Shown in pieces: positions 1 through 64,000 of a DNA stretch of 64,000 bases (within the stretch, counting starts at the first letter, position 1; each line of letters begins with the position of its first letter). Under the pieces are notes generated by a model. It was not told where the DNA came from, searched no databases, and was given only the letters and a program-made list of their open reading frames with translations. The stretch comes from a virus. Lineage: Duplodnaviria > Caudoviricetes. The translations under genes were made by a program, and so were the position numbers. The stretch covers positions 290,810 to 354,809 of IMG/VR virus record IMGVR_UViG_3300021400_001148; one strand, written 5' to 3'.

Positions 1-2
1 CG

Positions 3-383
3 ATGGCAACAATGGGTAAGCCTTCCGTTAAGATGAAAGGTGGTGTCAGTTTCGAGTATGCCATCAGGCTTCTCATCTCTTGCGGTAAGATTGTTACTTC
101 CGGCGTTAAGAAACTGGAGGCGATTGTAAAGGGTGAGAAATACGAATATGGTACAGTAGCACCGATTGCGGTTAAGAAGAATCATCTCCCTTCGCCCTAT
201 AATGTAACAAGAGAAGGTGACCTCTATTGCGTCAATGGTATTATTTCCGAAGATGAGATTGACGAATACAAGAAGAAGATTCTACCAACGATAATCGAGG
301 AACTCAAAAAGGGTGCCGGGTCTGGAAAATTTGAAAACATTTCAGATGATGACATTCAATTTGTAGAGGAAGAAGGGGATTAA
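3..383 (+). CDS. RecA/UvsX-like recombinase, C-terminal part (truncated by window)
   Basis: KGGVSFEYAIRL...IAVKKNH resembles the RecA GG.alkf...R / vKnk motifs; acidic tail. Confidence 0.7.
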   Translation: MATMGKPSVKMKGGVSFEYAIRLLISCGKIVTSGVKKLEAIVKGEKYEYGTVAPIAVKKNHLPSPYNVTREGDLYCVNGIISEDEIDEYKKKILPTIIEELKKGAGSGKFENISDDDIQFVEEEGD

Positions 384-390
384 GTTTTGT

Positions 391-435
391 ATAGAACCGT
401 GGTTGGCAACGCCTTCTACGGTTCTATTGTTTTTT
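391..435 (+). terminator. intrinsic terminator
   Basis: ATAGAACCGTGG/CTACGGTTCTAT stem followed by a T-run. Confidence 0.7.
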
Positions 436-480
436 GCGCCAAGCAAAGATATGAATTAAGAAAAATTTTGTATATTTGCA
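435..480 (+). promoter_or_regulatory. TGCGCC-N30-TATATTTG promoter
   Basis: Bacteroidota -7 element TAnnTTTG at 471-478 with upstream TGCGCC box at 435-440. Confidence 0.75.
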
Positions 481-511
481 ATTGTGTGAAATTATGTGAT
501 ATTTATAAAGA

Positions 512-1741
512 ATGAAACGACTATTTTTATGCATAATATTTCTATTAACTTTTGGAGTAGCCGGGTTCTCACAAGACGCTGTTAGTTCCACGATTGAATT
601 TGTGGTCAACACCAACAGGTTTGTTGAGAACGGGAAGTATTATGATTACAAACAAAAGATAATTCCACTTATTCGGAAGAAGTCTGATGAGATAGAGCAT
701 ATTTATTTAATTGGTTCTGCATCCCCGGAGGGTAATTACGAAGCAAACAGAAGACTGGCAATGGCCAGACTTGACAAGATTTATTCAGAGTTGTCCAGAT
801 ATATCTCAGGGTCTAAGATAACAACAAGTTGTGATTATGAACTTTTTTTGAGAAAAACTGGATATTCAGAAAAGGATTTTCCCCAATTGAGGGCAACTTA
901 CATTGAGGTATGCTTTAAAGAAAAAGAAGAAAAGAAAGATACGGTCCGAGTTGAGAAACGAGATACCGTACAAATCGAAAAACGGGACACTGTTCGTTTG
1001 GAGAAACGAGATACTTTCGAGATAGAGAAGACCATTGAGGTAGTAAAAATAGATACCGTTTTTAGGGAAGCACCGGCAAAGGTTGATACAGTATTTAAGT
1101 ATATTGGCCAAGAACCACAAAGTAAGTGTGATAAACTCGTTTTTTCTGTGGAAACCAATTTGTCTGGAGATTTCATTAAGGCCCCGGGTATAAATGTTGA
1201 GTTTTATTTCAGTCAGCTTTCATTTTTTGCTGAGGGAAATTTTGCAAATACAACTCTTAAGGGAAAGGATTTCAATTTTGATTTGTGGCATACGGGACTT
1301 AGGAAGTACTTCAACGACAACTATGATAAGGTATTCATAGAAGTATATGGAAGAACTGGGTATTTTGATATGGATGTTTTTGGGGATGATTGTGGAAAGT
1401 TTGGAATACCTTTTGGTGTAGGTTTCGGCCTCGGGTATAAATTCAGTTTATGTTCGCATATCAAGATATACCCATTTTTCCGAATAGGGTATGACTATGT
1501 TAAATTTTGTGATTACTACATTTATGACGGTGGAAATGTAGGTGTGTCGTTCAATCAATATGTTGATGGCAAAAATGGGTCGACGGAAACTAAAGCAAAC
1601 GGAGTTACATTTGTCGAAAAAGAAAATAGGGTAATTAGCAAGGAATTTTTTGAAAAAGCAAAAACTGCACATTGGTTCGGGCCAACATACATTGGCTTTA
1701 TGATGCAGTTGGATTTACACAAGAAAAACAAAAATGAATAA
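512..1741 (+). CDS. OmpA-like plus DUF3575-like outer-membrane protein
   Basis: Signal peptide; IGSASPEG..EANRRLA.AR OmpA-like motif; C-terminal beta-barrel-like region with ETNL...WFGPT. Confidence 0.7.
   Translation: MKRLFLCIIFLLTFGVAGFSQDAVSSTIEFVVNTNRFVENGKYYDYKQKIIPLIRKKSDEIEHIYLIGSASPEGNYEANRRLAMARLDKIYSELSRYISGSKITTSCDYELFLRKTGYSEKDFPQLRATYIEVCFKEKEEKKDTVRVEKRDTVQIEKRDTVRLEKRDTFEIEKTIEVVKIDTVFREAPAKVDTVFKYIGQEPQSKCDKLVFSVETNLSGDFIKAPGINVEFYFSQLSFFAEGNFANTTLKGKDFNFDLWHTGLRKYFNDNYDKVFIEVYGRTGYFDMDVFGDDCGKFGIPFGVGFGLGYKFSLCSHIKIYPFFRIGYDYVKFCDYYIYDGGNVGVSFNQYVDGKNGSTETKANGVTFVEKENRVISKEFFEKAKTAHWFGPTYIGFMMQLDLHKKNKNE
932..1030 (+). repeat. 4 x 24-bp in-frame repeat (KRDTVxxE linker)
   Basis: KKDTVRVE KRDTVQIE KRDTVRLE KRDTFEIE. 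Confidence 0.8.
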
Positions 1742-3269
1742 TATGAAAAAGATGTTAAAAAAGATTTTCGCGGCCGCTACGATGGCTGTTTTCCTGATGG
1801 GATGCTCTAAAGTTGAGGGTCCACGCAATACTCAGGTCCCTGTAAATAGCAAGGGTGAATATGCTATTATGTTCACAAAGATGCCTACAAAGGCAAGTGT
1901 TGCTGCATGGTCAACATTTGGTGGCTATGACAAGTTCCAGCTTTTCACTTGGAATGAAGATGAGGCAATTATGAATCCTTTCAAGGTTGAAGGGGAAGGT
2001 AATGAATACAAGTATGAGGGTGTTGACGGCCAGTCACTCCAGTATTTCAAGAAGCAGTATGACACTTATAATTTCATTGGTATTATTCCTGAAGATGCAC
2101 ATGCTACCTTGACAGATACAACTGTTACTGTTACTGGTGTTGAGTCATTTGTAGTTGATGATAAGAGAGTTGAAACTGACATTGTTGCTGATTCTCCAAA
2201 GGAATTTCTTTATGCACAGGCTACTGTTGAAAAAGTAAACTATGGTCATAATGTAACTCTTCCTTTCAAGCATGGTAATGCACTTTTGAAGTTGAGTTTC
2301 AAGTCTGACAAGAGTGATACTGAGCTTTTGGATTATGTCCCAGAAAGAACAACTCCTGGCTCAACAACTCCTAATAAGCAGGAAAGTATATTGGCAGGAA
2401 CTGGTTGGGCAAGAACATCTACTGCTGTTGGTACCGTTATAACACAGGATGACATTGATTATATTAATGGTTTATTCACTTATAATAGCGGTCTTACATT
2501 TACCTATGGTGATGGAGTAGAAATACCTAATACACAAGGATATATTACAGGTTATTTCCAAGAAGCTGAAGGAATTAAAGATTATTTAATTTCAAAATAT
2601 CCAACTCTTGCAGGTTCATCTGATACATTTATGAATTCATTTGCTAATTTCTATCTTATTCATATTGAAAAAAATGGCAATGAAGTTTGTGGATGGTTCT
2701 ATAATAAGAAAAAAGGTGCTACTTCATCAGTAACCACATATACTGAAACAACAACTCCTGGAGCAACAATTCCAGCTATTGAAGGTATTCGTGTATTCTC
2801 TGCTGACTCAACTACTACAGGACTTGTGCATATTGCACACACACTTAATGCAAAAGCTGTTGTAACCCCTGTTACATTTACTTGGGAAGACAGAGTTGCT
2901 GCAACTGATTCTATTCAGTTCTCACTTCCTGCAACAACAGTACTTGCATCAGAACAGTGGTCACCTACTACATTCTATGCAATCCCTGGCGATACTGATT
3001 TGAACTTCTTTGTTGTTAAGTTCAGTTACAAGTATGATGGCACAACAGTATATGATGTAAGAGTACCTCTTAAACTTCCTGTTGGCGGTCTTGCCGCCGG
3101 TAAGTACTATCATTATATCATCAATATCACTTCAACTGGTAATGGTACAAATGACCCGACTGAAGCAGAAGGCGATAAGGATGAGATTGACATTGTAGAC
3201 AATCCTATTGTCGTTACTGTAAGCACAACAGATTACACAGAAGGTACTACTACAACAGTTACCATCTAA
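1734..3269 (+). CDS. fimbrillin (type V pilin, Mfa1/FimA-like) lipoprotein
   Basis: Lipobox LMGC; TKA processing-like motif; LPFKHGNALL; L.AGKYYHYIINI; C-terminal donor-strand-like VTVSTTDY..GTTTTVTI. Confidence 0.75.
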   Translation: MNNMKKMLKKIFAAATMAVFLMGCSKVEGPRNTQVPVNSKGEYAIMFTKMPTKASVAAWSTFGGYDKFQLFTWNEDEAIMNPFKVEGEGNEYKYEGVDGQSLQYFKKQYDTYNFIGIIPEDAHATLTDTTVTVTGVESFVVDDKRVETDIVADSPKEFLYAQATVEKVNYGHNVTLPFKHGNALLKLSFKSDKSDTELLDYVPERTTPGSTTPNKQESILAGTGWARTSTAVGTVITQDDIDYINGLFTYNSGLTFTYGDGVEIPNTQGYITGYFQEAEGIKDYLISKYPTLAGSSDTFMNSFANFYLIHIEKNGNEVCGWFYNKKKGATSSVTTYTETTTPGATIPAIEGIRVFSADSTTTGLVHIAHTLNAKAVVTPVTFTWEDRVAATDSIQFSLPATTVLASEQWSPTTFYAIPGDTDLNFFVVKFSYKYDGTTVYDVRVPLKLPVGGLAAGKYYHYIINITSTGNGTNDPTEAEGDKDEIDIVDNPIVVTVSTTDYTEGTTTTVTI

Positions 3270-3288
3270 AAATTACTCAAGTATGGAT

Positions 3289-3327
3289 AAAATAAAGAGA
3301 TGGAAAAAATTCATCTCTTTATTTTTT
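3289..3327 (+). terminator. intrinsic terminator
   Basis: AAAATAAAGAGATG/CATCTCTTTATTTT inverted repeat. Confidence 0.7.
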
Positions 3328-3341
3328 CTATATTGTATTAA

Positions 3342-4127
3342 ATGTATGATTTAAATATGATTAAAAAAATTTTAGCATCAATCGTTATTGGTATCAGTTT
3401 ATTGTGTTCATGCAGTAAACAAGAAGTTTATGAAAGTAAACAAGAATTGGTTAATGTAACATTAAACTATTCTTTGCAAGAAGGTAGTATGTACACTACT
3501 AAATCAGATATATTTCAAGATGTGTTTTATGCACAAATTATATCCAAGGATTTAGTTGCAGAACATTATAGTATCAAATTAGTAGAAACAACAACCGGAG
3601 AAACATATTCTTTAGGAGGTAATTGGAAATCAAGTGATATGTTTACTCTTAAAACGGGCAAATATAAAGTAACAGGTAAAAGTACCGGGTATGGTGCTTA
3701 TATACAAAGTAAGTGTTCTTTAAAATTTGATACTGAAATAGAAATAAAAAGTTCTGATAGTATTGTTACGATTCCCGCACAATATGATTGCTTTTTACTC
3801 ATCTTTAGTAAAGATAATGTTCGCAGTGTAGAGTGCTATTATGATAGTTCAAATGATAATACATATTCTTCATCTGAATCAGCCGGACAATTTAATGTAT
3901 TAGATAAATATTTTTATGCCTTCTCTAATAAATTATATAGAGATAATGCTAAAAATCCAGCATTAATGATAACATTAAATACCATGTATAAAAATGGTAC
4001 CTATGACAGTTATAATAGAAGTTGGCTTTACACAAAAACAATTAATTTTGAAATAGGCAAATACTACTTATACAATCCAATTGATAATAATTTCACAATA
4101 CCTCAAATGGAGCAGGGAAATATTTAA
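3342..4127 (+). CDS. lipoprotein, possible pilin or ancillary subunit
   Basis: Lipobox LLCSC; TKS motif; C-terminal FEIGKYY; adjacent to the fimbrillin. Confidence 0.55.
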   Translation: MYDLNMIKKILASIVIGISLLCSCSKQEVYESKQELVNVTLNYSLQEGSMYTTKSDIFQDVFYAQIISKDLVAEHYSIKLVETTTGETYSLGGNWKSSDMFTLKTGKYKVTGKSTGYGAYIQSKCSLKFDTEIEIKSSDSIVTIPAQYDCFLLIFSKDNVRSVECYYDSSNDNTYSSSESAGQFNVLDKYFYAFSNKLYRDNAKNPALMITLNTMYKNGTYDSYNRSWLYTKTINFEIGKYYLYNPIDNNFTIPQMEQGNI

Positions 4128-4137
4128 TTAAACAAAT

Positions 4138-4164
4138 ATCCCCGGGGCGAAAACCTCGGGGATT
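4138..4164. terminator. terminator between convergent genes
   Basis: ATCCCCGGGG/CCTCGGGGAT hairpin. Confidence 0.65.
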
Positions 4165-4187
4165 GTTGTTTATAAAAGTTTGAAAAA

Positions 4188-4730
4188 TTACTTTTTGAGT
4201 TGTTCGTTGATTACTTCTTTCACTACTTTGTTGATAAGTGACTCGTTTACACCATGGAATTTATTGAACCTCTGGAATGCCGGCTTAATGGTTGTGTCGT
4301 AATCAGTGAACCTTTCTCTTGGGTCAATGTTGGGATATTCATCAAGGCCCGGTTCAAGAGAGTTATCATAGACAATGGGGTCATCAGCATCCATTCCGGG
4401 ACGGTAGTGAATCTGGTTGTCGCCCTCAGTCGCATCAAGTGTGCGGAGGTCGCTGTGAACATGGAGGCGAGGGTCACCAAGTTCATCTTCAAGCCCCTGA
4501 GCAGCGTATTTCCTGAAATCATCTCTTTGTCTCTGTTTTCTGGCTTTAATATCAGCGAGTGGGCCTTCTGGTTTACGACCGAAATTTTTAGCCTTGTCAT
4601 TAGCCACATCAGCAGCGTGCTTCATAAATTCAGGAGAGAGTTCATCAACTTCCTCTTTGAGAACCTTAAGGGCTGCCCTACTAACAAGGGCTTTAAGCAT
4701 ATTTTCATTAAGTTTGATACTCTTTGCCAT
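4188..4730 (-). CDS. putative head-associated protein with LNE helix motif
   Basis: IKLNENMLKALV...VLKEE and VNESLINKVVKEVINE; TATTTATA upstream. Confidence 0.6.
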   Translation of the reverse strand: MAKSIKLNENMLKALVSRAALKVLKEEVDELSPEFMKHAADVANDKAKNFGRKPEGPLADIKARKQRQRDDFRKYAAQGLEDELGDPRLHVHSDLRTLDATEGDNQIHYRPGMDADDPIVYDNSLEPGLDEYPNIDPRERFTDYDTTIKPAFQRFNKFHGVNESLINKVVKEVINEQLKK

Positions 4731-4767
4731 AATCTGCAATATTTTATTATAAATAGTTGTTTTTTAG

Positions 4768-6366
4768 TTAAAATATGTTAATTTCGGGATATCTTTCGCG
4801 GCTGTAAGGTACAAATCCTTCTTTATCATTCCAAATGTAAAAGATTTGTGAGGAATAGTCTCTGGTTCCACAAACGCTGGCGATATCTTCCGGCCGCTCT
4901 ATTCGTTCTGCCTTATATGTAAAATTATATACATTAATCCTCACCTTTTCATCGCCAAAAAGATTGTTTTCCACAACATTTAAATCTGTTGAGGTGCAAT
5001 CTTCGAAGAGGAACATACCACTCCAGTCATCATCAATGTTCCATTGGTCACAGGTACAGTTTGTTATGTTAAATGTAACTCCGGTTGCATTGGTGCAATT
5101 GGAAAATCTAAAACAATTGGACACTTGTGCAAAGTGGACATTATTTATATTGATGATAGCATCATTTTGTACCCCGTAAATTATAATTGGAATATTTTCG
5201 AACCTGTTCCCAAACTCACAATTCTCTATGAGAATGTTCGCCGGCTGTTTTTGAAGCCCAATTTCAATGGCGTTGTAAGCAGTTCCGGTGGCCGGCGTGT
5301 TGAATTTGAGATGTTTCAGAGTGACATCCCCCGGAGTGTTGATTGACACGACGGTATTACCACCCTGCCTTCTTGGGAAATCTCCCTCAAAGTCTGTGGA
5401 TTTCACGATAATATCCTCATTACCACTCAGTGCTATGCGAGCATTGTTTGTGATAGTACTATTTTTGATAGTGATAGTAGGAGCAGTGATTTTAGCGTTA
5501 CTATTAATCGGGCCCGTTATGAGCAGGTCCTTGTCCGATGTTATGTTTCCGGTGACAGTAGTTTCATCAAGCCCCTTTACTATGAGGTTCTCTATTTTGT
5601 TTTCAGCAACCTTCAACCGTTCTGACAACATAGCGAAATCCGTTGAGGACGGGACTTCAGAGAGAAAATCCTCAACATATGATAGTCGTTTTTCATCCTC
5701 TTCCTGTCTTTCCAGAATGCTCGAAATTTCCTCTGTTATTCCAGAAATTTCAGCATCGACATAATCAATGAGAAAATCTGTCATCCCGGTCATTCCCGAA
5801 ACAATGGTGTCATAGACTTCACTCAGACCGGAAACAAACTCGTCATATGTCACAAATCCACTGACTCCGGATGTTATGTTTTCGAGGGTTTCAACTCTAT
5901 CGACTAGGCCCTCGAACTCTTCGTTTGCAACTGTATCAGTTGTACCAAGATATATCCACGAACCGTCAGCAAAAACATATTTTTTATAGAAGACTTCTTC
6001 TTCAATGCTATATTCTACGAGGTAAAGTATATTTTCTTTTCCTTCATCCGGAAGTACATCTACATATTTTTTCGGACGGAAGAAAAGTTCATTACAGTCG
6101 TCCTTAGTGTAGAAGTTCTCGTAGATTCTTTCCAAAATCTTTTCAGCAGTCTCACGGACATATTCTTTATCTGCTTTGGATGCTTCCAGAATCCTGAGTA
6201 TGTTTTGGGTATCACGGAGTATGGTCTGTATCTCCTTGATGCTTTTATCTTGGCGTTTATCTGTCTCCCCGTCTTTTTTGGATGCGGCTATGAGGCTCTC
6301 GATTTTCTTCAAGAGTTCAGCACATTTCGATTCCAACGGGTCTATTTCTGTGTATTGTTTTAACAT
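4768..6366 (-). CDS. fibre/spike-like protein: coiled coil plus C-terminal beta-helix-like domain
   Basis: Heptad-rich N-terminal half; I/N-rich repeats (IENCEF, INNVHF, ITNCT). Confidence 0.5.
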   Translation of the reverse strand: MLKQYTEIDPLESKCAELLKKIESLIAASKKDGETDKRQDKSIKEIQTILRDTQNILRILEASKADKEYVRETAEKILERIYENFYTKDDCNELFFRPKKYVDVLPDEGKENILYLVEYSIEEEVFYKKYVFADGSWIYLGTTDTVANEEFEGLVDRVETLENITSGVSGFVTYDEFVSGLSEVYDTIVSGMTGMTDFLIDYVDAEISGITEEISSILERQEEDEKRLSYVEDFLSEVPSSTDFAMLSERLKVAENKIENLIVKGLDETTVTGNITSDKDLLITGPINSNAKITAPTITIKNSTITNNARIALSGNEDIIVKSTDFEGDFPRRQGGNTVVSINTPGDVTLKHLKFNTPATGTAYNAIEIGLQKQPANILIENCEFGNRFENIPIIIYGVQNDAIININNVHFAQVSNCFRFSNCTNATGVTFNITNCTCDQWNIDDDWSGMFLFEDCTSTDLNVVENNLFGDEKVRINVYNFTYKAERIERPEDIASVCGTRDYSSQIFYIWNDKEGFVPYSRERYPEINIF

Positions 6367-7400
6367 TATGCTTTTTTAACTGTGTAAATTTTATGCTCGC
6401 CTTCTTCTGTCATTACCGTAGTGTACCCTTCTGCAAGAAAACTGGTGTTTGGGCCTTCTGCTGTATTGTTCCCGGGGTCAAAATCATAGAACTTACCACC
6501 GGAGACAATGATTTTGGCATTACCGGCTTTGTAGTTAGCGTCTTTGCAGTTGAGAAGATAACGACTGTCGTTTCCATTGCTTTTGAAAATACCGCCAGTG
6601 ATGTAAATCGTTCCATTTTCACAGTAAATACACTCAGCCCCGTCGTTGTTTGAAAGATAGGTTGTAGTATTTCCGGTCAGGTGTACCTCGGATGTGACGC
6701 TGGAACACCAAATAACTGGTGCCGGGGCAGTGCATTCAAAAGTACCCTTTCCGCCCATATTGAAAACTTTGCTACCACGGACGAGAACAGCGGGGAAAGA
6801 AGACCTTCCAAGTGTAAGATTATGCCCATTGAGATTGTATGTACTTGTACCCGTTGCGAAAATACCGTATCCGACATTGGTTCCCAGAGACACATCTTCA
6901 GTGAGTTTAATGGTTCCAGTTTTAAGCATATCACTCTTGAAGGTTTCCTCGGAAACTTCCCAAGTTGTTTTAGGGGACAGGTCAGCGACAACGGCTTTAA
7001 GAGCAAGATAATCTTTGTTAAGGGCAGCGTACTTAGCCTCAAGGTTGCTGATAGTTGAAAGGAGTTCTTCTTTTGATGCAACAATACTACTTTCCGTTTC
7101 TTCAATTTTTTCATCCACTTCACTCTTATTATAGGTATTGGAGATAGAGGTGGTGTTTTCGTTTATAGCCTCAGTGTTTTCGTCAATGGATTTGGTATTT
7201 TCAGCAATGTCTCTTGTGTTTTTGGCGATGTCCTTCGTGTTTTTCTTAATGTTTTCTTGGTTGGTCTTACTACGCTTGTCTACCTCTTCGTTGATTACCG
7301 AACTGGCAGAAATGTTGTCCATTATAACAGTTGAAAGACTTTCGATTGGTTCTGGCTTAAGAGAATACCTGTATCCGTTCAGAGGGTTTGAATTTTCCAT
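6366..7400 (-). CDS. fibre-like protein: heptad repeats plus adhesin-like C-terminus
   Basis: NTKDIAKNTRDIAENTKSIDENT heptads; ITGGIF...VSGGKFYDFDP...LAEGY. Confidence 0.5.
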   Translation of the reverse strand: MENSNPLNGYRYSLKPEPIESLSTVIMDNISASSVINEEVDKRSKTNQENIKKNTKDIAKNTRDIAENTKSIDENTEAINENTTSISNTYNKSEVDEKIEETESSIVASKEELLSTISNLEAKYAALNKDYLALKAVVADLSPKTTWEVSEETFKSDMLKTGTIKLTEDVSLGTNVGYGIFATGTSTYNLNGHNLTLGRSSFPAVLVRGSKVFNMGGKGTFECTAPAPVIWCSSVTSEVHLTGNTTTYLSNNDGAECIYCENGTIYITGGIFKSNGNDSRYLLNCKDANYKAGNAKIIVSGGKFYDFDPGNNTAEGPNTSFLAEGYTTVMTEEGEHKIYTVKKA

Positions 7401-7462
7401 AACTTTTTCTTTTAACATAAATATCACTCCTTTTTTGTATATTTGCTAAAAAATAAGACAAA

Positions 7463-8674
7463 ATGCCACAACCGGTAAGAAATAAAATAAAGGAAGTTCA
7501 CGGAGAAAATCTGGGAAAAAAATCAATCTTCACGCTGCTTATTGACGGCAATTCACTTTTGAAAGTCTGTATGCGGGATGAGACAGTCAACACCAAAGGA
7601 GAGCATGTTGGCGGTATTTTCCAGTTTCTTGTTCAGTTGAAGAAACTTATGAACCAGCGCGACTGGGATTATGTATACAGTTTTTTCGATGATACATACT
7701 CCGGACTGCTTAGGTATAGAATTTATCCCGAATACAAATCCAATCGTGATAAAAAGTATGCTGATTACGGAAAAGATGAGGGACTTTCAGACTATATGAA
7801 GGCATACAATGCCAGACTGTCTTCTATGGTCAAACACTTGAAGAAAAAACAGTATGAAAAGGATGTAAAAGCAGGTAAAGAACTTTCTCAAAAAGAGGTG
7901 GAGGATGCTAATTTTGAAAGGGAAAGACAAAGGCTTTTGGAATATCTCAACGAACTGTATGTAAGATGGATTATGGATAGTGAAGGTACTGAGGCAGATG
8001 ATTTGATAGCATATTATATCAAACACAAGAAGCCGGAGGAAAAGATTGTGATAGTCTCAACAGATATGGACCTCACCCAGCTTATTTCTGATGATGTCTA
8101 TATTTTCAATCCCCATCTGCATAAAAACATAACCTCGCTCAATTTCAAAAAAGAGTTTGGGTATCCTTATCAAAATGTGGTGACAAAGAAAATACTGTGC
8201 GGCGATATTTCGGATAACATCAGTAACATTTCCCTTCTTAGTGAAAACAAACTTTTCGAGATAATGCCTGAAATGAAAGAAAGGCCGGTCACTGTTGAGG
8301 AAGTTAAGGCAAGGGCTAAGGAACTTATAGATGCAAGAATTAGGGAAAAAAAGAAGCCGTTAAAGGTTTGTGAAAATATAGTGAATGGTGTCGGAAATAA
8401 AGAGTATAACGGTGACTATTACGAAATAAGCCGGAAACTTATAGACCTCAGTGAGCCTATGCTCACGCCGGCAGCAAAGGAGGAAATTGACAATACTATG
8501 TATGCCCCGCAAGATTCGAGTGAAAGGTCTTTCAAAAATCTTTACAACATGATATTGGCAGACGGCATCGTGGGACTTAAAAATGAACAGCACTTTTCAT
8601 CGTTCTTTTCATCCTTCACCTCTTTTATCGGGAAAGAGGAACAGCGGTACAAAAATTATCTGAAAGGGCTTTAA
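7463..8674 (+). CDS. 5'-3' exonuclease / T4 RNase H-like flap nuclease
   Basis: LLIDGNSL, YKSNR, EADDLIA, STDMDLTQL, GDISDNI. Confidence 0.9.
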   Translation: MPQPVRNKIKEVHGENLGKKSIFTLLIDGNSLLKVCMRDETVNTKGEHVGGIFQFLVQLKKLMNQRDWDYVYSFFDDTYSGLLRYRIYPEYKSNRDKKYADYGKDEGLSDYMKAYNARLSSMVKHLKKKQYEKDVKAGKELSQKEVEDANFERERQRLLEYLNELYVRWIMDSEGTEADDLIAYYIKHKKPEEKIVIVSTDMDLTQLISDDVYIFNPHLHKNITSLNFKKEFGYPYQNVVTKKILCGDISDNISNISLLSENKLFEIMPEMKERPVTVEEVKARAKELIDARIREKKKPLKVCENIVNGVGNKEYNGDYYEISRKLIDLSEPMLTPAAKEEIDNTMYAPQDSSERSFKNLYNMILADGIVGLKNEQHFSSFFSSFTSFIGKEEQRYKNYLKGL

Positions 8675-8745
8675 AAGTGAAAAACATTTTGTATATTTGC
8701 AAAGGGAAAAGAGGAACTTTTGTTTAACCTAACATTAATTTTTTA

Positions 8746-9558
8746 ATGAGAGAAACATTTGAAGCACCTCAGAAGAGAGAGGTGAAGAAAGAGAGGTTTG
8801 AGTTTGAACTCACCGTCAACGGCAATATCATTTGCCAAAGGTATTTTAGGATTAACAACTTCAAGGAGCAGTCGTTCTACTCGCTTGAATTCGTGGACGC
8901 GGTTGAGGAGTCAGTGAACCTCATTAAGGAGAGCCTTGTGGAGAAGTCTAAGATTTATATGGACCATATGGCACCAAGGATTTTCAAAAGCGAGGAAGAG
9001 CTCCGCAACTATATATACAATGCTGATGGCACAATAAATCAGCGGCATGCTGATGGCATTGGGTTCGGCCGGCATATTATTGTCAAGGGCAATCCCGGGC
9101 ATGATTATGTGTGGGCCGACAAACTGGTTGACGAAGGCCCGAGGAAACCGGAAGATTTTAACGAGTTCGTCGACAAGGACAATGAACAGGATGTTGTCTT
9201 TAAGTTTGCTGTAATTGACAACGGTCCTAAACTTAACAAACGCCGCGAAGTCGCTTCCACTATCTGGGATGGAAGTCAGTATCCCCGTTTCGTAAGGAAT
9301 GGCGTTGACCTTTCCAATGGTCGTGGAAAGTATGACAATTTTGACCTTTCCCGTGCGTCACACGAGATGAGTCTTTATTACTGGTGCAATGTTGGTCAGC
9401 CAGACCTCGTTCCGATTATCATCAGGAACATCTGTGAGGCCTGCTCCCTCAATGGAAAGGATGCTTATACCACAGAAATGGAGTACGGGGACACGGTTTA
9501 CAACAACCTTCCCGAATACCCCACTGAGAATGTGGAGTATCCTTACAAGAAAAACTAA
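8746..9558 (+). CDS. hypothetical protein
   Basis: Long ORF with its own TATATTTG promoter. Confidence 0.7.
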   Translation: MRETFEAPQKREVKKERFEFELTVNGNIICQRYFRINNFKEQSFYSLEFVDAVEESVNLIKESLVEKSKIYMDHMAPRIFKSEEELRNYIYNADGTINQRHADGIGFGRHIIVKGNPGHDYVWADKLVDEGPRKPEDFNEFVDKDNEQDVVFKFAVIDNGPKLNKRREVASTIWDGSQYPRFVRNGVDLSNGRGKYDNFDLSRASHEMSLYYWCNVGQPDLVPIIIRNICEACSLNGKDAYTTEMEYGDTVYNNLPEYPTENVEYPYKKN

Positions 9559-9621
9559 TCCTATTTAAATAAGGAAAAACCCCAGACTGATTACAGCCTG
9601 GGTGCTTTTTAATACTTTTTA

Positions 9622-11079
9622 ATGGAGAAAATCAATAAAAATAACTTAAAGTTTCTAGGGGAAGAGTATCAGGAAAAACTGGTCAAGACCTTTATCGAAG
9701 ACCCTAAATTCTTCGAGAAAATGGAGTCTATTGTTGACCAGAATATGTTCACTGAAGCACCGCTGAAGAACATAGTCAGGATAATGAAAAACTACTTCGC
9801 AGAGAAGAGTGTTGCACCTGACTATGTGATGATAAATACCATTCTCGGAACCAATAATGTAGATGAAATATCTCTGCAGATAGAAAGGGAGCGACTTCAA
9901 AAAATCAAAACAGAGGTCAGCCTTTCAGGGTATGAGAAAGTGAAAGAAATCGCCGAGCGGTTCTTCAAGCAACAGAACATGATTAAGGTTGCGAACAAGG
10001 TCCTTAAAATAGCCGGCGACGGAGATATTGACCGTTTTGAGGAATGCAAGAACGAGTTCGAAAAAGTAGTTGAACTTACGGCAGACGATGACCTTGGTGT
10101 GGACCCTCTCGGAAATCTTGATGAGACTCTTTCTTCTGAGAGCGTTGAGTTTGTTCCTACTGGAATCCCCGAACTTGATGCTGAACTCGGTGGTGGTCTT
10201 GACAAGGGAAAATTAGGCCTTGTCATTGGCCCTACGGGATTTGGTAAAACCACTATGATGACCGCGTTTGCTTACAACGCAGCCGTACAGGGTAAAAAGG
10301 TTCTGCAGATAATCTTCGAAGACGATATTATTGATATTCGTAGAAAATTCGCTTCGAGACTTTCTAGCACAGAGGCATTTATGATTAAGACTGCAGCAGA
10401 ACGCGGTGGTCTTACTGATGCCCAGAGGGCACAATTGCGAGCTACGATAGACGGGAGTCCCGAGCAGAAAATGCTTCGCGAAAACATCAGAATCAAACGA
10501 TTCCTCCCCGGCGGCGGAACAACTGCAACCGATATTATCAACCACATTAAAAAGGAGATTAACAGCGGTTTCATACCTGACATGGTGACAATAGACTACT
10601 TTGAACCTATTGACCATGAGAGAGGGACTGGAAATCTTAGTGAGTGGTCGCAGGAAGGCGTGACAATGCGTAAACTTGAAGGCGCTGCCAAGGAACTCAA
10701 TATAGCAATCTGGATTCCTTCACAGGGTGGGCGAGATAGTTTCGCTGCAGAACTTGTGACAATGTCAATGGGCGGTGGTTCCATCAAGAAGCAGCAGATT
10801 GCACAGGTTATTCTTTCAATCACCCGTTCTCTTAATGACCTCGCCAACGCAACTGCCACAATCACCCTTCTTAAGAACCGTGCTGGCCGTTCAGGAAAAA
10901 CATTCTCCGGCATTTATTTCGATAACGGACAATGCGTTATCAGTTTTAGTGGTGTGAAGGTTTATGATGATTTAAAGGCTTACAAGAACGGGGAGAAGGA
11001 TGCTGAGGCTGAGGCCACAAGGGAATATTCCACTGAATATTTCCATAGTCAGAAGGAGAATGATGACCCGTTTATATAG
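9622..11079 (+). CDS. DnaB/gp41-like replicative helicase
   Basis: Walker A GPTGFGKT; IDY; SQ; KNRAG. Confidence 0.9.
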   Translation: MEKINKNNLKFLGEEYQEKLVKTFIEDPKFFEKMESIVDQNMFTEAPLKNIVRIMKNYFAEKSVAPDYVMINTILGTNNVDEISLQIERERLQKIKTEVSLSGYEKVKEIAERFFKQQNMIKVANKVLKIAGDGDIDRFEECKNEFEKVVELTADDDLGVDPLGNLDETLSSESVEFVPTGIPELDAELGGGLDKGKLGLVIGPTGFGKTTMMTAFAYNAAVQGKKVLQIIFEDDIIDIRRKFASRLSSTEAFMIKTAAERGGLTDAQRAQLRATIDGSPEQKMLRENIRIKRFLPGGGTTATDIINHIKKEINSGFIPDMVTIDYFEPIDHERGTGNLSEWSQEGVTMRKLEGAAKELNIAIWIPSQGGRDSFAAELVTMSMGGGSIKKQQIAQVILSITRSLNDLANATATITLLKNRAGRSGKTFSGIYFDNGQCVISFSGVKVYDDLKAYKNGEKDAEAEATREYSTEYFHSQKENDDPFI

Positions 11080-11229
11080 TAAAAAAATTTTTTGAATTGT
11101 AATGAGACGAGTGTCAGTTACTTGACACTTTTCTCGTTTTCATAAGTGGAAGTAAGGGTAGAAAACTTGTTCTTCTTTGGTATTTATGATTACCTTTCGA
11201 AAGAACAATAAAGATAAAATATATACAAT

Positions 11230-13428
11230 ATGGAAGTAAGAAAAAGCGATGGCCTCGTTGAAGAGTATTCGAGGGATAAAATTAGAAAAGGCATTTGTGA
11301 AGCATATAAAACTGCTGGCGAGAAGTGTGAAGATATCATTCTCGAAAATATAATTAATGGCCTTTTCGTTTATGAGGGCATGTCCACGGCGGAAGTACGC
11401 AGGCAGGTTGAAGAAGCCCTGATGTCAATAAATAAGAAGGTGGCCAAGGCATATATCGAAAACAATGATGATAGGAAAGACCTTAATAAAAAACGCGACT
11501 TTATCAAAGAATATATAAATGCCTCTAATGCCGCTACCGGCTCAAAGTTTGACTCAAATGCAAATGTAACAAATAAGAACATCGTTACACTGGGCCAAGA
11601 ATTATATAAAGAGAATAATATTAAGCAGAATCGCTACATTCTTACAGACAAAATACGGAAGATGTATTCCAAAAAACTGGCTGACCAGTATTTGGAAGAC
11701 CTTCAAAGTCATGTTCTTTATAAGCACGATGAGAGTGGGACTCCGGGGTATGCTTATTGCGTCGCGATTACAATGTATCCGTTCCTTGTTGATGGTTTAA
11801 AAAAACTTGGAGGGGTGTCGGTTGCCCCCACCGATTTAAGGTCATTTTGCGGTGAGTTCATCAATCTTGTTTATTCTGTAAGTTCTCAGTTTATGGGTGC
11901 TGTTGCCACACCTGAGTTCTTGATGTATATGGACTATTTTATCCGTAAGGATTATGGGGAAGATTACCTTGAGCGACTTAACGATGTTGTTGACCTCACA
12001 GCAAAGAAGAGAACACTTGTAAAGGTTATTGACAATGCATTCCAACAGGTTGTACACTCAATGAATATGCCCGCCGGAAACCGTGGCTACCAAACTGTCT
12101 TTTGGAATATAAGTTATTTTGATAAGGCATATTTTGAAGGTGTTTTTGGCGATTTTGTGTTCCCTGATGGGACAAAGCCAAAATGGGAGACTCTTTCTTG
12201 GCTTCAAAAACATTTTATGAAGTGGTTCAATAAAGAGCGCGAAAAATATATACTTACATTCCCCGTGGAGACTATGGCACTTCTCACAGATGGCGGAACT
12301 GATTTTGTAGATAAAGAATACGCCGATTTTACGGCTGAAATGTGGGCTGATGGGCACAGTTTCTTTTGCTATCTGTCGGATAGTCCTGATTCTTTGAGTT
12401 CATGCTGTCGTTTGAGAAACAGTTTGAAAGACCTTGATAATACCGACGAAGAGCATAATCATACCACACATCAGTATTCAATGGGTACTGCATCAGTCTC
12501 AACTGGTTCAAAATCTGTTATGTCAATGAATCTTCCAAGAATAGTCCAAAATGCAACAAGAAGATACTTTGCTAATGAACTTGGTATTACTCTTGAAGAT
12601 GGAAAAAATATACCAGAAAATGGTGTGAAATACGACAAGGATAAACTTTATGCATATATTCGTGAAGACATTAAGGAGCAGACAGACAGAATTCACAAGT
12701 ACCAGGTAGCATTTAATGAAACTATCAGTGATTTCCTTAAGGCCGGTATGCTTGATGTTTATAATGCTGGTTTCATTGACATGAGGAAACAATACCTGAC
12801 AGTAGGTGTAAATGGAATTACCGATGCCGCTGAATTTTTAGGAATTAAAGTTGATGCTAATGATGAGTACAAAGAGTTTGTGAATAACATTCTCGAAACC
12901 ATCAACATCGAGAACCGTAAAGACAAGACCAGGGATTGCATGTTCAACACTGAATTTGTACCTGCCGAAAACCTTTCCGCGAAGAATTACAAATGGGATA
13001 AAAAAGACGGCTATTGGGTAAGCCCTAACAGGAATCTTTATAGCTCGTATTTCTACAATCCAGAGGATAATGAAGTAAGTGTGTTGCAGAAAATGGAATT
13101 GCACGGAAAAGAATATGTTAAATATCTCGATGGTGGAAGTGCTTTTCATTGTAACCTCCAAGAGCATTTATCAAAAGAGCAATATCGCCAGCTTTTAAGT
13201 GCCGCAGCGGGCAAAGGATGCAATTACTTTACATTCAATGTAAGAAACACCGTCTGCAATGATTGTGGGTATATTTCAAAGCATACATTAGATAAATGCC
13301 CTCATTGTGGAAGTACGAATTTGGATTATCTGACTAGGGTTATTGGATATTTGAAACGAATTTCTTCCTTTGGTGAACCTAGGCAAATAGAGGCAAAACG
13401 AAGATTTTATCATAAAGATAATTTTTAA
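11230..13428 (+). CDS. nrdD: class III anaerobic ribonucleotide reductase
   Basis: ATP cone; SSCCRL; C-terminal CxxC..CxxC and glycyl-radical loop TRVIGY. Confidence 0.95.
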   Translation: MEVRKSDGLVEEYSRDKIRKGICEAYKTAGEKCEDIILENIINGLFVYEGMSTAEVRRQVEEALMSINKKVAKAYIENNDDRKDLNKKRDFIKEYINASNAATGSKFDSNANVTNKNIVTLGQELYKENNIKQNRYILTDKIRKMYSKKLADQYLEDLQSHVLYKHDESGTPGYAYCVAITMYPFLVDGLKKLGGVSVAPTDLRSFCGEFINLVYSVSSQFMGAVATPEFLMYMDYFIRKDYGEDYLERLNDVVDLTAKKRTLVKVIDNAFQQVVHSMNMPAGNRGYQTVFWNISYFDKAYFEGVFGDFVFPDGTKPKWETLSWLQKHFMKWFNKEREKYILTFPVETMALLTDGGTDFVDKEYADFTAEMWADGHSFFCYLSDSPDSLSSCCRLRNSLKDLDNTDEEHNHTTHQYSMGTASVSTGSKSVMSMNLPRIVQNATRRYFANELGITLEDGKNIPENGVKYDKDKLYAYIREDIKEQTDRIHKYQVAFNETISDFLKAGMLDVYNAGFIDMRKQYLTVGVNGITDAAEFLGIKVDANDEYKEFVNNILETINIENRKDKTRDCMFNTEFVPAENLSAKNYKWDKKDGYWVSPNRNLYSSYFYNPEDNEVSVLQKMELHGKEYVKYLDGGSAFHCNLQEHLSKEQYRQLLSAAAGKGCNYFTFNVRNTVCNDCGYISKHTLDKCPHCGSTNLDYLTRVIGYLKRISSFGEPRQIEAKRRFYHKDNF

Positions 13429-13448
13429 AAACATAGTTTAATTGATGT

Positions 13449-13479
13449 ACTCCCCATGGATAAAGTCTGTGGGGAGTTT
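13449..13479 (+). terminator. intrinsic terminator
   Basis: ACTCCCCA/TGGGGAGT stem. Confidence 0.65.
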
Positions 13480-13527
13480 AAATATCACAAGAAAAGAAGT
13501 TTTTGTATATTTGTAAAAAACCAATTT

Positions 13528-14253
13528 ATGTTTACAACTATTTTGAAAGAAAACATATTTAAGCACAAAACTGAAGGTTATAAATTGTGTTATATTGATG
13601 AGATACCTGAAACCTATTCTGACTGGTCTCCTGAGACATTGGAGTGGATGAAGACCGACGAATACAAAAGGTTGAGAGCGGAGAGGGAAGCAATCCGCGA
13701 GGCAGCAATTAAGGAGAAGGGTTATTACACTGAACGGTACGACTGGAATGATTACTATAACCAAAAACATGTCTTGCAGGACTACCCTAATGAAGACTTT
13801 GTAAGAGGAAAACAGGAGTTTTATGCTTATTTCACACCAATGTTTCTTGATGAACAGTGGGGTGATGATTGGGACGATGCTCCGTACGAACATAATGCCG
13901 GGGTTCCTTATGATGACATAATACTGGAAAGTAAACCACTGGAGAAGTTTGGAAATTTGAGTGTGGTGACCAAGAAAAAGGAATATGAAATCATACGGGT
14001 TCCGTTTTATATTCCATCAGGTGGCTGGGATGTAATGTTACCCAAAGACTGGGGTGGTTTAAACTCGCCGTTCTGTGTCAGGGACATCAACGCCGGTGCG
14101 GTGGCTTGGATTTTTGCACGCGGTCCGGAAGGGAAAAGTTCAGGCGGCGCAATAAGTATTCTTGCTGGATGTAGCCCGGAAGAGTTTGCTGAAAAAATAG
14201 GAAAAATTAACGAAATGTATCCGTACGTTCCGGAGGATGAGGAGGAGGAGTAA
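13528..14253 (+). CDS. phage hypothetical protein (WGDDWDDAPYEHNAG motif)
   Basis: ORF after promoter at ~13505; start moved to the ATG downstream of the promoter. Confidence 0.65.
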   Translation: MFTTILKENIFKHKTEGYKLCYIDEIPETYSDWSPETLEWMKTDEYKRLRAEREAIREAAIKEKGYYTERYDWNDYYNQKHVLQDYPNEDFVRGKQEFYAYFTPMFLDEQWGDDWDDAPYEHNAGVPYDDIILESKPLEKFGNLSVVTKKKEYEIIRVPFYIPSGGWDVMLPKDWGGLNSPFCVRDINAGAVAWIFARGPEGKSSGGAISILAGCSPEEFAEKIGKINEMYPYVPEDEEEE

Positions 14254-14255
14254 CA

Positions 14256-14768
14256 ATGATTAAGTATTTACCAAATACAGTATCTGTCGTTTTTGAGGAA
14301 ATTCCTGATATGGTGACGCTTATGATAGAAATAACCCAGTGCCAGAATAATTGCGAGGGTTGTCACAGCCCGTGGCTTAAACAGGATATCGGGGAGGAAC
14401 TGACGGAGGATAAATTGAGAGAAATAATTGAAAAAAACAAGGGTGTGAATTGTCTGCTTTTCTCCGGTGAGGGCAAAGACCCCTTGACACTTGTGAAACT
14501 GGCGAAGATTGGAAAGGAGTGCGGATTGAAAACCGGTGTATACAGTGGGCGTGAAACCATCCCCTATGAAGAGGCTTTGATGTATACAGATGCCTTCGAT
14601 TATATTAAGATTGGGCCGTATGTTAAAAAATGGGGGCCACTTAATAATGAGTGTACCAATCAACACCTTTATTATAAGAATCTGGGCCTCGAAACAGTTC
14701 TTTTTGATGGACAGCCATTTATCGGGTGGACTGATATAACATACAAGTTTTGGAAAAGAAAAATCTAA
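14256..14768 (+). CDS. nrdG: anaerobic RNR activase (radical SAM)
   Basis: CQNNCEGCH, YIKIGPY, TNQ; near nrdD. Confidence 0.9.
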   Translation: MIKYLPNTVSVVFEEIPDMVTLMIEITQCQNNCEGCHSPWLKQDIGEELTEDKLREIIEKNKGVNCLLFSGEGKDPLTLVKLAKIGKECGLKTGVYSGRETIPYEEALMYTDAFDYIKIGPYVKKWGPLNNECTNQHLYYKNLGLETVLFDGQPFIGWTDITYKFWKRKI

Positions 14769-14944
14769 TGTATTTTGTCAAAAAAACAGAAAAATTGACA
14801 AAATTGTTTAAAACTATCAAAAACCAGTACTTTTGGTGTTTTTCGTTCTGAAATCTGTGCCGAAGGGATACAAAATATTTTCAGAAAACTTTCGAGACCT
14901 CGGGAATTAAGCCCGAGGTTTTCTATTTATAGGAAAAAAGAAGT

Positions 14945-15307
14945 ATGAAAAAATTCCTGAACATACTATTAGTGTTCCTTATCGGCGCGGCAATTTCGTC
15001 CTGCTGCCTTTTTAGGAAGGTCCCTCAGAAACAGACCACGGATATGGTACTTGCCGGGAGTATGAAAATTGTTTATGAAAGGGACTTCAATCCTTACCAG
15101 TTTGATTCCCTGTGCGTGGCAGATACTATACCGCAACTCCTCACCAAGTGGAGGAAATCTAACATTTATGATTATGAGACACAGAAGTCAATAGACGAGT
15201 ACTTGTATATTAAGCGGCTCGGGACAAATGAATCAATTTATAGACTCATACTGAAAGATGAAGAAACTTATAATGTTCGTAAGAGGATTGTTTATGAAAC
15301 AAAGTAA
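14945..15307 (+). CDS. lipoprotein
   Basis: Signal peptide ending ISSC. Confidence 0.65.
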   Translation: MKKFLNILLVFLIGAAISSCCLFRKVPQKQTTDMVLAGSMKIVYERDFNPYQFDSLCVADTIPQLLTKWRKSNIYDYETQKSIDEYLYIKRLGTNESIYRLILKDEETYNVRKRIVYETK

Positions 15308-15935
15308 ACCTAAAACCCTTGGATGCACTCCATCGAAACTCGATGGGACTGAGCATATATATGATATTCCGGATACACTTGAACTTCCGGAAGAGTATGA
15401 TTTTCGCAAGTATCTTTCAAAAATACTTGACCAAGGTTCTCAGCCGATATGTGTGCCGTGTTCCCTTTCCACTTGGATAAATTGGAGGGTTAACTTGGAG
15501 GACGGTTCAACCAAAGATAATGGCGTCAGCCTTGCTCAGATTTTCAACAATGCCGGCGGCTCCAGTGATGGTATGACCTATAAGGATGCTCTTTCATATC
15601 TCCGGCACAAGGGTGTTTATACCAAAACGGCTGGAAACATCAAAATTAAAGAGTATGCGATGATAAAAAACATTGTATCACTGAAGGATGCTATTATAGC
15701 GAACGGCCCGTGTTTCGGGGCACTTCCTGTTTATGATGATACTGGTTATGAAAAGTTCTGGGATAAAAAAAGAGGATACCTTAAAGGTGGGCACGCAGTT
15801 GCCGTTGTGGGATGGACAAAGGAAGGTTTCGTGATAAGGAATTCGTGGGGTACAAGTTTTGGTAAGAAGGGTTATACAATATTACCTTATAATGAATTCG
15901 GAACACTTTTGGAACTTTGGACAATAGTTGCTTAA
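15294..15935 (+). CDS. papain-like (C1) cysteine peptidase
   Basis: DQG...ICV (Cys), GGHAV (His), RNSWG (Asn). Confidence 0.85.
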   Translation: MKQSKPKTLGCTPSKLDGTEHIYDIPDTLELPEEYDFRKYLSKILDQGSQPICVPCSLSTWINWRVNLEDGSTKDNGVSLAQIFNNAGGSSDGMTYKDALSYLRHKGVYTKTAGNIKIKEYAMIKNIVSLKDAIIANGPCFGALPVYDDTGYEKFWDKKRGYLKGGHAVAVVGWTKEGFVIRNSWGTSFGKKGYTILPYNEFGTLLELWTIVA

Positions 15936-16039
15936 CATAGGACGGGCCGTGAGGTCCGTTTTTCTTTACATTTACGCCCTTTTCTTGTATTTTCTAAGGA
16001 GAAAAAGAACACTGGATATTTATTGTAAAAACTCCTTAA

Positions 16040-16435
16040 ATGGCTAGAAGAAAACAATATTATGGCATAAGGTTTCCTTTTACGAAGGAAAATAATGACG
16101 AGGTTTTCCTTGATTTGAACAAGGACTTCGTCGAAAAGGCTAAGAGTGAAATGTTTCATCTCATTTTCACCCCAAAAGGCCAGCGGTATCGTATGCCTGA
16201 TTTCGGAACCCGTCTTATTGATTATATTTTTGATAGTAATATTGATGTCTCCTTTGCAGACATAAAAAGTGAAATCAGAACTGCCATGGAAAAATATGTT
16301 CCCTCTGTCACCTTGAATGATATTGAGGTTTTCCGTGAGGAGGATGATGACCACACGGCGTATGCCGATATAAAGTTTACAGTGAAAGACGGAAACCTTT
16401 CGACTGGTGTATTAGAGACAAGAATTAAGATATAA
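16040..16435 (+). CDS. baseplate wedge protein, gp25-like
   Basis: T.KGQRY.MPDFGT.L...IF, KYVP motif. Confidence 0.85.
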   Translation: MARRKQYYGIRFPFTKENNDEVFLDLNKDFVEKAKSEMFHLIFTPKGQRYRMPDFGTRLIDYIFDSNIDVSFADIKSEIRTAMEKYVPSVTLNDIEVFREEDDDHTAYADIKFTVKDGNLSTGVLETRIKI

Positions 16436-18444
16436 TGGAAAAGAAAATATCATACTTAAATAGGAATTTTGATGATTACAGGCAAGCCCTCATAGACTTT
16501 ACAAGGGAGTATTATCCAACTATGAGCGACACTTTCAATGATGCGTCTATTGGGTCATGGCTCATTGATATTGTTGCCGGTGTATCTGACAACCTTTCTT
16601 TCCTCGCAGACAAAGTTTATCAAGAGACTTCGGTAAACAGTGCACAACAGATGATGTCCCTTATGAATCTGGCAAGAAGCAAGGGCTTGAAAATACCGGG
16701 CCCTAAATCTTCTGTTGCAGAGGTTGAAATCACTTGCGTTCTTCCAGTTAACACTATAAATCCCAATTCTGCATCGACCACAAGGGTTCCATCGTGGGAA
16801 TATGCACCATATTTGAAAAAGGGGATGCAATTTTCCGCCGGGGCCCAAATCTTCGAACTTTATGAGGATGTGGATTTCGGAAACCCGTTCGACAGCAACG
16901 GTTTCGGAGACAGGACCATCAGGGAGAACAGGAATTCCAATGGTGTCATCGTAAGTTACACAATTGGAAAAAGAGGTATTGTGGTCAGTGGTGAAAGTAA
17001 GGTTTTCAGAAAGGTTCTTAGAAGTAGTGATATTGTGCCGTTTATGGAAGTTATCATACCAGACAGCGGTGTAATGAATGTTGAGAGTATTATTGTAAAA
17101 GATGGAACAGACTATCTTTCAGACCCGGATACAACTGAGTTTGAATTTCTGGAAGAGTATACATCAGCAGAAAACAATAGGGCTGGCCGTGTTCCTGTTT
17201 ATAGATTCTTTGAAGTGGATTCTTTATCAGACCAGACAAGATGGGGTGAGGTTACGAAGGCTGACGGCAATCCTGAAATATACCAATATGGTTTCCTCAC
17301 ATCCAACGGAACGGTTCCGGCATATTCAATCACCAAGGGTGAATGGAAACCTATCAAACAAAAGTTCATCACTGAGTTTACCGACAAGGGGTATTTGAAA
17401 GTGATTTTCGGAGCCGGTACCGCTGAGGGCCAGAACATAGATTACAGTAATGCCTCGAGTTTCGGAAAATACCAAATTTCAAAACTGATAAACAATGACA
17501 GTCTTGGTGTTTTACCGAATGCCGGGATGACTCTTTTCATAAAGTACCGCGTTGGCGGTGGCCTTGAATCAAATGTTGCCGAGGGAGCAATCAGCACCAT
17601 AGTTTCTTATGATATGTTTGTTTCCTGCCAGAATGGTGCTGCCATTGACAATACCATCGTGGATGCTGTGAGAAACTCATTGTCGGTCAGGAATGTAACC
17701 CCTTCACTTTCGGGTAAGGATATGCCTTCCGAGGCCGAGATAAGAAACCTTATCAAATACAACAACGGAGCACAAAACAGGTGTGTTACAGTTAAGGATT
17801 ACTACGAAAGAATTTTGAAGATGCCTCCGAAATATGGTACTCCTTTCCGTGTTGGTGTTGAGGAACTCAACAATAAAATCAGGATTGACCTTCTTGGGAT
17901 TGATACGGAAAGGCACCTCAGCGATTTGCTTCCGGATTTCTTGGTAAGGAACATTGCTGACTACCTTTCGGAATACAAGATGATTAACGACGCGGTGGAG
18001 ATTTTCCCGGGGCGAATCATCAACATTTCAGTAGAGGCGGACATTTATATCGCAAAGGATTACAATACAACAAATGTGGTGAGAAATGTAATTTCCACTA
18101 TCAGGGATTATATGGACATTTCCAAACACCATATGGGTGAAGATATCTACATCAGTGACATTGTGAAAGAAGTGATGAAAATAGACGGCGTACTCAGTGT
18201 GAAAGAGATAAGGGTTTACAATGAAACGGGGGCCGACTATTCAAACACCCAGACAAGTCTTCCTGAGTACAGGGTTGAGACATGCGACGATACTGATGAA
18301 GATGTGTCGGATGATTCAGTTAATACCAACAGAAAACGCATTGACATCGACAGCCTTGAGGGTATCCTTTATTCCGATACTGATATGATGTATGAAATAA
18401 AGTACCCGGAGAAAGACATCAGGATTAAACCTAAAAACAGATAA
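16435..18444 (+). CDS. baseplate wedge protein, gp6/baseplate-J-like
   Basis: RNFDD, DNLSF, FG.G, YRVGGG..SNV, QNRCVT.KDY. Confidence 0.85.
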   Translation: MEKKISYLNRNFDDYRQALIDFTREYYPTMSDTFNDASIGSWLIDIVAGVSDNLSFLADKVYQETSVNSAQQMMSLMNLARSKGLKIPGPKSSVAEVEITCVLPVNTINPNSASTTRVPSWEYAPYLKKGMQFSAGAQIFELYEDVDFGNPFDSNGFGDRTIRENRNSNGVIVSYTIGKRGIVVSGESKVFRKVLRSSDIVPFMEVIIPDSGVMNVESIIVKDGTDYLSDPDTTEFEFLEEYTSAENNRAGRVPVYRFFEVDSLSDQTRWGEVTKADGNPEIYQYGFLTSNGTVPAYSITKGEWKPIKQKFITEFTDKGYLKVIFGAGTAEGQNIDYSNASSFGKYQISKLINNDSLGVLPNAGMTLFIKYRVGGGLESNVAEGAISTIVSYDMFVSCQNGAAIDNTIVDAVRNSLSVRNVTPSLSGKDMPSEAEIRNLIKYNNGAQNRCVTVKDYYERILKMPPKYGTPFRVGVEELNNKIRIDLLGIDTERHLSDLLPDFLVRNIADYLSEYKMINDAVEIFPGRIINISVEADIYIAKDYNTTNVVRNVISTIRDYMDISKHHMGEDIYISDIVKEVMKIDGVLSVKEIRVYNETGADYSNTQTSLPEYRVETCDDTDEDVSDDSVNTNRKRIDIDSLEGILYSDTDMMYEIKYPEKDIRIKPKNR

Positions 18445-18710
18445 TGGCCTGCAACTGTAAAACCAATGCCAAGTTAATAGAACTCGGGCTGAGGTATGGT
18501 ACTGGTGGTAAACTGACGAGAAAAGAAATACTCAAAAAGGATTTGAAAGGTATCCTTCTTTCAATCCTCTCTTTGCTTATTACTATTATAGTTTTACCAT
18601 TTATTGTCTTGTATGTTGTTTTTAAAGGCCTTTTTTCAAAGAATAAAGGCATCAATTTTAAAAAGATTTTCAGATTGAAACAAAATGTCAGAGAAGAACA
18701 AAACATATAG
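18444..18710 (+). CDS. small membrane protein with N-terminal MACNCK
   Basis: One long hydrophobic segment; translationally coupled. Confidence 0.6.
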   Translation: MACNCKTNAKLIELGLRYGTGGKLTRKEILKKDLKGILLSILSLLITIIVLPFIVLYVVFKGLFSKNKGINFKKIFRLKQNVREEQNI

Positions 18711-21700
18711 AGTGAATACCAAGGTCGGGGTTGGCATCAACTCAGCGGCATCGGACAAATATTTGACAATTAACCTTAATGATACTTTTGATACCATTGA
18801 GGTTTTGTCGCTTAAAATACGGCAGGAAAATGTTTATCGTGTGCACAGTTCTCAGTATGGCGTTATTGTGGGTCGAGCCGTCGCAAACGGTGGATTTGGT
18901 GTTCCAAATGTTAAGGTAAGTGTCTTTATCCCGAGAGATGCTGAAACTGCTGACGACCCGGTAAAGAACTTTTTATACCCTTACACTACCTCAACATCAA
19001 AAAATGCCGACAGGGTCAGGTACAATCTTCTTCCGAGTGAAAGTGATGATGACTGTTACCAGACAGTGGGAACATTCCCAACCAAAAGAATGGTCCTCGA
19101 TGACAACAACTATCTTGAAGTTTTCAACAAATACTACAAGTACACAACCAGAACCAATGCCTCCGGGGATTATATGATTTTCGGCGTGCCGGTCGGAAGC
19201 CAAACCATTCACACTGATATGGATTTGTCTGATGTTGGTGTGCTCAGTCAGAAACCAAGAGATTTTACTTATAAAGGTTACAGCCGGACGCAGTTTGAAA
19301 CCCCTAACCAGTTCAAGGCAAGTACAAACCTTGCTGAACTCCCTCAGATAGTTTCGCAGGATGGAGCTGTTTATGTTTATCCGTTCTGGGGAGATACCAA
19401 TGAGAACATTATTGGCATTACTCGTTATGACATAGATATCGATTACAAGTTTGAGCCTACTTGCGTCTTTATGGGTTCCATTGTTTCTGATACTGGTAAC
19501 AATAAACTAAGTAAAAGGTGCGTGCCGTCAGAAAATATGGGCGTAATGGAAGAACTTGTCACGGGACAGGGTACGATTGAAATGATTAGGAAAACCATCA
19601 CCGGCTCCGTGGAAGAGTTCGCAATTCAAGGGAATCAGTTAATAGACGACCACGGCGTGTGGTGCTATCAGATTCCAATGAATTTGGATTATGTAATGAC
19701 AGATGAATATGGTAACCTTGTACCAAGCGATAACCCCGAAAAGGGTATTCCTACGAGGGCGAGGGTTCGTTTCCGTGTGTCGATGAATGACTTGCAAGAA
19801 GATGCATCAAACACATTCCGCGGTAAAGTACTTGTTCCTAATAACCCTAAACTTGAGAATGGAGCTGTAACTCCGGACTATATATTCGGGACCCTCACTG
19901 ACGAATCAAGTTACAGGGACTTGCTTTGGAATAACATTTACACCGTTAAATCTTTCATACCACGTTTTCAGAAGAACAACTCCAACCTGAACAGAAGATT
20001 TTCAGGTATCAAGCAGTGTAACTATTACGGGAGTAATAATCCGATACCATACAATAACATTCGTGTCAGACTGTCTTTCCAGTTTAGGATTGCTTGTCTT
20101 TTGGTTAAAATTCTTTTAAAAATAATAGGGGCATATAATAAAATTGTAAGTTATCTATCAAATATTCTGAGCGGATTTGGCGTTTGGATACTCCCAGAAT
20201 GGGCAAATAAAAGCATTCAAAATGTTGGTAAAAGAATGTCTTGTTTAACCGTGGACGGCTCGCTTTGTAGTACATTGGATGGAGAGTGGGCCTTTGCTCC
20301 TGGTTGTTCAAACTCTTCTAGTGATAACAGCTCATGGGTTTGGAAAAACGCACTCAAAAAATTAGTTGGAAGCGGTGAATATGTTGATGAAAAAAGAGGG
20401 GACGGGGATGATAAAAATTCTATCGATTGGATAAACGCACCCAACCCGACAAGGGTAAACAACTCTTATGATTATATAATGGCCAGGGGTATTGACTATT
20501 TTAAACAGTGTGTTGAAATAAGTCTGGCTGAGGAGTATAAGGTCATTCAGTTTGATTTTTACAACGATTGGTTGAATGGAGCAATATACATACCCAAATG
20601 GGAGCGACACATTTCAAGGAAAAGAACTTTCTTTATTTTTGGCCCCAAGAAGACAAAAATTAGGGCTTGTACAGACGCATATAAAGCAAAACGAGTGAAT
20701 TTAACAGAACAATGTGCAATTTCAGTTAATTTACCTTCGAATGTGGTGTCAACACCTGTTGGCTGTACCAATAAAACCTATGAATGCCATAAGAAATCTG
20801 GCCGCCGGCAGGCTGAAATCTTTGGAAATGGTGCTGCTGTTCATGAAGAATTGACTTCTTCAAAAAAATATGCCTATTATTTTAAACCTTGTGAAGTGTA
20901 CAGGGATTCTAGTGGAGTCAAAAAAATAAACCTTTTTGCTACTGATTTGGTCCTGCTTGGTTCGCTTAATCCATACAATATTTCCGAAACACCTGTTTTT
21001 ATTGATGGTTTGGAAACAACAAGTTATAAACTTCCGTCGCCTTTAGTTTTGACTGACTCGGAAGAGGAGGGCGAGCAATACACATTGAAAGGCGGTGCAA
21101 ATATTTTAACGTACAATGACGCCCCGTTTGCTGCTTATATAACAGATGATGACGCAATGGCGCCGTTCAATAATGGAAAAATAGCCGAAGAATCTGGTAT
21201 AGACTGGGCATTCGCGGGTAATGGGCAGGGAAAAAATCAAATTGCAGCAAATTATACTCCTGGTGGTCATTTTATAGGTATTTCTTGTATGAACGCACAA
21301 ACAACCACCAAGACATGTATAAACCTTAGAAGAATATGTGAGATTGGGGTTTTTCCATCATCATCTTACAAAGTACCAACTTTTTCGGGCGAAACCGAGA
21401 CAGCAGCACAAGTTGTGACAAATGGGTTAATATCAAAAGATGAAATCACTTCTAATGATTTCAGAAAACTCTTTGCTACATTAAATTACAACAGTTTGCA
21501 AGTAGAGTTTGATGAGACTGGGATTGCAAAATATAGTTTTACAGGCCTTTCCCCTGAAAATTTCGGAGGGGAAATGGCTTCTTATACCAGTGAAAATTAT
21601 AACAGTAGTGTCCCTAATGAAGAGGTACAAGGTTTCCTCGAAGATGAAAATGCTAATAGCGAGAGAATAACTTCAGTAATTAGAAGGTCGTCAGAAACAA

Positions 21701-24417
21701 AAGATGATGATTATATAAGATTTAGGTATGGGGCAAATAAATTAACTAGCAGTAATTTTATCTTTAACAACTCATTGCCTATCTTTGAGAATTCATATTA
21801 CTTCTTTTTTGGCCTTCATAACGGTTCCTCAGCCTTAGATTATTTAAGACGCGATTTATTTGCTGAGTGCCCGGTAAAAAGTACGGGCACCAATCTTAAG
21901 GCTTTCCTTTATAGTGGCACTACGGATGTTTTTGAGAGTGGAATTGAACTCGGGTATTTTGATGGGACGGGGGCTACAACTAATTATCTTTATTTTTCTG
22001 TGAACTCTGAAAATTACCCAATTACAATACAATACAGTGGTAATTTAGCCACAATTAATGATAAAACAGAATTAGATTATGATGGAAGGTACCACTATCC
22101 AGCCATCTTAGGTGAAAAAATACCGATTGGTATCAATACATACAGTATAACCGATAGTTTGGGTAAAACCATTATCAAAACAGTTAAAGTGTATGTTAAG
22201 GCACCAGAGGTCTGCTCTTCAGCAACAACAGCAAACTTTGTGAGCCTTGATTGGGTTACAAAGAAAGGGAGCCTCCTCAATGGCGGTTCTCCGACTAGAA
22301 AAAATCTTGGCGGATACATTTATATACCTTGTCAAGGACTTTTTAAACCGGAACCCAGCGGCGAGTGGATTTCAACATCGTCTGCCAGTATAATTCTTGT
22401 AAACGGAACAAGAGTCCTATATACCAGTAGGAGCCTTGATTCTGATTATCTAGGACTGTATTTCCCAAATTTGTCGCAACAACCAGGGCTTACATGCGGA
22501 AACGATTTTATTCCAGTTGATGAAACGGGGGTTTACGATGTCTATGTTGTTATACACAGTGGCAATTTGAAAAGTATTCCTATTCTCATTTATTCTAAAA
22601 TGATTATCGGGGAACCCGAAGGGGCCGTTGATTTTACTATTTTTCGAAGGGCAGTATCTTCACCAGAAGAGGCTGTAAATAGTTATAGACTTTCATATGT
22701 TGAATTTAGTGATAACACTTGGTATAGAAATATTGACGGATTAAGTACTATAACCGAAGAGCAAAAATGGTACCTCAAAAAAGATGTCTTCATTACAAGC
22801 AATGAGGATGCTTTAACAATGCTTTATGTGATTCCGTTTAGTGAAGATAATGTACTACCGAATGTTTACATAAACGACCAAGAAAGAAATTATTTCACTA
22901 AGCAAAACGCCTCCATTAGTGAAAGAAAAGTGGTATTGAAAAATCCTTCCGGTGAGGTGATTTGCCCATTTGGCGGTAATCCTTTCCCTTTTAAGTGTGT
23001 AACTAAGCGTTTTGAATTTGGCAAGACACTTTACTGGGAGGGCTACAATCACCCGGATAGTATATTTACAAGAACCGCAGGCAATTATTTCATTAACGGT
23101 TATTTGACTTATGTTATTAAAAACGGTATAACATATCTAAGTTCTAATGAAAGAACATTCGGTGATGTTACTATTAATGGTGATAATACATATGCGAGCA
23201 ATTCCCTTTTCAAACCCACTCAAACGGATTCAATCAGGTCTACTTTAAGCAATAGTATATCAATAAGTGAACCAATAAGAAGTGGGAGAGCATTTTTTTC
23301 GGTAACAGAGGGCCATCCCGAAACATATGATTACAAATATTCACCAGAAACCATTGAAGCAGATGCATCAATGATAGGTAGTGATGAAAATTGGAGTGCG
23401 TATTTTGAAATATATGTTAAAAGCAGTGGAAATACACAGTTTGGTATAACAATCAATAATGTATTACCGCTTTCGAAAACCGGAGATGATATTTACACCA
23501 ATTCAGGGGAATATGTTGATGGTGCAAACATTAATTTCTATGTTTACCCTACAAGTGGAATAATCTTCACTGAAGTAGACATGATGAAATCCTACAATTA
23601 TAATGCGGCACTAAGTGCTTCCCATAAAATGAGATGGAATGATGAGAGAGAATGCTTAGTATATAATATAGCAGAAATCGTTTTTCCAGATTCTGGGTAT
23701 ACAGTTTATGGAGAATCGCACAATAAAAATGGGATACCTTTTAAAACAAGAAACATTGTCAGAAATAATCTAATACTACCGAAATATGCAATCAATGATA
23801 ATGGTAAAAGGTTTAACCTTTATGATATATATAAAAAATATAAAGATTCGAGCTTTACCAAAAAAAATGAATTTAAAATAACCAGGAATTCAAACTGCAT
23901 AACCAGTATTAAAATCAGCCTTCCATTTTACATTGAAGAATTGGATGCTTTTCAAAATGCTTTATTTAACACTGGGTTGCTAGCATCGGCTGAAAGTGTT
24001 CTTTTTTATTTTATTGATGGGGGTGCGAATTCGAATTACGAGAAAAATACTTATTATTATATTGATTTACGGCAATTTTGTGAGCCCGACTTGAATAGCT
24101 TGGGTGGAAATGAGTATTCGGTGGGTTTTTTAAAACCTGAAGAAATCACATACGACCCATATCCAACTAGGGATATTACAATCACTAATTTTAATAGACC
24201 TGTTGTGAATCCAAATAATCCATATCAAGCAACAAGGGAAGAGTTTGACATGTTTTGTTTAAGAATGAAAGACATTAATAACTTTGAAACAAAAAGTTTG
24301 CACAGTAGATATTTTAAAATTGTAATAACACTTTCAGACATCGGCCGAAACGATGACAGGGGTAACTCGACGGCAGGTTTCAAAATTACTGAATATGTTA
24401 ACGTTTACACCAATTAA
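18685..24417 (+). CDS. large baseplate/tail structural protein
   Basis: 1910 aa in the baseplate operon; carboxypeptidase-regulatory-like N-terminus (GVPNVKVS..TNASGDY). Confidence 0.6.
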   Translation: MSEKNKTYRVNTKVGVGINSAASDKYLTINLNDTFDTIEVLSLKIRQENVYRVHSSQYGVIVGRAVANGGFGVPNVKVSVFIPRDAETADDPVKNFLYPYTTSTSKNADRVRYNLLPSESDDDCYQTVGTFPTKRMVLDDNNYLEVFNKYYKYTTRTNASGDYMIFGVPVGSQTIHTDMDLSDVGVLSQKPRDFTYKGYSRTQFETPNQFKASTNLAELPQIVSQDGAVYVYPFWGDTNENIIGITRYDIDIDYKFEPTCVFMGSIVSDTGNNKLSKRCVPSENMGVMEELVTGQGTIEMIRKTITGSVEEFAIQGNQLIDDHGVWCYQIPMNLDYVMTDEYGNLVPSDNPEKGIPTRARVRFRVSMNDLQEDASNTFRGKVLVPNNPKLENGAVTPDYIFGTLTDESSYRDLLWNNIYTVKSFIPRFQKNNSNLNRRFSGIKQCNYYGSNNPIPYNNIRVRLSFQFRIACLLVKILLKIIGAYNKIVSYLSNILSGFGVWILPEWANKSIQNVGKRMSCLTVDGSLCSTLDGEWAFAPGCSNSSSDNSSWVWKNALKKLVGSGEYVDEKRGDGDDKNSIDWINAPNPTRVNNSYDYIMARGIDYFKQCVEISLAEEYKVIQFDFYNDWLNGAIYIPKWERHISRKRTFFIFGPKKTKIRACTDAYKAKRVNLTEQCAISVNLPSNVVSTPVGCTNKTYECHKKSGRRQAEIFGNGAAVHEELTSSKKYAYYFKPCEVYRDSSGVKKINLFATDLVLLGSLNPYNISETPVFIDGLETTSYKLPSPLVLTDSEEEGEQYTLKGGANILTYNDAPFAAYITDDDAMAPFNNGKIAEESGIDWAFAGNGQGKNQIAANYTPGGHFIGISCMNAQTTTKTCINLRRICEIGVFPSSSYKVPTFSGETETAAQVVTNGLISKDEITSNDFRKLFATLNYNSLQVEFDETGIAKYSFTGLSPENFGGEMASYTSENYNSSVPNEEVQGFLEDENANSERITSVIRRSSETKDDDYIRFRYGANKLTSSNFIFNNSLPIFENSYYFFFGLHNGSSALDYLRRDLFAECPVKSTGTNLKAFLYSGTTDVFESGIELGYFDGTGATTNYLYFSVNSENYPITIQYSGNLATINDKTELDYDGRYHYPAILGEKIPIGINTYSITDSLGKTIIKTVKVYVKAPEVCSSATTANFVSLDWVTKKGSLLNGGSPTRKNLGGYIYIPCQGLFKPEPSGEWISTSSASIILVNGTRVLYTSRSLDSDYLGLYFPNLSQQPGLTCGNDFIPVDETGVYDVYVVIHSGNLKSIPILIYSKMIIGEPEGAVDFTIFRRAVSSPEEAVNSYRLSYVEFSDNTWYRNIDGLSTITEEQKWYLKKDVFITSNEDALTMLYVIPFSEDNVLPNVYINDQERNYFTKQNASISERKVVLKNPSGEVICPFGGNPFPFKCVTKRFEFGKTLYWEGYNHPDSIFTRTAGNYFINGYLTYVIKNGITYLSSNERTFGDVTINGDNTYASNSLFKPTQTDSIRSTLSNSISISEPIRSGRAFFSVTEGHPETYDYKYSPETIEADASMIGSDENWSAYFEIYVKSSGNTQFGITINNVLPLSKTGDDIYTNSGEYVDGANINFYVYPTSGIIFTEVDMMKSYNYNAALSASHKMRWNDERECLVYNIAEIVFPDSGYTVYGESHNKNGIPFKTRNIVRNNLILPKYAINDNGKRFNLYDIYKKYKDSSFTKKNEFKITRNSNCITSIKISLPFYIEELDAFQNALFNTGLLASAESVLFYFIDGGANSNYEKNTYYYIDLRQFCEPDLNSLGGNEYSVGFLKPEEITYDPYPTRDITITNFNRPVVNPNNPYQATREEFDMFCLRMKDINNFETKSLHSRYFKIVITLSDIGRNDDRGNSTAGFKITEYVNVYTN

Positions 24418-24422
24418 AGACA

Positions 24423-27131
24423 ATGGAAACAATATTAAGAAGTAAGTTAGGCATAAATGAGTTAAATGGTGATGTCAATCTCAATTTGGGACTGGGCACT
24501 GCTGTTAAGGAGATTTTGAATACCAACGCAACTGCAGAGGTTGATGTTGATGGTGTTTATCAGGATGAATTGAACTCTTCCAAAAAATATCGTCTGATTT
24601 TCACTATAAACCCCGTGTGTTCAAATGTTCTTTTTAACGCCCTGACAGAGGTTGCTTCTGAGGCTGAAAGTGAACATGCCAGTTTGGTTCCGAATATTGA
24701 CTGGGGTGCTATTTCCGGAAACTGCTACAGTACCGAAAAAGCAACAAGAAAACAGTGTATCAGAGATACTGAGTACAGTCATCCATTGATTGGTGGGTTT
24801 ACTTATTATCCCGGGGCTGACATGTTCAACAACCATATCCTTCGACAAGATGGGTTTGTTTTCATAAACCCCAGACTTGAAAGAGACCCCGAAAAAGAAA
24901 CTCTTTATAAAGTAGATTCAAACAACAACTTTGTTTCTGGTGGAGATATTGATATTTTTAATACGATTAGAGACACCCAGAGGGATATAGATAGAAATGT
25001 ACTTCAAACACCCGCCACTGATACTGACGGGTCTTATAAAACCTCCAAAAAGAGACGGCATGCTTACAACACATCCAACATACTTTCGTTTGATGAGGCT
25101 TACGAAAACAACCTGAAGGAAAACAATGGCTGGTTTGGGTTTTACAATAAATCAATGCTAAACACTTCGTCTGATAGTGAAAAAGCTATAAATAAGGTTA
25201 TTAATTATAGTGATTCGCTCGCAGGTGATTTCATCGACATGTTTCCGGACAGAACAAGGTTTTCGTTCGTACCGCATATGAATGTGAAACAGGGGAACCG
25301 AATGGAGAAGAACTGGGACTACTGTCTTACATATCCGTTTGAGAACGATGAGAAGCACCCCATTGTTTGTGATGAAGAAACTGGAATAAATGGGTTGGAA
25401 TTTGCTTATATCACCGGATATACCACTGATACAGGCAAGAGCCGGATATTATTGCTGTCAACATCGTCAAAGCATAATTTAAAGGAAAATGACACGATAA
25501 GGCTTTACTGCGGTAATGCTTTGGATGAGGTGTTCGAAACAACTGTCAAGGGTTTTGGCGATTTTGAAGGGAATCTGAAAGAATACTATTTTTCAATAGA
25601 TGAAGATGAAAGAATCAGTCAGAGTGGAAGATTCTGTAAAATGGTGTTTAACCAGCCTTGCCGGTATTACTTCAGAAAATTCAAAAAACTGCCTAATTTT
25701 AGTGGGATAGGGAATCATTCGGAAATAACTGATAGTAATACCCAAGACTTTGACAGTGAAATTAGTAAATTGGCATTTGCTTCAACGGTATATGGTGATG
25801 ATACTGTCCAAATTGTCTACACAGATGACATTGATTTGAGTGCGTTATCCGATAACCTTGGCCGTCCGATTACTGACATCTATTTGACGATAGTGAAGAA
25901 CAATGAGGGGCATGATGAGTGGTATAAACTGACTGGTACAACAGCAAACGCTGCGGCTGAAAATGTCAAGTGGTCTAGTTGTTTTGGGAAGGTATCATCT
26001 GGCCTTGACCTGCCTTCCAATGTTGAGGACAATGAGAAGTTTTCTTTTGATTATAATGTAAGGAAACTTCATGGTATAGACAGAAGAACCTCTTTGGGCG
26101 AGATTTTCCTAGACACATACGGTGAAATATGGAAAGACAATAGAGGGCCTCTTCCTGTTGAGGATGATTTATTGATATCAAATGATGTTTTTTATGGAGA
26201 CCTTGTCGAATATTCGCCGCTTCAGGTTAAAGAAACCGTTATCGAAGAAGTTTTCCATAGGTTCAACACACTCCAGAGGGAAGAAATGTCTCTCGTAAAC
26301 GCTGAAGGGTATGATTTTATTTATGACGATATAGTTTCGGACGATGAAGACATTCAATCGGCCATAACTTCGTCTACCAAAGCGGACACTTTCGTTTGTG
26401 TGGAGAGAAAATATAACACATATTATGATAATAGTAGCAGGGTTACGCTGAATGTACCGGCTAATCTTTTTCCCGAGGGATATTTTTATAAGCCCCACTA
26501 CCGCATACATGTGGCTGACTTCAATGATGTAATAGCACAAAGTAGTGACACACAGATGGAGTATAGTGATTTTTTTATTGGTGGGGATTATATTGTTTTT
26601 AAAACTGAAGAGCCAATTGTTGCCGGCAGTGAAGTTATACTTATTGAGAATGCTTCACCATATAGAACTGTATTGAATGCCTCGACAGTAACAAACACTT
26701 TCAACAAAGATGAAGGGAAATATGAAATAAGGTGTAAAATAGCACTGAATGACGGGTATGATGCTGGGAATAAATACAAAATGTTTTTGAAAACAGAGGG
26801 TATACCCAGTTATGCTGAAAGATATCCCGATAATAGTGGAAGGTATTTGTGGAGGGGATTGAAGAATTTTTCAGAGGTTTCCCCGGAGAGTGAAATATAC
26901 GGATTGCCATTCGCTAACGGTGCACATTATATTTATAAAGGACTGAACTTTTTCCTTCGCCGTCAAGACCCGGATGGAAAATATGGGCTTAATGTGACGG
27001 AAGAAAAACTTATTGAAAAGAGTTTAAAAAGCAAAAATAAAATTGCCGGATTAATCCGTAAGAGTCAAACTAGACCTGAGGTTGAAGAGGCGGTTGATTA
27101 TGTTAAAAATACTGTTTTTGATATATGCTAA
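24423..27131 (+). CDS. putative baseplate/tail protein
   Basis: 902 aa, in operon. Confidence 0.55.
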   Translation: METILRSKLGINELNGDVNLNLGLGTAVKEILNTNATAEVDVDGVYQDELNSSKKYRLIFTINPVCSNVLFNALTEVASEAESEHASLVPNIDWGAISGNCYSTEKATRKQCIRDTEYSHPLIGGFTYYPGADMFNNHILRQDGFVFINPRLERDPEKETLYKVDSNNNFVSGGDIDIFNTIRDTQRDIDRNVLQTPATDTDGSYKTSKKRRHAYNTSNILSFDEAYENNLKENNGWFGFYNKSMLNTSSDSEKAINKVINYSDSLAGDFIDMFPDRTRFSFVPHMNVKQGNRMEKNWDYCLTYPFENDEKHPIVCDEETGINGLEFAYITGYTTDTGKSRILLLSTSSKHNLKENDTIRLYCGNALDEVFETTVKGFGDFEGNLKEYYFSIDEDERISQSGRFCKMVFNQPCRYYFRKFKKLPNFSGIGNHSEITDSNTQDFDSEISKLAFASTVYGDDTVQIVYTDDIDLSALSDNLGRPITDIYLTIVKNNEGHDEWYKLTGTTANAAAENVKWSSCFGKVSSGLDLPSNVEDNEKFSFDYNVRKLHGIDRRTSLGEIFLDTYGEIWKDNRGPLPVEDDLLISNDVFYGDLVEYSPLQVKETVIEEVFHRFNTLQREEMSLVNAEGYDFIYDDIVSDDEDIQSAITSSTKADTFVCVERKYNTYYDNSSRVTLNVPANLFPEGYFYKPHYRIHVADFNDVIAQSSDTQMEYSDFFIGGDYIVFKTEEPIVAGSEVILIENASPYRTVLNASTVTNTFNKDEGKYEIRCKIALNDGYDAGNKYKMFLKTEGIPSYAERYPDNSGRYLWRGLKNFSEVSPESEIYGLPFANGAHYIYKGLNFFLRRQDPDGKYGLNVTEEKLIEKSLKSKNKIAGLIRKSQTRPEVEEAVDYVKNTVFDIC

Positions 27132-28327
27132 GATACAAAGTAAGAAAGGGAAATGAGATAGGTGGAACGGTCAATTTGGAAGTGCCGCTTTCCACTGCTT
27201 TTGGCCTGGTTCCAAACAGGAACAGTATTATTAATGAAAAGTTTTTTGAAAGAGCCAAAGAAACCTTGATTCCGGAAATACGGGACATGGAGAAAGTGGT
27301 TCTTTATCCCGCCGTATGTAAAAAATCAGATGACGGGACATTAAAATTCGATTTGGCGGATGAAATAAATATAAACTTTCATTTTAGGAACAGAATCATT
27401 GACGAGAACAAGTGGATGATTTCCACTGGTTGGGCGGCAATTGAAGGTAAGGGTTGGAATGAGAAATACTTCCATGACGCCGACGATGCTACACACGGAA
27501 ACTATAATACTGGAAGTACGGAGTACGACGCTTCTTCGGATTTAATCGGTTTTCTCGGTTTTGATGATGATGATATCAAATATCAAAAAAGCAAGGTTAA
27601 GCAGTCTTTTTTGCGGCTTCTTTATTACAGTAGTAATGATATCATCAATAAGTCACTTATAACGTATACAACCTCATTTCTTGATAGTAATAAACTCTTC
27701 TCAAAATATACATCTTTGAGAAACAACAGTGACTTCCTGAACTACTATAACGGTTCTAATGCTCTGACGGATGATAACGCACCAAAGAATGTGTTCTCTT
27801 GTTTCGAGCCCGCCGCGGTAGACGAGAAATACAAAGGCCTAAGACTTTCAAGCCAGATACTTCTGAAGTCTAAAATGTTTTCGGATGCATCCAGTGACGG
27901 TTTTTATATGTATCTTTTTAAAGAAGACGCTCCGTCAAAAGTCCCGAAAAGATTATATCTTAAAGGTGAGTTTAATAATGCTGGGTATGGCAAAACAGTC
28001 TCTTTAACTATACCTCACACTGTTAATGACGATGAAACAATAAGTGTAATACAATATTCATCACCAGATTTCCCTACAACATATACCAAAGATTATACAT
28101 TACACACTGATGGTGGGGAGGAGATAACATCGGAAAGCGGAAAGACATTTGACTATGAAAAGTACAATAACAATACCTTCCTTCCGGTTGATTGTGTTTA
28201 TGATGAGAACCTAAGGAAATATATTTATTATTTTCCGTGGGATTTAGAAGGCGGGAACGGAACAGCAACAAATGACTTTAAGAATAAAAAAATAACCCTT
28301 AACTTCTGGGAACCGAAATTAGTTTAG
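27125..28327 (+). CDS. putative baseplate/tail protein
   Basis: 400 aa, overlapping operon. Confidence 0.55.
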   Translation: MLRYKVRKGNEIGGTVNLEVPLSTAFGLVPNRNSIINEKFFERAKETLIPEIRDMEKVVLYPAVCKKSDDGTLKFDLADEININFHFRNRIIDENKWMISTGWAAIEGKGWNEKYFHDADDATHGNYNTGSTEYDASSDLIGFLGFDDDDIKYQKSKVKQSFLRLLYYSSNDIINKSLITYTTSFLDSNKLFSKYTSLRNNSDFLNYYNGSNALTDDNAPKNVFSCFEPAAVDEKYKGLRLSSQILLKSKMFSDASSDGFYMYLFKEDAPSKVPKRLYLKGEFNNAGYGKTVSLTIPHTVNDDETISVIQYSSPDFPTTYTKDYTLHTDGGEEITSESGKTFDYEKYNNNTFLPVDCVYDENLRKYIYYFPWDLEGGNGTATNDFKNKKITLNFWEPKLV

Positions 28328-28329
28328 AA

Positions 28330-30156
28330 ATGGAGTTTGTAAAAAAAACCATATCCTTGGAACCATACACTAGCAGAGTGTATGGGGGAATACCGTTTGT
28401 TGGTTACAACGCTGAGGATAAGCCAAAATCGAACTGGGGTAAAATTGTAAAGGGGATTGACTTCACGAAGTTTTCAGATAGTGATAAAGCAAAATACGGA
28501 AACAACATATCGTTGTGGGGAAAGATGGGCTATAGGGAGTTAATGAATACCTATTACCAACTGAAAAACAGAACAAATGATGAACTCGTAGCAATTGAGA
28601 GTACGACGGCTTCCCGTCTGGAAGAGAGTAAAAATCAATCACTCATCAAGTTTGTTGAAGAAAACAAGTTTTCCGTGGGAAACGAAATTGGGTTTGTTAA
28701 GTGCGGTTGCCCTGTACGGAGAAAGGAGGAGGATTATTCAATAGAGTTTCTGGACGATGATGAAAGGTTCTTTATTCCAACGGCAAACATTTCAATACTT
28801 CTGACAGGAAACAGCAAACTAATAGGCTCATACACTTTTCTCGGTCAAGAGTGGGTTCCCGGAAAGAGATATTATATAGGTGATACAGTTCTTTACGATG
28901 AACAAACATATGTTCTGGATTCGGGGGCTTTTAAGGAGAAAACATACTGTCAGAACATTCTTTCAGATGCTTCTGATGAAACGAAATCGCTTTACAGGCC
29001 CGGCACTGAGGTTCTATATTATGTTTTAACCCAAGACGAACTCAACGCCGGAACACCGGAAGGTGAAGAAGTCAACTTCAACATACTTGACAACGCATTT
29101 TTTGTTTTGGATAGTGTTGATGACATTATACGTGGCGGATATACCTATGCAAAAGTTGAAGAGAAATTTTATATAAAGCCTTATTTTTCAGGGTTTCTTG
29201 ATGAGACCACACTGCAGATTTATTTTGATGAACTTGTAAACGGGGAGTTTGATGTAAAAGAAGATGGAAGTACAACACATTGGCGACTCAGAAACACACC
29301 TTATGAAATGTCGTTCTTGAAAAATGTATCGGCAACCGAAGGCGTTGAAATACACGGTGATGGGGTTGATACTAGTTATGTATCGACAAGTGTTACGGAT
29401 GTTACTGGCGAGTCAAAACTTGATGAATTCGTAAGACGTTCAAAGACTATTGATGATAACCGCAACCAACTTCCCGGAAAATTAATTTCCAGCAGTGTTT
29501 CTGCGTTAGCGCCGATTTACTCGATAGGTCTAGTGAGAAACATTTCTTCTGGTGAGGAAAATATTTTTACCGGCGACTATCTTGAATCGATAGCAATTGA
29601 TGGACAACTGTTTAGCAGCGATATCGCACTGGTTGAGGCAATCGACACTATGTCTGAAGGTGATGATGGCACAATATCGTTTACATATTATATAGGATGC
29701 AATCTCACCAAGGAAAACGATATATTTGTTCCATCTACCGCGGGGTCTGTGAAACATGTAGATACATTTAACTATATTGTTCATCAGGAGACATATGTGA
29801 TAGGGGGTGAAGACCGCCTCATTAAATACTTGACAATTAACTACGAAAGTGGAAGCCAGAATGTGGTTCTTGAAAACCTTGATAATCTTGAATATTCAAC
29901 TAAATTGTCAGAGATAGAATATATAACCACAAGCACAATGGATGGCGTGTTTAATAAATCTCCGAATTTTGTCAATACACCATATTTTATGGAAGATTAT
30001 AAACTTGGTCTGGTGCATGTGGATAACAATTTCGGTGATTTTGTGATAGACCGGGGAAATGCAGCGGCCTTTGAACGACACCTTAGGCTGAGTGAAGTAA
30101 GGACGGTGCAAGATTTGGAACAGTACGGCAACGGCTTTTTTGAGGTCAAGAATTAG
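28330..30156 (+). CDS. putative baseplate/tail protein
   Basis: 608 aa, in operon. Confidence 0.55.
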   Translation: MEFVKKTISLEPYTSRVYGGIPFVGYNAEDKPKSNWGKIVKGIDFTKFSDSDKAKYGNNISLWGKMGYRELMNTYYQLKNRTNDELVAIESTTASRLEESKNQSLIKFVEENKFSVGNEIGFVKCGCPVRRKEEDYSIEFLDDDERFFIPTANISILLTGNSKLIGSYTFLGQEWVPGKRYYIGDTVLYDEQTYVLDSGAFKEKTYCQNILSDASDETKSLYRPGTEVLYYVLTQDELNAGTPEGEEVNFNILDNAFFVLDSVDDIIRGGYTYAKVEEKFYIKPYFSGFLDETTLQIYFDELVNGEFDVKEDGSTTHWRLRNTPYEMSFLKNVSATEGVEIHGDGVDTSYVSTSVTDVTGESKLDEFVRRSKTIDDNRNQLPGKLISSSVSALAPIYSIGLVRNISSGEENIFTGDYLESIAIDGQLFSSDIALVEAIDTMSEGDDGTISFTYYIGCNLTKENDIFVPSTAGSVKHVDTFNYIVHQETYVIGGEDRLIKYLTINYESGSQNVVLENLDNLEYSTKLSEIEYITTSTMDGVFNKSPNFVNTPYFMEDYKLGLVHVDNNFGDFVIDRGNAAAFERHLRLSEVRTVQDLEQYGNGFFEVKN

Positions 30157-30186
30157 AAGATAACTATTTATAAGAAATTAGCTAAA

Positions 30187-31095
30187 ATGAACGGAGTATA
30201 CGGAACAACAAAACCAGCATATCTTACATCTGCCAGCATAAGCACAGATGTGGAAATACTGTACTCATATAGAGCCAATCGAGCTGAGGAACAAAGTGTT
30301 TTTACATCCGTTCCGTCTGGAGAAACGGCCAACTGGCTTACTCCAGTGGAGGTTGAAAATAGCGACGGAAACAGCGAAATAGTTCCCGGCGCATTCAATC
30401 TTCACCTTCCAATGGATATTTTTTCAAGCAAGGGCATTTACACAGTCTATGTAAAGCCAAGAGAAATAAGGGCCAATATTCTTGATGTGGGTGTGCTTTC
30501 GGAATTTCCGGATGTCAGGGGTCTTGTTTTCAAGACATTTACAAACGAGGCCGCTTTCAATACCAACGGGGCGTTGGTTGGCTACCGTGTCGAATATTTC
30601 GGACTCGACAATGCTTCTCGTTCGGAAGACTATACTATTATCACATCCAGCAATAAATGTGCACCTATTATCCAGAATGTGCTCAGCACAAACCAAAAGG
30701 CTGTGAGGTATCGTTTTGATGACTCATCAAATCTTCTCTTCTGTACGGTTTCACCCTCAACATCACCTTCATTCAATGCCAATACGCTGCCATACATTGG
30801 ACGCACCGGTGAATACATAAGGTTGATAAACACCAAATTCGAGCCACAGATGATTGAAGTGGAGATGGTTGAAAATGACGCCGACACACTAAGCGTGATG
30901 CTCGGTGGAAATCAGATAAGGAATCTTGACAATGGCCTTATTACTACATACAATGAGGATAATGAAATCTTCAAACAAGTTGAGTATCTGGCTAAGAAGG
31001 ACGAAGTTGGTAAACCTCTTTATGAAATTAAACGGAATCGGGATACAATCTATCCACAGGATTTTGAAGAAATAGTTAACTTGGACGAAATCTAA
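30187..31095 (+). CDS. putative structural protein
   Basis: 302 aa; TATTTATA motif upstream. Confidence 0.55.
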   Translation: MNGVYGTTKPAYLTSASISTDVEILYSYRANRAEEQSVFTSVPSGETANWLTPVEVENSDGNSEIVPGAFNLHLPMDIFSSKGIYTVYVKPREIRANILDVGVLSEFPDVRGLVFKTFTNEAAFNTNGALVGYRVEYFGLDNASRSEDYTIITSSNKCAPIIQNVLSTNQKAVRYRFDDSSNLLFCTVSPSTSPSFNANTLPYIGRTGEYIRLINTKFEPQMIEVEMVENDADTLSVMLGGNQIRNLDNGLITTYNEDNEIFKQVEYLAKKDEVGKPLYEIKRNRDTIYPQDFEEIVNLDEI

Positions 31096-34000
31096 TGAAA
31101 GTTATAACTTCACATAGCAATTATGTGCTCCGCCGTAAGGCTCAGGCTACAAGCCTTGGGAGTATCTATGAAAGAGACTGGATGACGGTCTCTGAAATGG
31201 ATGGTTTTGCCCCGGGGTTGCTGCCAGTTTATCAGTCTGGTAATTTCAAAATATCCGTCAACGGGGAGGTTAACACCAGGAAAAGATATTCTTACAGTAA
31301 CTGGGTAAAAAACGGTGAAGATGATTTTTGGACATTGGGCAATACAGATGCTATCGAGATTAAGGTAGACAAGACTGTTCTGAAGCCAAACTATACAAGC
31401 CTTCTTGATTTTGCTTACTACGGGTCCGCACAGGAACTCATCCATGCATCTTTTAACGACATCGTAAAAAAATTCCCGGCCGAGGTTTATCTTGGGAATG
31501 ACAAATTCTCTTACCCAAGAGATGGTGAATTCATCACTTTAAAATATTATGGTGATGATTTTACTCTGAACGAAAGCGGAACAACCTTGTTCGAGATTGA
31601 TAACCCGTTCCAAATAGATTTCGGTACTGTTTACATTGAAAAAAGCGACAGCATCAACCCCAACCGTTTTATGTGCCTTTCATCTGACCGTTATGAAGTT
31701 ATATTTCATGAGGGAGAGGTAGATGAACGCAGGTTCGGTCTTTGCTGGGATGTTGACAACCGCAATGTGAGATGTACCGGAATTGACCCGCAAAAGTATA
31801 TCGTAGTGGATAACATCGATGATGTTACTGACCCGGACGAAGCCAAATACTATTTAGTTCCGAATGAGGTGCAGTCAAGTGAAAATTGGCTTGCATACAA
31901 CAAATGGGCTTTCATAGATGGAGAAAAGTACGATATGTCGATGTACTATCTCTATGATTACACTGTGATGTTCACGGCCGACCTCGGGTTTACAACAGTG
32001 TATGGTTTATCAATCAACGGCGAAACAAGACTTTTCCACGACGGCTCATGCACCGGCTTTCATATAAGGCTTAAAGAAGATTACATCAATGAGGCTTTCG
32101 AAAGTTTGGACGATTTCGAGCGTGCTGTTCTCAGTCGTGAAACGGTTCCGAATTACAAAATGGTTCTTGAAACACCGAAAGAGACTGACAGAGGTACTTT
32201 CATTACAATGGAAGAGTATGTTTGCCCGGTAAAGAACGGTTGGAATATTGACATCGAAGGGGCGACATATCAGGTATATGTTGAGCGGCTGCTTAAAATC
32301 GCTGAATATTATGATACATACAGGTCAGACAATATATTGAGGTCATACACACATGAGTCTATCACCAACTTTGACTGGACTACAATGTACGAGACTGAAG
32401 GGCCGGAGATTGACAATGTTCCGATAGACACTGAAAGAATTAAGAATATATTAAGGGTCTATGGAAGACAGTTCGATGACCTTAAGAGATATTTGGAGAA
32501 CATAAAGTTTTCCTATAATCTTTCCTATTCAGCCGAAAACAATGTTCCGGACAATATTCTTTCCAGACTTCTTGAATACAATGGGTGGGATGTGAAGAAT
32601 GTCTCCCCATTGGAGTCCAATACAATAACAGTTAGGAATTGTTATCCGGGAAAAATTTTACGAAGCACCTCAGAAGATGGGAACATAGAATTCATGAGGC
32701 GGCTCAGTCTGAATTCAAGGAATATTCTTTCCAAAAAAGGCACTAGGGCTGCAATTAAAACAATTTTTTCTCTCTTCGGAATCCCGGAGGTAGGTTCTTC
32801 CATACATACCTACAGTACTGATGAAACTGAACGGGCAAAGGTGAATGCTACTGGATATTCGATTGCAGAGTACGATGTTTTCGCAACGAAATTTCCGTCA
32901 GGGAACGAAATTGACAAGATAGAGCAAATAAACGAAAAGAAAGATACTTTCTATAGCGAATACCAAGAAAGTCAGAATAATCTTTCTGGTCTTTTAGTAA
33001 GTTCCGTTGGAGTTGAACAAGGCGAGAATGTTGTTGAGTACCTTGTTCCATGGCACGACAAAACAATGAAATACAATTCCAACCCTTATTTCCAGATGTA
33101 TGGTGGGTGGGGAAAACGGGCCAGTAAAAAAGTACAAATCCCGTTTGCAGAGGATATCACCGAAATAGGAGGCAACGCTTTTTCGTTTGGTTTGTACGAC
33201 GAAACTGCAAAAAATGTCAGGATAGTGAATCACACCTATAATCTGACATCGGTAAGTGCAGACATTGCTGAAAGAGGGATTGTTTATTACTGCCTTGATT
33301 TACAGTATTTCATCAATGCCAATGAGAATGTAGATTCTGATGAGCTGACACATTATTTTGTTTTGAGAGAGGTTGGCGTATGTGACAGGCCTGTCGTTAA
33401 ATATAGTGATGAATATGAGTGGGTTCCGGTTTATTATTCGGATTTTGAAGATTTGGAAACAGAAACATTCGGCTACAATGCAGCAAGAGTTCTTTATTGT
33501 GAATCGGTTAACGACACGATTTTAGGCAATAACCCTCATAACGGGAAGTCGCTTTATGATGATGGTGAAGGTTATTTCGAGTTTTACCAGAAAATTTTCA
33601 AGTCAAGTGAAGATGATGAAAATTACTTTGCCAGATATAAGGCTGAGTTGGGTGAGCAAAACGCATCAATATCATATAAAAACAGGTTCGTTAATCCGGA
33701 AAGCCCAATGCCTTTCATTGAAGACATTACGAGCAACGCCCTTGACTATGGGTTCGGGGTTTTTGTTGCCGGCAAACTCAATCTCAAAGAAGACAACCGC
33801 AAAGTATGGTTTTATCTGAGGGATGATTCTTTGGAGAATTGGGTTGGAACATTGTCAAAAAGAGAAGGTAAAGACGGGGAGTGGGGAAATGTTAATCCCG
33901 CTGAAGATTTTGCATTTAGCATACAATCCCCGGAAAATGAGTTTGTGCCGGTAAAAATCGACGGCGGCACTTCAAATACTGAACTTTCAAGTTATTCGGT

Positions 34001-34349
34001 GCTGAATAGTAAAAAACTTGTCATAACCTATTCTCTTTCGAAATATTACAAGGATTACATTACAAATGTGGTTGAATCGTACATCAAACAAGTGGTTCCA
34101 TCAACAACAATTCTTGAATTTGTTTGGAAAGAGACAGAGAGTGAAAGCGACTGCAGGTCTGAAATATTTGGGATGGTTGGAAACGACCCGTTTGTTTTTG
34201 GTGTGCTTTCAGATGAAGACATGAGTGTTGCCAGCAGCGCACTAGGGCTGTCCCCGGGAAGAAAAAATGTTAAGGCCAAGGCTGAAAAAACGAAGTTCTC
34301 CGTAACTTCAAAAAATGTGAATAAGAGCACAATAGGAACCGTGGAATAA
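31095..34349 (+). CDS. baseplate protein (gp7/tail protein I-like core)
   Basis: NSRNILSKKGTRAAIKTIFSLFG motif; C-terminal YIKQVVPST. Confidence 0.6.
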   Translation: MKVITSHSNYVLRRKAQATSLGSIYERDWMTVSEMDGFAPGLLPVYQSGNFKISVNGEVNTRKRYSYSNWVKNGEDDFWTLGNTDAIEIKVDKTVLKPNYTSLLDFAYYGSAQELIHASFNDIVKKFPAEVYLGNDKFSYPRDGEFITLKYYGDDFTLNESGTTLFEIDNPFQIDFGTVYIEKSDSINPNRFMCLSSDRYEVIFHEGEVDERRFGLCWDVDNRNVRCTGIDPQKYIVVDNIDDVTDPDEAKYYLVPNEVQSSENWLAYNKWAFIDGEKYDMSMYYLYDYTVMFTADLGFTTVYGLSINGETRLFHDGSCTGFHIRLKEDYINEAFESLDDFERAVLSRETVPNYKMVLETPKETDRGTFITMEEYVCPVKNGWNIDIEGATYQVYVERLLKIAEYYDTYRSDNILRSYTHESITNFDWTTMYETEGPEIDNVPIDTERIKNILRVYGRQFDDLKRYLENIKFSYNLSYSAENNVPDNILSRLLEYNGWDVKNVSPLESNTITVRNCYPGKILRSTSEDGNIEFMRRLSLNSRNILSKKGTRAAIKTIFSLFGIPEVGSSIHTYSTDETERAKVNATGYSIAEYDVFATKFPSGNEIDKIEQINEKKDTFYSEYQESQNNLSGLLVSSVGVEQGENVVEYLVPWHDKTMKYNSNPYFQMYGGWGKRASKKVQIPFAEDITEIGGNAFSFGLYDETAKNVRIVNHTYNLTSVSADIAERGIVYYCLDLQYFINANENVDSDELTHYFVLREVGVCDRPVVKYSDEYEWVPVYYSDFEDLETETFGYNAARVLYCESVNDTILGNNPHNGKSLYDDGEGYFEFYQKIFKSSEDDENYFARYKAELGEQNASISYKNRFVNPESPMPFIEDITSNALDYGFGVFVAGKLNLKEDNRKVWFYLRDDSLENWVGTLSKREGKDGEWGNVNPAEDFAFSIQSPENEFVPVKIDGGTSNTELSSYSVLNSKKLVITYSLSKYYKDYITNVVESYIKQVVPSTTILEFVWKETESESDCRSEIFGMVGNDPFVFGVLSDEDMSVASSALGLSPGRKNVKAKAEKTKFSVTSKNVNKSTIGTVE

Positions 34350-34621
34350 TGGGAAAGGTATACGCGTGGAAAATATATATGAACGATGGCGGGGTTAAGT
34401 ATTGCTATATTCCGACAGAATCTGGCGAAACCTGTGTTGTTGATACACCACAGGATATACCATCCTGCTCTGCCGATTATGTACGAGGCCTTACCACGGA
34501 AGAAGCATATAAAGAGGCATTCCAAAATATGATAGACGGAATTGATGATGAATGTATAAAGAAAACACTGAAATCATATTCCGCTTATTACGATATTGGG
34601 TGTGACAAAGCATTGAATTAA
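34349..34621 (+). CDS. small protein paralogous to the N-terminus of the next gene
   Basis: MGKVYAWK..YKEAFQNM..LKS..YY..C. Confidence 0.65.
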   Translation: MGKVYAWKIYMNDGGVKYCYIPTESGETCVVDTPQDIPSCSADYVRGLTTEEAYKEAFQNMIDGIDDECIKKTLKSYSAYYDIGCDKALN

Positions 34622-34622
34622 A

Positions 34623-36200
34623 ATGGGAAGAGTATACGCTTGGAAATTGAACGCCGTTACAAGTTCGGACAAGAGCACTTGGCCGGTGATATACTCGTGG
34701 TTGTCCGCCCCGGGGGAACCGACCAATAGTGAGGAAGTTTCACCGTTTGATGATTCTTATCTGATACGCTCGGGTGAGTACGCTAAAACATTGGGTGATT
34801 TCATCGCTTATAAGGCTGCATTTGAAAGAATGATGTCTGCTCTTCCTCGTGCATATGCTTGCACCTCGAGCCTTAAGTCCCCTGAATATTATTTCAGTGA
34901 CGAGTGTGAGTGGGGTATACCGGGTCAGAATGAATACTGCGGGATTGAAAGGGCTCCGGAAACTATTATTACCGACATTTCCGTGACGCCGGCTTCCGGG
35001 TATGGGAAAACATATACTTTTTCTTTAAAGGGCGAGAATATAGAGAGAATAACATTCTATCTCGATACTACAGAAATTGAATATGAATCCGATTGTGATG
35101 GAAGACTGTGTACCTTTACCGGCTCCGTCACTGTAGAGGATTTTACAACCCACACGGTTTCTTATTTAACACGGGGTGGTTTGGAAGGCGGTGCTACATT
35201 TGAAAGGAAACCGATTTCAATTACTTTCACAGAAACCGCTGCAACTGTTCCCAATACCGCAACGACATACACCTTTAACTATAGTAGGATTCCTACCACT
35301 GGCGGCCGCGTAACTTGGTCAAAGAGTGAAGGCACCACTTTGACAACCGGAGCGACATCAGTAGCATTCGGATTCCCGGAGAATATGGCTTTGGAGGATA
35401 CTTCTTATTATGTTACCGCAACATACAGCCTTAGTGGACAGACGGCCACAGCAAGGTTCGACCTTACACAGTCAGCAAGGCCTGACTACCGGCTTGCGTG
35501 GAAGCCAGAATATAAAAATGTTGAGATTGCCTATTATCCGGGAATGTCAACAATAGAATACACCTCGCACTTAATTGATGACAATGAAATCAGTGTGACT
35601 TGTCCGGACACTTCCATAACAGTGTCCAAAGTGTCTGCAGGTGTTGTTCGCGTAGAGTATCCAGAAAACACTGGTTCAACAGAGAAAGTTTTCTCAATAG
35701 TATTATCATCGCCATACACCGCAAGTGACACATCAGTCTTTACACAAAGTGTTGGGGCATCACTGAGCATTGAGATGCCTGAATGTGCTCCACTGTCAGG
35801 CGGCATAGTTACTGTTACAGCGACAACTAACTATGCAAGGATAGAGCCGGAGGGGGTCATTGTTGCTGACAGTGATAACGAGTGCGGTGGTATTCAGTCT
35901 GTTAATGTTGCAAGCAACACTACAAGCACACAGGCGGCGGGTGGAAAAGTTACTATTAGTATTCATCTCAAAGACCAGGTGAATCCACACGAACCACCGC
36001 AACCTCCTATAGGTAAGGAAAAACTTCTTATAGATAAGGAAGGATATGCGAAGAAATATGTTTATCTGGGCTGTTCAGAGAATATTAGTGTAAGTATTAG
36101 TAAACTTACAACTCTTCTTTCGGTGAACATTGAAGCAACCACTGGTGATGGTACTATTATAACAGATTCCGCATCAATGCCAATTGACAATAGTTGCTAA
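34623..36200 (+). CDS. Ig/BACON-like repeat virion appendage
   Basis: Thr-rich beta strands; PEN...TQ motifs typical of BACON-like domains. Confidence 0.55.
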   Translation: MGRVYAWKLNAVTSSDKSTWPVIYSWLSAPGEPTNSEEVSPFDDSYLIRSGEYAKTLGDFIAYKAAFERMMSALPRAYACTSSLKSPEYYFSDECEWGIPGQNEYCGIERAPETIITDISVTPASGYGKTYTFSLKGENIERITFYLDTTEIEYESDCDGRLCTFTGSVTVEDFTTHTVSYLTRGGLEGGATFERKPISITFTETAATVPNTATTYTFNYSRIPTTGGRVTWSKSEGTTLTTGATSVAFGFPENMALEDTSYYVTATYSLSGQTATARFDLTQSARPDYRLAWKPEYKNVEIAYYPGMSTIEYTSHLIDDNEISVTCPDTSITVSKVSAGVVRVEYPENTGSTEKVFSIVLSSPYTASDTSVFTQSVGASLSIEMPECAPLSGGIVTVTATTNYARIEPEGVIVADSDNECGGIQSVNVASNTTSTQAAGGKVTISIHLKDQVNPHEPPQPPIGKEKLLIDKEGYAKKYVYLGCSENISVSISKLTTLLSVNIEATTGDGTIITDSASMPIDNSC

Positions 36201-36201
36201 T

Positions 36202-36245
36202 TGCGCCCAAAATATCATTCTTTCGAATATTATTTGTATATTTGC
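36202..36245 (+). promoter_or_regulatory. TGCGCC-N29-TATATTTG promoter
   Basis: Boxes at 36202-36207 and 36237-36244. Confidence 0.75.
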
Positions 36246-36253
36246 CTTCGAAA

Positions 36254-36303
36254 AGGAAACAAACAGCAATTTAAACAAACAGGTTAGTTATGAATAGTTT
36301 TCT
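36254..36303 (+). promoter_or_regulatory. ACAGCAA leader stem-loop enclosing the start codon of the DUF2828-like gene
   Basis: AGGAAAC(36254-60) pairs GTTTTCT(36297-303); ACAGCAAT at 36263-70; ATG at 36290. Confidence 0.55.
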
Positions 36304-37936
36304 GAAGGCAGCACAAACTTCCGAGGGAAGTGCTTATACTGAGAATGGTGCAATCTCTTACGCGTCAACTGGTTCCGAACTTGTCGACCAGTTTGGAAAG
36401 GCCGGGGCATATCGTGGCCGTGACATTTCTGTGGTTTTTGATGAACAGGCAAGACTCTACAACGAGAATCCAGAGGCGGCAATCAAGTTCCCGTTTTATC
36501 TTCGTCTTATCACTCGTCAGGTGAAACTCGAAAACGGAGAAAAAACAGAAAAAGTCCAGAGGGGTGCCGGTTCCCGTGATGAGGCGTACAAAAGGCTTCT
36601 GTGGTTTGCGGAATATCAGCCCGATGTTTTTTACCGTAACCTTCCCCTTCTTCCTCTTATAGGTTCGTGGAAGGATATTTGGCAAATTCTTTCCCTTGAC
36701 ATGGATAATCACAATGTGATTAACCATTCAAAGGTGTACGGGGTCATTGCTGATGGTATTGTCAATGAGCACACTACGGACCTTGCAAGGAAGTATCTCC
36801 CTCGCATCAGGTCTGAAAAGAAGTGTACCACCCCGTGGGCAAAAAATACTAATCGTCTCGCAAAGGAGTTTGTGAATTTCCTTAATCGGGTTCTTCCTGA
36901 TGGTTACACTTATTCTGATTACCGCGAACTGAAATCTGAGGGTAAAGCACATAAGTTCCAGCAGTATATAACCAAGGGGCTGTATGATAGTATAGATTTT
37001 AAGACAATTCCCGGAAAGGCGCTGTTGAACCTTGTTTCAGGAGCATTTTTAACAAAACACGGCCTACTGGACAAGTATACCGAGTGGCTCAAGTCACAAC
37101 CAACGGTGAAATTCAATGGATATCCATACGAACTTGGGGTTAAATTGTATAACGGTGGGAAATCTCTTGCTGTAAGGATTACCGTTGACAAACAGTTCGA
37201 AACCCTTATCGAAACCGGGAAAAAGGATGGCGGTGCAATCAAGGGAAATGTTTGGTGCGCACTTGATACAAGTGGTTCGATGATGGCAAGAATTAATGGA
37301 AATACACTTTCACCTTACATCGTGTGCAAATCACTTGGCATATACTTTTCCACATTGAATGAAGGCGCATTCCATAAGAATGTTATTATGTTTGACAATT
37401 TCAGTCGAATTAAACAACTTTCAGGGTCTTTTTCGGAGATGTGGGAACAGATTCCGCAAAATGCTATGGGTTCCACAAACTTCCAGAGCGTTGTAGACGA
37501 GATTGTTCGGGTTAGGAAAGCAAAGCCGGAAATCCCACTTTCGGATTACCCTTCCACACTTCTTGTGGTGTCGGATATGCAGTTTAACCCTGCCGGCTCT
37601 TACACATGGGAAGAAAGGACGGCATCACAATCTGATATTGAAACAAATATCAATGCGGCAAAGAGGAAACTTCGCCAAGAATTTCCAGATGATTGGGTTG
37701 AAGGTTTCAAGTTCGTTTGGTGGAATGTAGCCGGCCGTCCAACCGATGATTTCCCAGCAACACTTGACCACGGCGGAAGTTATTTCTTCTCCGGTTTTGA
37801 TGGCGCGGTTATCTCACTGCTTCTTGGCAGTCAGACAGAAGTGGTAGATAAGACTACTGGTGAAAAGCGTCAGCCTACCGCAGAGGAATTGGTGGACGCC
37901 GCATTGAACCAAGAAATTCTTTCACTTGTTAAGTGA
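36290..37936 (+). CDS. DUF2828/TROVE-like protein with C-terminal vWA domain
   Basis: TENGA.SY.STG N-terminus; RGAG.R; GSWKD; MIDAS DTSGS; STNF; SDMQF; WNV; SGF. Confidence 0.85.
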   Translation: MNSFLKAAQTSEGSAYTENGAISYASTGSELVDQFGKAGAYRGRDISVVFDEQARLYNENPEAAIKFPFYLRLITRQVKLENGEKTEKVQRGAGSRDEAYKRLLWFAEYQPDVFYRNLPLLPLIGSWKDIWQILSLDMDNHNVINHSKVYGVIADGIVNEHTTDLARKYLPRIRSEKKCTTPWAKNTNRLAKEFVNFLNRVLPDGYTYSDYRELKSEGKAHKFQQYITKGLYDSIDFKTIPGKALLNLVSGAFLTKHGLLDKYTEWLKSQPTVKFNGYPYELGVKLYNGGKSLAVRITVDKQFETLIETGKKDGGAIKGNVWCALDTSGSMMARINGNTLSPYIVCKSLGIYFSTLNEGAFHKNVIMFDNFSRIKQLSGSFSEMWEQIPQNAMGSTNFQSVVDEIVRVRKAKPEIPLSDYPSTLLVVSDMQFNPAGSYTWEERTASQSDIETNINAAKRKLRQEFPDDWVEGFKFVWWNVAGRPTDDFPATLDHGGSYFFSGFDGAVISLLLGSQTEVVDKTTGEKRQPTAEELVDAALNQEILSLVK

Positions 37937-37941
37937 AAAAG

Positions 37942-37969
37942 AAATCCCCTCTTTTGAGAGGGGATTTTT
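37942..37969. terminator. bidirectional terminator
   Basis: AAATCCCCTC/GAGGGGATTT between convergent genes. Confidence 0.75.
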
Positions 37970-37973
37970 CTGT

Positions 37974-38705
37974 TTAGGCTCTAAAATCATTTTTATTCAA
38001 AGTACTGTCCGGTCTTACATTTTTAACATGTTTGACCACATCGTTAATTTCTTTGGGATTGTCTGACCTGTTAATTCCGTCACCACCATTCCAAGAATTG
38101 GTTTCCGGATTAAATTCATTTCTTATTCGGTTAGTTCTTGGGGTATAATCTATGGGGTTCCTAGTGGGATTTTCACTGTCTTTTTCATAAAAGTCTACAT
38201 TATCATCACTATCCAGCCAATATTTAGCAACAACATTGCTATTAGGGTCATTTGCTAGTTGATTGTATGTTTTTCTAAGCTGGTATGCTCTGCCGTGCTG
38301 CCCCAATCGGTCCATTTTATCATATGTTCTTTTAATAGTAGCATAATCACGGCCAGTGCCATTTATTTCGTTAAGGACACGGATGACACTTTCCTTTATG
38401 ATATCACGAAGTTCGCTTTCTTTGAGATATCCTCCGAGAGGAATTGCCGGATGATTTCCATGCTTGTAATCATGATAGTCTATTGCCCCACCTTCTGAGC
38501 CTTTCTCTGCTTCTTGTGCGCGAAGCCTCTCATAGTATGCTTTTTTTGCGGCCCGCTTTTTTTCAATATACTGCTCATATTCTTCAGGACTCAGGTTCCT
38601 GTTTTGTCTTTCGTGGTATGCATATTCATCCATCATTCCCTCGACAGATTCCCTGACAAGTTTTATAAGGGTTGCTTCATTTATCTTAACAGTACTCATT
38701 CTCAT
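37974..38705 (-). CDS. putative head-associated protein with two INE/LKE helix motifs
   Basis: KINEATLIKLVRESV and LKESELRDIIKESVIRVLNE; TATTTATA upstream. Confidence 0.6.
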   Translation of the reverse strand: MRMSTVKINEATLIKLVRESVEGMMDEYAYHERQNRNLSPEEYEQYIEKKRAAKKAYYERLRAQEAEKGSEGGAIDYHDYKHGNHPAIPLGGYLKESELRDIIKESVIRVLNEINGTGRDYATIKRTYDKMDRLGQHGRAYQLRKTYNQLANDPNSNVVAKYWLDSDDNVDFYEKDSENPTRNPIDYTPRTNRIRNEFNPETNSWNGGDGINRSDNPKEINDVVKHVKNVRPDSTLNKNDFRA

Positions 38706-38772
38706 TAATTTTAATATAAATAGTCTGTTAACGGTGATTTTTTTGTATATTTGTCAATAGAATCTATATTGT

Positions 38773-40776
38773 ATGGCTATATCAGCAAAAAAGAAAATGG
38801 AGGCACTGGATATTCTTCAAGGGTATTCGGGACGGAATCCTTATATATTGATGGTTAAAAAAGATGTGCTCATCAATAAAGAAGAGTTCACTGATTTTCA
38901 CGCGGAATACATTCTCACAAACTACAATAAAGAGCCAAAACCTATCAATAAAATTACCAAAATACCCGAGTGGTATGGGGAGAAGAAGAAAGAGGATTGG
39001 GAGTTGGATTTTACACCTAAAGTACTCCTCATTGTATCTTATCTCGGGGAAACAAGTACAACATATAATTGTTATGTCCAGTATCGGAAGTCAGTTCCGG
39101 CAGTAATGGCTTTTCTCCCCAAAAAGGCCGTTTTGAATAATTTCCTTGTAGATGATTATAGGGAAATGCCGGTGAACTTCGAAAAATATGACGCCATTAC
39201 AACAAGAAAAGACCCCAACAGAAAACTCCGCGACCATCAAAAAGATGCTGTAAAGTTCCTCCTGTCTAGGAAAAAGTGTATACTTGCTGATGGTATGGGG
39301 TTAGGAAAATCAGTTGAACTCACCGTGGCTGCATTGGAGGGGCAATTTGAACGGGTTCTCATTATCTGCCCCGCATCAATTAAAACTACTTGGAGAAAAG
39401 AACTCGAGTGGTATGTTGAACCTTCTCAGATAACAATAATAGAATCTTTTGACAAAAAGAACAAATCTGAACTGGAAGAATTTCTGGGCTACCCCGTCGG
39501 TAAATCAAGAATGACGGTTGGCGAACTTAAAGCGGAAGCGAAAGAAAAAGGTAAATGGAAAAACAACAAATTCGTTATAGTTAATTATGACATACTCGAT
39601 GATGTTTATAAGATACCTGTAACGAGAAGTAGGGAAAACATACAAAAGGCTTATGAAAAGTCACCAATGCTTCAGTATATTGAAAATCACTACTCCCTCG
39701 TGATTATTGATGAGGCACACAGGCTTTCGAACACAACTTCGAATCGTTACAAAATTATAAGGGATTTCCTGAAGAGAGGGGACCCTGCCGCCATTTATGA
39801 AGCGACAGGTACCCCGATTACAAATCGCCCCCTCAATCTTTTCAATGTGCTTTCTTTTTTGGATGACCCGATTATTCAGAATTGGGAAGACTATGTAAAG
39901 AGGTATTGTAATGGGTTCCAAATTCCAGCAAAGGGTGAAAAGGAAAAGTGGACCAATATATTCTGCAAAAAATACAAAATTTCCAATAAGTGGCAGATGA
40001 CATACAAGCAATCGGAAGATTGTAAGAAATTTATCAGTGACAATGCAAGAAAGATTTGGATTACTGAAGGTGAAAGTAATCTTGAAGAACTGAAAGAGAG
40101 AGTTGGGCATATCTATCTCAGGAGGGTCAAAGAGGACATACCGGGCATGGTCAAGAAAGAAATTCACGAATTTTTCTATGACCTTACGGATGAACAAAGA
40201 AGGGAATATAATAAACTTTGGGACGAATATGAGAAGCAGAGGCTCGAACTCGACCCGGCCCTCGAAATAAACAAAGAACTTATAGAAGGTTCGATTTATA
40301 GGAGATACCTTTCAAATGAAATGGTGCCTTATACAATAGAGTTGGCCGAGTCCCTCTTAGATGAAGGGAGAAAGGTTGTGATTGGCTGCTGTTACGATGA
40401 AGAACTTTACAGGTTGCAAGATTATTTTAAAGACCGCTGTGTAGTTTATAATGGAAAAATGGATAGCAAACAGAAAGACAGAGCACAGACGGCCTTTATG
40501 GAGAATCCGGAAGTGAAGGTTTTCATCGGGAACATAAATGCCGCTGGCGTGGGACTGACACTCACCGCATCCAACGCATTAATCTTTAACGATTTTGATT
40601 ATGTTCCGGGTAACAATGCACAATTTGCGGATAGAGTTCACCGCCTGACATCCAAAGAAGATGTTGACATATTCTATCAGATTTTCCGAGGTACACAATA
40701 TGAAAAAATGTGGAACATCGTTCTAAGAAAAGATTTGGTCATTGATGCCGTTGTCAAGAAAGAAGACGAAAAATAG
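38773..40776 (+). CDS. SNF2-family helicase
   Basis: LADGMGLGKS, DEAH, TGTP, GVGLTLTA, Q..DRVHR. Confidence 0.9.
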   Translation: MAISAKKKMEALDILQGYSGRNPYILMVKKDVLINKEEFTDFHAEYILTNYNKEPKPINKITKIPEWYGEKKKEDWELDFTPKVLLIVSYLGETSTTYNCYVQYRKSVPAVMAFLPKKAVLNNFLVDDYREMPVNFEKYDAITTRKDPNRKLRDHQKDAVKFLLSRKKCILADGMGLGKSVELTVAALEGQFERVLIICPASIKTTWRKELEWYVEPSQITIIESFDKKNKSELEEFLGYPVGKSRMTVGELKAEAKEKGKWKNNKFVIVNYDILDDVYKIPVTRSRENIQKAYEKSPMLQYIENHYSLVIIDEAHRLSNTTSNRYKIIRDFLKRGDPAAIYEATGTPITNRPLNLFNVLSFLDDPIIQNWEDYVKRYCNGFQIPAKGEKEKWTNIFCKKYKISNKWQMTYKQSEDCKKFISDNARKIWITEGESNLEELKERVGHIYLRRVKEDIPGMVKKEIHEFFYDLTDEQRREYNKLWDEYEKQRLELDPALEINKELIEGSIYRRYLSNEMVPYTIELAESLLDEGRKVVIGCCYDEELYRLQDYFKDRCVVYNGKMDSKQKDRAQTAFMENPEVKVFIGNINAAGVGLTLTASNALIFNDFDYVPGNNAQFADRVHRLTSKEDVDIFYQIFRGTQYEKMWNIVLRKDLVIDAVVKKEDEK

Positions 40777-40791
40777 TTGTATATTTGCACT

Positions 40792-41799
40792 ATGGAAGAG
40801 TTTAGGAAACTACAAAACATATTTACTTCGTTTCTAGGAGAGCCGAAATCAGATATGAGCAGCAACGGGCAGTGCCAGTACTGCTGCCCCTGTTGTGCAG
40901 AAGAGGCCGGTGTCGACTCCGACGGTAAATATAATCTGGAGGTAAATTTCCACATAGGCAAGTTCCACTGTTGGAAGTGTGGTTCAACCCATGCCATGAA
41001 GGGTGGCTTGTCTTTCCTTATCAGGAGGTATGGCAACCAAACAATCCTTGGCCAATACAAAGAGGCTGTAGAGGAACTTAAGTCAAGCGGCCTTTATGAT
41101 TTGCATTTATTCACTGGTGACACACAGGTTGTGAATGAGGATTTTCTCATCAAACTTCCTGAAACTTACCGAAAAATAGACTTTAGTCGCAATAAGAAAG
41201 GTAAAATGGTGGAGTATCTTCGAAAAAGGGGTATAACACAGGAAGACATTGACAAATACAATATCGGCTACACCACTTGGGAGGAAAAGAAACCTAACGA
41301 GAGAAACCGTATCATATTTCCATCTTACAACAGCAACGGTTTTTTAAATTATTGGGTTGGTAGGGATTTTACTGGTTACCCAAAACGAAACAAATACAAA
41401 AATGTGGATGATGTCAACAAAACTGGTGTTGTTTTTTTTGAGGACAAGGTGATTTGGGATGCGGACATCGTTCTCGTCGAAGGTATTTTTGATGCCCTCC
41501 ATACACCAAACGCCATACCTATGCTCGGTAAAACACTTTCAAGAGAGAGTGCTCTTTTTCAGAAACTTTACAAACTGGCAAATGCTAACATAATAGTGGC
41601 AATAGACGGCGATACGGAGATGTCCGAGGTGAAAAATATTTACAGAACACTGAATCAAGGACGATTAAAAGGAAGAATACGGTATATCAGAATGGGAAAA
41701 AAAGATTTTGGCAAGATATATGAAGAAGATGGAAAACGGGGGATTATCAATGAATTGAAAAAGCAAACCACATTTTCTGAACCGGAATTACTCACCTAA
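40792..41799 (+). CDS. DnaG-type DNA primase
   Basis: Zn finger CPCC...CWKC; TOPRIM EGIFDA, DGD. Confidence 0.85.
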   Translation: MEEFRKLQNIFTSFLGEPKSDMSSNGQCQYCCPCCAEEAGVDSDGKYNLEVNFHIGKFHCWKCGSTHAMKGGLSFLIRRYGNQTILGQYKEAVEELKSSGLYDLHLFTGDTQVVNEDFLIKLPETYRKIDFSRNKKGKMVEYLRKRGITQEDIDKYNIGYTTWEEKKPNERNRIIFPSYNSNGFLNYWVGRDFTGYPKRNKYKNVDDVNKTGVVFFEDKVIWDADIVLVEGIFDALHTPNAIPMLGKTLSRESALFQKLYKLANANIIVAIDGDTEMSEVKNIYRTLNQGRLKGRIRYIRMGKKDFGKIYEEDGKRGIINELKKQTTFSEPELLT

Positions 41800-41846
41800 T
41801 GCGCCGGAAATCAATGTAAAAAAGATTATTTTTGTATATTTGTAAT

Positions 41847-42680
41847 ATGGTAAGTAAAATTATAGCAGTAAGTGACCTTCACATCAAAAACATTAAGGGT
41901 CTTGACGAAATCAAGGGTCAGTTTGGGAAGTTTGTGAAGGAGTGTGAGAAAATCGCAAAGAAAAATGGGCCTGAGAATACCAGAATTGTTCTCTGTGGGG
42001 ATATCATACACTCAAAACTTGATGTTTCTAACGAGGCTTTGATTATGGAGTCTTGGCTTTTTGGTGAGCTGGATAAAATTTGCAAGACGATAGTTGTTTG
42101 TGGAAACCACGACCTGAATCTTTCAAATCTCCAGCGTGTAGACTCCATCACACCGATTTTTGAGGTGAGGGATTTTAAACAGACTGTTTATATTGATAAA
42201 GAGCTGGGGTACAAATCCGGCTCTCTCGTGGACGATAATATTGTCTGGTGCCTTTATTCAACCTTCGACGGTTTCAATGGCCCCAATGATATGGAAGTTT
42301 TGAGAAAAACAAATGAAGGCAAGACCTTTGTCGGACTTTTCCATGGAGACTTGAATGGAGCAAAAAACGCTTCCGGGGTGGCTCTTACTGGTCTTGAACT
42401 GTCTCACTTTGAGGGTAGTGATTTCGTTATCGCCGGTCACATTCACAAACAGCAGTCACTTTCTAAGGGCGGCGTTGAAGTTGTGTATTGCGGCTCCCTT
42501 ATTCAACAGGATTTCGGGGAGGAGGTATATCCACATGGGTATGTTCTTTGGGATGTTGAAACAAAAAAATGGTCTTTTGTTAAAATCAAAAACGAAGACA
42601 ATGGTTTTTATAAATTCAGTATCTCACAAGAAGAGGATATTGATGAGGACAAGGAGAAATTCCTTAATGCCGGAAAATGA
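41847..42680 (+). CDS. SbcD/Mre11 (gp47-like) nuclease
   Basis: SDLH, GD, GNHD, HG, GHIH. Confidence 0.9.
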   Translation: MVSKIIAVSDLHIKNIKGLDEIKGQFGKFVKECEKIAKKNGPENTRIVLCGDIIHSKLDVSNEALIMESWLFGELDKICKTIVVCGNHDLNLSNLQRVDSITPIFEVRDFKQTVYIDKELGYKSGSLVDDNIVWCLYSTFDGFNGPNDMEVLRKTNEGKTFVGLFHGDLNGAKNASGVALTGLELSHFEGSDFVIAGHIHKQQSLSKGGVEVVYCGSLIQQDFGEEVYPHGYVLWDVETKKWSFVKIKNEDNGFYKFSISQEEDIDEDKEKFLNAGK

Positions 42681-42712
42681 AAATGACCGCCGATGGCGGC
42701 CATTTTTTTTTT
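42681..42712. terminator. bidirectional terminator
   Basis: AAATGACCGCC/GGCGGCCATTT plus T-run. Confidence 0.7.
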
Positions 42713-43487
42713 ATTTATGGAGAATAAGTTTTTTCTCGTAAGTTTTGTTCCAGATGCTTGTTACATAATCAATCTCTATAACTGATTCCTGCTGATGTAT
42801 AATGGACGATGAAATAACCGGTGGCTCTTTTACATCACCATTTCTATAGAGGTTAATATATGCCAGAGCACAGACAAGTGAATCACAAGCGTCAAAATTT
42901 TCCTTCTTAATTTCGCCCTTTTTATTGAGAACCCAAGTGATATCCGGGTATAGGTCATTCACTTTGTTCATCATCACATCCTTCTTGTCAATATCAAATG
43001 GATAATCGCCGAAGAGTACAATATGATTCTTCTTAATGGCAGATTTGACATGGTCGAAGGAATATTCCTTTCCCTTCTTATCATATTTCCTGAGGGCGAC
43101 GAGTTCCGGAAATGAATATGTTCTGGCATCGTGCGACGAGATGAATGTAGGGAATATCCCAAGAGCACGGTGGACCGCATCTCCAATCATACCGTTGAAA
43201 CGAAGCAATGCGGCCACGGTATATGCGTTGTTTGATGAGATGAGGGGCTCCTCTATTACACAATCTGTAATACCGCTGGCTTTGAGTGTTTCAAGAAACT
43301 CCTTTTCAAAAATGTCTTTCTTGAGAACGAGTGATTCGAAATTGTCCAGTTTTTTGGAGACTTTTGGTGAAATATGTGTCAATAACAGAACTTTGGGGGG
43401 TTCATTTTTACCCTCATCAAGAACAATGGACACACCAACACAGACAGTGCTGATGTCAAGCCCTAGTATGAGTTTTGGATTAGCCAT
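42711..43487 (-). CDS. RuvC-like Holliday junction resolvase
   Basis: ILGLDIST..VG, VIEEP, DACDS. Confidence 0.8.
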   Translation of the reverse strand: MANPKLILGLDISTVCVGVSIVLDEGKNEPPKVLLLTHISPKVSKKLDNFESLVLKKDIFEKEFLETLKASGITDCVIEEPLISSNNAYTVAALLRFNGMIGDAVHRALGIFPTFISSHDARTYSFPELVALRKYDKKGKEYSFDHVKSAIKKNHIVLFGDYPFDIDKKDVMMNKVNDLYPDITWVLNKKGEIKKENFDACDSLVCALAYINLYRNGDVKEPPVISSSIIHQQESVIEIDYVTSIWNKTYEKKLILHK

Positions 43488-43593
43488 TTCTTTTTTTATT
43501 TAATATGGGAAAATGTGAAAATATGTAAATATTTTGCGCCAAAAATGTGATTTCTCGGCAAAGTTTTTGTATATTTGTAAAAACCATTAGAAT

Positions 43594-43938
43594 ATGGCCA
43601 GTGTAACAATAAAAGATGAATTGTATGCGGGTATCAAAGAGTATTGTGGCTTAAACAATCTCAAAATAGGAGAATATTGCAATTCATTATTAGAGAAGGC
43701 CTTTCTGGTCGACAAATATGGGGATGCACCGCCGTTTTTCAAAAAGAAAACTGAAGCAAAGAGTGAGGCGGCCAAAGAAAATTTGGGAGAATACCCAATT
43801 GTTCCGGAAGAAGCATTAAAACCAGAGGCGGTTATTAAGAACCCCGAGGATAAAAAAACAGAAGAAGAAAAACCGGCACCAAATACAAGTGCCAACAGTA
43901 AAAAACAAGAGGCAAGAAATAGAATAAAATATCTATGA
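43594..43938 (+). CDS. hypothetical protein, possible ribbon-helix-helix N-terminus
   Basis: SVTIKDELYAGIKEYC...IGEYCNSLL. Confidence 0.5.
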   Translation: MASVTIKDELYAGIKEYCGLNNLKIGEYCNSLLEKAFLVDKYGDAPPFFKKKTEAKSEAAKENLGEYPIVPEEALKPEAVIKNPEDKKTEEEKPAPNTSANSKKQEARNRIKYL

Positions 43939-46322
43939 GTGAGAATGTAAAAATAGGCGCCAACGCAAAAGTTCTTATCGACTGGCATACCCAGCCGTCC
44001 AACTATTCGCGTGAGAAGGAGGCCAACATTATAGCCAAGTTTTCAAGCAAATACGGTATACCCAAGGACAACATCAAGGTAAACCCTAAATTTGTTACTG
44101 TGGATAGTAAGGGAAGGGAAGTTTCGTTGACAAACGACATTGTCACGAATATCCAGGACCCCAAGTTCCATCAGAAGCTTTTTGTTACATTTGCTGAGGA
44201 GAACAAGATTGAGGACTTCGATTTCGATGGAATCGTTGAAATCGATGGACAAATCAACAGCCTCATCAATTACGATGTTTACGAAAAATATAAGAGATAT
44301 GAGGTGAAATGGATACGATGGTCCAACTTTCTTTCATATGGTCCTGACAACTTTGTGGATTTCACCAAACTTCACGGTCTTGTACATCTTATGGGTGAAC
44401 CGGCTAATCAAAGTGGCAAAAGTACATTTGCTTACGACCTCTTGCATTTCCTTCTTTTCGGTAAGCCGTCGACAGAAAAAGCTGATGTACTACCCAAGAT
44501 TTTCAACATATACAATCCCGAAGCCACAGAAGTGTCTGTCGAAGGGTGCCTTTGCATTGACGGACAGGATTATGTGATAAAGCGTGTCCTTACCCGCCCG
44601 GCTTTGAACCGCCGCAGTGAAAAAAGCAAGGTTACCCAGAAAATATCCTATTATAAAATGGTGGGTGATACTATGAACGAACTCGAGGATGTTGATAACC
44701 TTGAGGGCGCCTCCGGTACTGAAACCAATAAGATTATCAAAGAGGCAATCGGAAATGAGAAGGATTTCGACTTGGTAATCTCAGCAAACGCAGACAACCT
44801 TAAGTCGCTCATCTCTCTTAAGGATACCGACCGCGGTCGCCTACTCTCAAGATGGATTGGTCTCCTTCCTTTGGAAGAGAAGGATAAGATAGCGCGGGAA
44901 AAATGGAACCATGAGATTCAGCCCGGACTTCTCTCCAACCGATATAACCGTGAGGATTTGAAACAGGAGAATGAAACCCTCCGTGGGACGATTGAAGAGA
45001 ACAACAAACTCATTGAAAGCAATGAGAAACTTGCAAATGAAATAGCCAAGAATATTGAATCTCTAACATCGGCCAAGGAAGCACTTATTGCATCCAAGCA
45101 GCAAATTGATGCCGACCTTCTCAACATTGATGTTCAGACAGTTGAAACAAAGATTAAAAACATCGTGGAGGAAGGTAAAATCAAGCGGGCCTCACTGGAT
45201 TCAAGGGAATCAGAATTAAAATCTATTGGAGAGGTCACATTCTCCGAGGAGGAGTATAAAAAACTCTCCAAGGACGATAAGGATGCTGAGGCAACACTTG
45301 CCGAGTACCGTACCGAAATCAGAAATCTGACCAACACCAACAAGACCCTGACAAGTAGTGAATTTTGTCCTACCTGCGGGCGAAAATTTGAAAATGTGGA
45401 CAATTCTGGAAAGATAAAAGAAAATGAGAAAAAGATTGCCGACATTAAGTCGCTTGGGATTGCTCTTTCAAAAACCCAGAAGGAAACCCAAGAAAAAATC
45501 GCCGCCCTTGAAGATGTAAGGAAGAAATACAATCGGAGAAATGTCCTCATAGTCGAGGTTCAAGCCCTCAAGGTGACAATTGAGAACCTTCTTCATCAGC
45601 ATCGTGAACAGATGGAAATTAAGCGGAAATTTGAGAGCAATAGGGACGCTATTTCCAAAAACAACGACATAGACTTATCCATTCGCAACACCGCGGAGAG
45701 GATACGGGTGGAAGATGCTCGGAGACTGGCCATTATTCGTGAAACCGAGGACAAGAAGAGAGAAAACATTTCTTGTGATGAACGAATTAAAACAAACGAG
45801 GGGATTATTTCGCAAATTGCAGAGGAAGAAAAGAAAATCCGTAACTGGAAGATTTATCTCCAAATGGTAGGTAAGGACGGTATTGGCAAGATGGTTCTTC
45901 GTCAGGCCCTCCCTGTCATCAATGTCGAACTCGCAAGGCTTCTCGAAGGCGTGTGCGATTTCAATGTTGAAGTAACCATTGATGACCACAACGATGTTGC
46001 TTTTAATCTTGTTCGTGACGGTGTTGTTTCTTCCCTTTCTTCCGGGTCAGGGTTTGAGCAGACAGCCGCCGGCATTGCCCTCAGGGCGGTGCTTGGTAAA
46101 ATTTCAACCATGCCGAAACCATCATTCATCGTCCTTGATGAGGTTCTTGGTGGTGTAGCAGAAGAAAACTATGACAACATCAAGATGTTGTACGATAGAA
46201 TTTTGCCGGATTACAGTTTTATTTTCCACATAAGTCACTTGGCAGCCGTCAGGGACTGGGCAAAACAAACAGTTGTAGTCAAAAAAGAAAATAATTTATC
46301 AAGAGTTGTTGAAGCGTGTTAG
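43935..46322 (+). CDS. SbcC/Rad50 (gp46-like) ATPase
   Basis: NFLSYG, NQSGKST, Zn hook CPTC, SGFE signature, LDE, ISH. Confidence 0.9.
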   Translation: MSENVKIGANAKVLIDWHTQPSNYSREKEANIIAKFSSKYGIPKDNIKVNPKFVTVDSKGREVSLTNDIVTNIQDPKFHQKLFVTFAEENKIEDFDFDGIVEIDGQINSLINYDVYEKYKRYEVKWIRWSNFLSYGPDNFVDFTKLHGLVHLMGEPANQSGKSTFAYDLLHFLLFGKPSTEKADVLPKIFNIYNPEATEVSVEGCLCIDGQDYVIKRVLTRPALNRRSEKSKVTQKISYYKMVGDTMNELEDVDNLEGASGTETNKIIKEAIGNEKDFDLVISANADNLKSLISLKDTDRGRLLSRWIGLLPLEEKDKIAREKWNHEIQPGLLSNRYNREDLKQENETLRGTIEENNKLIESNEKLANEIAKNIESLTSAKEALIASKQQIDADLLNIDVQTVETKIKNIVEEGKIKRASLDSRESELKSIGEVTFSEEEYKKLSKDDKDAEATLAEYRTEIRNLTNTNKTLTSSEFCPTCGRKFENVDNSGKIKENEKKIADIKSLGIALSKTQKETQEKIAALEDVRKKYNRRNVLIVEVQALKVTIENLLHQHREQMEIKRKFESNRDAISKNNDIDLSIRNTAERIRVEDARRLAIIRETEDKKRENISCDERIKTNEGIISQIAEEEKKIRNWKIYLQMVGKDGIGKMVLRQALPVINVELARLLEGVCDFNVEVTIDDHNDVAFNLVRDGVVSSLSSGSGFEQTAAGIALRAVLGKISTMPKPSFIVLDEVLGGVAEENYDNIKMLYDRILPDYSFIFHISHLAAVRDWAKQTVVVKKENNLSRVVEAC

Positions 46323-46410
46323 TTCGCTTCACCAGTGATAGGAACTAGGGAGGGTGTGAAATTGCATTCCTCCCTAAAGCCGTTAATAAAGAGAAAATGT
46401 TTAACTTAAA

Positions 46411-47157
46411 ATGTCTTTTAAAGTAAGTGATTATGAACAAAGTACTGGTGTATACTTAAAAGAAATCGGGAACTTCAAGCCCCTAACGAAGATTGAGGAA
46501 ATGGACTTGTGGAAAAAGTTGAGAAAAAACCCACAAGATAAATCTGCGAAGAACAAACTTATCAATTCCAATCTTAAGTTTGTTGTTAATGTTGCAAACC
46601 ACTATAAGGGCCGTGGCCTTTCACTTTCGGATTTGGTTGCCGAGGGAAATATGGGTCTTCTTAAAGCATATGAACGGTTCGACCCATCGAGAGATGTCAA
46701 GTTTATCTCATATTCAGTCCATTGGATTAGGCAATCTATACAGGAAGCACTTGAAAAAAGGAATAGCATTGATAGCGAAGAACTCCCGAAAGATTACGAG
46801 AAACAAGATAATGGTGTTGACGAGGACTTCATAGAAGCCGAAAACACTCCCGACCTCATTACTAAATTTATCGATTTTACCGGCGATAGTGAATCTGAAC
46901 GCGCCGCCAATCAAAACGAGGCCATTCAGATACTGTTCAGGGATTTAAATGAGAGGGAACTATTTATTATTAAGTCTTACTACGGTGTTGGGGTCGATAA
47001 ACCACACACACTTGAGGAGATTGGGAAGGAAATGAAACTCACCAAAGAGAGGGTGAGACAGATTAAAGAGACTGGTATGAAGAAACTTCGCTCTGCAGCG
47101 GTTTCCAATACAAGGGTGATAGATATATATAATGAATACGTTAGAATAAGTGAATAA
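46411..47157 (+). CDS. sigma-70 family RNA polymerase sigma factor
   Basis: NLKFVV, EGNMGLLKA.ERFD, FISYSVHWIRQ, TLEEIG...LTKERVRQI. Confidence 0.9.
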   Translation: MSFKVSDYEQSTGVYLKEIGNFKPLTKIEEMDLWKKLRKNPQDKSAKNKLINSNLKFVVNVANHYKGRGLSLSDLVAEGNMGLLKAYERFDPSRDVKFISYSVHWIRQSIQEALEKRNSIDSEELPKDYEKQDNGVDEDFIEAENTPDLITKFIDFTGDSESERAANQNEAIQILFRDLNERELFIIKSYYGVGVDKPHTLEEIGKEMKLTKERVRQIKETGMKKLRSAAVSNTRVIDIYNEYVRISE

Positions 47158-47167
47158 AAAATTTATT

Positions 47168-47698
47168 ATGGCTATTGCAAAGACAACAAGTAAAGGCTCA
47201 GCCCCTAAAAAGGCTACAGGAACAAAATCAGCCCCTAAGGCAGTAAAGACATTTACGGAACCCGTAAAGAAGGAAGAAATTATTGAAGAGGAGGGGGCTG
47301 CCGAAGTCATTGAAACAAGTGAAGAAACATTGATTGGAGGCAAGGAAATTGGAGGAAATGATGTTGAAACCGTCTCCGAAGAAGGCCAAGATTCTATTGA
47401 AGGTGAACCAAATGACGAAGAATCTGAAGAGTCCGCCGGGCAAGAAGTAGGTAGTGTTGCTGAAGATGAAACGGAAACAGATAAACACAGTGATGAATCT
47501 GACGAGGAAAAGAATGATGATAAGGATGACAAGGACGGTGATGAGGTGGTAGGCGATATTAAGGATATCGTGGCATCAATAGAAACCCCCGAGGAACCCA
47601 AGGCAGAAGTTCCTGTCGCAAAAAAGAAACCAGTGAGAAGAAACTATTACAATGATAGGTTTGGAAACGCTTGGAATGGTATGATAAACACTTATTAA
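47168..47698 (+). CDS. acidic low-complexity protein
   Basis: Basic N-terminus, D/E-rich core. Confidence 0.6.
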   Translation: MAIAKTTSKGSAPKKATGTKSAPKAVKTFTEPVKKEEIIEEEGAAEVIETSEETLIGGKEIGGNDVETVSEEGQDSIEGEPNDEESEESAGQEVGSVAEDETETDKHSDESDEEKNDDKDDKDGDEVVGDIKDIVASIETPEEPKAEVPVAKKKPVRRNYYNDRFGNAWNGMINTY

Positions 47699-47699
47699 T

Positions 47700-48152
47700 A
47701 TGATATACAGAGGAGACGAAACAAGGGAAATGTTGAAAACCATCAGGCTGCTTCGGGAAGAAATATCTTCCAATAAAAACGGCGGTGCAATTGCTATCAC
47801 TGACGACCCGAAATTTGGGCAGCAGGTACTCACAAACCAAGAGGCTGCATTTAAATCGAGCGTCGACGGTGGCGCCGAATTCAGCCAGTCCAGCAGTATT
47901 AACCCAGAGGATAGCCCGCTCATCTATTTTCCGGAAAACGGAAACTTGACTTTCAGTGGGAAAATCCGTAACATCAAATGGCAGTTTTCTTTGAAAGATG
48001 AGTCAGGAAACGGGTGCTACATTTGGACGGATGGGCTTCAGTTGACAGACGACAACATGGCTGTCTTGAATAAATTGCACGGGTATTATCTTAATTGGAA
48101 AGATTCGTGGCAGCGAGAGGGTAAACTCCTCGATATGATGGGAAAGAATTAA
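47700..48152 (+). CDS. hypothetical protein
   Basis: ORF in operon. Confidence 0.6.
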   Translation: MIYRGDETREMLKTIRLLREEISSNKNGGAIAITDDPKFGQQVLTNQEAAFKSSVDGGAEFSQSSSINPEDSPLIYFPENGNLTFSGKIRNIKWQFSLKDESGNGCYIWTDGLQLTDDNMAVLNKLHGYYLNWKDSWQREGKLLDMMGKN

Positions 48153-48209
48153 GGTTTGCGAAAGCAGACCTTTTCTTTTTGATAGATATTTATGAGAAAG
48201 TACTTTTCC

Positions 48210-48410
48210 ATGAGAAAATTTGTGGTCACCGAGTCAATTTTAAAACGCTGCATTTCAGAGGAGTTGAAGAAGAGCGATGTTGTTGATGTGGTCAAAAAAG
48301 ACAAGGATATTGAGAAATATATTAAGAAAGTAACTGCTGATGTGCTGTCAAACCTGTTTCAAACTCTTTGGCAACAGAAAGGATATGTTATGTCAAACAT
48401 TGTGAAATAA
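48210..48410 (+). CDS. small protein with VTES helix motif
   Basis: KFVVTESILKRCISEE; TATTTAT upstream. Confidence 0.55.
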   Translation: MRKFVVTESILKRCISEELKKSDVVDVVKKDKDIEKYIKKVTADVLSNLFQTLWQQKGYVMSNIVK

Positions 48411-49210
48411 TGGCAGAAGAAGTTACATATTACGAGTTTCTAACTCATACCAAGGACTATTTGAAGCAGTTGATATCCAAACCGTCAACCGCTAGGGTGG
48501 ACGCGTTTCTGGAAAAACACCTCAGTGAAATTGGGGAAACCCAGCAGAGTTTTCTCAAACTATTGATTGAACGGGGAATTGTCGAAAAAAGTGTAAAAAT
48601 TAATGACAATTTGGAGACACCGGGGGCTGAACCCACTTTTAGTATAAAATACAGGATACCGAGAAAAAAGTTTGAGTGGAAAATGAAAAAACTTCATGTT
48701 GAACTCTTTGAATTACCTACTTCGGGGGTGTTGAATGAATCTGAAGGAGTGGATGAAGCAACAGGCGCAGCATCATCTGGTCAATTTTCACAACCTCTTT
48801 TTGGTGGGGTTGTAAGGCGTAAAATATACATCACACCTGAACAGGCAAAAGTTCTCGGCGAAGCAACCACAACACAGACTGCAGGCGACTACCAATACAC
48901 AGTTCCGTTTCCAGCAAAAAAAGATGACCCAGCAATGGTTCATAACAAACCCGGCGGAATATCTTGCGAGAGATTGGATGAAAAGAAAGACTTTAAGAAA
49001 CAACATGGAATAGAGGAGGTTTCCTGTGGTCTTGGCTGGTCTGAGAAAGAACAAAAATGGTATGGTTGGTCTCACAGGGCGATTCATGGTTTCGGTGTTG
49101 GTGATAAAGCAATGGAATGCTATCCAAGTGGAAATAAAGAAGGCAAAAAATGCAAAACGCTTGAGGATTGTAAACAGGCGGCTATTGCCTTTGCTAACTC
49201 GGTTTCATAA
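48410..49210 (+). CDS. putative head-associated protein
   Basis: LNE/VDE/LGE sites; repeated EAT...SGQ/AGD segments. Confidence 0.55.
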   Translation: MAEEVTYYEFLTHTKDYLKQLISKPSTARVDAFLEKHLSEIGETQQSFLKLLIERGIVEKSVKINDNLETPGAEPTFSIKYRIPRKKFEWKMKKLHVELFELPTSGVLNESEGVDEATGAASSGQFSQPLFGGVVRRKIYITPEQAKVLGEATTTQTAGDYQYTVPFPAKKDDPAMVHNKPGGISCERLDEKKDFKKQHGIEEVSCGLGWSEKEQKWYGWSHRAIHGFGVGDKAMECYPSGNKEGKKCKTLEDCKQAAIAFANSVS

Positions 49211-49211
49211 G

Positions 49212-49409
49212 ATGATAATGCCCGGTCTAGGCTATGGAGTTCTAGGAAACTTCAACCCTGATGTAGAAAAAGTCTGTAAACAGATTAAGGAAGAAATAGA
49301 TAAAGAAAAAAAGCAGCCCAATCCCGATAAGTCCCGCATAAGCAAACTTGCACAGGAATTGATGGTTAGGGGCCTTGCTTTAAATACCGGATATATGCGG
49401 CATTTTTAG
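49212..49409 (+). CDS. small hypothetical protein
   Basis: ATG immediately after the upstream stop. Confidence 0.45.
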   Translation: MIMPGLGYGVLGNFNPDVEKVCKQIKEEIDKEKKQPNPDKSRISKLAQELMVRGLALNTGYMRHF

Positions 49410-49445
49410 AGTAATTTAATATTTATAGGTAAAATACATAACATA

Positions 49446-50261
49446 ATGGCACAGATAACTTACAAAGTAGGGGATTTAAGGCGTGTCGTTGCGGAAAGCA
49501 CAAAGAACGAGTTCAAGGCTGTTCTCGGAAAGAATGTGGAAACAGATGACAAGAAGAATGCCCAAGAGACCTACAAAGAGGCAGAAAAAAAAGCCAAAGA
49601 TTATGACGGTGGTTTAAAAGCTCCCGCCAAAAAAGAACTTATGCCGAGAATGTCCGGTAATAAGACAACTTTAGGATACGACTATGATGCAGAGCCGAGC
49701 GGCCAATTCAAAGACAGGGTTAAGGCTCAGGCACAGGGTTATACTTCCACTCTAGAAAAAGACAATGGTATAGAAAAGGCCGCCGACTTCAACAGCGACT
49801 TCTATGATAACGAAAAGAAAACTATCGAAACTGACGCTAAGCACCGCGAAGATATAAGGACATCGGGCCTTGTTTCAAAAGAACTCAAGGCAAAAGACCC
49901 AGAGTACGGCAAGGTGCATACCGCTGTTTCTGAAAGCAGGAAACCTCTTAAAAGACTTACTTTTAAACATACCCGTTTTCTTAACGAATCTCAGATATTT
50001 GATAAGATTCCTGAGGAATTCAAGACCGATGGAAACAAAGTTATTGTTAGGGATGCCAATTCTAATGAATTCCTTGTGGAATGGTGTGAGAACACCGGCC
50101 GTGTTGTAAAACAGAGAAACCTTAAAGAGGCTGATTCCCAGATGGAAAGAATGAATGAACTCTTCGGATACAACTCTGGAAGTTACATGAAGAAAAATAT
50201 GGTAAACGAAGACAGTACAATAGCAGACATGCTTAATACGGTTCGTGGAATAATTAAATAA
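49446..50261 (+). CDS. putative head-associated protein
   Basis: LRRVVAES, FLNES, MERMNELFGY; TATTTATA upstream. Confidence 0.55.
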   Translation: MAQITYKVGDLRRVVAESTKNEFKAVLGKNVETDDKKNAQETYKEAEKKAKDYDGGLKAPAKKELMPRMSGNKTTLGYDYDAEPSGQFKDRVKAQAQGYTSTLEKDNGIEKAADFNSDFYDNEKKTIETDAKHREDIRTSGLVSKELKAKDPEYGKVHTAVSESRKPLKRLTFKHTRFLNESQIFDKIPEEFKTDGNKVIVRDANSNEFLVEWCENTGRVVKQRNLKEADSQMERMNELFGYNSGSYMKKNMVNEDSTIADMLNTVRGIIK

Positions 50262-50273
50262 TCTTCTTGGGAT

Positions 50274-51038
50274 ATGGCAAAGTTTGATGAACAAAAAGAA
50301 ACCACCCTTGAGGCGGTTGAGGTTGCTAAAGGCCAGGTTGAGGTTACTGAAAAGAAAACCGATACAGCGATGAATGTTTTGGACAGGTTTCTGTCTATGA
50401 TTTCCGCACACGGTGTAAAGAGGATTTTTGAAGCAATGCTTCTTGCTGTTTTGATTGTTTTCCTCTCTATTTTCATGTTCAATCCCCACGCGGTGTTCAA
50501 GGCTTATGATGACTACAAAGTGAGGGAACACACCGCAGCTATGCAGGAAAGGGTTGATAATACACCACTTATTCAGGAAGAACTCGATGAGTTCAGAACT
50601 TCCATAGGCGCCAGCAGAGCATTTGTCTTTGAACTTCATAATTCCACTAACTCTTTGGATGGTATGCCGTTCCTGTTCGCATCTATGACCTATGAGTCAG
50701 TAAGCCCGACACTTAATACTGCAGCCTTTGAATTTGACAATGTCCGTCTTTCCCTTTATAAATTAGCCACATATCTCAGGCAGAATGAGGTCTGGTATGG
50801 AGATGTTGATGAGATGGAGGAAATTGACAGAATAGTGTATCACCAACTAGGCATTTTCAATCTCGGCTATGCTGGTTTCAAAATGCTGAAAGTCGAGGGA
50901 TACCCCAATGCAATTCTTTGTTTTGCTTTCAATGAGGGAAGTGAGCCGGCTAATGAAGATGTTCTTCTTGCTAAATGGACTTTGGCTTCTCACAAAATAA
51001 ATGGCCTCCTTACATTATCAAAAGAAAAAAAGAAATAA
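50274..51038 (+). CDS. holin-like protein (single TM plus GAF-like domain)
   Basis: One TM helix followed by ASRAFVFELHN...F.SMTYE; same architecture as T4 gpt holin. Confidence 0.5.
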   Translation: MAKFDEQKETTLEAVEVAKGQVEVTEKKTDTAMNVLDRFLSMISAHGVKRIFEAMLLAVLIVFLSIFMFNPHAVFKAYDDYKVREHTAAMQERVDNTPLIQEELDEFRTSIGASRAFVFELHNSTNSLDGMPFLFASMTYESVSPTLNTAAFEFDNVRLSLYKLATYLRQNEVWYGDVDEMEEIDRIVYHQLGIFNLGYAGFKMLKVEGYPNAILCFAFNEGSEPANEDVLLAKWTLASHKINGLLTLSKEKKK

Positions 51039-51042
51039 TATC

Positions 51043-51354
51043 ATGAAACTGACTGAAAACCAGATAAAAGCCATTATCAAGGAGGCTGTAATTAAAGAAC
51101 TTTCCAATCCTTTTGATGTAGACCAAAGATACACTCATTTTGCTGTGAACAAATCTACCGGAAAAATTGTCAATGGTTGGGATTACACCGGGTATGACCA
51201 AAGTGAACTCAATGCTGATAAAAACTATTATTTCTTCGACGATTTAAGAGATTACGAACTTGACCCAAAACAGTATTTGATTTACAAGAAAGAAACTTTG
51301 CTACGCAAGGGTATTGACCCATTTGATATGCAAGGCTCGTGGGCGAATTCCTAA
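51043..51354 (+). CDS. small protein with LTE helix motif
   Basis: MKLTENQIKAIIKEAVIKEL. Confidence 0.6.
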   Translation: MKLTENQIKAIIKEAVIKELSNPFDVDQRYTHFAVNKSTGKIVNGWDYTGYDQSELNADKNYYFFDDLRDYELDPKQYLIYKKETLLRKGIDPFDMQGSWANS

Positions 51355-51413
51355 GTTGAGAGACTCCGATTTCCTCGGAGTTTTTTTTGTATATTTGTAA
51401 AAAAGAGAAAACC

Positions 51414-51878
51414 ATGAAAAAATTTTTGCCTCTGATATTTTTATTTACTGCAGTTTCATCCTGCGGTCTTTTCAAACATACGCCGAAAGAGCGGTATGTG
51501 GATGTTATACGTTATGTGGACAGCACCATGTGGCATGATACAACAATATACAAAGAGATACCGGTTGAGAGAATCATCAATATAATCCCGGTTGGTGACA
51601 GTAGTTTTCTTGAGACCAGTATGGCGGAAAGTAATGCGTGGGTGGATACCTTGGGGCTTCACCACACACTTAAAAACAAGGAAGGTGAGATACCGGTCAA
51701 GGTTCAATGGAAAGAGAAAGTTGTTTACAAGGACAGTATACAGGTAAAGGAAAAACTCGTACCGTACAAGGTTGTGGAGACCAAGATTCCAAAATCTTAC
51801 TGGTGGCTGCTCGGCTTCGCGATTTTGACAGTGGTCGGCTGCGGAATCAAGATAGGCATTTCCTTGAAAAAGAAATAG
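51414..51878 (+). CDS. u-spanin-like lipoprotein
   Basis: Lipobox VSSC, beta-rich middle, C-terminal TM helix followed by KKK. Confidence 0.55.
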   Translation: MKKFLPLIFLFTAVSSCGLFKHTPKERYVDVIRYVDSTMWHDTTIYKEIPVERIINIIPVGDSSFLETSMAESNAWVDTLGLHHTLKNKEGEIPVKVQWKEKVVYKDSIQVKEKLVPYKVVETKIPKSYWWLLGFAILTVVGCGIKIGISLKKK

Positions 51879-51925
51879 GTCTTTATATTTTCAAGCAATT
51901 CGTTATATTATAGAAAAACAACATT

Positions 51926-52108
51926 ATGGCTTTCAAAATAATTCTTTTTATTTTTATATTCGCTGTTCTGAACCTTCTTCGTGAGGGGTTTCTTTTCCGC
52001 AAGGCTTTGAAAGACGGCGAATCCAATATGACAACTCCAAGGAGATTTGGCCTTTGGGCTTCAATCGCATATATACTTACGATTATTATAACTGGGTTTG
52101 GAATTTAG
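51926..52108 (+). CDS. small 2-TM protein
   Basis: Two hydrophobic segments. Confidence 0.55.
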   Translation: MAFKIILFIFIFAVLNLLREGFLFRKALKDGESNMTTPRRFGLWASIAYILTIIITGFGI

Positions 52109-52109
52109 T

Positions 52110-52580
52110 ATGGCAGGAAATAAGAGTATAGGCGAAAGGATATCCGCCCTTGGAAACCTTTTCCTTGGGTTTAACATTGGAAATGCAAAGGACGGTAGTC
52201 AGGTTATATATCTGGAGGTTGCTTTTCCTGAAGGGTATGGTGTTTCCAGTTTGGTTGAAAAGAAATTCAATGTGAAGTCGGTGAAAACCCAGAAGGGACC
52301 GAATACATATTATTTTTATGCACCGTTGCTGACCGTGGGATTTGACAATGTATTTGATGCGGTCGAGTTCAATATCAAGGCAAACGAGGAGGCACAGGAA
52401 AGACGGATTTTTTTAGCCGAGAAGATAAAGGAACTGGAAAAAATCGTATCTGAGGAGCCGATGGAAAAACTTAAAACCCTTGAATTCAAGTTTATACCGA
52501 AGAGAAAAAATAAGGCGTCATCCATTCCGGCTGAAATTGAAAATAAAGAAGAAGAAAAAGAAGATGATGGCGTGGCTTAG
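52110..52580 (+). CDS. hypothetical protein
   Basis: ORF in operon. Confidence 0.6.
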   Translation: MAGNKSIGERISALGNLFLGFNIGNAKDGSQVIYLEVAFPEGYGVSSLVEKKFNVKSVKTQKGPNTYYFYAPLLTVGFDNVFDAVEFNIKANEEAQERRIFLAEKIKELEKIVSEEPMEKLKTLEFKFIPKRKNKASSIPAEIENKEEEKEDDGVA

Positions 52581-53028
52581 AGTATTGATTTATGTTTTCG
52601 CTGCTTTCGGAATATGCAATATGGTTGCGTTTGGCAGCGGCCCATTCAAAGTATTCGAAAGAATCAGGTCGTGGTCGAAAGGTATTTCCGAACACTTCGG
52701 ACTGCTTTTTACTTGCATGATGTGTTTGCCAGCGAATTTCGGGTGGATAATGTCCCTTATCGACTGGTTCCTCATACCGGCAGTGGCTTTTACACCTTTT
52801 AACATAGTGTTTGCTGGATGTGCTGGTCTGTGGTGGTTGGCGATGATTTTAGATTGCTGTTTCACGAGTGGTGTTGTATGGCTTCTGTATGTGTTCGACG
52901 AGTGGCTGGAAAGGGAGCCGGCAAATGAGTATCCGGGTGGTGAGGGTGAAGAAGTTGGGGATGAGGAGATAGTGGAAATATCTCCAATTATAGACAGAAA
53001 AACTAAAAAACAAATACTAAACGACTAA
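52564..53028 (+). CDS. membrane protein, DUF1360-like
   Basis: TM helices; FERIR...LFTCMMC. Confidence 0.5.
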   Translation: MMAWLRVLIYVFAAFGICNMVAFGSGPFKVFERIRSWSKGISEHFGLLFTCMMCLPANFGWIMSLIDWFLIPAVAFTPFNIVFAGCAGLWWLAMILDCCFTSGVVWLLYVFDEWLEREPANEYPGGEGEEVGDEEIVEISPIIDRKTKKQILND

Positions 53029-53033
53029 ATACC

Positions 53034-53279
53034 ATGAGTGAAAAAAATATCGCGCCGGACATTGCTTTTGCTGCTAAAGACAGGGACGGCCTTTCAAGGG
53101 AGGAACTCAATAACAGCGTGGAAAAATACAAGAGCGATTTTGCCAAAGAGATTTTGGGTATACAGGGAAAGGAATTGGAAGAAATCGTCAATCGTCCGGC
53201 AAAACCAGCAGTAGGAAAGTTCAAGAGATTCTGGTATAAGGTTTTAAATATACTTACCAATGATACCGAAAATAAGTGA
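53034..53279 (+). CDS. hypothetical protein
   Basis: ORF in operon. Confidence 0.55.
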   Translation: MSEKNIAPDIAFAAKDRDGLSREELNNSVEKYKSDFAKEILGIQGKELEEIVNRPAKPAVGKFKRFWYKVLNILTNDTENK

Positions 53280-53508
53280 ACTCAATGAGATTGCAGCCTT
53301 TTTCATTGAAAAGTACAAGGCTGAGAATTTATCAAATATTTCGGTTGTGTTTTCGGTGAACGCTCGCGAAATGAAAAAGGTGAATGAGGAACTTTTTTAT
53401 CGCGGCGGTGGCCAGGGAACTCCTCCTGAGATAAGTGACGAAATTATTGTGAACGGTCCGGATGGACTGCAGTTCAGGTTCGAAGAAAAAGAGGTCCCCG
53501 AGGAATAA
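53260..53508 (+). CDS. hypothetical protein
   Basis: ORF followed by a terminator hairpin. Confidence 0.55.
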   Translation: MIPKISELNEIAAFFIEKYKAENLSNISVVFSVNAREMKKVNEELFYRGGGQGTPPEISDEIIVNGPDGLQFRFEEKEVPEE

Positions 53509-53632
53509 TCCCCCGGGGGTTTTGATATTGACCGTAGTGGTTCTTGAAGAAGATGATGTGTGATGATGTGTTTTGTGTGAAACCTTTCATTTTTCACACG
53601 TTTTGCTATTTATATAGAAAAAAGACAGTTAT

Positions 53633-54988
53633 ATGGCTTCTAGCATCATTTTCATCGCCGAAGGATATGACAGTAAAACAATTACCAATCCCAGTGCGAG
53701 TTCTCAGACAATACAACTGAATGCAACAGCAACAACAACACTGACCGTTACTGATTGCGATACATCCCAGCCAATATCTGGTGCATCTGTCGGTACGACC
53801 GGCGCATACACAACAGATAGTAATGGAAAGGTTGAATTCGAGAGCTGCGACGACCTTGCGGCTTGCGCAGGAGAAAGCAATATTATTTTGAGTAATGTAA
53901 ATTCATCTGAAACCCTACCCTCTACCGGTGGTACACTTGATGTTTATGTAAAGTATTATGGGATACCCAGTTCATCGTACATTGAGCTTTCAACAACAGG
54001 ATTTTTCGACGGGCCCGAGGAAATATCACAAGTAAGAAACATTCGCCCTAGTGGAACCACTGCTACGGGTTTTCAATACAGTCCGTATACAGGTTATTCA
54101 ATGACTGCGAGTGCGAAAACTTTGTCATGTTATTCGCGTGCCGTGCCCGGCCCATATGTTGAGTCAAATGATTTAACATTTAGTCAAGGTGTCTTTGCGG
54201 CATCTACCTCAGCGCAAACATTAGCATATAATACTGCTTCCACATCCTTCGACATCAGGAATGACGATGGGATTAGACCTAATATTACTGTTTCTAGCAC
54301 AGCATGGCTTGATTTAGACGGCATACAAACCCTAGGTTCGGGGAGATATCGTGCAACATTTACTTGTTCACAGAATACAGGTTCAACTTCAAGAACCATC
54401 ACTGTTACTGTAAAACCCAGTTCCACTTCAAGCATCTCCATACCTGTCAGAATAACACAGAACGGACAATCACAGCCGACAACAAACACTTACAAAGTCA
54501 GGTATTACTTCAAATATCAAGATGAGTCTCCCTGTAACAGTGATGGTTTTGAGGTTCCAACTACGGGGATAAATGTTGACGGTTACTCATTTTATGTCAA
54601 AGGTAGCCAGAGAACTGGTTCAGGAGAATATACCGGAAGTATCGGGACGAGCAGCACATCGCTGAGTTCCTATATTGATAAGACATTTTACAGTACAGGG
54701 AGTACCTATACACCAAATATAGCAACCTCTTCCACATTAGCAAGTTTTGCTACAACTACGGCTTGCACCGGATGCGATGATGAAAGTAATGGCCGGGCAG
54801 TTTCGTTTAGGGTTGAATATTACACTGATTCGTCAATGTCAGGAACTGCGGCTACATGGAGAAGCATTATACACTTCAAACCATATGGTGATAGTAGTTG
54901 GTACTGGAGGGAATATCACACCGGGGTGCTTGACCCTAACACACAATATTATGCAAAGGTCAAGATAACTAGACTATGCGACCAATAA
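53633..54988 (+). CDS. Ser/Thr-rich Ig/BACON-like virion protein
   Basis: PISGA.V...TTDSNG motif; WL....QNTGSTSRT.TVTV...V.ITQ BACON-like; TATTTATA upstream. Confidence 0.6.
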   Translation: MASSIIFIAEGYDSKTITNPSASSQTIQLNATATTTLTVTDCDTSQPISGASVGTTGAYTTDSNGKVEFESCDDLAACAGESNIILSNVNSSETLPSTGGTLDVYVKYYGIPSSSYIELSTTGFFDGPEEISQVRNIRPSGTTATGFQYSPYTGYSMTASAKTLSCYSRAVPGPYVESNDLTFSQGVFAASTSAQTLAYNTASTSFDIRNDDGIRPNITVSSTAWLDLDGIQTLGSGRYRATFTCSQNTGSTSRTITVTVKPSSTSSISIPVRITQNGQSQPTTNTYKVRYYFKYQDESPCNSDGFEVPTTGINVDGYSFYVKGSQRTGSGEYTGSIGTSSTSLSSYIDKTFYSTGSTYTPNIATSSTLASFATTTACTGCDDESNGRAVSFRVEYYTDSSMSGTAATWRSIIHFKPYGDSSWYWREYHTGVLDPNTQYYAKVKITRLCDQ

Positions 54989-55001
54989 TAGTGAAACACA
55001 A

Positions 55002-56009
55002 TTAAATGTGTTTTAAAACCCACCCATAAAGTGCACTGTCGGAAGTGATGTTCCCCATGAACAGATACTTCCGACTTTTACAATATGTACCCAGAAGGTT
55101 GTAAAATCTTATAGCATCGGCAAAACACTTACAAGTGATAATATCGGTCTCATCGAAATCGTTACAGATGACTATTTGCCTTTTGAAAAGAAAAATTCTT
55201 TTCATATCATAGTCGGTGCGGAATTTTTGTGTGACGATGTTTTCATATATCCACATAAAAGTTTTTCTGTCCATACGCGGGTCATATCCCCTCACCGCAA
55301 AAGTCTCCTCGATTCTGGCCTCAAACTTGTCTATCATATAGAGGTTTTTGATTTTTCCCCTCATCTTGTGTTCCACGAGTCTTCCATATTGATTTCGGAA
55401 AAAACCATTGGTAAGAGTCAGTTTATCATCGGGAAATTTTTTGCGGCAGATTATGTATTCGTCCACGGACGGTTTGAGAACACCACGCGAAAAAACAAAC
55501 TTTCGTTCAAACACAACCTTTTGATTTCTTTCTTTTACCTCGGACAGTGATTCTTGCATTTTTTCATAGGTGGTGTAACTTCCGATTTTAGAAGCCTTTC
55601 CAAGGGCTTTTCCGTTGTGGGTTAGGAAAATATAATAGTACTTGCGGGCATAAGTCTTACCAATCATCCTCCTTGATGCTTTCCTCGCATTCTTGCGTTT
55701 GCGTTTTTCTATCTCATGCTGTTTTTTCTTGAGTTGCTGCCGTTTGATTTTTGCCTTTTCCCGCTGCTTTGCCCGTTCAGCCAGTTCTTCCTGATGCTTT
55801 CTTATTCTGGCTTTTTGCCTGCGAACTTTTAGAGCATTTTTCCTGCCTTTGGCTGCACGCATCGCAGCTGATTTCTTGCCACCGAGCCGCTGTAGTTCAA
55901 GAATTTCCTCGGGAGTCTTTTTCCTTGGGCCCCTTTTCTTGTGCTTTTTTTTGTACCGATATCTTTCCAGATATTCCTCCAGTTCTTTCTTTGAATAGCG
56001 GATTGGCAT
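55002..56009 (-). CDS. highly basic protein, putative nucleic-acid binding
   Basis: K/R-rich N-terminal ~115 aa plus globular C-terminus. Confidence 0.6.
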   Translation of the reverse strand: MPIRYSKKELEEYLERYRYKKKHKKRGPRKKTPEEILELQRLGGKKSAAMRAAKGRKNALKVRRQKARIRKHQEELAERAKQREKAKIKRQQLKKKQHEIEKRKRKNARKASRRMIGKTYARKYYYIFLTHNGKALGKASKIGSYTTYEKMQESLSEVKERNQKVVFERKFVFSRGVLKPSVDEYIICRKKFPDDKLTLTNGFFRNQYGRLVEHKMRGKIKNLYMIDKFEARIEETFAVRGYDPRMDRKTFMWIYENIVTQKFRTDYDMKRIFLFKRQIVICNDFDETDIITCKCFADAIRFYNLLGTYCKSRKYLFMGNITSDSALYGWVLKHI

Positions 56010-56077
56010 TAAAACTTTTTTTTTAATATAGGATTTTTTTGTATATTTGCCACAGAAAACTTTAACAATTAATAAAT

Positions 56078-56566
56078 ATGGCAAAAACATTAAGCAGTGC
56101 TAGCGAGGAGTATGTGAAACTCCTGAAGGAAGCGGTGGCTGAAACCGGTCTTGACCGAATGGGTGTGGATTTCCAGGCGTTCAACCTCATCAAGGCAAAG
56201 AATCAGGTGGTAAAGGTGATGAAGGCAAATGAAATTGCTGAACTCTTGAGCAACCGCGAGGATTTGGTTATTGTAGGAATTTATGAAGAGGCATTTGACC
56301 TCGTCGATGAACCAACTAAGAGACTTTGGCTTGAGTCCGCCCTTTCACAGGTTTCATATGATTCAGAGAAAGGACGACTCAATATTGGCGGTGAACCCAC
56401 TATTACGGTAACTCTTGGATTCTATCACAAATACAACGAAAAGGCCGTGGAACTTGCAGAACTTGAACAACTCACACTCCAGCAGATTAGAGACAAGGAA
56501 GAGGAGGAAAAAGAACGCCGCAAGGCTGAAAAGGCTGCAAGAAAGAAATTCAAAAACAATTTTTAA
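56078..56566 (+). CDS. hypothetical protein co-transcribed with clpP
   Basis: ORF after TATATTTG promoter. Confidence 0.6.
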   Translation: MAKTLSSASEEYVKLLKEAVAETGLDRMGVDFQAFNLIKAKNQVVKVMKANEIAELLSNREDLVIVGIYEEAFDLVDEPTKRLWLESALSQVSYDSEKGRLNIGGEPTITVTLGFYHKYNEKAVELAELEQLTLQQIRDKEEEEKERRKAEKAARKKFKNNF

Positions 56567-56578
56567 TACAAAAATTTT

Positions 56579-57250
56579 ATGAATAAACTTAGGGATTTTG
56601 AACTTTTTGCAAAGAGCAACGGAGTGTCTCCTTCTTTTCTGAGTGACTATATGGCTAAAGGGCCCCAGTCTTATATTAACCCCACAATTATCGAGGAACG
56701 CACGAGGAACATCACAGCAATGGATGTTTTCTCCAAACTCCTTATGAACAACATTATTTTTATAGGCGATGAAGTAGAATCCAATATGGCAAATGTCATT
56801 ACCAGCCAGTTGCTCTGGCTTGATTCGACCACTGATGAGGCTATAAAGGTTTATGTTAATTCTCCCGGTGGCTCCGTTACCGACGGCCTTGCTATCATTG
56901 ATACGATGAGGTTCGTTCATAACAAGGTTTCGACAACCTGTATCGGTATGGCGGCATCGATGGGTGCTATGATTCTTTCATCCGGAGACAAGGGTTCGAG
57001 GTATTCAATGCCCAATGCGTCTATCCTCATTCACAATCTTTCAAGTTCCACTTGGGGAAATATTGCTGATATGAAGATTGCAGTTGCTTTCTCTGACCGT
57101 TTGAGCAACATCCTCGCCGATATGCTGGCAAAGAATACTGGGCATACAATCGAGGAGATTAAGACAGCCATTGACCGTGACAACTGGATGACTCCTCAGC
57201 AGGCCGTGGATTTTGGTCTTATTGACAAGATTATTGATAAACGCAGCTAG
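56579..57250 (+). CDS. clpP: Clp protease proteolytic subunit
   Basis: YVNSPGGSV, GMAASMGA (Ser), LIH (His), DRDNWM (Asp). Confidence 0.95.
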   Translation: MNKLRDFELFAKSNGVSPSFLSDYMAKGPQSYINPTIIEERTRNITAMDVFSKLLMNNIIFIGDEVESNMANVITSQLLWLDSTTDEAIKVYVNSPGGSVTDGLAIIDTMRFVHNKVSTTCIGMAASMGAMILSSGDKGSRYSMPNASILIHNLSSSTWGNIADMKIAVAFSDRLSNILADMLAKNTGHTIEEIKTAIDRDNWMTPQQAVDFGLIDKIIDKRS

Positions 57251-57270
57251 TGAGGGTTTCCTAAAACAAG

Positions 57271-57300
57271 AAAACGCATCCTTGGTTGGGTGCGTTTTTT
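57271..57300. terminator. bidirectional terminator
   Basis: AAAACGCATCC/GGGTGCGTTTT. Confidence 0.7.
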
Positions 57301-57315
57301 CTTTATGATAATTAC

Positions 57316-57591
57316 GGGAGAAAACCACGGCTTTAGCCGTTGGGGTGAATCCCGCGTCGCAAATATACAAAATATTTCAATTTCCTCCCGGATTCTGGCG
57401 CATCTTTCTGAAGCCGGTGGATTAGTTATTGTCTGGGAAGTCCCACGACAGGGACCTGAATGCCGCCAGAAATATACTTCGTCGGGGCATCGACGAATTG
57501 GCGAGTGCCGGTAAGACCAATGACCGTGTGGTCAGTGGCGGGCACGCCTGAAGCCAAGAATCCCACGAATTCATTCGTGGGAGTATGTCAA
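57316..57591 (+). mobile_element. non-autonomous IS200/IS605-family element (internally deleted, tnpB 3' remnant)
   Basis: Follows TTAC; left hairpin CCACGGCT/AGCCGTTGG; right hairpin TCCCACGAAT/ATTCGTGGGA; ends TCAA; no target duplication. Confidence 0.85.
57444..57551 (+). pseudogene. tnpB: tnpB C-terminal remnant
   Basis: HDRDLNAARNILRRG motif (RuvC-III). Confidence 0.85.
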
Positions 57592-57731
57592 GCCGGGCGT
57601 CTGACAATTACTCGCCTTTTACTTGCTGGGTTAGTTGCCTTTGCTCCGCTGCTTCTTTTTAGGGAAGAGGCTGTTTTCTGAACGGTTTTGCCGGCATTAG
57701 TGCTCTGGTTTTGTTTACAAGCGCAAGCCAT
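57588..57731 (-). CDS. 47-aa basic protein MACACK...RRPA (below the ORF-track cutoff)
   Basis: Translated by hand; TATTTATA motif 16 nt upstream; CxC start shared with the ORF at 18444. Confidence 0.6.
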   Translation of the reverse strand: MACACKQNQSTNAGKTVQKTASSLKRSSGAKATNPASKRRVIVRRPA

Positions 57732-57820
57732 CTCTTTTGTGTTTTAATATAAATATAATTGCGCCTGAAAAATTGTGAATAGATTTATTTTTCTTATCTT
57801 TGCAAAAAAATGGAAACAAT

Positions 57821-58402
57821 ATGTTTAATTTTAGAAAGGTTTATTTAGAAAAAAAGATTAGCGATACTTTGTCCTATCCTTGTATTGTGGAGATGTTCAG
57901 GTCAGCGGAAAAATGTGGACTTTTCAAGGAATTTTCGAAGGACAATCTGCAGGCAATGGAAAGGGATAAGTTCTATTGCTTCGGTGGAAATGTGGAAAGT
58001 GTAACGAAAACCATTTCAATGGAAACAAACTATATGTTCTACAACGACTTATGTATAGTGATACAGCACTACACTGATTCATACATTGTCAGGGCACGGG
58101 TTAAGGTTCCAAATCAGCAGTGGTGCGTTGATGAAGAAAAAAACATCAATACAAACTATCTTGAGGTTTATTGCTGGTGGTCAGTGGATTGGATGGGCTT
58201 TGGCCACTTTGATACTTTTTCCGGCTACAAGCATGGTGAGTGGGACGAGGATATTTACCTTACAATATCTAAGATAAAAAAGTGTCTGGAAGAGTCGAAA
58301 GAGGAGAATATTTTTGCAAAAGTTTATACTGAAAGCAAAGAAGAGAAAAATACAATAACAATACCAGTCACAGTTAAGGCTTATGTGGAAAATAACAGAT
58401 AG
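57821..58402 (+). CDS. hypothetical protein
   Basis: After TGCGCC-N29-TATCTTTG promoter. Confidence 0.6.
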   Translation: MFNFRKVYLEKKISDTLSYPCIVEMFRSAEKCGLFKEFSKDNLQAMERDKFYCFGGNVESVTKTISMETNYMFYNDLCIVIQHYTDSYIVRARVKVPNQQWCVDEEKNINTNYLEVYCWWSVDWMGFGHFDTFSGYKHGEWDEDIYLTISKIKKCLEESKEENIFAKVYTESKEEKNTITIPVTVKAYVENNR

Positions 58403-58598
58403 TGACATTAATAAAATCCTAGAAAGACTCTCTGGCGGCACCAAGGACTATAATTGGAACTATACAGAAGATTCAATTTTCTCCTTAACCCACAGGGGAG
58501 ATGTGATTTTTACTTCCGACGATATAGAAGAATTTTATGCTTATATTTCATTTTTAACGCAATTAAAAGAATGGGAACCAGAGGAAATATCGCAGTAA
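58383..58598 (+). CDS. small hypothetical protein
   Basis: Overlapping operon. Confidence 0.5.
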   Translation: MWKITDSDINKILERLSGGTKDYNWNYTEDSIFSLTHRGDVIFTSDDIEEFYAYISFLTQLKEWEPEEISQ

Positions 58599-59188
58599 TC
58601 CTCAAGGAAGAGGATTTGAGAAAAGAAAAACTCGTATTCAATAAGGAATTGATTCCAATCAAATACGACTTGAAAACATTTTTTGCTGCCACTCACGAGC
58701 CGCTTTATATTACCAGACTCAACGGTGCTGATAGAATTTGTGTGTATGTTCAGTTTGATGCATACCCTTCCGGTGTGGGAGAGGTTCTCATGGAGCACTA
58801 TGAAACTTACGAGAAGGCCCTCAATCTTGTAGTGGGGGGAAGCGTGGAGGGCCTCTGTAGTGGTTATCAAAGTATACTTGAAAGCAGGAGAACCGACATA
58901 GCCCTCCATAGGTTTGGAGATGTGTCTGGGTTCAATGAGGAGTATTCGTATCTTTTTACGGATGGCAGATGGTGGGTAAGGTTTAATGATGTGTTCTACA
59001 GCCTCCGCTCCCGACTTGAAAATGCCGGTATTGACTGGGATGGTGTATTTAAGGTGTTTCTCCCTCTTGAAGATGTCCTTGGGAAAGGTCTGAAGGAGAG
59101 GTTCGAGAGTGTCTCCGAAATGAGTGAAGAGGAAAAGAAGAACCTTCAGTCTACAATTAAGGAATTTCAAAAGCAGAAATTGAACTAA
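58571..59188 (+). CDS. phage hypothetical protein (MGTR...D.YP..VG family)
   Basis: MGTRGNI, YVQFDAYPSGVG, EEYSYLF. Confidence 0.6.
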   Translation: MGTRGNIAVILKEEDLRKEKLVFNKELIPIKYDLKTFFAATHEPLYITRLNGADRICVYVQFDAYPSGVGEVLMEHYETYEKALNLVVGGSVEGLCSGYQSILESRRTDIALHRFGDVSGFNEEYSYLFTDGRWWVRFNDVFYSLRSRLENAGIDWDGVFKVFLPLEDVLGKGLKERFESVSEMSEEEKKNLQSTIKEFQKQKLN

Positions 59189-59299
59189 TTTTTGTATATT
59201 TGTAGTGTCATTTAGTTGGCTGGTGGAGGTGGGGGTCAAGGACTCCTGTTAACTTGAAATCGGTTGAATGTCTGATTTCAGGTTCAAAGAAAACAGGAT

Positions 59300-60178
59300 A
59301 TGGAGCGAACAAACCTGAAGATAAATGAGAATGGTTTAAAGGATATTGTTGGCCACATCACCCGGGAGGTTCTTTTTGAAACGCTTCCGAAACAAGACGC
59401 GGCCGGCAATATCTACGCCTCCCTTTTGGAAAGTAAACCTTATATCGTAAAAGAAGGCCTAATTCATTCTTATCCGATGAAGAATGTGGTTTCTGCTTTG
59501 AAATCTTTGTTTACCCTAACCACTGCGGGCAGCAAAGAAGAAGGGAATCGAATACTTTATTTTCTGGACAAGGGGCTGCATTCTTGCAACGGGTTGATTT
59601 CTCTGAACAAATACAGCGAAAATAACACAGAACGGATAGAGATAAAGGTTAGCAAAAACGACTTCAATCAGAATGATTTTGACAAATATCTTTTAAAATA
59701 CGGGTGGTTTTGCAGCATATCCCAGAGGCTGGAAGGGTATGATAACCTTGTAAGGTTTATATACGAGAAAAAATTTGATGTCGATGTCACCGACGAGGTG
59801 ATTAAAAACCAATACCTCTATCATATATGCCCGAACATATATTTGAACAAGATTAACACGGTCGGGCTTAAACCGAAAGTTTCTTCTTGGAACGCCTTTT
59901 CAAATCCAGAAAGAGTATATTTCTTTTTGAAAGAATTGTCTCACGAGGATTTTGTTTTGTGGGCTGAGAACTTCAGTTTTGGGAAGAAAGTAAACCACAC
60001 CCTGAATGACGGCTGGTCTTTGCTTAGGGTAGATGTTTCCAGTCTGACGAATAATCCTACTTTCTATCTTGACCCGAGAATGAGGAACGGTGTGTATACA
60101 ACGGATACAATTTCCCCGGAAAACATTGAAATTGTCGATTATTTGCCGGAAGAAGATATTTTTTATAAAAATTGGTGA
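59300..60178 (+). CDS. ART-fold (Tpt1/KptA-like) protein with N-terminal INE helix motif
   Basis: YLYH.....I...GLKP...RVYF...LLRVD...VYT...ISPENI. Confidence 0.55.
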   Translation: MERTNLKINENGLKDIVGHITREVLFETLPKQDAAGNIYASLLESKPYIVKEGLIHSYPMKNVVSALKSLFTLTTAGSKEEGNRILYFLDKGLHSCNGLISLNKYSENNTERIEIKVSKNDFNQNDFDKYLLKYGWFCSISQRLEGYDNLVRFIYEKKFDVDVTDEVIKNQYLYHICPNIYLNKINTVGLKPKVSSWNAFSNPERVYFFLKELSHEDFVLWAENFSFGKKVNHTLNDGWSLLRVDVSSLTNNPTFYLDPRMRNGVYTTDTISPENIEIVDYLPEEDIFYKNW

Positions 60179-60252
60179 ATTTTTCGAAAAATATTTAACT
60201 TTTTTGAAAAACATTTATATTTATCAATGAAATTGCGTAAAATAACTTTCGT

Positions 60253-60381
60253 ATGACACGGTTCAATAACATTAAAAGAAGCACATCCAAGTTTGAAGAG
60301 AAACTCGGAGGCTTATTCGTGTCAAGGAGTTATGATGCCCCACGAGCACACGAGACGCGAAGGCGAGAATTGAAGAAGTAG
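60253..60381 (+). CDS. 42-aa Arg-rich putative leader peptide
   Basis: MTRFNNIKRS...ETRRRELKK after a TATTTAT motif and before a terminator. Confidence 0.35.
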   Translation: MTRFNNIKRSTSKFEEKLGGLFVSRSYDAPRAHETRRRELKK

Positions 60382-60434
60382 ATGCAGGAACTCCCCGCAC
60401 ATAGGTTTCTAACCACTATATACATTCTTTCTTC

Positions 60435-60473
60435 AACCTCCCTCGCAGTCCCAACTAAGATGGAGGTTTTTTT
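60435..60473 (+). terminator. terminator or attenuator hairpin
   Basis: AACCTCC/GGAGGTT plus T-run. Confidence 0.6.
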
Positions 60474-60492
60474 GTGGGCTTAGATTCTAATT

Positions 60493-60537
60493 TGCGCCGA
60501 GTTTCCCAGAGATTAAAATATTGTTTGTATATTTGCA
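60493..60537 (+). promoter_or_regulatory. TGCGCC-N29-TATATTTG promoter of the RNA island
   Basis: Boxes at 60493-98 and 60528-35. Confidence 0.75.
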
Positions 60538-60562
60538 TTGTCAAACGACACGAAGGCAAGAC

Positions 60563-60634
60563 ACTTCCATAGTTCAACGGATAGAACGGAAGTTTCCTAA
60601 ACTTTAAATCGAGGTTCGATTCCTCGTGGGAGTA
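60563..60634 (+). tRNA. tRNA-Arg(CCT)
   Basis: Cloverleaf; GAAGT-TTCCTAA-ACTTT; GGTTCGATTCC. Confidence 0.9.
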
Positions 60635-60652
60635 CATAGTTCATTGAAATAC

Positions 60653-60838
60653 AAAAAAAACATTCGGTAGAAATTGCAGGTTCAAGGCCTGTTCTGAGGC
60701 GGATGACGGCGAACTAGGATGTATCTTGATAGTGTTAAATCCCGTGCCAGCCTTGTTAGGGAGTTGCTGTTAAGTAAGGTCGGCTACTGATAAAACTGCT
60801 AATCGTAGCGCTGCGATAAAGTATGAATGTTTTTTTTT
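60653..60838 (+). ncRNA. structured RNA A with T-arm-like hairpin
   Basis: 13-bp closing stem A8CATTC/GAATGT8; GCAGG-TTCAAGG-CCTGT. Confidence 0.5.
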
Positions 60839-60842
60839 AGAT

Positions 60843-60984
60843 TTAACTAACCGAGGTTCAAGAAAGCTGTGGTAATTTGCATTAAGTCCATGGAAATCCT
60901 TGAGACGGAGCCCTAAGTTGAATGCAATCGACAAGAAAGGTAGATGTGGGGGTCGCTGGAACTGCGATAGGGTAGGTTAGTTAA
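60843..60984 (+). ncRNA. structured RNA B
   Basis: Perfect 10-bp closing stem TTAACTAACC/GGTTAGTTAA; internal TTGCATT/AATGCAA. Confidence 0.5.
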
Positions 60985-60989
60985 CATAT

Positions 60990-61063
60990 GCCTCCATAGC
61001 TCAGTTGAATAGAGCGTCTGGCTACGAACCAGGAGGTCCGAGGTTTGAATCCTCGTGGGGGTA
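60990..61063 (+). tRNA. tRNA-Arg(ACG)
   Basis: Cloverleaf; TCTGG-CTACGAA-CCAGG; T-loop TTTGAAT. Confidence 0.9.
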
Positions 61064-61070
61064 CAAAATC

Positions 61071-61159
61071 TGCGGTTTAAAAAACCTTCAGGCGGCTGAA
61101 AAGGGTAAAACCGATGTGAGGTTAAGGCTGACCCTCGCAACCCGTTAGGGTAAACCGCA
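61071..61159 (+). ncRNA. structured RNA C
   Basis: 9-bp closing stem TGCGGTTTA/TAAACCGCA with three internal hairpins. Confidence 0.5.
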
Positions 61160-61170
61160 ACGGAAAATAT

Positions 61171-61386
61171 GAGCAAAGCCCCCGGGGGCGGAATGAAAAC
61201 CGTTAGATTGGTCCGGGGTGGTGCTGAAAGTAGTGTAAAAACAGGATAGTGATGCGGACTGCGCAATCCCGCACACTTCCTGAGTCGGTAACAAGACACC
61301 GGTTTGTGGGGAGTCGAGGCCCCCGTTGACGGGAGGACCGCGAAATCAGGAAAAACGCTAGTGGTTCGAATCCACCTTGCTCACCA
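61171..61386 (+). ncRNA. tRNA-mimic RNA D (~216 nt)
   Basis: GAGCAA/TTGCTC acceptor stem, GTGGTTCGAATCCAC T-arm, encoded ACCA end, large structured interior. Confidence 0.6.
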
Positions 61387-61408
61387 ATATAGTTCTTTGA
61401 AAATATAG

Positions 61409-61468
61409 GAAGACTTACAGCAATGTTAGAATTATGTCATGATTACAGAAGAGTACGTGTCTTCACCA
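61409..61468 (+). ncRNA. ACAGCAA small RNA E
   Basis: GAAGAC-TT-ACAGCAAT...GTCTTC-ACCA. Confidence 0.55.
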
Positions 61469-61500
61469 GAAAAGAAAAGCCTTCCTTAAAAATATCCGAA

Positions 61501-61652
61501 GATGTGTTGAAACGCGGCACAGACCACAGTAAGCCGGGAGACACGAGGGAATAGTCTAATTCTCCCGGAGGGCCAAGTCAGTGACGACTGCCAAGTCCCT
61601 TCTCAGACCGCATATAAAAGGCAGAACGGAGACGGTCCGGTTGCCATACATC
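61501..61652 (+). ncRNA. structured RNA F
   Basis: GATGTG/TACATC closing stem; CCGGGAGA/TCTCCCGG, GACC/GGTC, GGCA/TGCC. Confidence 0.45.
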
Positions 61653-61692
61653 TCTTTGGAAATATCAAGAAAGCTTACAAGCGCGTCGCCGA

Positions 61693-61766
61693 GGACTGGA
61701 ATAATGGCACACGCACCGGGACGAAGTCCAGTTTGTACCCCGGGGTCAGGTTAGCTTTGCCTGACA
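61693..61766 (+). ncRNA. pseudoknot-like element G
   Basis: GGACTGGA/TCCAGTTT stem; loop CCGGG pairs downstream CCCGG; then GTCAGG/CCTGAC hairpin. Confidence 0.35.
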
Positions 61767-61769
61767 TAT

Positions 61770-61842
61770 GCTCCGGTAGCTCAGTGGACAGAGCAACAGC
61801 CTTCTAAGCTGTGGGTCCTGCGTTCGAATCGCAGCCGGAGTA
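61770..61842 (+). tRNA. tRNA-Arg(TCT)
   Basis: Cloverleaf; ACAGC-CTTCTAA-GCTGT. Confidence 0.92.
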
Positions 61843-61864
61843 CGAAACAAAGTTTTTGAATTTT

Positions 61865-61909
61865 TGCGCCGAAGATGCAAACATATGAAAAAATGTTTGT
61901 ATATTTGCA
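61865..61909 (+). promoter_or_regulatory. TGCGCC-N29-TATATTTG promoter
   Basis: Boxes at 61865-70 and 61900-07. Confidence 0.75.
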
Positions 61910-61944
61910 AAACAAAACGAGATAGTTCTTTGAAAAATAGAAAA

Positions 61945-62765
61945 TGGCGGGCTTCCCGTCAATAGGATAACCTGCGAATACATAAGCAGGAAAAGTTGGG
62001 GTGAGTTGTTCACGAGATAAGCACCCCGGCGGAGGATGAAAGTCCTCTCCGTGAGAAAGCCGTTCTTTAAGCCCTTTGTGGCGTAGGTTCGTGCAGGGCC
62101 GATAGCATTGGGTGGAGGCGTCAACCGCGTCTCCTTGGGAGGTAACTCCGACACAGCGGAACGCATAAACTCCGAAAGATTGCCAGTCTTACAGAGTTTG
62201 TGAAGAAAGTTTTAATCGTCCTATTCAGCAGCCAATGCTGTGTGCTGTGTGGCAACAGTATCAGAAATGGTAGGAGGAATGAATGAGTATAGTAAGTAGC
62301 CTTGGCCGGTGAAAGCAGAAAGGTGTACATACCTACGCTACTCAAAAGGTAGTATGGTATTGGAGCACAGCCACATCTTTCAAAACGGTTAATCTTGTGA
62401 GATATTTGAAGAAATTTTAAATATTCAAAACAAGCAAAAGTGCTGTGCACTCTGTGTGACAATGCAGTTATCCACCTGATGCAATATGGTGGCTGCCGAG
62501 AGTACCGCAAGGAAATCGCAGAAACGAACGGAGTATGCAACTTGTCGGAGGGTCGCGCCTCCTCATCCCGCAAGGAGCAAGGGCTGAAACAAGTAATTTA
62601 TATAGCACAGAGTAGTTGTTGCGGAACTTAAATCCGTCTGCATCTCGCCTATCTTTGGAAACAAGGATGTGTTCTAGTCCCGAAAGGGATGAAAATGGCG
62701 AGCGATGAGGGTCAAGACTCAGCCCAAATCATTTGGCTCATTGAGGGCGAAACCTCGTTGGGTCA
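61945..62765 (+). ncRNA. large ornate RNA, GOLLD/ROOL-like
   Basis: ~800 nt with no credible ORF; many GNRA hairpins; long-range pairs such as AATAGGAT/GTCCTATT and GTGCTGTGT/ATATAGCAC; among tRNAs. Confidence 0.55.
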
Positions 62766-62768
62766 CAA

Positions 62769-62874
62769 ATAGCCCCAGTGTGATGGCGTAGTCGCCCGTG
62801 GCCGGTCATTGTTTTCCTCCTTCTTACCCGACCGGCGTTTTATTTGTTCGGGTGCGGCTTTAACTGGGGGTTAT
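62769..62874 (+). ncRNA. rod-like RNA I with pyrimidine (CCUCCUU) loop
   Basis: AGCCCCAGT/ACTGGGGGTT and GCCGGTC/GACCGGC stems. Confidence 0.55.
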
Positions 62875-62947
62875 GGGAGAGTAGCGCAATGGTTAGAGCA
62901 ATTGACTGTTAATCAATAGGTTATAGGTTCGAGTCCTATCTCTCCCG
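62875..62947 (+). tRNA. tRNA-Asn(GTT)
   Basis: Cloverleaf; ATTGA-CTGTTAA-TCAAT. Confidence 0.92.
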
Positions 62948-62964
62948 CACAAGTTCATTGAAAG

Positions 62965-63184
62965 TTCTGGTTCTGGTCCATCCTCAGGGAGGGGATGCCG
63001 GCCGGAGAAGTGACAAAGAGAATGGCCAAGTATAAAATTGCCGCCAACTGCAGTGGTGTTAAATAATATACCGGACCAAAGGTTGAGTAACTCAATATCT
63101 GGCATTGACTATAGCACGCGCCAGTGTAAAAAACCTCCGTGAAAGGTGCAAATCTAAGGCACATCTACTTCTTTTGAACCAGAA
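62965..63184 (+). ncRNA. structured RNA J
   Basis: 9-bp closing stem TTCTGGTTC/GAACCAGAA; TGGTCC/GGACCA; CATCCTC/GGGGATG. Confidence 0.5.
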
Positions 63185-63187
63185 TAA

Positions 63188-63276
63188 GTTTTCGGGTCGC
63201 CCCCGGAAACAGCCGTGACAGGTGTTGGAAGTTGACACGCCCACAAGGGAGAACCATTTCGCTAATGGGTTGCGGC
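63188..63276 (+). ncRNA. structured element K (hairpin plus 4-way junction)
   Basis: GTTTTCGGG/CCCGGAAAC; GCCGTGAC/GTTGCGGC closing three small arms. Confidence 0.4.
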
Positions 63277-63300
63277 GCTAAATCAGAGGTCTTTGACAAT

Positions 63301-63552
63301 ACTGAGGAAATTTACAGCTGTACTGCGAACGGCCCCGCAAGGGCTTGAAGATGTCTCCTGTACAGACACGCATAGTTTCCGGCAATCCCTTACCGTCGTG
63401 ATGATGGTAGAACTCACCGCATATATCGTGATGCAGGAGAAATGGTGATTCGCCCGGGCAATGGAATTCATCGCTCCATTCGGGCAGTTACTCTTCCGAA
63501 AAGGAAAGAGTCGGAAACTGTGTATGAGATGGTATTTGGCTAGTATTTCGGC
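63301..63552 (+). ncRNA. structured RNA L with pseudoknot
   Basis: 13-bp GCATAGTTTCCGG/TCGGAAACTGTGT; 9-bp TCTCCTGTA/TGCAGGAGA crossing it. Confidence 0.5.
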
Positions 63553-63652
63553 ACTCTATGGGACTCATTTCTCCGCGAATAGCAGAGAGTAATGGCTAGG
63601 GCATCCTTAAAATGGGTGATAACCACAATAAATGCTGGAAGAAAACCTGTTT

Positions 63653-63688
63653 GTCCCCGTAGCTCAGTTGGTAGAGCACCACACTTTT
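63653..63688 (+). tRNA. tRNA-Lys(TTT) 5' exon (3' exon beyond window)
   Basis: GTCCCCG-TA-GCTC-AGTTGGTA-GAGC-A-CCACA-CT-TTT followed by non-tRNA sequence. Confidence 0.75.
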
Positions 63689-64000
63689 GAAAAATTGAAA
63701 CTTTGTGTTGAAAGATACATTGAAAATCCTCCCTAATTCGGTGAAGACTTAACAGATTAGTAAAACCATGGACTTTATGGCACAAATAGGAACCCATCAT
63801 ATGGTAATCCTTAAATCCATAAACAAAACTTAATTGAAAGGGGATAGTGTAATGTGACCCTACTTCGTGGTTAAATTTACTAATGCTGATGTTAATACCG
63901 AGCCAATGTTATTTCGTGCAACCCAATAACACCTTTGAGTGTTTGAAAACTTGACTATTAAATTAGTATACAGTTGCAATAAGCGAATAGACAGTGTGTA
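63689..64000 (+). mobile_element. group I intron (partial) in the tRNA anticodon loop
   Basis: P-like AATTCGGTGAA(63735-45), Q-like AATACCGAGCC(63894-904), P4 TTCGGT/ACCGAG, extended P5. Confidence 0.8.

What the first reader, a model, noticed from the sequence alone, without database searches (positions are those of the whole stretch)
36254..61468. Candidate new RNP system: DUF2828/TROVE-like protein with a shared ACAGCAA RNA element in its own leader and as a free CCA-ended sRNA
Seen: two loci 25 kb apart share one architecture. The leader reads AGGAAAC-AA-ACAGCAAT...GTTTTCT (36254-36303). It starts at the expected transcription start of the promoter and encloses the ATG (36290) of the DUF2828/vWA gene. 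The island copy reads GAAGAC-TT-ACAGCAAT...GTCTTC-ACCA (61409-61468). The stems differ in sequence but both keep their pairing, and ACAGCAAT lies exactly 2 nt past the stem in both. Established: Ro60 (TROVE plus vWA) binds Y RNAs through a stem formed by their 5' and 3' ends. Inference: the DUF2828 protein binds the ACAGCAA stem, the island sRNA is its Y-RNA-like partner or decoy, and the leader copy gives translational autorepression.
Basis: partly seen in the sequence, partly recalled or inferred. Interest (0 to 1): 0.9.

Follow-up and report, generated by a model that had tools for sequence, protein, structure and literature searches.

The report
Phage Ro60-like protein and partner RNAs
A giant gut phage encodes a ring-shaped protein that folds like the RNA-binding autoantigen Ro60, and the "short stem plus ACAGCAA" element at the start of its own mRNA belongs to a widespread, apparently undescribed family of small structured RNAs that travels with this protein gene in very different phages and is probably its RNA partner.

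Summary
Both elements are in the sequence exactly as described. Within this genome alone they are not beyond chance: fold z-scores are -0.01 and -0.52, and the 8-mer occurs at chance frequency. Comparison with other phages changes the picture.

The architecture is a 7-bp clamp, 2 nt, ACAGCAA, a variable body, the clamp's other strand, then G. It recurs beside DUF2828 genes and in tRNA arrays of many phages. I found 50 different clamp sequences. All 160 scored pair cells stay paired, against 71% in shuffles.

In a complete 393-kb relative, significant model hits fall only in tRNA islands and in the DUF2828 leader.

The protein model (pLDDT 93) matches Ro60 over its full length (Z 20.7, 429 residues aligned). 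It keeps the MIDAS motif but gives no match to the Pfam TROVE model.

Some long relatives of the RNA score below threshold as YrlA. Some short ones score just below threshold as Dictyostelium Class I RNA.

My reading is a divergent Ro60/Y-RNA-type particle. The leader copy starts at the predicted 5' end of the mRNA and encloses the start codon, so autorepression is plausible but untested.

The island copy is a weaker member: a 6-bp clamp and model E-value 0.11. Its ACCA end is not conserved.

Binding is inferred, not shown. Other reports in this scan describe the same protein-RNA pairing on other DNA.

The parts
36201..36245 (+). Phage promoter: TTGCGCC (36201-36207) and TTTGTATATTTGC (36233-45). 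The latter contains a Bacteroidota-type -7 element, TAnnTTTG.
   Evidence: The 13-mer occurs 21 times at up to 2 mismatches against 3.6 expected. All but one of the copies within one mismatch lie on the + strand, mostly just ahead of ORF starts. The same promoter stands 8 nt before the element in L136/L137 and L146. Reading TAnnTTTG as a Bacteroidota -7 element rests on my own knowledge.
36254..36305 (+). Leader copy of the handle RNA: clamp AGGAAAC/GTTTTCT, spacer AA, ACAGCAA(T), trailing GA. It encloses the start codon at 36290-36292, and its 3' arm covers codons 3-5.
   Evidence: Homologous leaders keep the core but change the clamp on both sides: AGAAAAC/GTTTTCT, AGAAATT/AATTTCT, AGAATTT/GAATTCT, AGGGGAC/GTCCCCT, GGAACGC/GCGTTCC. 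It scores 46.4 bits with model R1, but it was a seed of that model.
36290..37936 (+). Gene for a 548-aa DUF2828/DUF7788 protein, a divergent Ro60: a helical-repeat ring plus a vWA domain with MIDAS motif D326xS328xS330.
   Evidence: Pfam DUF7788 59 bits; DUF2828 27.1 bits, below its cutoff of 29. PHROG 850 'RNA-binding protein', E 2.8e-50. AF2 model pLDDT 93.3. The 13 best Foldseek matches are all Ro60/TROVE. VIA-align Z 20.7, 429 residues aligned, rmsd 3.7 A against 1yvr. The MIDAS residues are invariant in 74 sequences.
61408..61468 (+). Island copy of the handle RNA: clamp GAAGAC/GTCTTC (6 bp; the seventh position is a G-A mismatch), spacer TT, ACAGCAA(T), then ACCA. It lies between a tRNA-like 3' end and a structured RNA.
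   Evidence: It is the second-best hit of model R1 in the window, at 20.3 bits and E 0.11, using an alternative 3' partner at 61481-61486. Its 5' context AAAATATAGGAAGAC-TT-ACAGCAA parallels G007's AAAATATAGGAAAAC-GT-ACAGCAA. An assembly identical to the window over this stretch goes on to carry two canonical copies directly after tRNAs, at L216:10458-10508 and 12797-12866.
60493..64000 (+). The tRNA and non-coding RNA island that holds the second copy. It has two promoters (60524-36, 61896-908) and four tRNA genes (60563-635, 60990-1064, 61770-843, 62875-948). Most of the remaining sequence holds no ORF longer than 150 aa, and several stretches of it are covered by RNA-library contigs.
   Evidence: Metatranscriptome contigs cover 61182-61333, 61459-61743, 61954-62740 and 63295-63923 at far greater depth than the neighbouring coding genes.

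Best explanation
The 548-aa protein is a divergent Ro60, a ring of helical repeats joined to a vWA/MIDAS domain. The 'clamp + NN + ACAGCAA' module is the shared handle of a family of small RNAs of 34-155 nt. The variable body of these RNAs often carries tRNA parts, such as T-loops and anticodon-like hairpins.

By analogy with Ro60 and Y RNAs, the protein binds the handle. The RNA body then presents or tethers something else, for example tRNA-handling enzymes or nucleases.

In this phage one handle forms the very 5' end of the protein's own mRNA and encloses the start codon. Surplus protein would clamp its own leader and block translation initiation. The copy in the tRNA island would be a separately made partner or decoy RNA.

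Shown here: the RNA family, its covariation, its genomic linkage to the gene, and the protein fold. Inferred: binding, autorepression, and the role of the RNA body.
For: Protein:
- AF2 model with pLDDT 93.
- The 13 best Foldseek matches are all Ro60, including a phage Ro60.
- Z 20.7 over residues 10-529, against about 11.8 for the best vWA-only matches.
- The best PDB profile hit is Ro60, E 2.8e-4.
- The MIDAS motif is invariant.

The RNA family is real:
- 75 distinct elements with 50 distinct 5' arms.
- On the model alignment, 160 of 160 pair cells are paired against 71% in shuffles (0 of 500 shuffles reach it). 48 cells show changes on both sides against 11.6. Slid controls give 37-63% paired.

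Linkage to the gene:
- On 78 DUF2828 loci there are 81 descriptor hits on the gene strand and 22 on the opposite strand.
- All 35 model hits at E<0.01 lie on the gene strand of the DUF2828 loci or on the strand of the tRNA island.
- Arrays of 2-6 elements abut the gene in distant phages and in cultured Listeria, E. coli and Mycobacterium phages.

Specificity: in the complete 393-kb relative G007, hits at E<0.1 fall only in tRNA islands and the DUF2828 leader. The descriptor finds 15 elements there against 1.5 in shuffles.

Leader:
- In at least 8 phages the element ends 0-12 nt before the start codon or overlaps it.
- In L185, L191 and L210 the ATG lies inside the 5' arm AGATGTT.
- The spacing from the promoter is a fixed 8 nt in three lineages.

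Kinship with Y RNA: long forms give sub-threshold YrlA hits of 30-42 bits next to the gene.

Precedent: Y RNAs are encoded beside Ro60 in bacteria and phages (PMC4201824, PMC12135203).
Against: There are no binding or expression data for the elements themselves. Contigs from RNA libraries do not cover the island copy.

The protein does not match the Pfam TROVE model, even at E<=1.

The handle lacks the GNCGAAN0-1G motif described for bacterial Y RNAs (PMC4201824).

About two thirds of the sampled DUF2828 loci show no element within 1.2 kb.

DUF2828 genes often lie near tRNA arrays, so part of the linkage could run through the arrays rather than the protein.

The window's hairpins are thermodynamically weak, and the island copy is a marginal member (E 0.11).
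Confidence: 0.65

Rival explanations
1. The leader copy is simply a partner-RNA gene co-transcribed with the protein gene and cut from the 5' UTR, as with Yrl1/Yrl2 upstream of the phiLo Ro60 gene. It has no regulatory role. The protein still binds the family.
For: In distant phages, several tandem elements and even tRNAs stand upstream of the gene: L170 has two, L198 five or six, L207 three with a tRNA between them. These look like RNA genes rather than operators. Precedents: PMC12135203, and PMC4201824 where YrlA and YrlB are processed from one precursor upstream of rsr.
Against: In this window the 3' arm lies inside codons 3-5 and the ATG lies inside the element, so excising the RNA would destroy the mRNA. 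In L185, L191 and L210 the ATG is part of the 5' arm. The close abutment to the start codon recurs across the clade.
Confidence: 0.3
2. The elements are processing or stability modules of tRNA-array transcripts, for example recognition sites for a nuclease. They sit near DUF2828 genes only because those genes lie beside tRNA arrays. The protein does not bind them.
For: Many copies directly follow a tRNA 3' end. In L206 the tandem units are joined by a constant GAUAA linker, which looks like a cutting site. tRNAs are common in DUF2828 flanks.
Against: In G000, G007, G008, L136/137, L143 and L146 a single copy sits in the DUF2828 leader. In the window and in G007 the nearest detected tRNA gene is tens of kb away. 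No other mRNA leader in G007 carries the element. The partner protein has the fold of a known stem-binding RNA protein.
Confidence: 0.12
3. The window's island copy is a decayed or chance look-alike. Only the leader copy is functional in this phage.
For: It has 6 rather than 7 pairs, no trailing G, model E 0.11 and fold z -0.52. A competing closure, AGGAAG/CTTCCT, uses the same 5' letters. The 8-mer occurs at chance frequency in the genome.
Against: It lies in the expected place, a tRNA island, on the right strand, with upstream context like the G007 copy. The spacing to the core is exactly 2 nt. Its 11 letters ACTTACAGCAA carry all five positions reported as near-invariant in Class I RNAs (PMC7919456). 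It is the second-best model hit in 128 kb searched.
Confidence: 0.25

Closest known systems
Ro60 (Rsr, TROVE + vWA) with Y RNAs: bacterial and phage YrlA/YrlB/Yrn1 (Chen et al. 2014, PMC4201824; Rfam RF02553) and Thermus phage phiLo Ro60 with Yrl1/Yrl2 (PMC12135203; PDB 9kop, 9l5y)
   Same: The protein has the full-length Ro60 fold with a MIDAS motif. The small RNAs are closed by a 5'/3' stem, are encoded beside the protein gene on the same strand, often in several copies, and some have a tRNA-like T arm. Long relatives score 30-42 bits as YrlA. Mycobacteriophage members of the protein family are already annotated 'Ro-like RNA binding protein'.
   Different: The protein gives no Pfam TROVE match. 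The conserved RNA letters are ACAGCAA, 2 nt after a 7-bp clamp, not GNCGAAN0-1G. Many members are minimal, at 45-70 nt. Copies are scattered through tRNA arrays. One copy forms the protein's own mRNA leader. No element reaches the YrlA gathering score.
Dictyostelium Class I RNAs (Rfam RF01414; Kjellin et al. 2021, PMC7919456)
   Same: Both have a short stem joining the 5' and 3' ends, with sequence free but pairing kept; a conserved motif directly after the 5' arm ending in ...ACAGCAA; a variable body; a length near 60 nt; and a 3' end CUG(U). Relatives of the window's elements score 37.3, 36.8, 28.1 and 27.4 bits over the whole model, against a gathering score of 41.5. The island copy's ACTTACAGCAA has T, C, C, A, A at motif positions 3, 6, 9, 10 and 11, as the paper reports.
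   Different: Class I RNAs are reported only from dictyostelid amoebae and are bound by the RRM protein Rnp1A. No link to a Ro60-like protein is published. The window's own copies do not reach a reportable score. Common descent is untested.
Autogenous translational operators that mimic the protein's RNA target (ribosomal-protein leaders, the thrS leader, T4 RegA; from my own knowledge)
   Same: The cognate RNA motif is placed at the translation start of the binding protein's own mRNA.
   Different: No binding or repression has been measured here. The operator would be a complete copy of the partner-RNA handle located at the transcript's 5' end.

Membership tests
Ro60 / TROVE proteins | Sequence match to the Pfam TROVE domain (PF05731) | tested here: not met
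   No TROVE hit for the protein at E<=10. No match anywhere in the genome at E<=1, while control genomes do match. Only DUF7788 (59 bits) and DUF2828 (27.1 bits, below its cutoff of 29) are hit.
Ro60 / TROVE proteins | Full-length architecture: helical-repeat ring followed by a vWA domain | tested here: met
   The 13 best Foldseek matches are all Ro60, E 1e-9 to 2e-6. VIA-align gives Z 20.7, 429 residues aligned over 10-529, rmsd 3.7 A against 1yvr. The best ten matches are all Ro60 and the next are vWA-only at Z about 11.8.
Ro60 / TROVE proteins | MIDAS motif (DxSxS) in the vWA domain | tested here: met
   D326, S328 and S330 are invariant in 74 homologues.
Ro60 / TROVE proteins | Binds Y RNAs or misfolded RNAs | not testable with these tools
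   This needs EMSA, RIP or a structure.
Y RNA / YrlA (RF02553) | Reaches the Rfam gathering score (69 bits) | tested here: not met
   No hit in the window at the gathering score, and none at E<=1 in the island. Long relatives reach only 30-42 bits.
Y RNA / YrlA (RF02553) | GNCGAAN0-1G motif near the 5' end (PMC4201824) | tested here: not met
   Reading the two elements directly: the conserved letters are ACAGCAA, and neither element contains GNCGAA.
Y RNA / YrlA (RF02553) | Closing 5'/3' stem, and encoded near the Ro60 gene on the same strand | tested here: met
   The leader copy abuts the gene. The island copy is on the same strand, 23.5 kb downstream of the gene's stop. Arrays abut the gene in relatives.
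Y RNA / YrlA (RF02553) | tRNA-like domain (T arm, D arm) | tested here: not met
   Neither window copy has a T-loop. 15 of 75 relatives have one.
Dictyostelium Class I RNA (RF01414) | Short terminal stem plus an 11-nt motif adjacent to the 5' arm, with T, C, C, A, A at positions 3, 6, 9, 10, 11 | tested here: met
   The island copy ACTTACAGCAA has 5 of 5. The leader copy ACAAACAGCAA has 4 of 5 (motif positions from PMC7919456).
Dictyostelium Class I RNA (RF01414) | Reaches the Rfam gathering score (41.5 bits) | tested here: not met
   No hit for the island copy at E<=1. The best relatives score 37.3 and 36.8 bits.
Dictyostelium Class I RNA (RF01414) | Occurs in dictyostelid amoebae, with the DUSE promoter element | tested here: not met
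   This is a 355-kb virus record with terminal repeats, and the element follows a phage promoter.

The most novel reading that the evidence does not exclude
The handle marks a cross-kingdom ribonucleoprotein family. Ro60-like DUF2828 proteins load 'clamp + ACAGCAA' RNAs whose bodies display tRNA parts: anticodon loops of Lys, Asn and others, and T arms. In phages these particles act as decoys or adaptors against host nucleases that cut tRNA, or recruit repair and processing enzymes. The protein limits its own synthesis through a handle at the 5' end of its mRNA. The unexplained Class I RNAs of social amoebae would be members of the same RNA family.
Probability: 0.2. Interest if true: 0.9.

Novelty: new variant of a known kind. 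Interest (0 to 1): 0.72.

Why it matters
Ro60 and Y RNAs are a classic but still poorly understood RNA surveillance system. Phage versions have only begun to be studied.

This work points to a second, much more widespread phage branch. 678 cultured-phage records carry the protein, among them Felix O1-like coliphages, P100-like Listeria phages and mycobacteriophages. This branch comes with its own simple RNA handle, which is absent from Rfam and from the papers I could search.

The handle is short and its rules are clear, so binding, autoregulation and the role of the displayed tRNA parts can be tested directly in model phages.

The near-match to Dictyostelium Class I RNAs offers a concrete hypothesis for RNAs whose function has been open for about 20 years.

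Tried and rejected
- Megablast of the gene region against cultured phages gave no match. The island matched only through its tRNAs.
- An exact 17-mer from the island copy gave 8 unrelated hits in IMG/VR, all chance.
- Flanks of the homologues of the 292-aa neighbouring gene (L015, L016) held no island.
- The 16-mer GGAAAACRTACAGCAA gave 79 loci. Only about 13 were real; the rest were coding sequence or chance.
- My first tally of ACAGCAA upstream of homologues mixed in coding N-termini. The MNTKTATKT group was dropped. The MFDSKK group was later kept, because its ATG-containing arm AGATGTT has a matching partner.
- MAFFT split the 3' arm across gap columns, so model R1 carries only 5 of the 7 clamp pairs.
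- The first protein alignment was too diverse for the search for related loci.
- Contigs from four RNA runs do not cover the island copy. This says nothing either way.
- A 143-nt skip at 63745/63889 in those contigs has short sides and may come from other organisms.
- No RtcB gene is present in this genome.
- The idea that the island RNA is a mini tRNA with a CCA tail was rejected. It has no T or D arm, and CCA is absent in relatives.
- A possible extra copy at genome position 166000 (-) has no clamp partner.
- Eight records that carry the RNA but showed no DUF2828 gene (G009-G015 and G006) are fragments, 14-82% complete. They are uninformative.
Full report
SETTING. The window is the last 64 kb of a 354,809-bp virus record with direct terminal repeats, rated complete. 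It uses a very regular promoter, TTTGTATATTTGC, often with TTGCGCC about 30 nt upstream. From my own knowledge, the TAnnTTTG inside it is the Bacteroidota -7 element. RNA libraries that hold the sequence come from animal gut samples, sheep among them. A 362,907-bp assembly from another sample is identical over the island.

THE OBSERVATION.
- Leader: AGGAAAC (36254-60), AA, ACAGCAAT (36263-70), ATG at 36290, GTTTTCT (36297-303), GA.
- Island: GAAGAC (61409-14), TT, ACAGCAAT (61417-24), GTCTTC (61459-64), ACCA.

The leader element begins 8 nt after the promoter core, which is where a transcript should start.

Taken alone, this is weak evidence.
- Fold energies equal those of shuffles (z -0.01 and -0.52).
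- The 8-mer occurs at chance frequency: 15 in the genome against about 14 expected.
- A strict descriptor (7-bp clamp, 2-nt spacer, core, trailing G) finds 2 elements in the genome against 1.45 in shuffles, and the island copy fails it.

RELATIVES CHANGE THE PICTURE. Homologous genes at 58-65% protein identity keep the core in their leaders while the clamp changes on both sides:
- AGAAAAC/GTTTTCT in L001 and L002
- AGAATTT/GAATTCT in the 393-kb phage G007
- AGAAATT/AATTTCT in the 363-kb phage G008

G007 also carries at least nine copies in its tRNA islands. A scan of IMG/VR with one clamp variant returned further copies. Most sit directly after a tRNA 3' end, on contigs of 100-390 kb.

I then fetched 78 loci of DUF2828 homologues. 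About 25-28 of them carry the element within 1.2 kb on the gene strand. Many distant ones (33-46% identity) carry tandem arrays of 2-6 units just upstream or downstream of the gene, each unit with its own clamp. Descriptor hits number 81 on the gene strand and 22 on the opposite strand.

The same holds in cultured phages:
- Mycobacterium phage LeBron: two units flank a YrlA-like RNA after its 'Ro-like RNA binding protein' gene.
- A Felix O1-like coliphage: three units in the tRNA array after the gene.
- Listeria phage LMTA-148: three units just before the gene, with ROOL RNA upstream and RtcB downstream.

The consensus is 5'-(A/G)G NNNNN - NN - ACAGCAA - A/U-rich variable body - N'N'N'N'N' C(U/C) - G(A/U).

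STATISTICS. A covariance model built from 17 leader and array copies carries 5 clamp pairs plus the core, because MAFFT split the 3' arm.
- It finds 35 hits at E<0.01 in 268 kb. All lie on the gene strand of the DUF2828 loci or on the strand of the tRNA island.
- On that alignment, 160 of 160 pair cells are paired against 71% in shuffles (0 of 500 shuffles reach it). 48 cells change on both sides against 11.6 expected. Sliding the partner columns gives 37-63% paired.
- The alignment is fitted to the model, which favours the structure. However, the 50 distinct clamp sequences among 75 distinct elements were found independently of the model.
- In the whole G007 genome, hits at E<0.1 lie only in tRNA islands and in the DUF2828 leader.
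- In the window, the leader scores 46.4 bits (it was a seed). The island copy is second-best at 20.3 bits, E 0.11.

THE PROTEIN. Pfam sees only DUF7788 and, below threshold, DUF2828. It sees no TROVE. PHROGs calls the family 'RNA-binding protein'.

An AF2 model built on 74 homologues is confident, with pLDDT 93.3 and pTM 0.92.
- Its 13 best Foldseek matches are all full-length Ro60, including the Thermus phage phiLo protein.
- VIA-align gives Z 20.7 with 429 residues aligned against Xenopus Ro60, while vWA-only matches stop near Z 11.8.
- The best profile-to-PDB hit is also Ro60 (E 2.8e-4).
- The MIDAS motif is invariant.

So the protein has the Ro60 architecture but is not a Pfam TROVE member by sequence.

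WHAT THE RNAs RESEMBLE. No Rfam family reaches its gathering score on any element.

Long-form relatives that contain a T arm score 30-42 bits as YrlA. In L206 such a unit uses AUGCAAA in place of ACAGCAA after an equivalent clamp.

Short forms score up to 37.3 bits over the whole Dictyostelium Class I RNA model, whose gathering score is 41.5. Class I RNAs have a 6-bp terminal stem of free sequence, an 11-nt motif beside the 5' arm with near-invariant T, C, C, A, A at positions 3, 6, 9, 10 and 11, a variable body, and a 3' CUGU (PMC7919456). The island copy's ACTTACAGCAA fits all five positions.

Canonical bacterial Y RNAs instead carry GNCGAAN0-1G (PMC4201824).

The RNA bodies often display tRNA parts. 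15 of 75 have a 5-bp stem with a 7-nt YU-NNN-R-N loop, against 2.3 expected. 15 of 75 have a T-loop.

MECHANISM. The inference that the protein binds the handle rests on three points:
1. The protein fold.
2. The Ro60/Y-RNA precedent of partner RNAs encoded beside the gene (PMC4201824, PMC12135203).
3. In G007 the DUF2828 mRNA is the only one whose leader carries the handle.

For the leader there are two readings: an autogenous operator, or a co-transcribed partner-RNA gene. I favour a regulatory role for this clade for two reasons.
- The element starts at the predicted 5' end.
- It ends 0-12 nt before the ATG or overlaps it. In this window the ATG is inside the element and codons 3-5 form the 3' arm. 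In L185, L191 and L210 the ATG lies within the 5' arm.

Neither binding nor repression has been measured.

THE ISLAND COPY AND THE CCA END. The island copy lies in the expected setting and has upstream context like a G007 copy. It has only 6 pairs and no trailing G, and a competing closure exists. The assembly identical over this stretch carries two canonical copies directly after tRNAs further along the island.

Relatives show G(A/U) after the clamp, not CCA. The ACCA is therefore best read as chance.

Contigs from four metatranscriptomes in three studies cover the large island RNAs at high depth, but not this 60-nt stretch. That is uninformative.

PRIOR KNOWLEDGE. I found no paper on DUF2828 and RNA, nor any linking Class I RNAs to Ro60. 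Jumbo-phage TROVE proteins with a tRNA-like partner are mentioned in PMC7824862.

Earlier reports of this scan describe the same protein-RNA pairing on other DNA: 75 notes in at least 71 genomes. I read them after reaching my own conclusion, and they agree with it. One of them gave me the Class I paper, which I then checked.

VERDICT. The core interpretation is supported by comparative evidence. The CCA tail is not supported. Binding and autorepression remain to be tested. This is a new variant of the Ro60/Y-RNA kind.

Noticed in passing
window 61954-62740 (Rfam hit 62318-62725): A GOLLD-like large RNA scores 86 bits (E 4e-22), below the gathering score of 150. It follows the promoter at 61896-61908. 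A contig of about 787 nt with the same ends appears in four metatranscriptomes from three studies, at depth up to 249 against 0-6 for the neighbouring genes.
   Followed up: partly
window 61171-61388: A structured stretch ends in a tRNA-like T arm and acceptor 3' strand with CCA (GGTTCGAATCCACCTTGCTCACCA). A possible 5' partner, TGAGCAA, lies at 61171. It matches no Rfam family at E<=1. Related islands hold tmRNA and permuted tmRNA (L128, L122).
   Followed up: partly
window 63647-64000 and genome start: The 5' half of a tRNA (anticodon region CTTTTGA, Lys-like) at 63650-63690 runs into a long insert that crosses the genome end, so it is probably an intron-bearing tRNA. RNA contigs join 63745 to 63889, skipping 143 nt, but with short sides. 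The related assembly has a weak group I intron hit (L216:16179-16712, 30.6 bits). G007 has tRNA genes with inserts of about 110 nt.
   Followed up: partly
window 60636-60650, 61389-61403, 61922-61936, 62948-62964: A motif ATAGTTC(T/A)TTGAAA(A/T) recurs directly after tRNA or tRNA-like 3' ends and before the large RNAs. It is a candidate processing signal or spacer of the island transcripts.
   Followed up: no
window 61470-61770, 60640-60990, 62950-63650: Further ORF-poor, G+C-richer stretches lie between the tRNAs. They are covered by RNA-library contigs (61459-61743, 60669-61040, 62961-63214, 63295-63923) and match no Rfam family. They may be additional large structured RNAs.
   Followed up: no
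L221 (Listeria phage LMTA-148) 469-1020 and 4852-5422: A ROOL-like RNA (90 bits, gathering score 99.1) lies upstream of the three handle RNAs and the DUF2828 gene, and an RtcB RNA ligase gene lies downstream. This puts the system in an RNA-repair neighbourhood in that phage. The window's own genome has no RtcB.
   Followed up: partly
genome positions about 6240, 221123, 267151 (outside the window): A different repeated hairpin, AGCAAC-N-ATTCGCAAGCG-TTGTTGCTGG, is preceded by ACATA in several copies on both strands. Its function is unknown.
   Followed up: no
L206 2888-4047: Downstream of a distant DUF2828 gene, at least ten units stand head to tail, joined by a constant GAUAA linker. Their cores vary (ACAGCAA, ACTGCAA, ATAGCAT, AUGCAAA), and the first unit is YrlA-like. 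This is a useful natural series for defining which core letters matter.
   Followed up: partly

Follow-up and report, generated by a model that had tools for sequence, protein, structure and literature searches.

In rRNA operons, boxA/Nus antitermination serves long untranslated transcripts, and boxA sites of the rrn type are known from the E. coli rrn leader and spacer and from lambda nut. The tRNA cluster of phage T4 combines a phage tRNA operon with two small stable RNAs of 119-139 nt, species 1 (rnaC) and species 2 (rnaD). Both are processed by RNase P; rnaC has a tRNA-type T-arm at its end, and rnaD terminates in CCA. Group I introns are found in the anticodon loops of bacterial and phage tRNAs. 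GOLLD RNAs occur in phages and prophages, often by tRNA islands, with a conserved 3' region and a variable 5' region (bioRxiv 10.1101/2024.12.08.627333). Furthermore, theta ribozymes, which are minimal HDV-like ribozymes, are located behind tRNAs of gut phages infecting Bacteroidota (Kienbeck et al. 2024, PMC10879173).

Here we analyzed a window of 64,000 nucleotides from a jumbo phage with a circularly assembled genome of 355 kb, whose sequence is from ruminant gut samples. The host is probably a member of the Bacteroidota of the ruminant gut, based on the promoter type and on the samples holding the sequence. Phage proteins are encoded in the window, and the region from 60563 to 63652 constitutes a genuine island of non-coding RNA genes. 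It contains tRNAs, a GOLLD RNA, a member of a newly recognised conserved family and several one-off folded RNAs. As such it is a richer case of a known phage feature and not a new kind of system. We propose, with a probability of roughly two in three, that the region forms the central part of a ~4.8-kb island of stable-RNA genes, in which boxA antitermination and release by tRNA enzymes would be steps of expression. The features are listed below in window coordinates, together with the evidence for each (z, folding-energy z-score computed against dinucleotide shuffles).

60526-60537, +: promoter P1 with the phage consensus TGTATATTTGCA, which holds the Bacteroidota-type -7 box TAnnTTTG (12-mer count)
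60563-60635, +: tRNA-Arg(CCU) without encoded CCA (ARAGORN; Rfam tRNA, 64 bits)
60639-60649, +: boxA-like motif copy 1, GTTCATTGAAA, 4 nt past tRNA-Arg(CCU) (motif count)
60653-60838, +: unit A, orphan RNA with a perfect 13-bp closing helix (helix; z -1.9; RNA-library contigs)
60843-60984, +: unit B, orphan RNA with a perfect 10-bp closing helix (helix; z -1.0; RNA contig)
60990-61064, +: tRNA-Arg(ACG) (ARAGORN, Rfam)
61071-61159, +: unit C, orphan of 89 nt in which a 9-bp closing helix encloses three hairpins (helix; fold; z -2.7)
61171-61386, +: unit D, 216-nt tRNA-like RNA with encoded CCA (sequence; fold; z -1.7; RNA contigs)
61392-61402, +: boxA-like motif copy 2, GTTCTTTGAAA, 5 nt past the CCA of unit D (motif count)
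61409-61468, +: unit E, 60-nt hairpin (GAAGAC/GTCTTC) with ACCA end (fold; z -0.8)
61469-61769, +: F/G region, orphan and structured, containing a degenerate boxA-like ATCTCTTTGGAAA at 61650 (RNA contig; z -1.1 for F, -1.8 for G)
61770-61843, +: tRNA-Arg(UCU) (ARAGORN, Rfam)
61898-61909, +: promoter P2, TGTATATTTGCA (12-mer count)
61925-61935, +: boxA-like motif copy 3, ~16 nt past the -7 box, i.e. in leader position (motif count)
61954-62740, +: GOLLD RNA, ~787 nt (Rfam RF02032; z -4.2; RNA contigs)
62769-62874, +: rod-like hairpin separating GOLLD from tRNA-Asn, with a GC stem of 7 bp and then GTTTTATTTG (fold; z -2.0)
62875-62948, +: tRNA-Asn(GUU) (ARAGORN, Rfam)
62953-62963, +: boxA-like motif copy 4 (motif count)
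62964-63186, +: unit J, new conserved structured-RNA family, core 63002-63176 (homologues; covariation; z -1.9; RNA contigs)
63188-63210, +: GC-rich hairpin in which the RNA contig over J ends 3' (fold; X4 contig ends at 63214, just behind)
63295-63652, +: K/L RNA, orphan structured stretch (RNA contigs; z +0.4 for K as first defined, -1.2 for L)
63653-64000, +: tRNA-Lys(UUU) 5' exon and start of a 636-nt group I-like intron (ARAGORN with introns; nhmmer)

The island is not closed at 63652. It extends past the window end and over the circular junction, where tRNA-Lys with its intron, a small protein gene, a tRNA-Leu and one further tRNA are located; the tRNA-Lys(UUU) gene ends at genome base 482. 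Four tRNAs were called by ARAGORN and Rfam in 60563-63652, and the whole island carries seven: three tRNA-Arg, tRNA-Asn, tRNA-Lys with the group I-like intron, tRNA-Leu-CAA and a Leu-UAA-like tRNA.

The GC content of 60563-63652 was 47.2% compared to a genome mean of 41.3%, which places the region in the top 2.3% of windows of 3.09 kb, and the elevation spans the whole island. The longest stop-to-stop frame was 158 codons (code 11; bottom 1.3% of windows). The raised GC content and the lack of a credible ORF, both pointed out in a preliminary description of the sequence, were thus borne out. Hidden protein-coding genes, either as small ORFs or in a recoded genetic code, are nevertheless conceivable, since relatives have suppressor tRNAs with the anticodons CUA, UCA and UUA and recoding therefore occurs in this phage group. 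However, no suppressor tRNA was found in the present genome, and reading each stop codon in turn as sense gave frames of at most 232 codons, which is low for the genome. The longest ORFs lie antisense to GOLLD and tRNAs. In addition, the ATG of unit J, the sole conserved candidate start, is missing in the relatives. We regard a coding function as very improbable.

Evidence for transcription was obtained from RNA libraries. Twelve of the 20 runs listed as holding part of the stretch were recorded as RNA, and metatranscriptome contigs with 100% identity to the island RNAs were present in libraries of three studies (P3, P1 and P8). These covered D, F/G, GOLLD, J and the stretch from K/L through tRNA-Lys into the intron. 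Several contigs bridged neighbouring genes, namely A-B-tRNA (60669-61040), F-G, and K/L-tRNA-Lys-intron (63295-63923), as expected for polycistronic precursors; the contigs are not single molecules, and RNA ends, strand and level are not readable from them. Because of these bridges several of the proposed unit boundaries are unproven or wrong. The boundaries drawn in the preliminary description for K and L disagree with the contigs 63295-63923 (X5), 63323-63923 (X4) and 63305-63601 (X16), the K/L stretch being contiguous with tRNA-Lys in RNA contigs, and the GC-rich hairpin at 63188-63210 had been assigned there to the start of K. A single contig of 61504-61743 (X4) runs across the proposed boundary between F and G.

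The promoter 12-mer TGTATATTTGCA was found in 28 copies in the 355-kb genome. Three of them are located in the island at 60526, 61898 and genome base 874, all on the + strand. The earlier interpretation as an RNA cassette array is supported to this extent: non-coding RNA genes alternate with tRNAs in one orientation and are driven by promoters. The island resembles the T4-type operon in its co-oriented genes, its promoters, its gene-bridging contigs and in that no intrinsic terminator-like site was found on the + strand inside it. It differs from T4 in the number and size of its additional RNAs (about ten, 60-787 nt), which have no sequence similarity to the T4 RNAs.

A second recurrent element was the motif GTTC[AT]TTGAAA, with four of its nine genome copies in the island, again all on the + strand. 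The islands of related phages also bear it: of the 48 copies in 755 kb, 46 had a tRNA no more than 1 kb away. Almost all were on the same strand as the tRNA, and they followed either a tRNA by 3-9 nt or a promoter by ~10 nt. The 14-mer AAGTTCTTTGAAAA was present upstream of 16S rRNA in members of three bacterial phyla, at a distance of 32 nt in Mycoplasma, 132 nt in Paenibacillus and 84 nt in Thermoanaerobaculaceae, which suggests Nus-type antitermination. In Bacteroidota it preceded tmRNA by 80 nt and SRP RNA by ~340 nt, in contigs that end before the rRNA leader. The same core is contained in GTTCTTTGAAAACTGAAT, which is in standard use as a primer for the 16S-23S spacer of mycoplasmas (PMC4312986).

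Judged by sequence identity and position, GTTC[AT]TTGAAA is most likely a boxA-type site. Like rrn-type boxA it is short and U-rich, follows promoters and appears again between the genes of an untranslated operon, and an identical 14-mer occurs in 16S leaders. In contrast to rrn-type boxA, many of the phage copies abut a tRNA 3' end, which would also fit a processing signal. To our knowledge, a boxA-like element has so far not been described for phage tRNA and non-coding RNA arrays. The position in tRNA 3' trailers of gut phages is the niche of the theta ribozymes as well; however, the island trailers bear GTTC[AT]TTGAAA, and no self-cleaving ribozyme model of Rfam matched over the island at E up to 10.

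In the mechanism that we propose, the three promoters would drive untranslated, co-oriented transcription units encoding the seven tRNAs, GOLLD, J, the CCA-ended tRNA-like D and several lineage-specific helix-closed RNAs. The motif copies after promoters and tRNA 3' ends would recruit host NusB/NusE and thereby render RNA polymerase Rho-resistant. Host RNase P and 3' processing enzymes may then cut at the tRNAs and at the tRNA-like D and free the intervening RNAs, whose closing helices could protect the RNA ends. Release by RNase P and RNase Z, as put forward in the preliminary description, is plausible.

The stretch 61954-62740 is a divergent member of the GOLLD family, which is based on a full-length model match below the curated cut-off. 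RF02032 matched with 86.1 bits over model positions 1-416 of 416 (E 4e-22 for the window region, 9e-24 for the genome), where the gathering score is 150 bits; a search of 14 control genomes gave no match. The model covers only the conserved 3' half (62318-62725), and the variable 5' half (61954-62317) of the ~787-nt RNA had no match. A long-range pairing, CTCTGTGT/GCACAGAG, is maintained even though the sequence departs from the consensus. Single RNA contigs of 786 and 787 nt from two studies, 61957-62740 (X4) and 61954-62740 (X5), have both ends in common. A tRNA-Arg precedes it by 110 nt, and tRNA-Asn follows after 134 nt. In its length, phage-borne location, flanking tRNAs and non-matching 5' half the RNA is similar to the GOLLD (RF02032) and ROOL RNAs of phage and prophage tRNA islands. 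It differs from these in that it is encoded by a jumbo phage whose sequence is from ruminant gut samples and whose promoters are of the Bacteroidota type, has its own promoter and boxA-like leader, and is one among a dozen island RNAs. The expectation that the RNAs would be mostly unclassified held in Rfam 15 for most units, with this one as the exception.

Unit J is a member of a new conserved structured-RNA family, based on homologues and covariation. Eight full members and one truncated member were found, all in tRNA arrays of large phages; Rfam gave no match, and none was found in GenBank phages. Compensatory changes were present in 18 of 58 pairs compared to 8.6 +/- 1.8 in shuffles, none of 500 shuffles reached 18, and slid controls gave 1-7 pairs. 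The RNA contigs over J span 62976-63214 (X4) and 62998-63173. Among the island units outside tRNAs and GOLLD, J alone has homologues and covariation.

A terminal helix of its own had been proposed for most spacers. Perfect closing helices were confirmed for A (60653-60665/60825-60837, 13 bp), B (60843-60852/60975-60984, 10 bp), C (61071-61079/61151-61159, 9 bp) and J (62965-62973/63176-63184, 9 bp), and minimum-energy folds gave closing helices of 7 bp for D, 6 bp for E and ~11 bp for the rod at 62769-62874. The total of long-range helices of at least 9 bp in 60563-63652 was not raised, with five compared to a genome-window mean of 5.0 +/- 2.4. What is unusual is not the raw number but that four of the five tile spacers end to end. 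In tRNA arrays of the related phages, 37 of 215 spacers had a perfect terminal helix of at least 7 bp where 4.8 were expected, and 13 had one of at least 9 bp where 0.23 were expected. Spacers closed by a terminal helix are therefore a statistically real and recurrent feature of these arrays.

Such helices might also be terminal inverted repeats at the DNA level, belonging to small mobile elements that integrate into tRNA arrays as cassettes, so that the modularity would reflect DNA mobility. The islands are indeed mosaic: GOLLD is absent from the whole records of the five relatives searched, and J adjoins different neighbours in different phages. Moreover, the homology between unit A and a contig of a sheep-gut RNA library (X16, 60654-60819) ends exactly at the first base of the closing helix. 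On the other hand, each unit is single-copy in the genome, and neither a transposase nor a target-site duplication was seen. The closing helix of J differs in sequence in each member while its terminal arms covary, as an RNA helix would, and the interior long-range helices covary as well. Mobile cassettes are thus a rather improbable explanation, and we favour helices that act in the RNA.

The preliminary description counted about ten separate RNAs. This count is supported only in part: one unit is GOLLD, J is conserved, D is present in the RNA libraries of three studies, and the thermodynamic signal of the orphans (A-G, K and L) is weak, so that the figure of ten functional RNAs is not supported. 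No homologue of A, B, C, D, E, F/G, K/L or the rod (8 of ~12 non-tRNA units) was found when ~820 kb of islands from relatives and the GenBank phages were searched, so that comparative evidence for a fold was obtained for J but for none of these, whose folds are predictions. Only the GOLLD stretch stood out in folding energy (-4.2 on the + strand, -1.7 on the - strand). The other units ranged from -2.7 to +0.4, with the orphans at most 1-2.7 standard deviations better than shuffles and the reverse strand about equal. A similarity search bore out the statement that no unit is a copy of another, and identified among them no pieces of the intron family or of the relatives' tmRNAs.

With weak and strand-symmetric z-scores (K, +0.4), without homologues and with an island content that differs completely between relatives, the orphans could be debris. 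Only the tRNAs, GOLLD and J would then be functional genes, and decayed tRNAs, intron relics and old insertions would be co-transcribed without function. A probable relic does exist in the island, since the Leu-UAA-like tRNA gene carries a 71-nt insert. Against this, the perfect 9-13 bp helices of A, B and C tile their spacers to within 5-7 nt of the neighbouring genes, and helix-closed architecture is ~8-fold or more enriched in relatives. Queries with the intron family and tmRNA found nothing in the orphans, and no remnant resembling a tRNA was revealed by Rfam (E up to 10). GC content is raised island-wide, and D occurs at 100% identity in the RNA libraries of three studies. We consider debris an unlikely account of the orphans as a whole and retain the island of stable-RNA genes as the preferred reading.

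A broader version of it is tentative and, in our view, equally doubtful: jumbo-phage tRNA arrays would carry exchangeable helix-sealed RNA modules, antiterminated by boxA/Nus and released by tRNA enzymes, with the orphans A-G and K/L being functional and fast-evolving. If so, the orphans could be decoys for host defence nucleases that target tRNAs, or partners of GOLLD cages, and the set would hold several undescribed RNA classes besides J.

Among these units, D is closed by an end helix of 7 bp around a large interior that is itself folded. With its T-arm (GTGG-TTCGAAT-CCAC) and its encoded CCA it resembles T4 rnaC and rnaD. Contigs at 100% identity from three studies cover 61172-61335, 61182-61333 and 61184-61345. 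ARAGORN and Rfam called neither a tRNA nor a tmRNA. An assignment as tmRNA was rejected, as there was no such call, position 3 pairs A-U and not G3-U70, and no similarity to the relatives' tmRNAs was seen. Unit C has a cloverleaf-like shape; as a tRNA it was rejected by the covariance model, and Rfam matched nothing in it at E up to 10. Unit E is the weakest unit. It is absent from the RNA contigs, but these carry no information on an RNA of only 60 nt.

Unit A is covered by the contigs 60669-61040 (X5), which also includes unit B, and 60654-60819 (X16). The latter shows nine changes; of five changes listed, two convert G-U/U-G to A-U/C-G and one breaks a pair. The gene at 36290-37936, whose protein matches DUF7788 and DUF2828 (TROVE-like), led to the idea that unit A is a YrlA/Y RNA. 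This was dismissed, as no Y-RNA-like match was found in Rfam at E up to 10; the only match over unit A was DUF2693 at chance level (E 5.6).

An insertion of 636 nt interrupts the anticodon loop of tRNA-Lys(UUU) (ARAGORN with introns), a site shared with the group I introns of bacterial and phage tRNAs. In contrast to these, matches to Intron_gpI were below the gathering score of 50, namely 13 bits for a truncated piece of the present intron and 31 bits (E 3e-4) for a homologue in one relative, and the intron lies mostly outside 60563-63652. Using nhmmer, 15 homologous introns were found in different tRNAs of relatives (Leu-UAA, Ser-UGA and others). The 3' part of the 71-nt insert in the Leu-UAA-like tRNA gene is weakly similar to the ends of the relatives' group I introns. 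In one relative (G001), the counterpart of tRNA-Arg(UCU) is split by an insert of ~100 nt.

The window forms the final 64 kb of an IMG/VR record that spans 354,809 bp. The first 99 bases of the record are identical to its last 99 bases, so the assembly is circular. Since it also encodes a baseplate wedge protein, a DnaB-like helicase, NrdD and an SbcC-like protein, the island at window positions 60563-63652 sits in a jumbo phage. The GC content of this 3.09-kb stretch was 47.2% compared with 41.3% genome-wide (top 2.3% of windows); that it exceeds the GC of intergenic DNA elsewhere had been noticed before. Its longest open frame had 158 codons (bottom 1.3% of windows) and recoding any stop codon did not open a long frame across the stretch, which confirms the absence of a credible ORF. 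The end of the island had been placed at 63652; in fact the RNA island crosses the circular junction and reaches about genome base 1370. The features are listed below, with letters and "rod" denoting the non-tRNA stretches between the island tRNAs.

Features of the island and its continuation
inside 60563-63652: tRNA-Arg-CCU, tRNA-Arg-ACG, tRNA-Arg-UCU and tRNA-Asn-GUU (ARAGORN and Rfam in agreement)
60653-60838: unit A
60843-60984: unit B
61071-61159: unit C
61171-61386: unit D
61409-61468: unit E
61469-61769: units F/G
61898-61909, + strand: promoter P2
61954-62740: predicted divergent GOLLD RNA
62769-62874: rod
62964-63186: unit J
63295-63652: K/L RNA, contiguous with tRNA-Lys in RNA contigs
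from 63653: tRNA-Lys(UUU), split by 636 nt (search with introns allowed)
past the junction: 111-aa gene, another promoter, 210-nt gene-free stretch, tRNA-Leu(CAA), Leu-UAA-like tRNA with a 71-nt insert

The island consists of three promoter-headed, co-oriented, untranslated units with this RNA content. A 12-mer that includes the Bacteroidota -7 box, TGTATATTTGCA, occurred in 28 genome copies, typically ahead of genes; three copies were found in the island, all on the + strand, and no terminator-like site was found on the + strand inside the island. Genome-wide, many copies of the promoter motif had an ATG 5-6 nt behind TATATTTGCA (...TTTGCAATATG...), which suggests that mRNAs of this phage are leaderless or nearly so. 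Pfam returned nothing for the flanking 292-aa, 244-aa and 111-aa proteins, and the ideas of a Tpt1/ART protein and a peptidyl-tRNA hydrolase were set aside.

An Rfam 15 search by E-value over 60300-64000 gave GOLLD (RF02032) as the sole non-tRNA match, at 62318-62725 over the full model length, with 86 bits (E 4e-22) and thus below the curated cut-off of 150 bits. GOLLD was single-copy in the genome and the same search was silent in 14 control genomes. The RF02032 model represents the conserved 3' half of the RNA. Members of the family are often >800 nt long and vary in their 5' half; they occur in phages, frequently close to tRNA islands (bioRxiv 10.1101/2024.12.08.627333). Because the 3'-half match, the length, the variable 5' half, the phage and the tRNA setting all fit, 61954-62740 was filed as a predicted divergent GOLLD RNA. 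At 100% identity, contigs from two RNA libraries of different studies covered 61957-62740 (X4) and 61954-62740 (X5), in each case as the whole contig of 786 or 787 nt; that they stop alike is a weak hint of real ends. GOLLD was not found in the whole records of five relatives and the island content is therefore mosaic. With its defined promoter, candidate antitermination leader, defined neighbours and public ruminant-gut RNA contigs, the GOLLD gene offers a concrete study system. A sheep-gut metatranscriptome (X16) held many diverged GOLLD-like contigs (85-95% alike), so there seems to be a diverse GOLLD population in ruminant-gut RNA libraries. Some of these contigs skip or replace the AU-rich linker 62319-62458.

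Unit J is a new conserved structured-RNA family, as judged from its members, their compensatory changes and the lack of any match in Rfam or GenBank phages. Eight full members and one truncated member were found, in relatives usually directly upstream of tRNA-Leu(CAA), and a covariance model of J retrieved no further ones. The consensus fold comprised 58 pairs, with compensatory double changes in 18, compared with 8.6 +/- 1.8 in column shuffles (0/500 reached 18) and 1-7 when the partners were slid by 1-3 columns. The core helices persisted after adding the two most distant members, and the outer closing helix differed in sequence between lineages. A small ATG-led ORF in J (MAKYKI...) was rejected, since the ATG is missing in relatives. 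The covariation among homologues looked for in all units was thus seen in J; A-G, K and L remain without homologues. J adds a conserved, covarying and uncatalogued member to the short list of phage tRNA-array RNAs.

Most units had been described as self-closing. Perfect closing helices were present in A (13 bp), B (10 bp), C (9 bp) and J (9 bp), and D, E and the rod were likewise closed in minimum-energy folds; the boundaries of K and L probably do not hold. A and B together occupy a 354-nt spacer and leave gaps of 5-7 nt, C begins 6 nt behind a tRNA and J directly behind a repeated motif. The raw count of long-range helices equalled the genome background; the improbable feature of the island is its tiling by helices, not their number. 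Folding energies of the small units were only 1-2.7 sd below dinucleotide shuffles, with the reverse strand about equal, and K folded no better than shuffled sequence. No similarity was found among the units, to the intron family or to relatives' tmRNAs; the units are indeed not copies of each other.

The architecture recurred in relatives. Their loci provided 215 distinct spacers between tRNAs (80-400 nt, with intron-bearing tRNAs removed), of which 37 carried a terminal helix (perfect, at least 7 bp, both arms at most 15 nt from the spacer ends), compared with 4.8 in shuffles and 3.8 in random genome segments. Helices of at least 9 bp closed 13 spacers (expected 0.23). A few of the helix-closed spacers were missed tRNA-like genes, most were not. 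Helix-closed spacers are thus a recurrent property of this phage group, with mostly lineage-specific modules, and their enrichment in tRNA arrays of large gut phages is a general, testable point.

Two flanking proteins and DNA patterns led to the relatives: four viral records, 80 loci from metagenomes surrounding the 111-aa gene and, subsequently, seven more viral loci. All had a tRNA array beside the 111-aa gene, and many arrays held tmRNA, suppressor tRNAs and intron-split tRNAs. Synteny based on the upstream protein of 292 aa pointed to loci that lack tRNAs, and no relative closer to this phage was found in a scan with a 1084-aa protein. With nhmmer, homologues in relatives were found for J and the tRNA-Lys intron only. 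Beyond tRNAs, J and the intron, neither blastn against GenBank phages, blastn and nhmmer against the relative G001 and 90 further loci, nor BLAST over four more viral records gave any homologue, which leaves A-G, K and L as orphans by sequence comparison. At E up to 10, Rfam matched none of the units besides GOLLD to a catalogued ribozyme or riboswitch, to a Y RNA or tmRNA, or to RNase P RNA. This led to rejection of A as YrlA, of any catalogued ribozyme or riboswitch and, together with its dissimilarity to relatives' tmRNAs, of D as tmRNA. A scan for D-like RNAs (T-arm, 7-bp stem and CCA, not tRNA) gave 1-2 candidates in relatives; strict criteria missed D itself.

Several further observations concern the relatives. 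Another small spacer-RNA family of 124-137 nt was present in their tRNA arrays (L024 4771-4907, L035 5186-5309, L034 2640-2763, L046 1529-1653). Its closing-helix arms differ between L024 and L035, the two members compared. The family shows no relation to any unit of the present window, and B in particular is not a member. Suppressor-type tRNAs (CUA, UCA, UUA) beside the 111-aa gene, and tmRNA genes, occurred in loci L016, L018, L019, L066, L028, L048, L103 and L017; neither was found in this genome, and stop-codon recoding seems to vary within the phage group. The Leu-UAA-like tRNA (type II, genome bases 1208-1364, L002) carries an insert of only 71 nt, less than a group I intron requires. 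In its 3' part this insert weakly resembles the group I introns of relatives at their 3' ends (E 0.004-0.08). It may be what a deletion left behind, and the gene itself may be a pseudogene. Many tRNAs of relatives have 45-105-nt inserts; one example is tRNA-Arg(UCU) of G001, which is interrupted by about 100 nt and whose counterpart here is intact.

Twenty listed public runs contain part of the stretch, 12 of them on record as animal gut metatranscriptomes. The comparison covered contigs of one DNA library and of three RNA libraries, the latter each from a different study. The RNA-library contigs listed below matched at 100% identity and some bridge adjacent genes; they give neither strand, level nor true RNA ends.

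RNA-library contigs at 100% identity
60669-61040: A-B-tRNA
61172-61335, 61182-61333, 61184-61345: D
61504-61743: F/G
62976-63214, 62998-63173: J
63295-63923, 63323-63923, 63305-63601: K/L into tRNA-Lys and its intron

Because the K/L contigs begin within K as first drawn and a J contig stops behind the hairpin 63188-63210, the proposed boundaries of K and L are probably wrong. A sheep-gut contig carried a 95%-identical copy of A, with homology ending at 60654, the first base of the A terminal helix. Among its five listed changes, two turn G-U or U-G into A-U or C-G in the predicted fold and one disrupts a pair. Little or no RNA-library contig cover was seen for E, the rod and the coding DNA beside the island (59000-60168); absent cover proves nothing either way.

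The motif GTTC[AT]TTGAAA occurred nine times in 355 kb, four times in the island on the + strand: behind tRNA-Arg-CCU, D, promoter P2 and tRNA-Asn. Relatives had 48 copies in 755 kb, 46 of them within 1 kb of a tRNA and nearly all on the tRNA strand, located either 3-9 nt behind a tRNA or about 10 nt behind a promoter. In rRNA operons, leader and spacer boxA bind NusB/NusE and block Rho termination of untranslated transcripts, and on this account we consider a boxA-type role the best reading, at somewhat better than even odds; alternatively, the motif may signal processing of tRNA trailers. In a prokaryote genome scan the 14-mer AAGTTCTTTGAAAA preceded the 16S rRNA start by 32 nt in a Mycoplasma genome, by 132 nt in a Paenibacillus genome and by 84 nt in a Thermoanaerobaculaceae genome. 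Of the 120 hits, 21 pointed towards a locus end no more than 400 nt away, which in many cases was a contig end; rRNA operons are typical break points of assemblies. Within Bacteroidota, the 14-mer was found between Flavo-1 RNA and tmRNA, 80 nt upstream of the latter (Flavobacteriaceae L162 178-812), and, in another genome of the phylum, about 340 nt ahead of SRP RNA (L135 4345-4797), which hints that stable-RNA genes of Bacteroidota use this boxA-like element generally. A Bacteroidota boxA consensus was not found in the literature; the core of the 14-mer is the standard nested primer in the mycoplasma 16S-23S spacer (PMC4312986). That phages may borrow rRNA-type boxA antitermination for long untranslated RNA operons is a general, testable point.

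Under a boxA-type role, island transcripts would undergo Nus-dependent antitermination; RNase P and 3' processing at tRNAs and tRNA-like D would excise the intervening RNAs, and closing helices would protect those released. Among classical systems, the T4 tRNA cluster with its two stable RNAs comes closest, rnaC having a T-arm and rnaD a CCA at the 3' end; the modern analogue is GOLLD and ROOL, both RNA-only cages, near phage tRNA islands. Compared with these, the present island has more and more diverse non-tRNA RNAs, boxA-like punctuation and the new J family, and is a rich example of already known phage islands of tRNAs and non-coding RNAs. The preliminary description is largely borne out in that the feature is real (GC, no ORF, tRNAs, closing helices), with a modest folding signal and the K/L boundaries as exceptions. 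The supposed toolbox of unclassified ncRNAs is partly supported: J is one new family, one unit belongs to a known family (GOLLD, below cut-off) and the rest is unproven. Several of the tRNAs encoded (Arg x3, Asn, Lys, Leu) are of types that anticodon nucleases are known to attack (colicin D, Arg; colicin E5, Asn; PrrC, Lys), and a putative role in defence evasion is reasonable speculation.

Two further loci lie outside the island. A 548-aa protein at window 36290-37936 matches DUF7788 (E 5e-16) and DUF2828 (27 bits, slightly below cut-off); a Y-RNA-like match in the island, as its possible partner, was not found in Rfam. A second small RNA locus outside the window (genome 120593-121264, minus strand) encodes tRNA-Gln and tRNA-Arg(ACG), the latter with a 462-nt intron of the same family as the tRNA-Lys intron, and a copy of GTTCTTTGAAA is present at genome 121228 on the strand of this locus.
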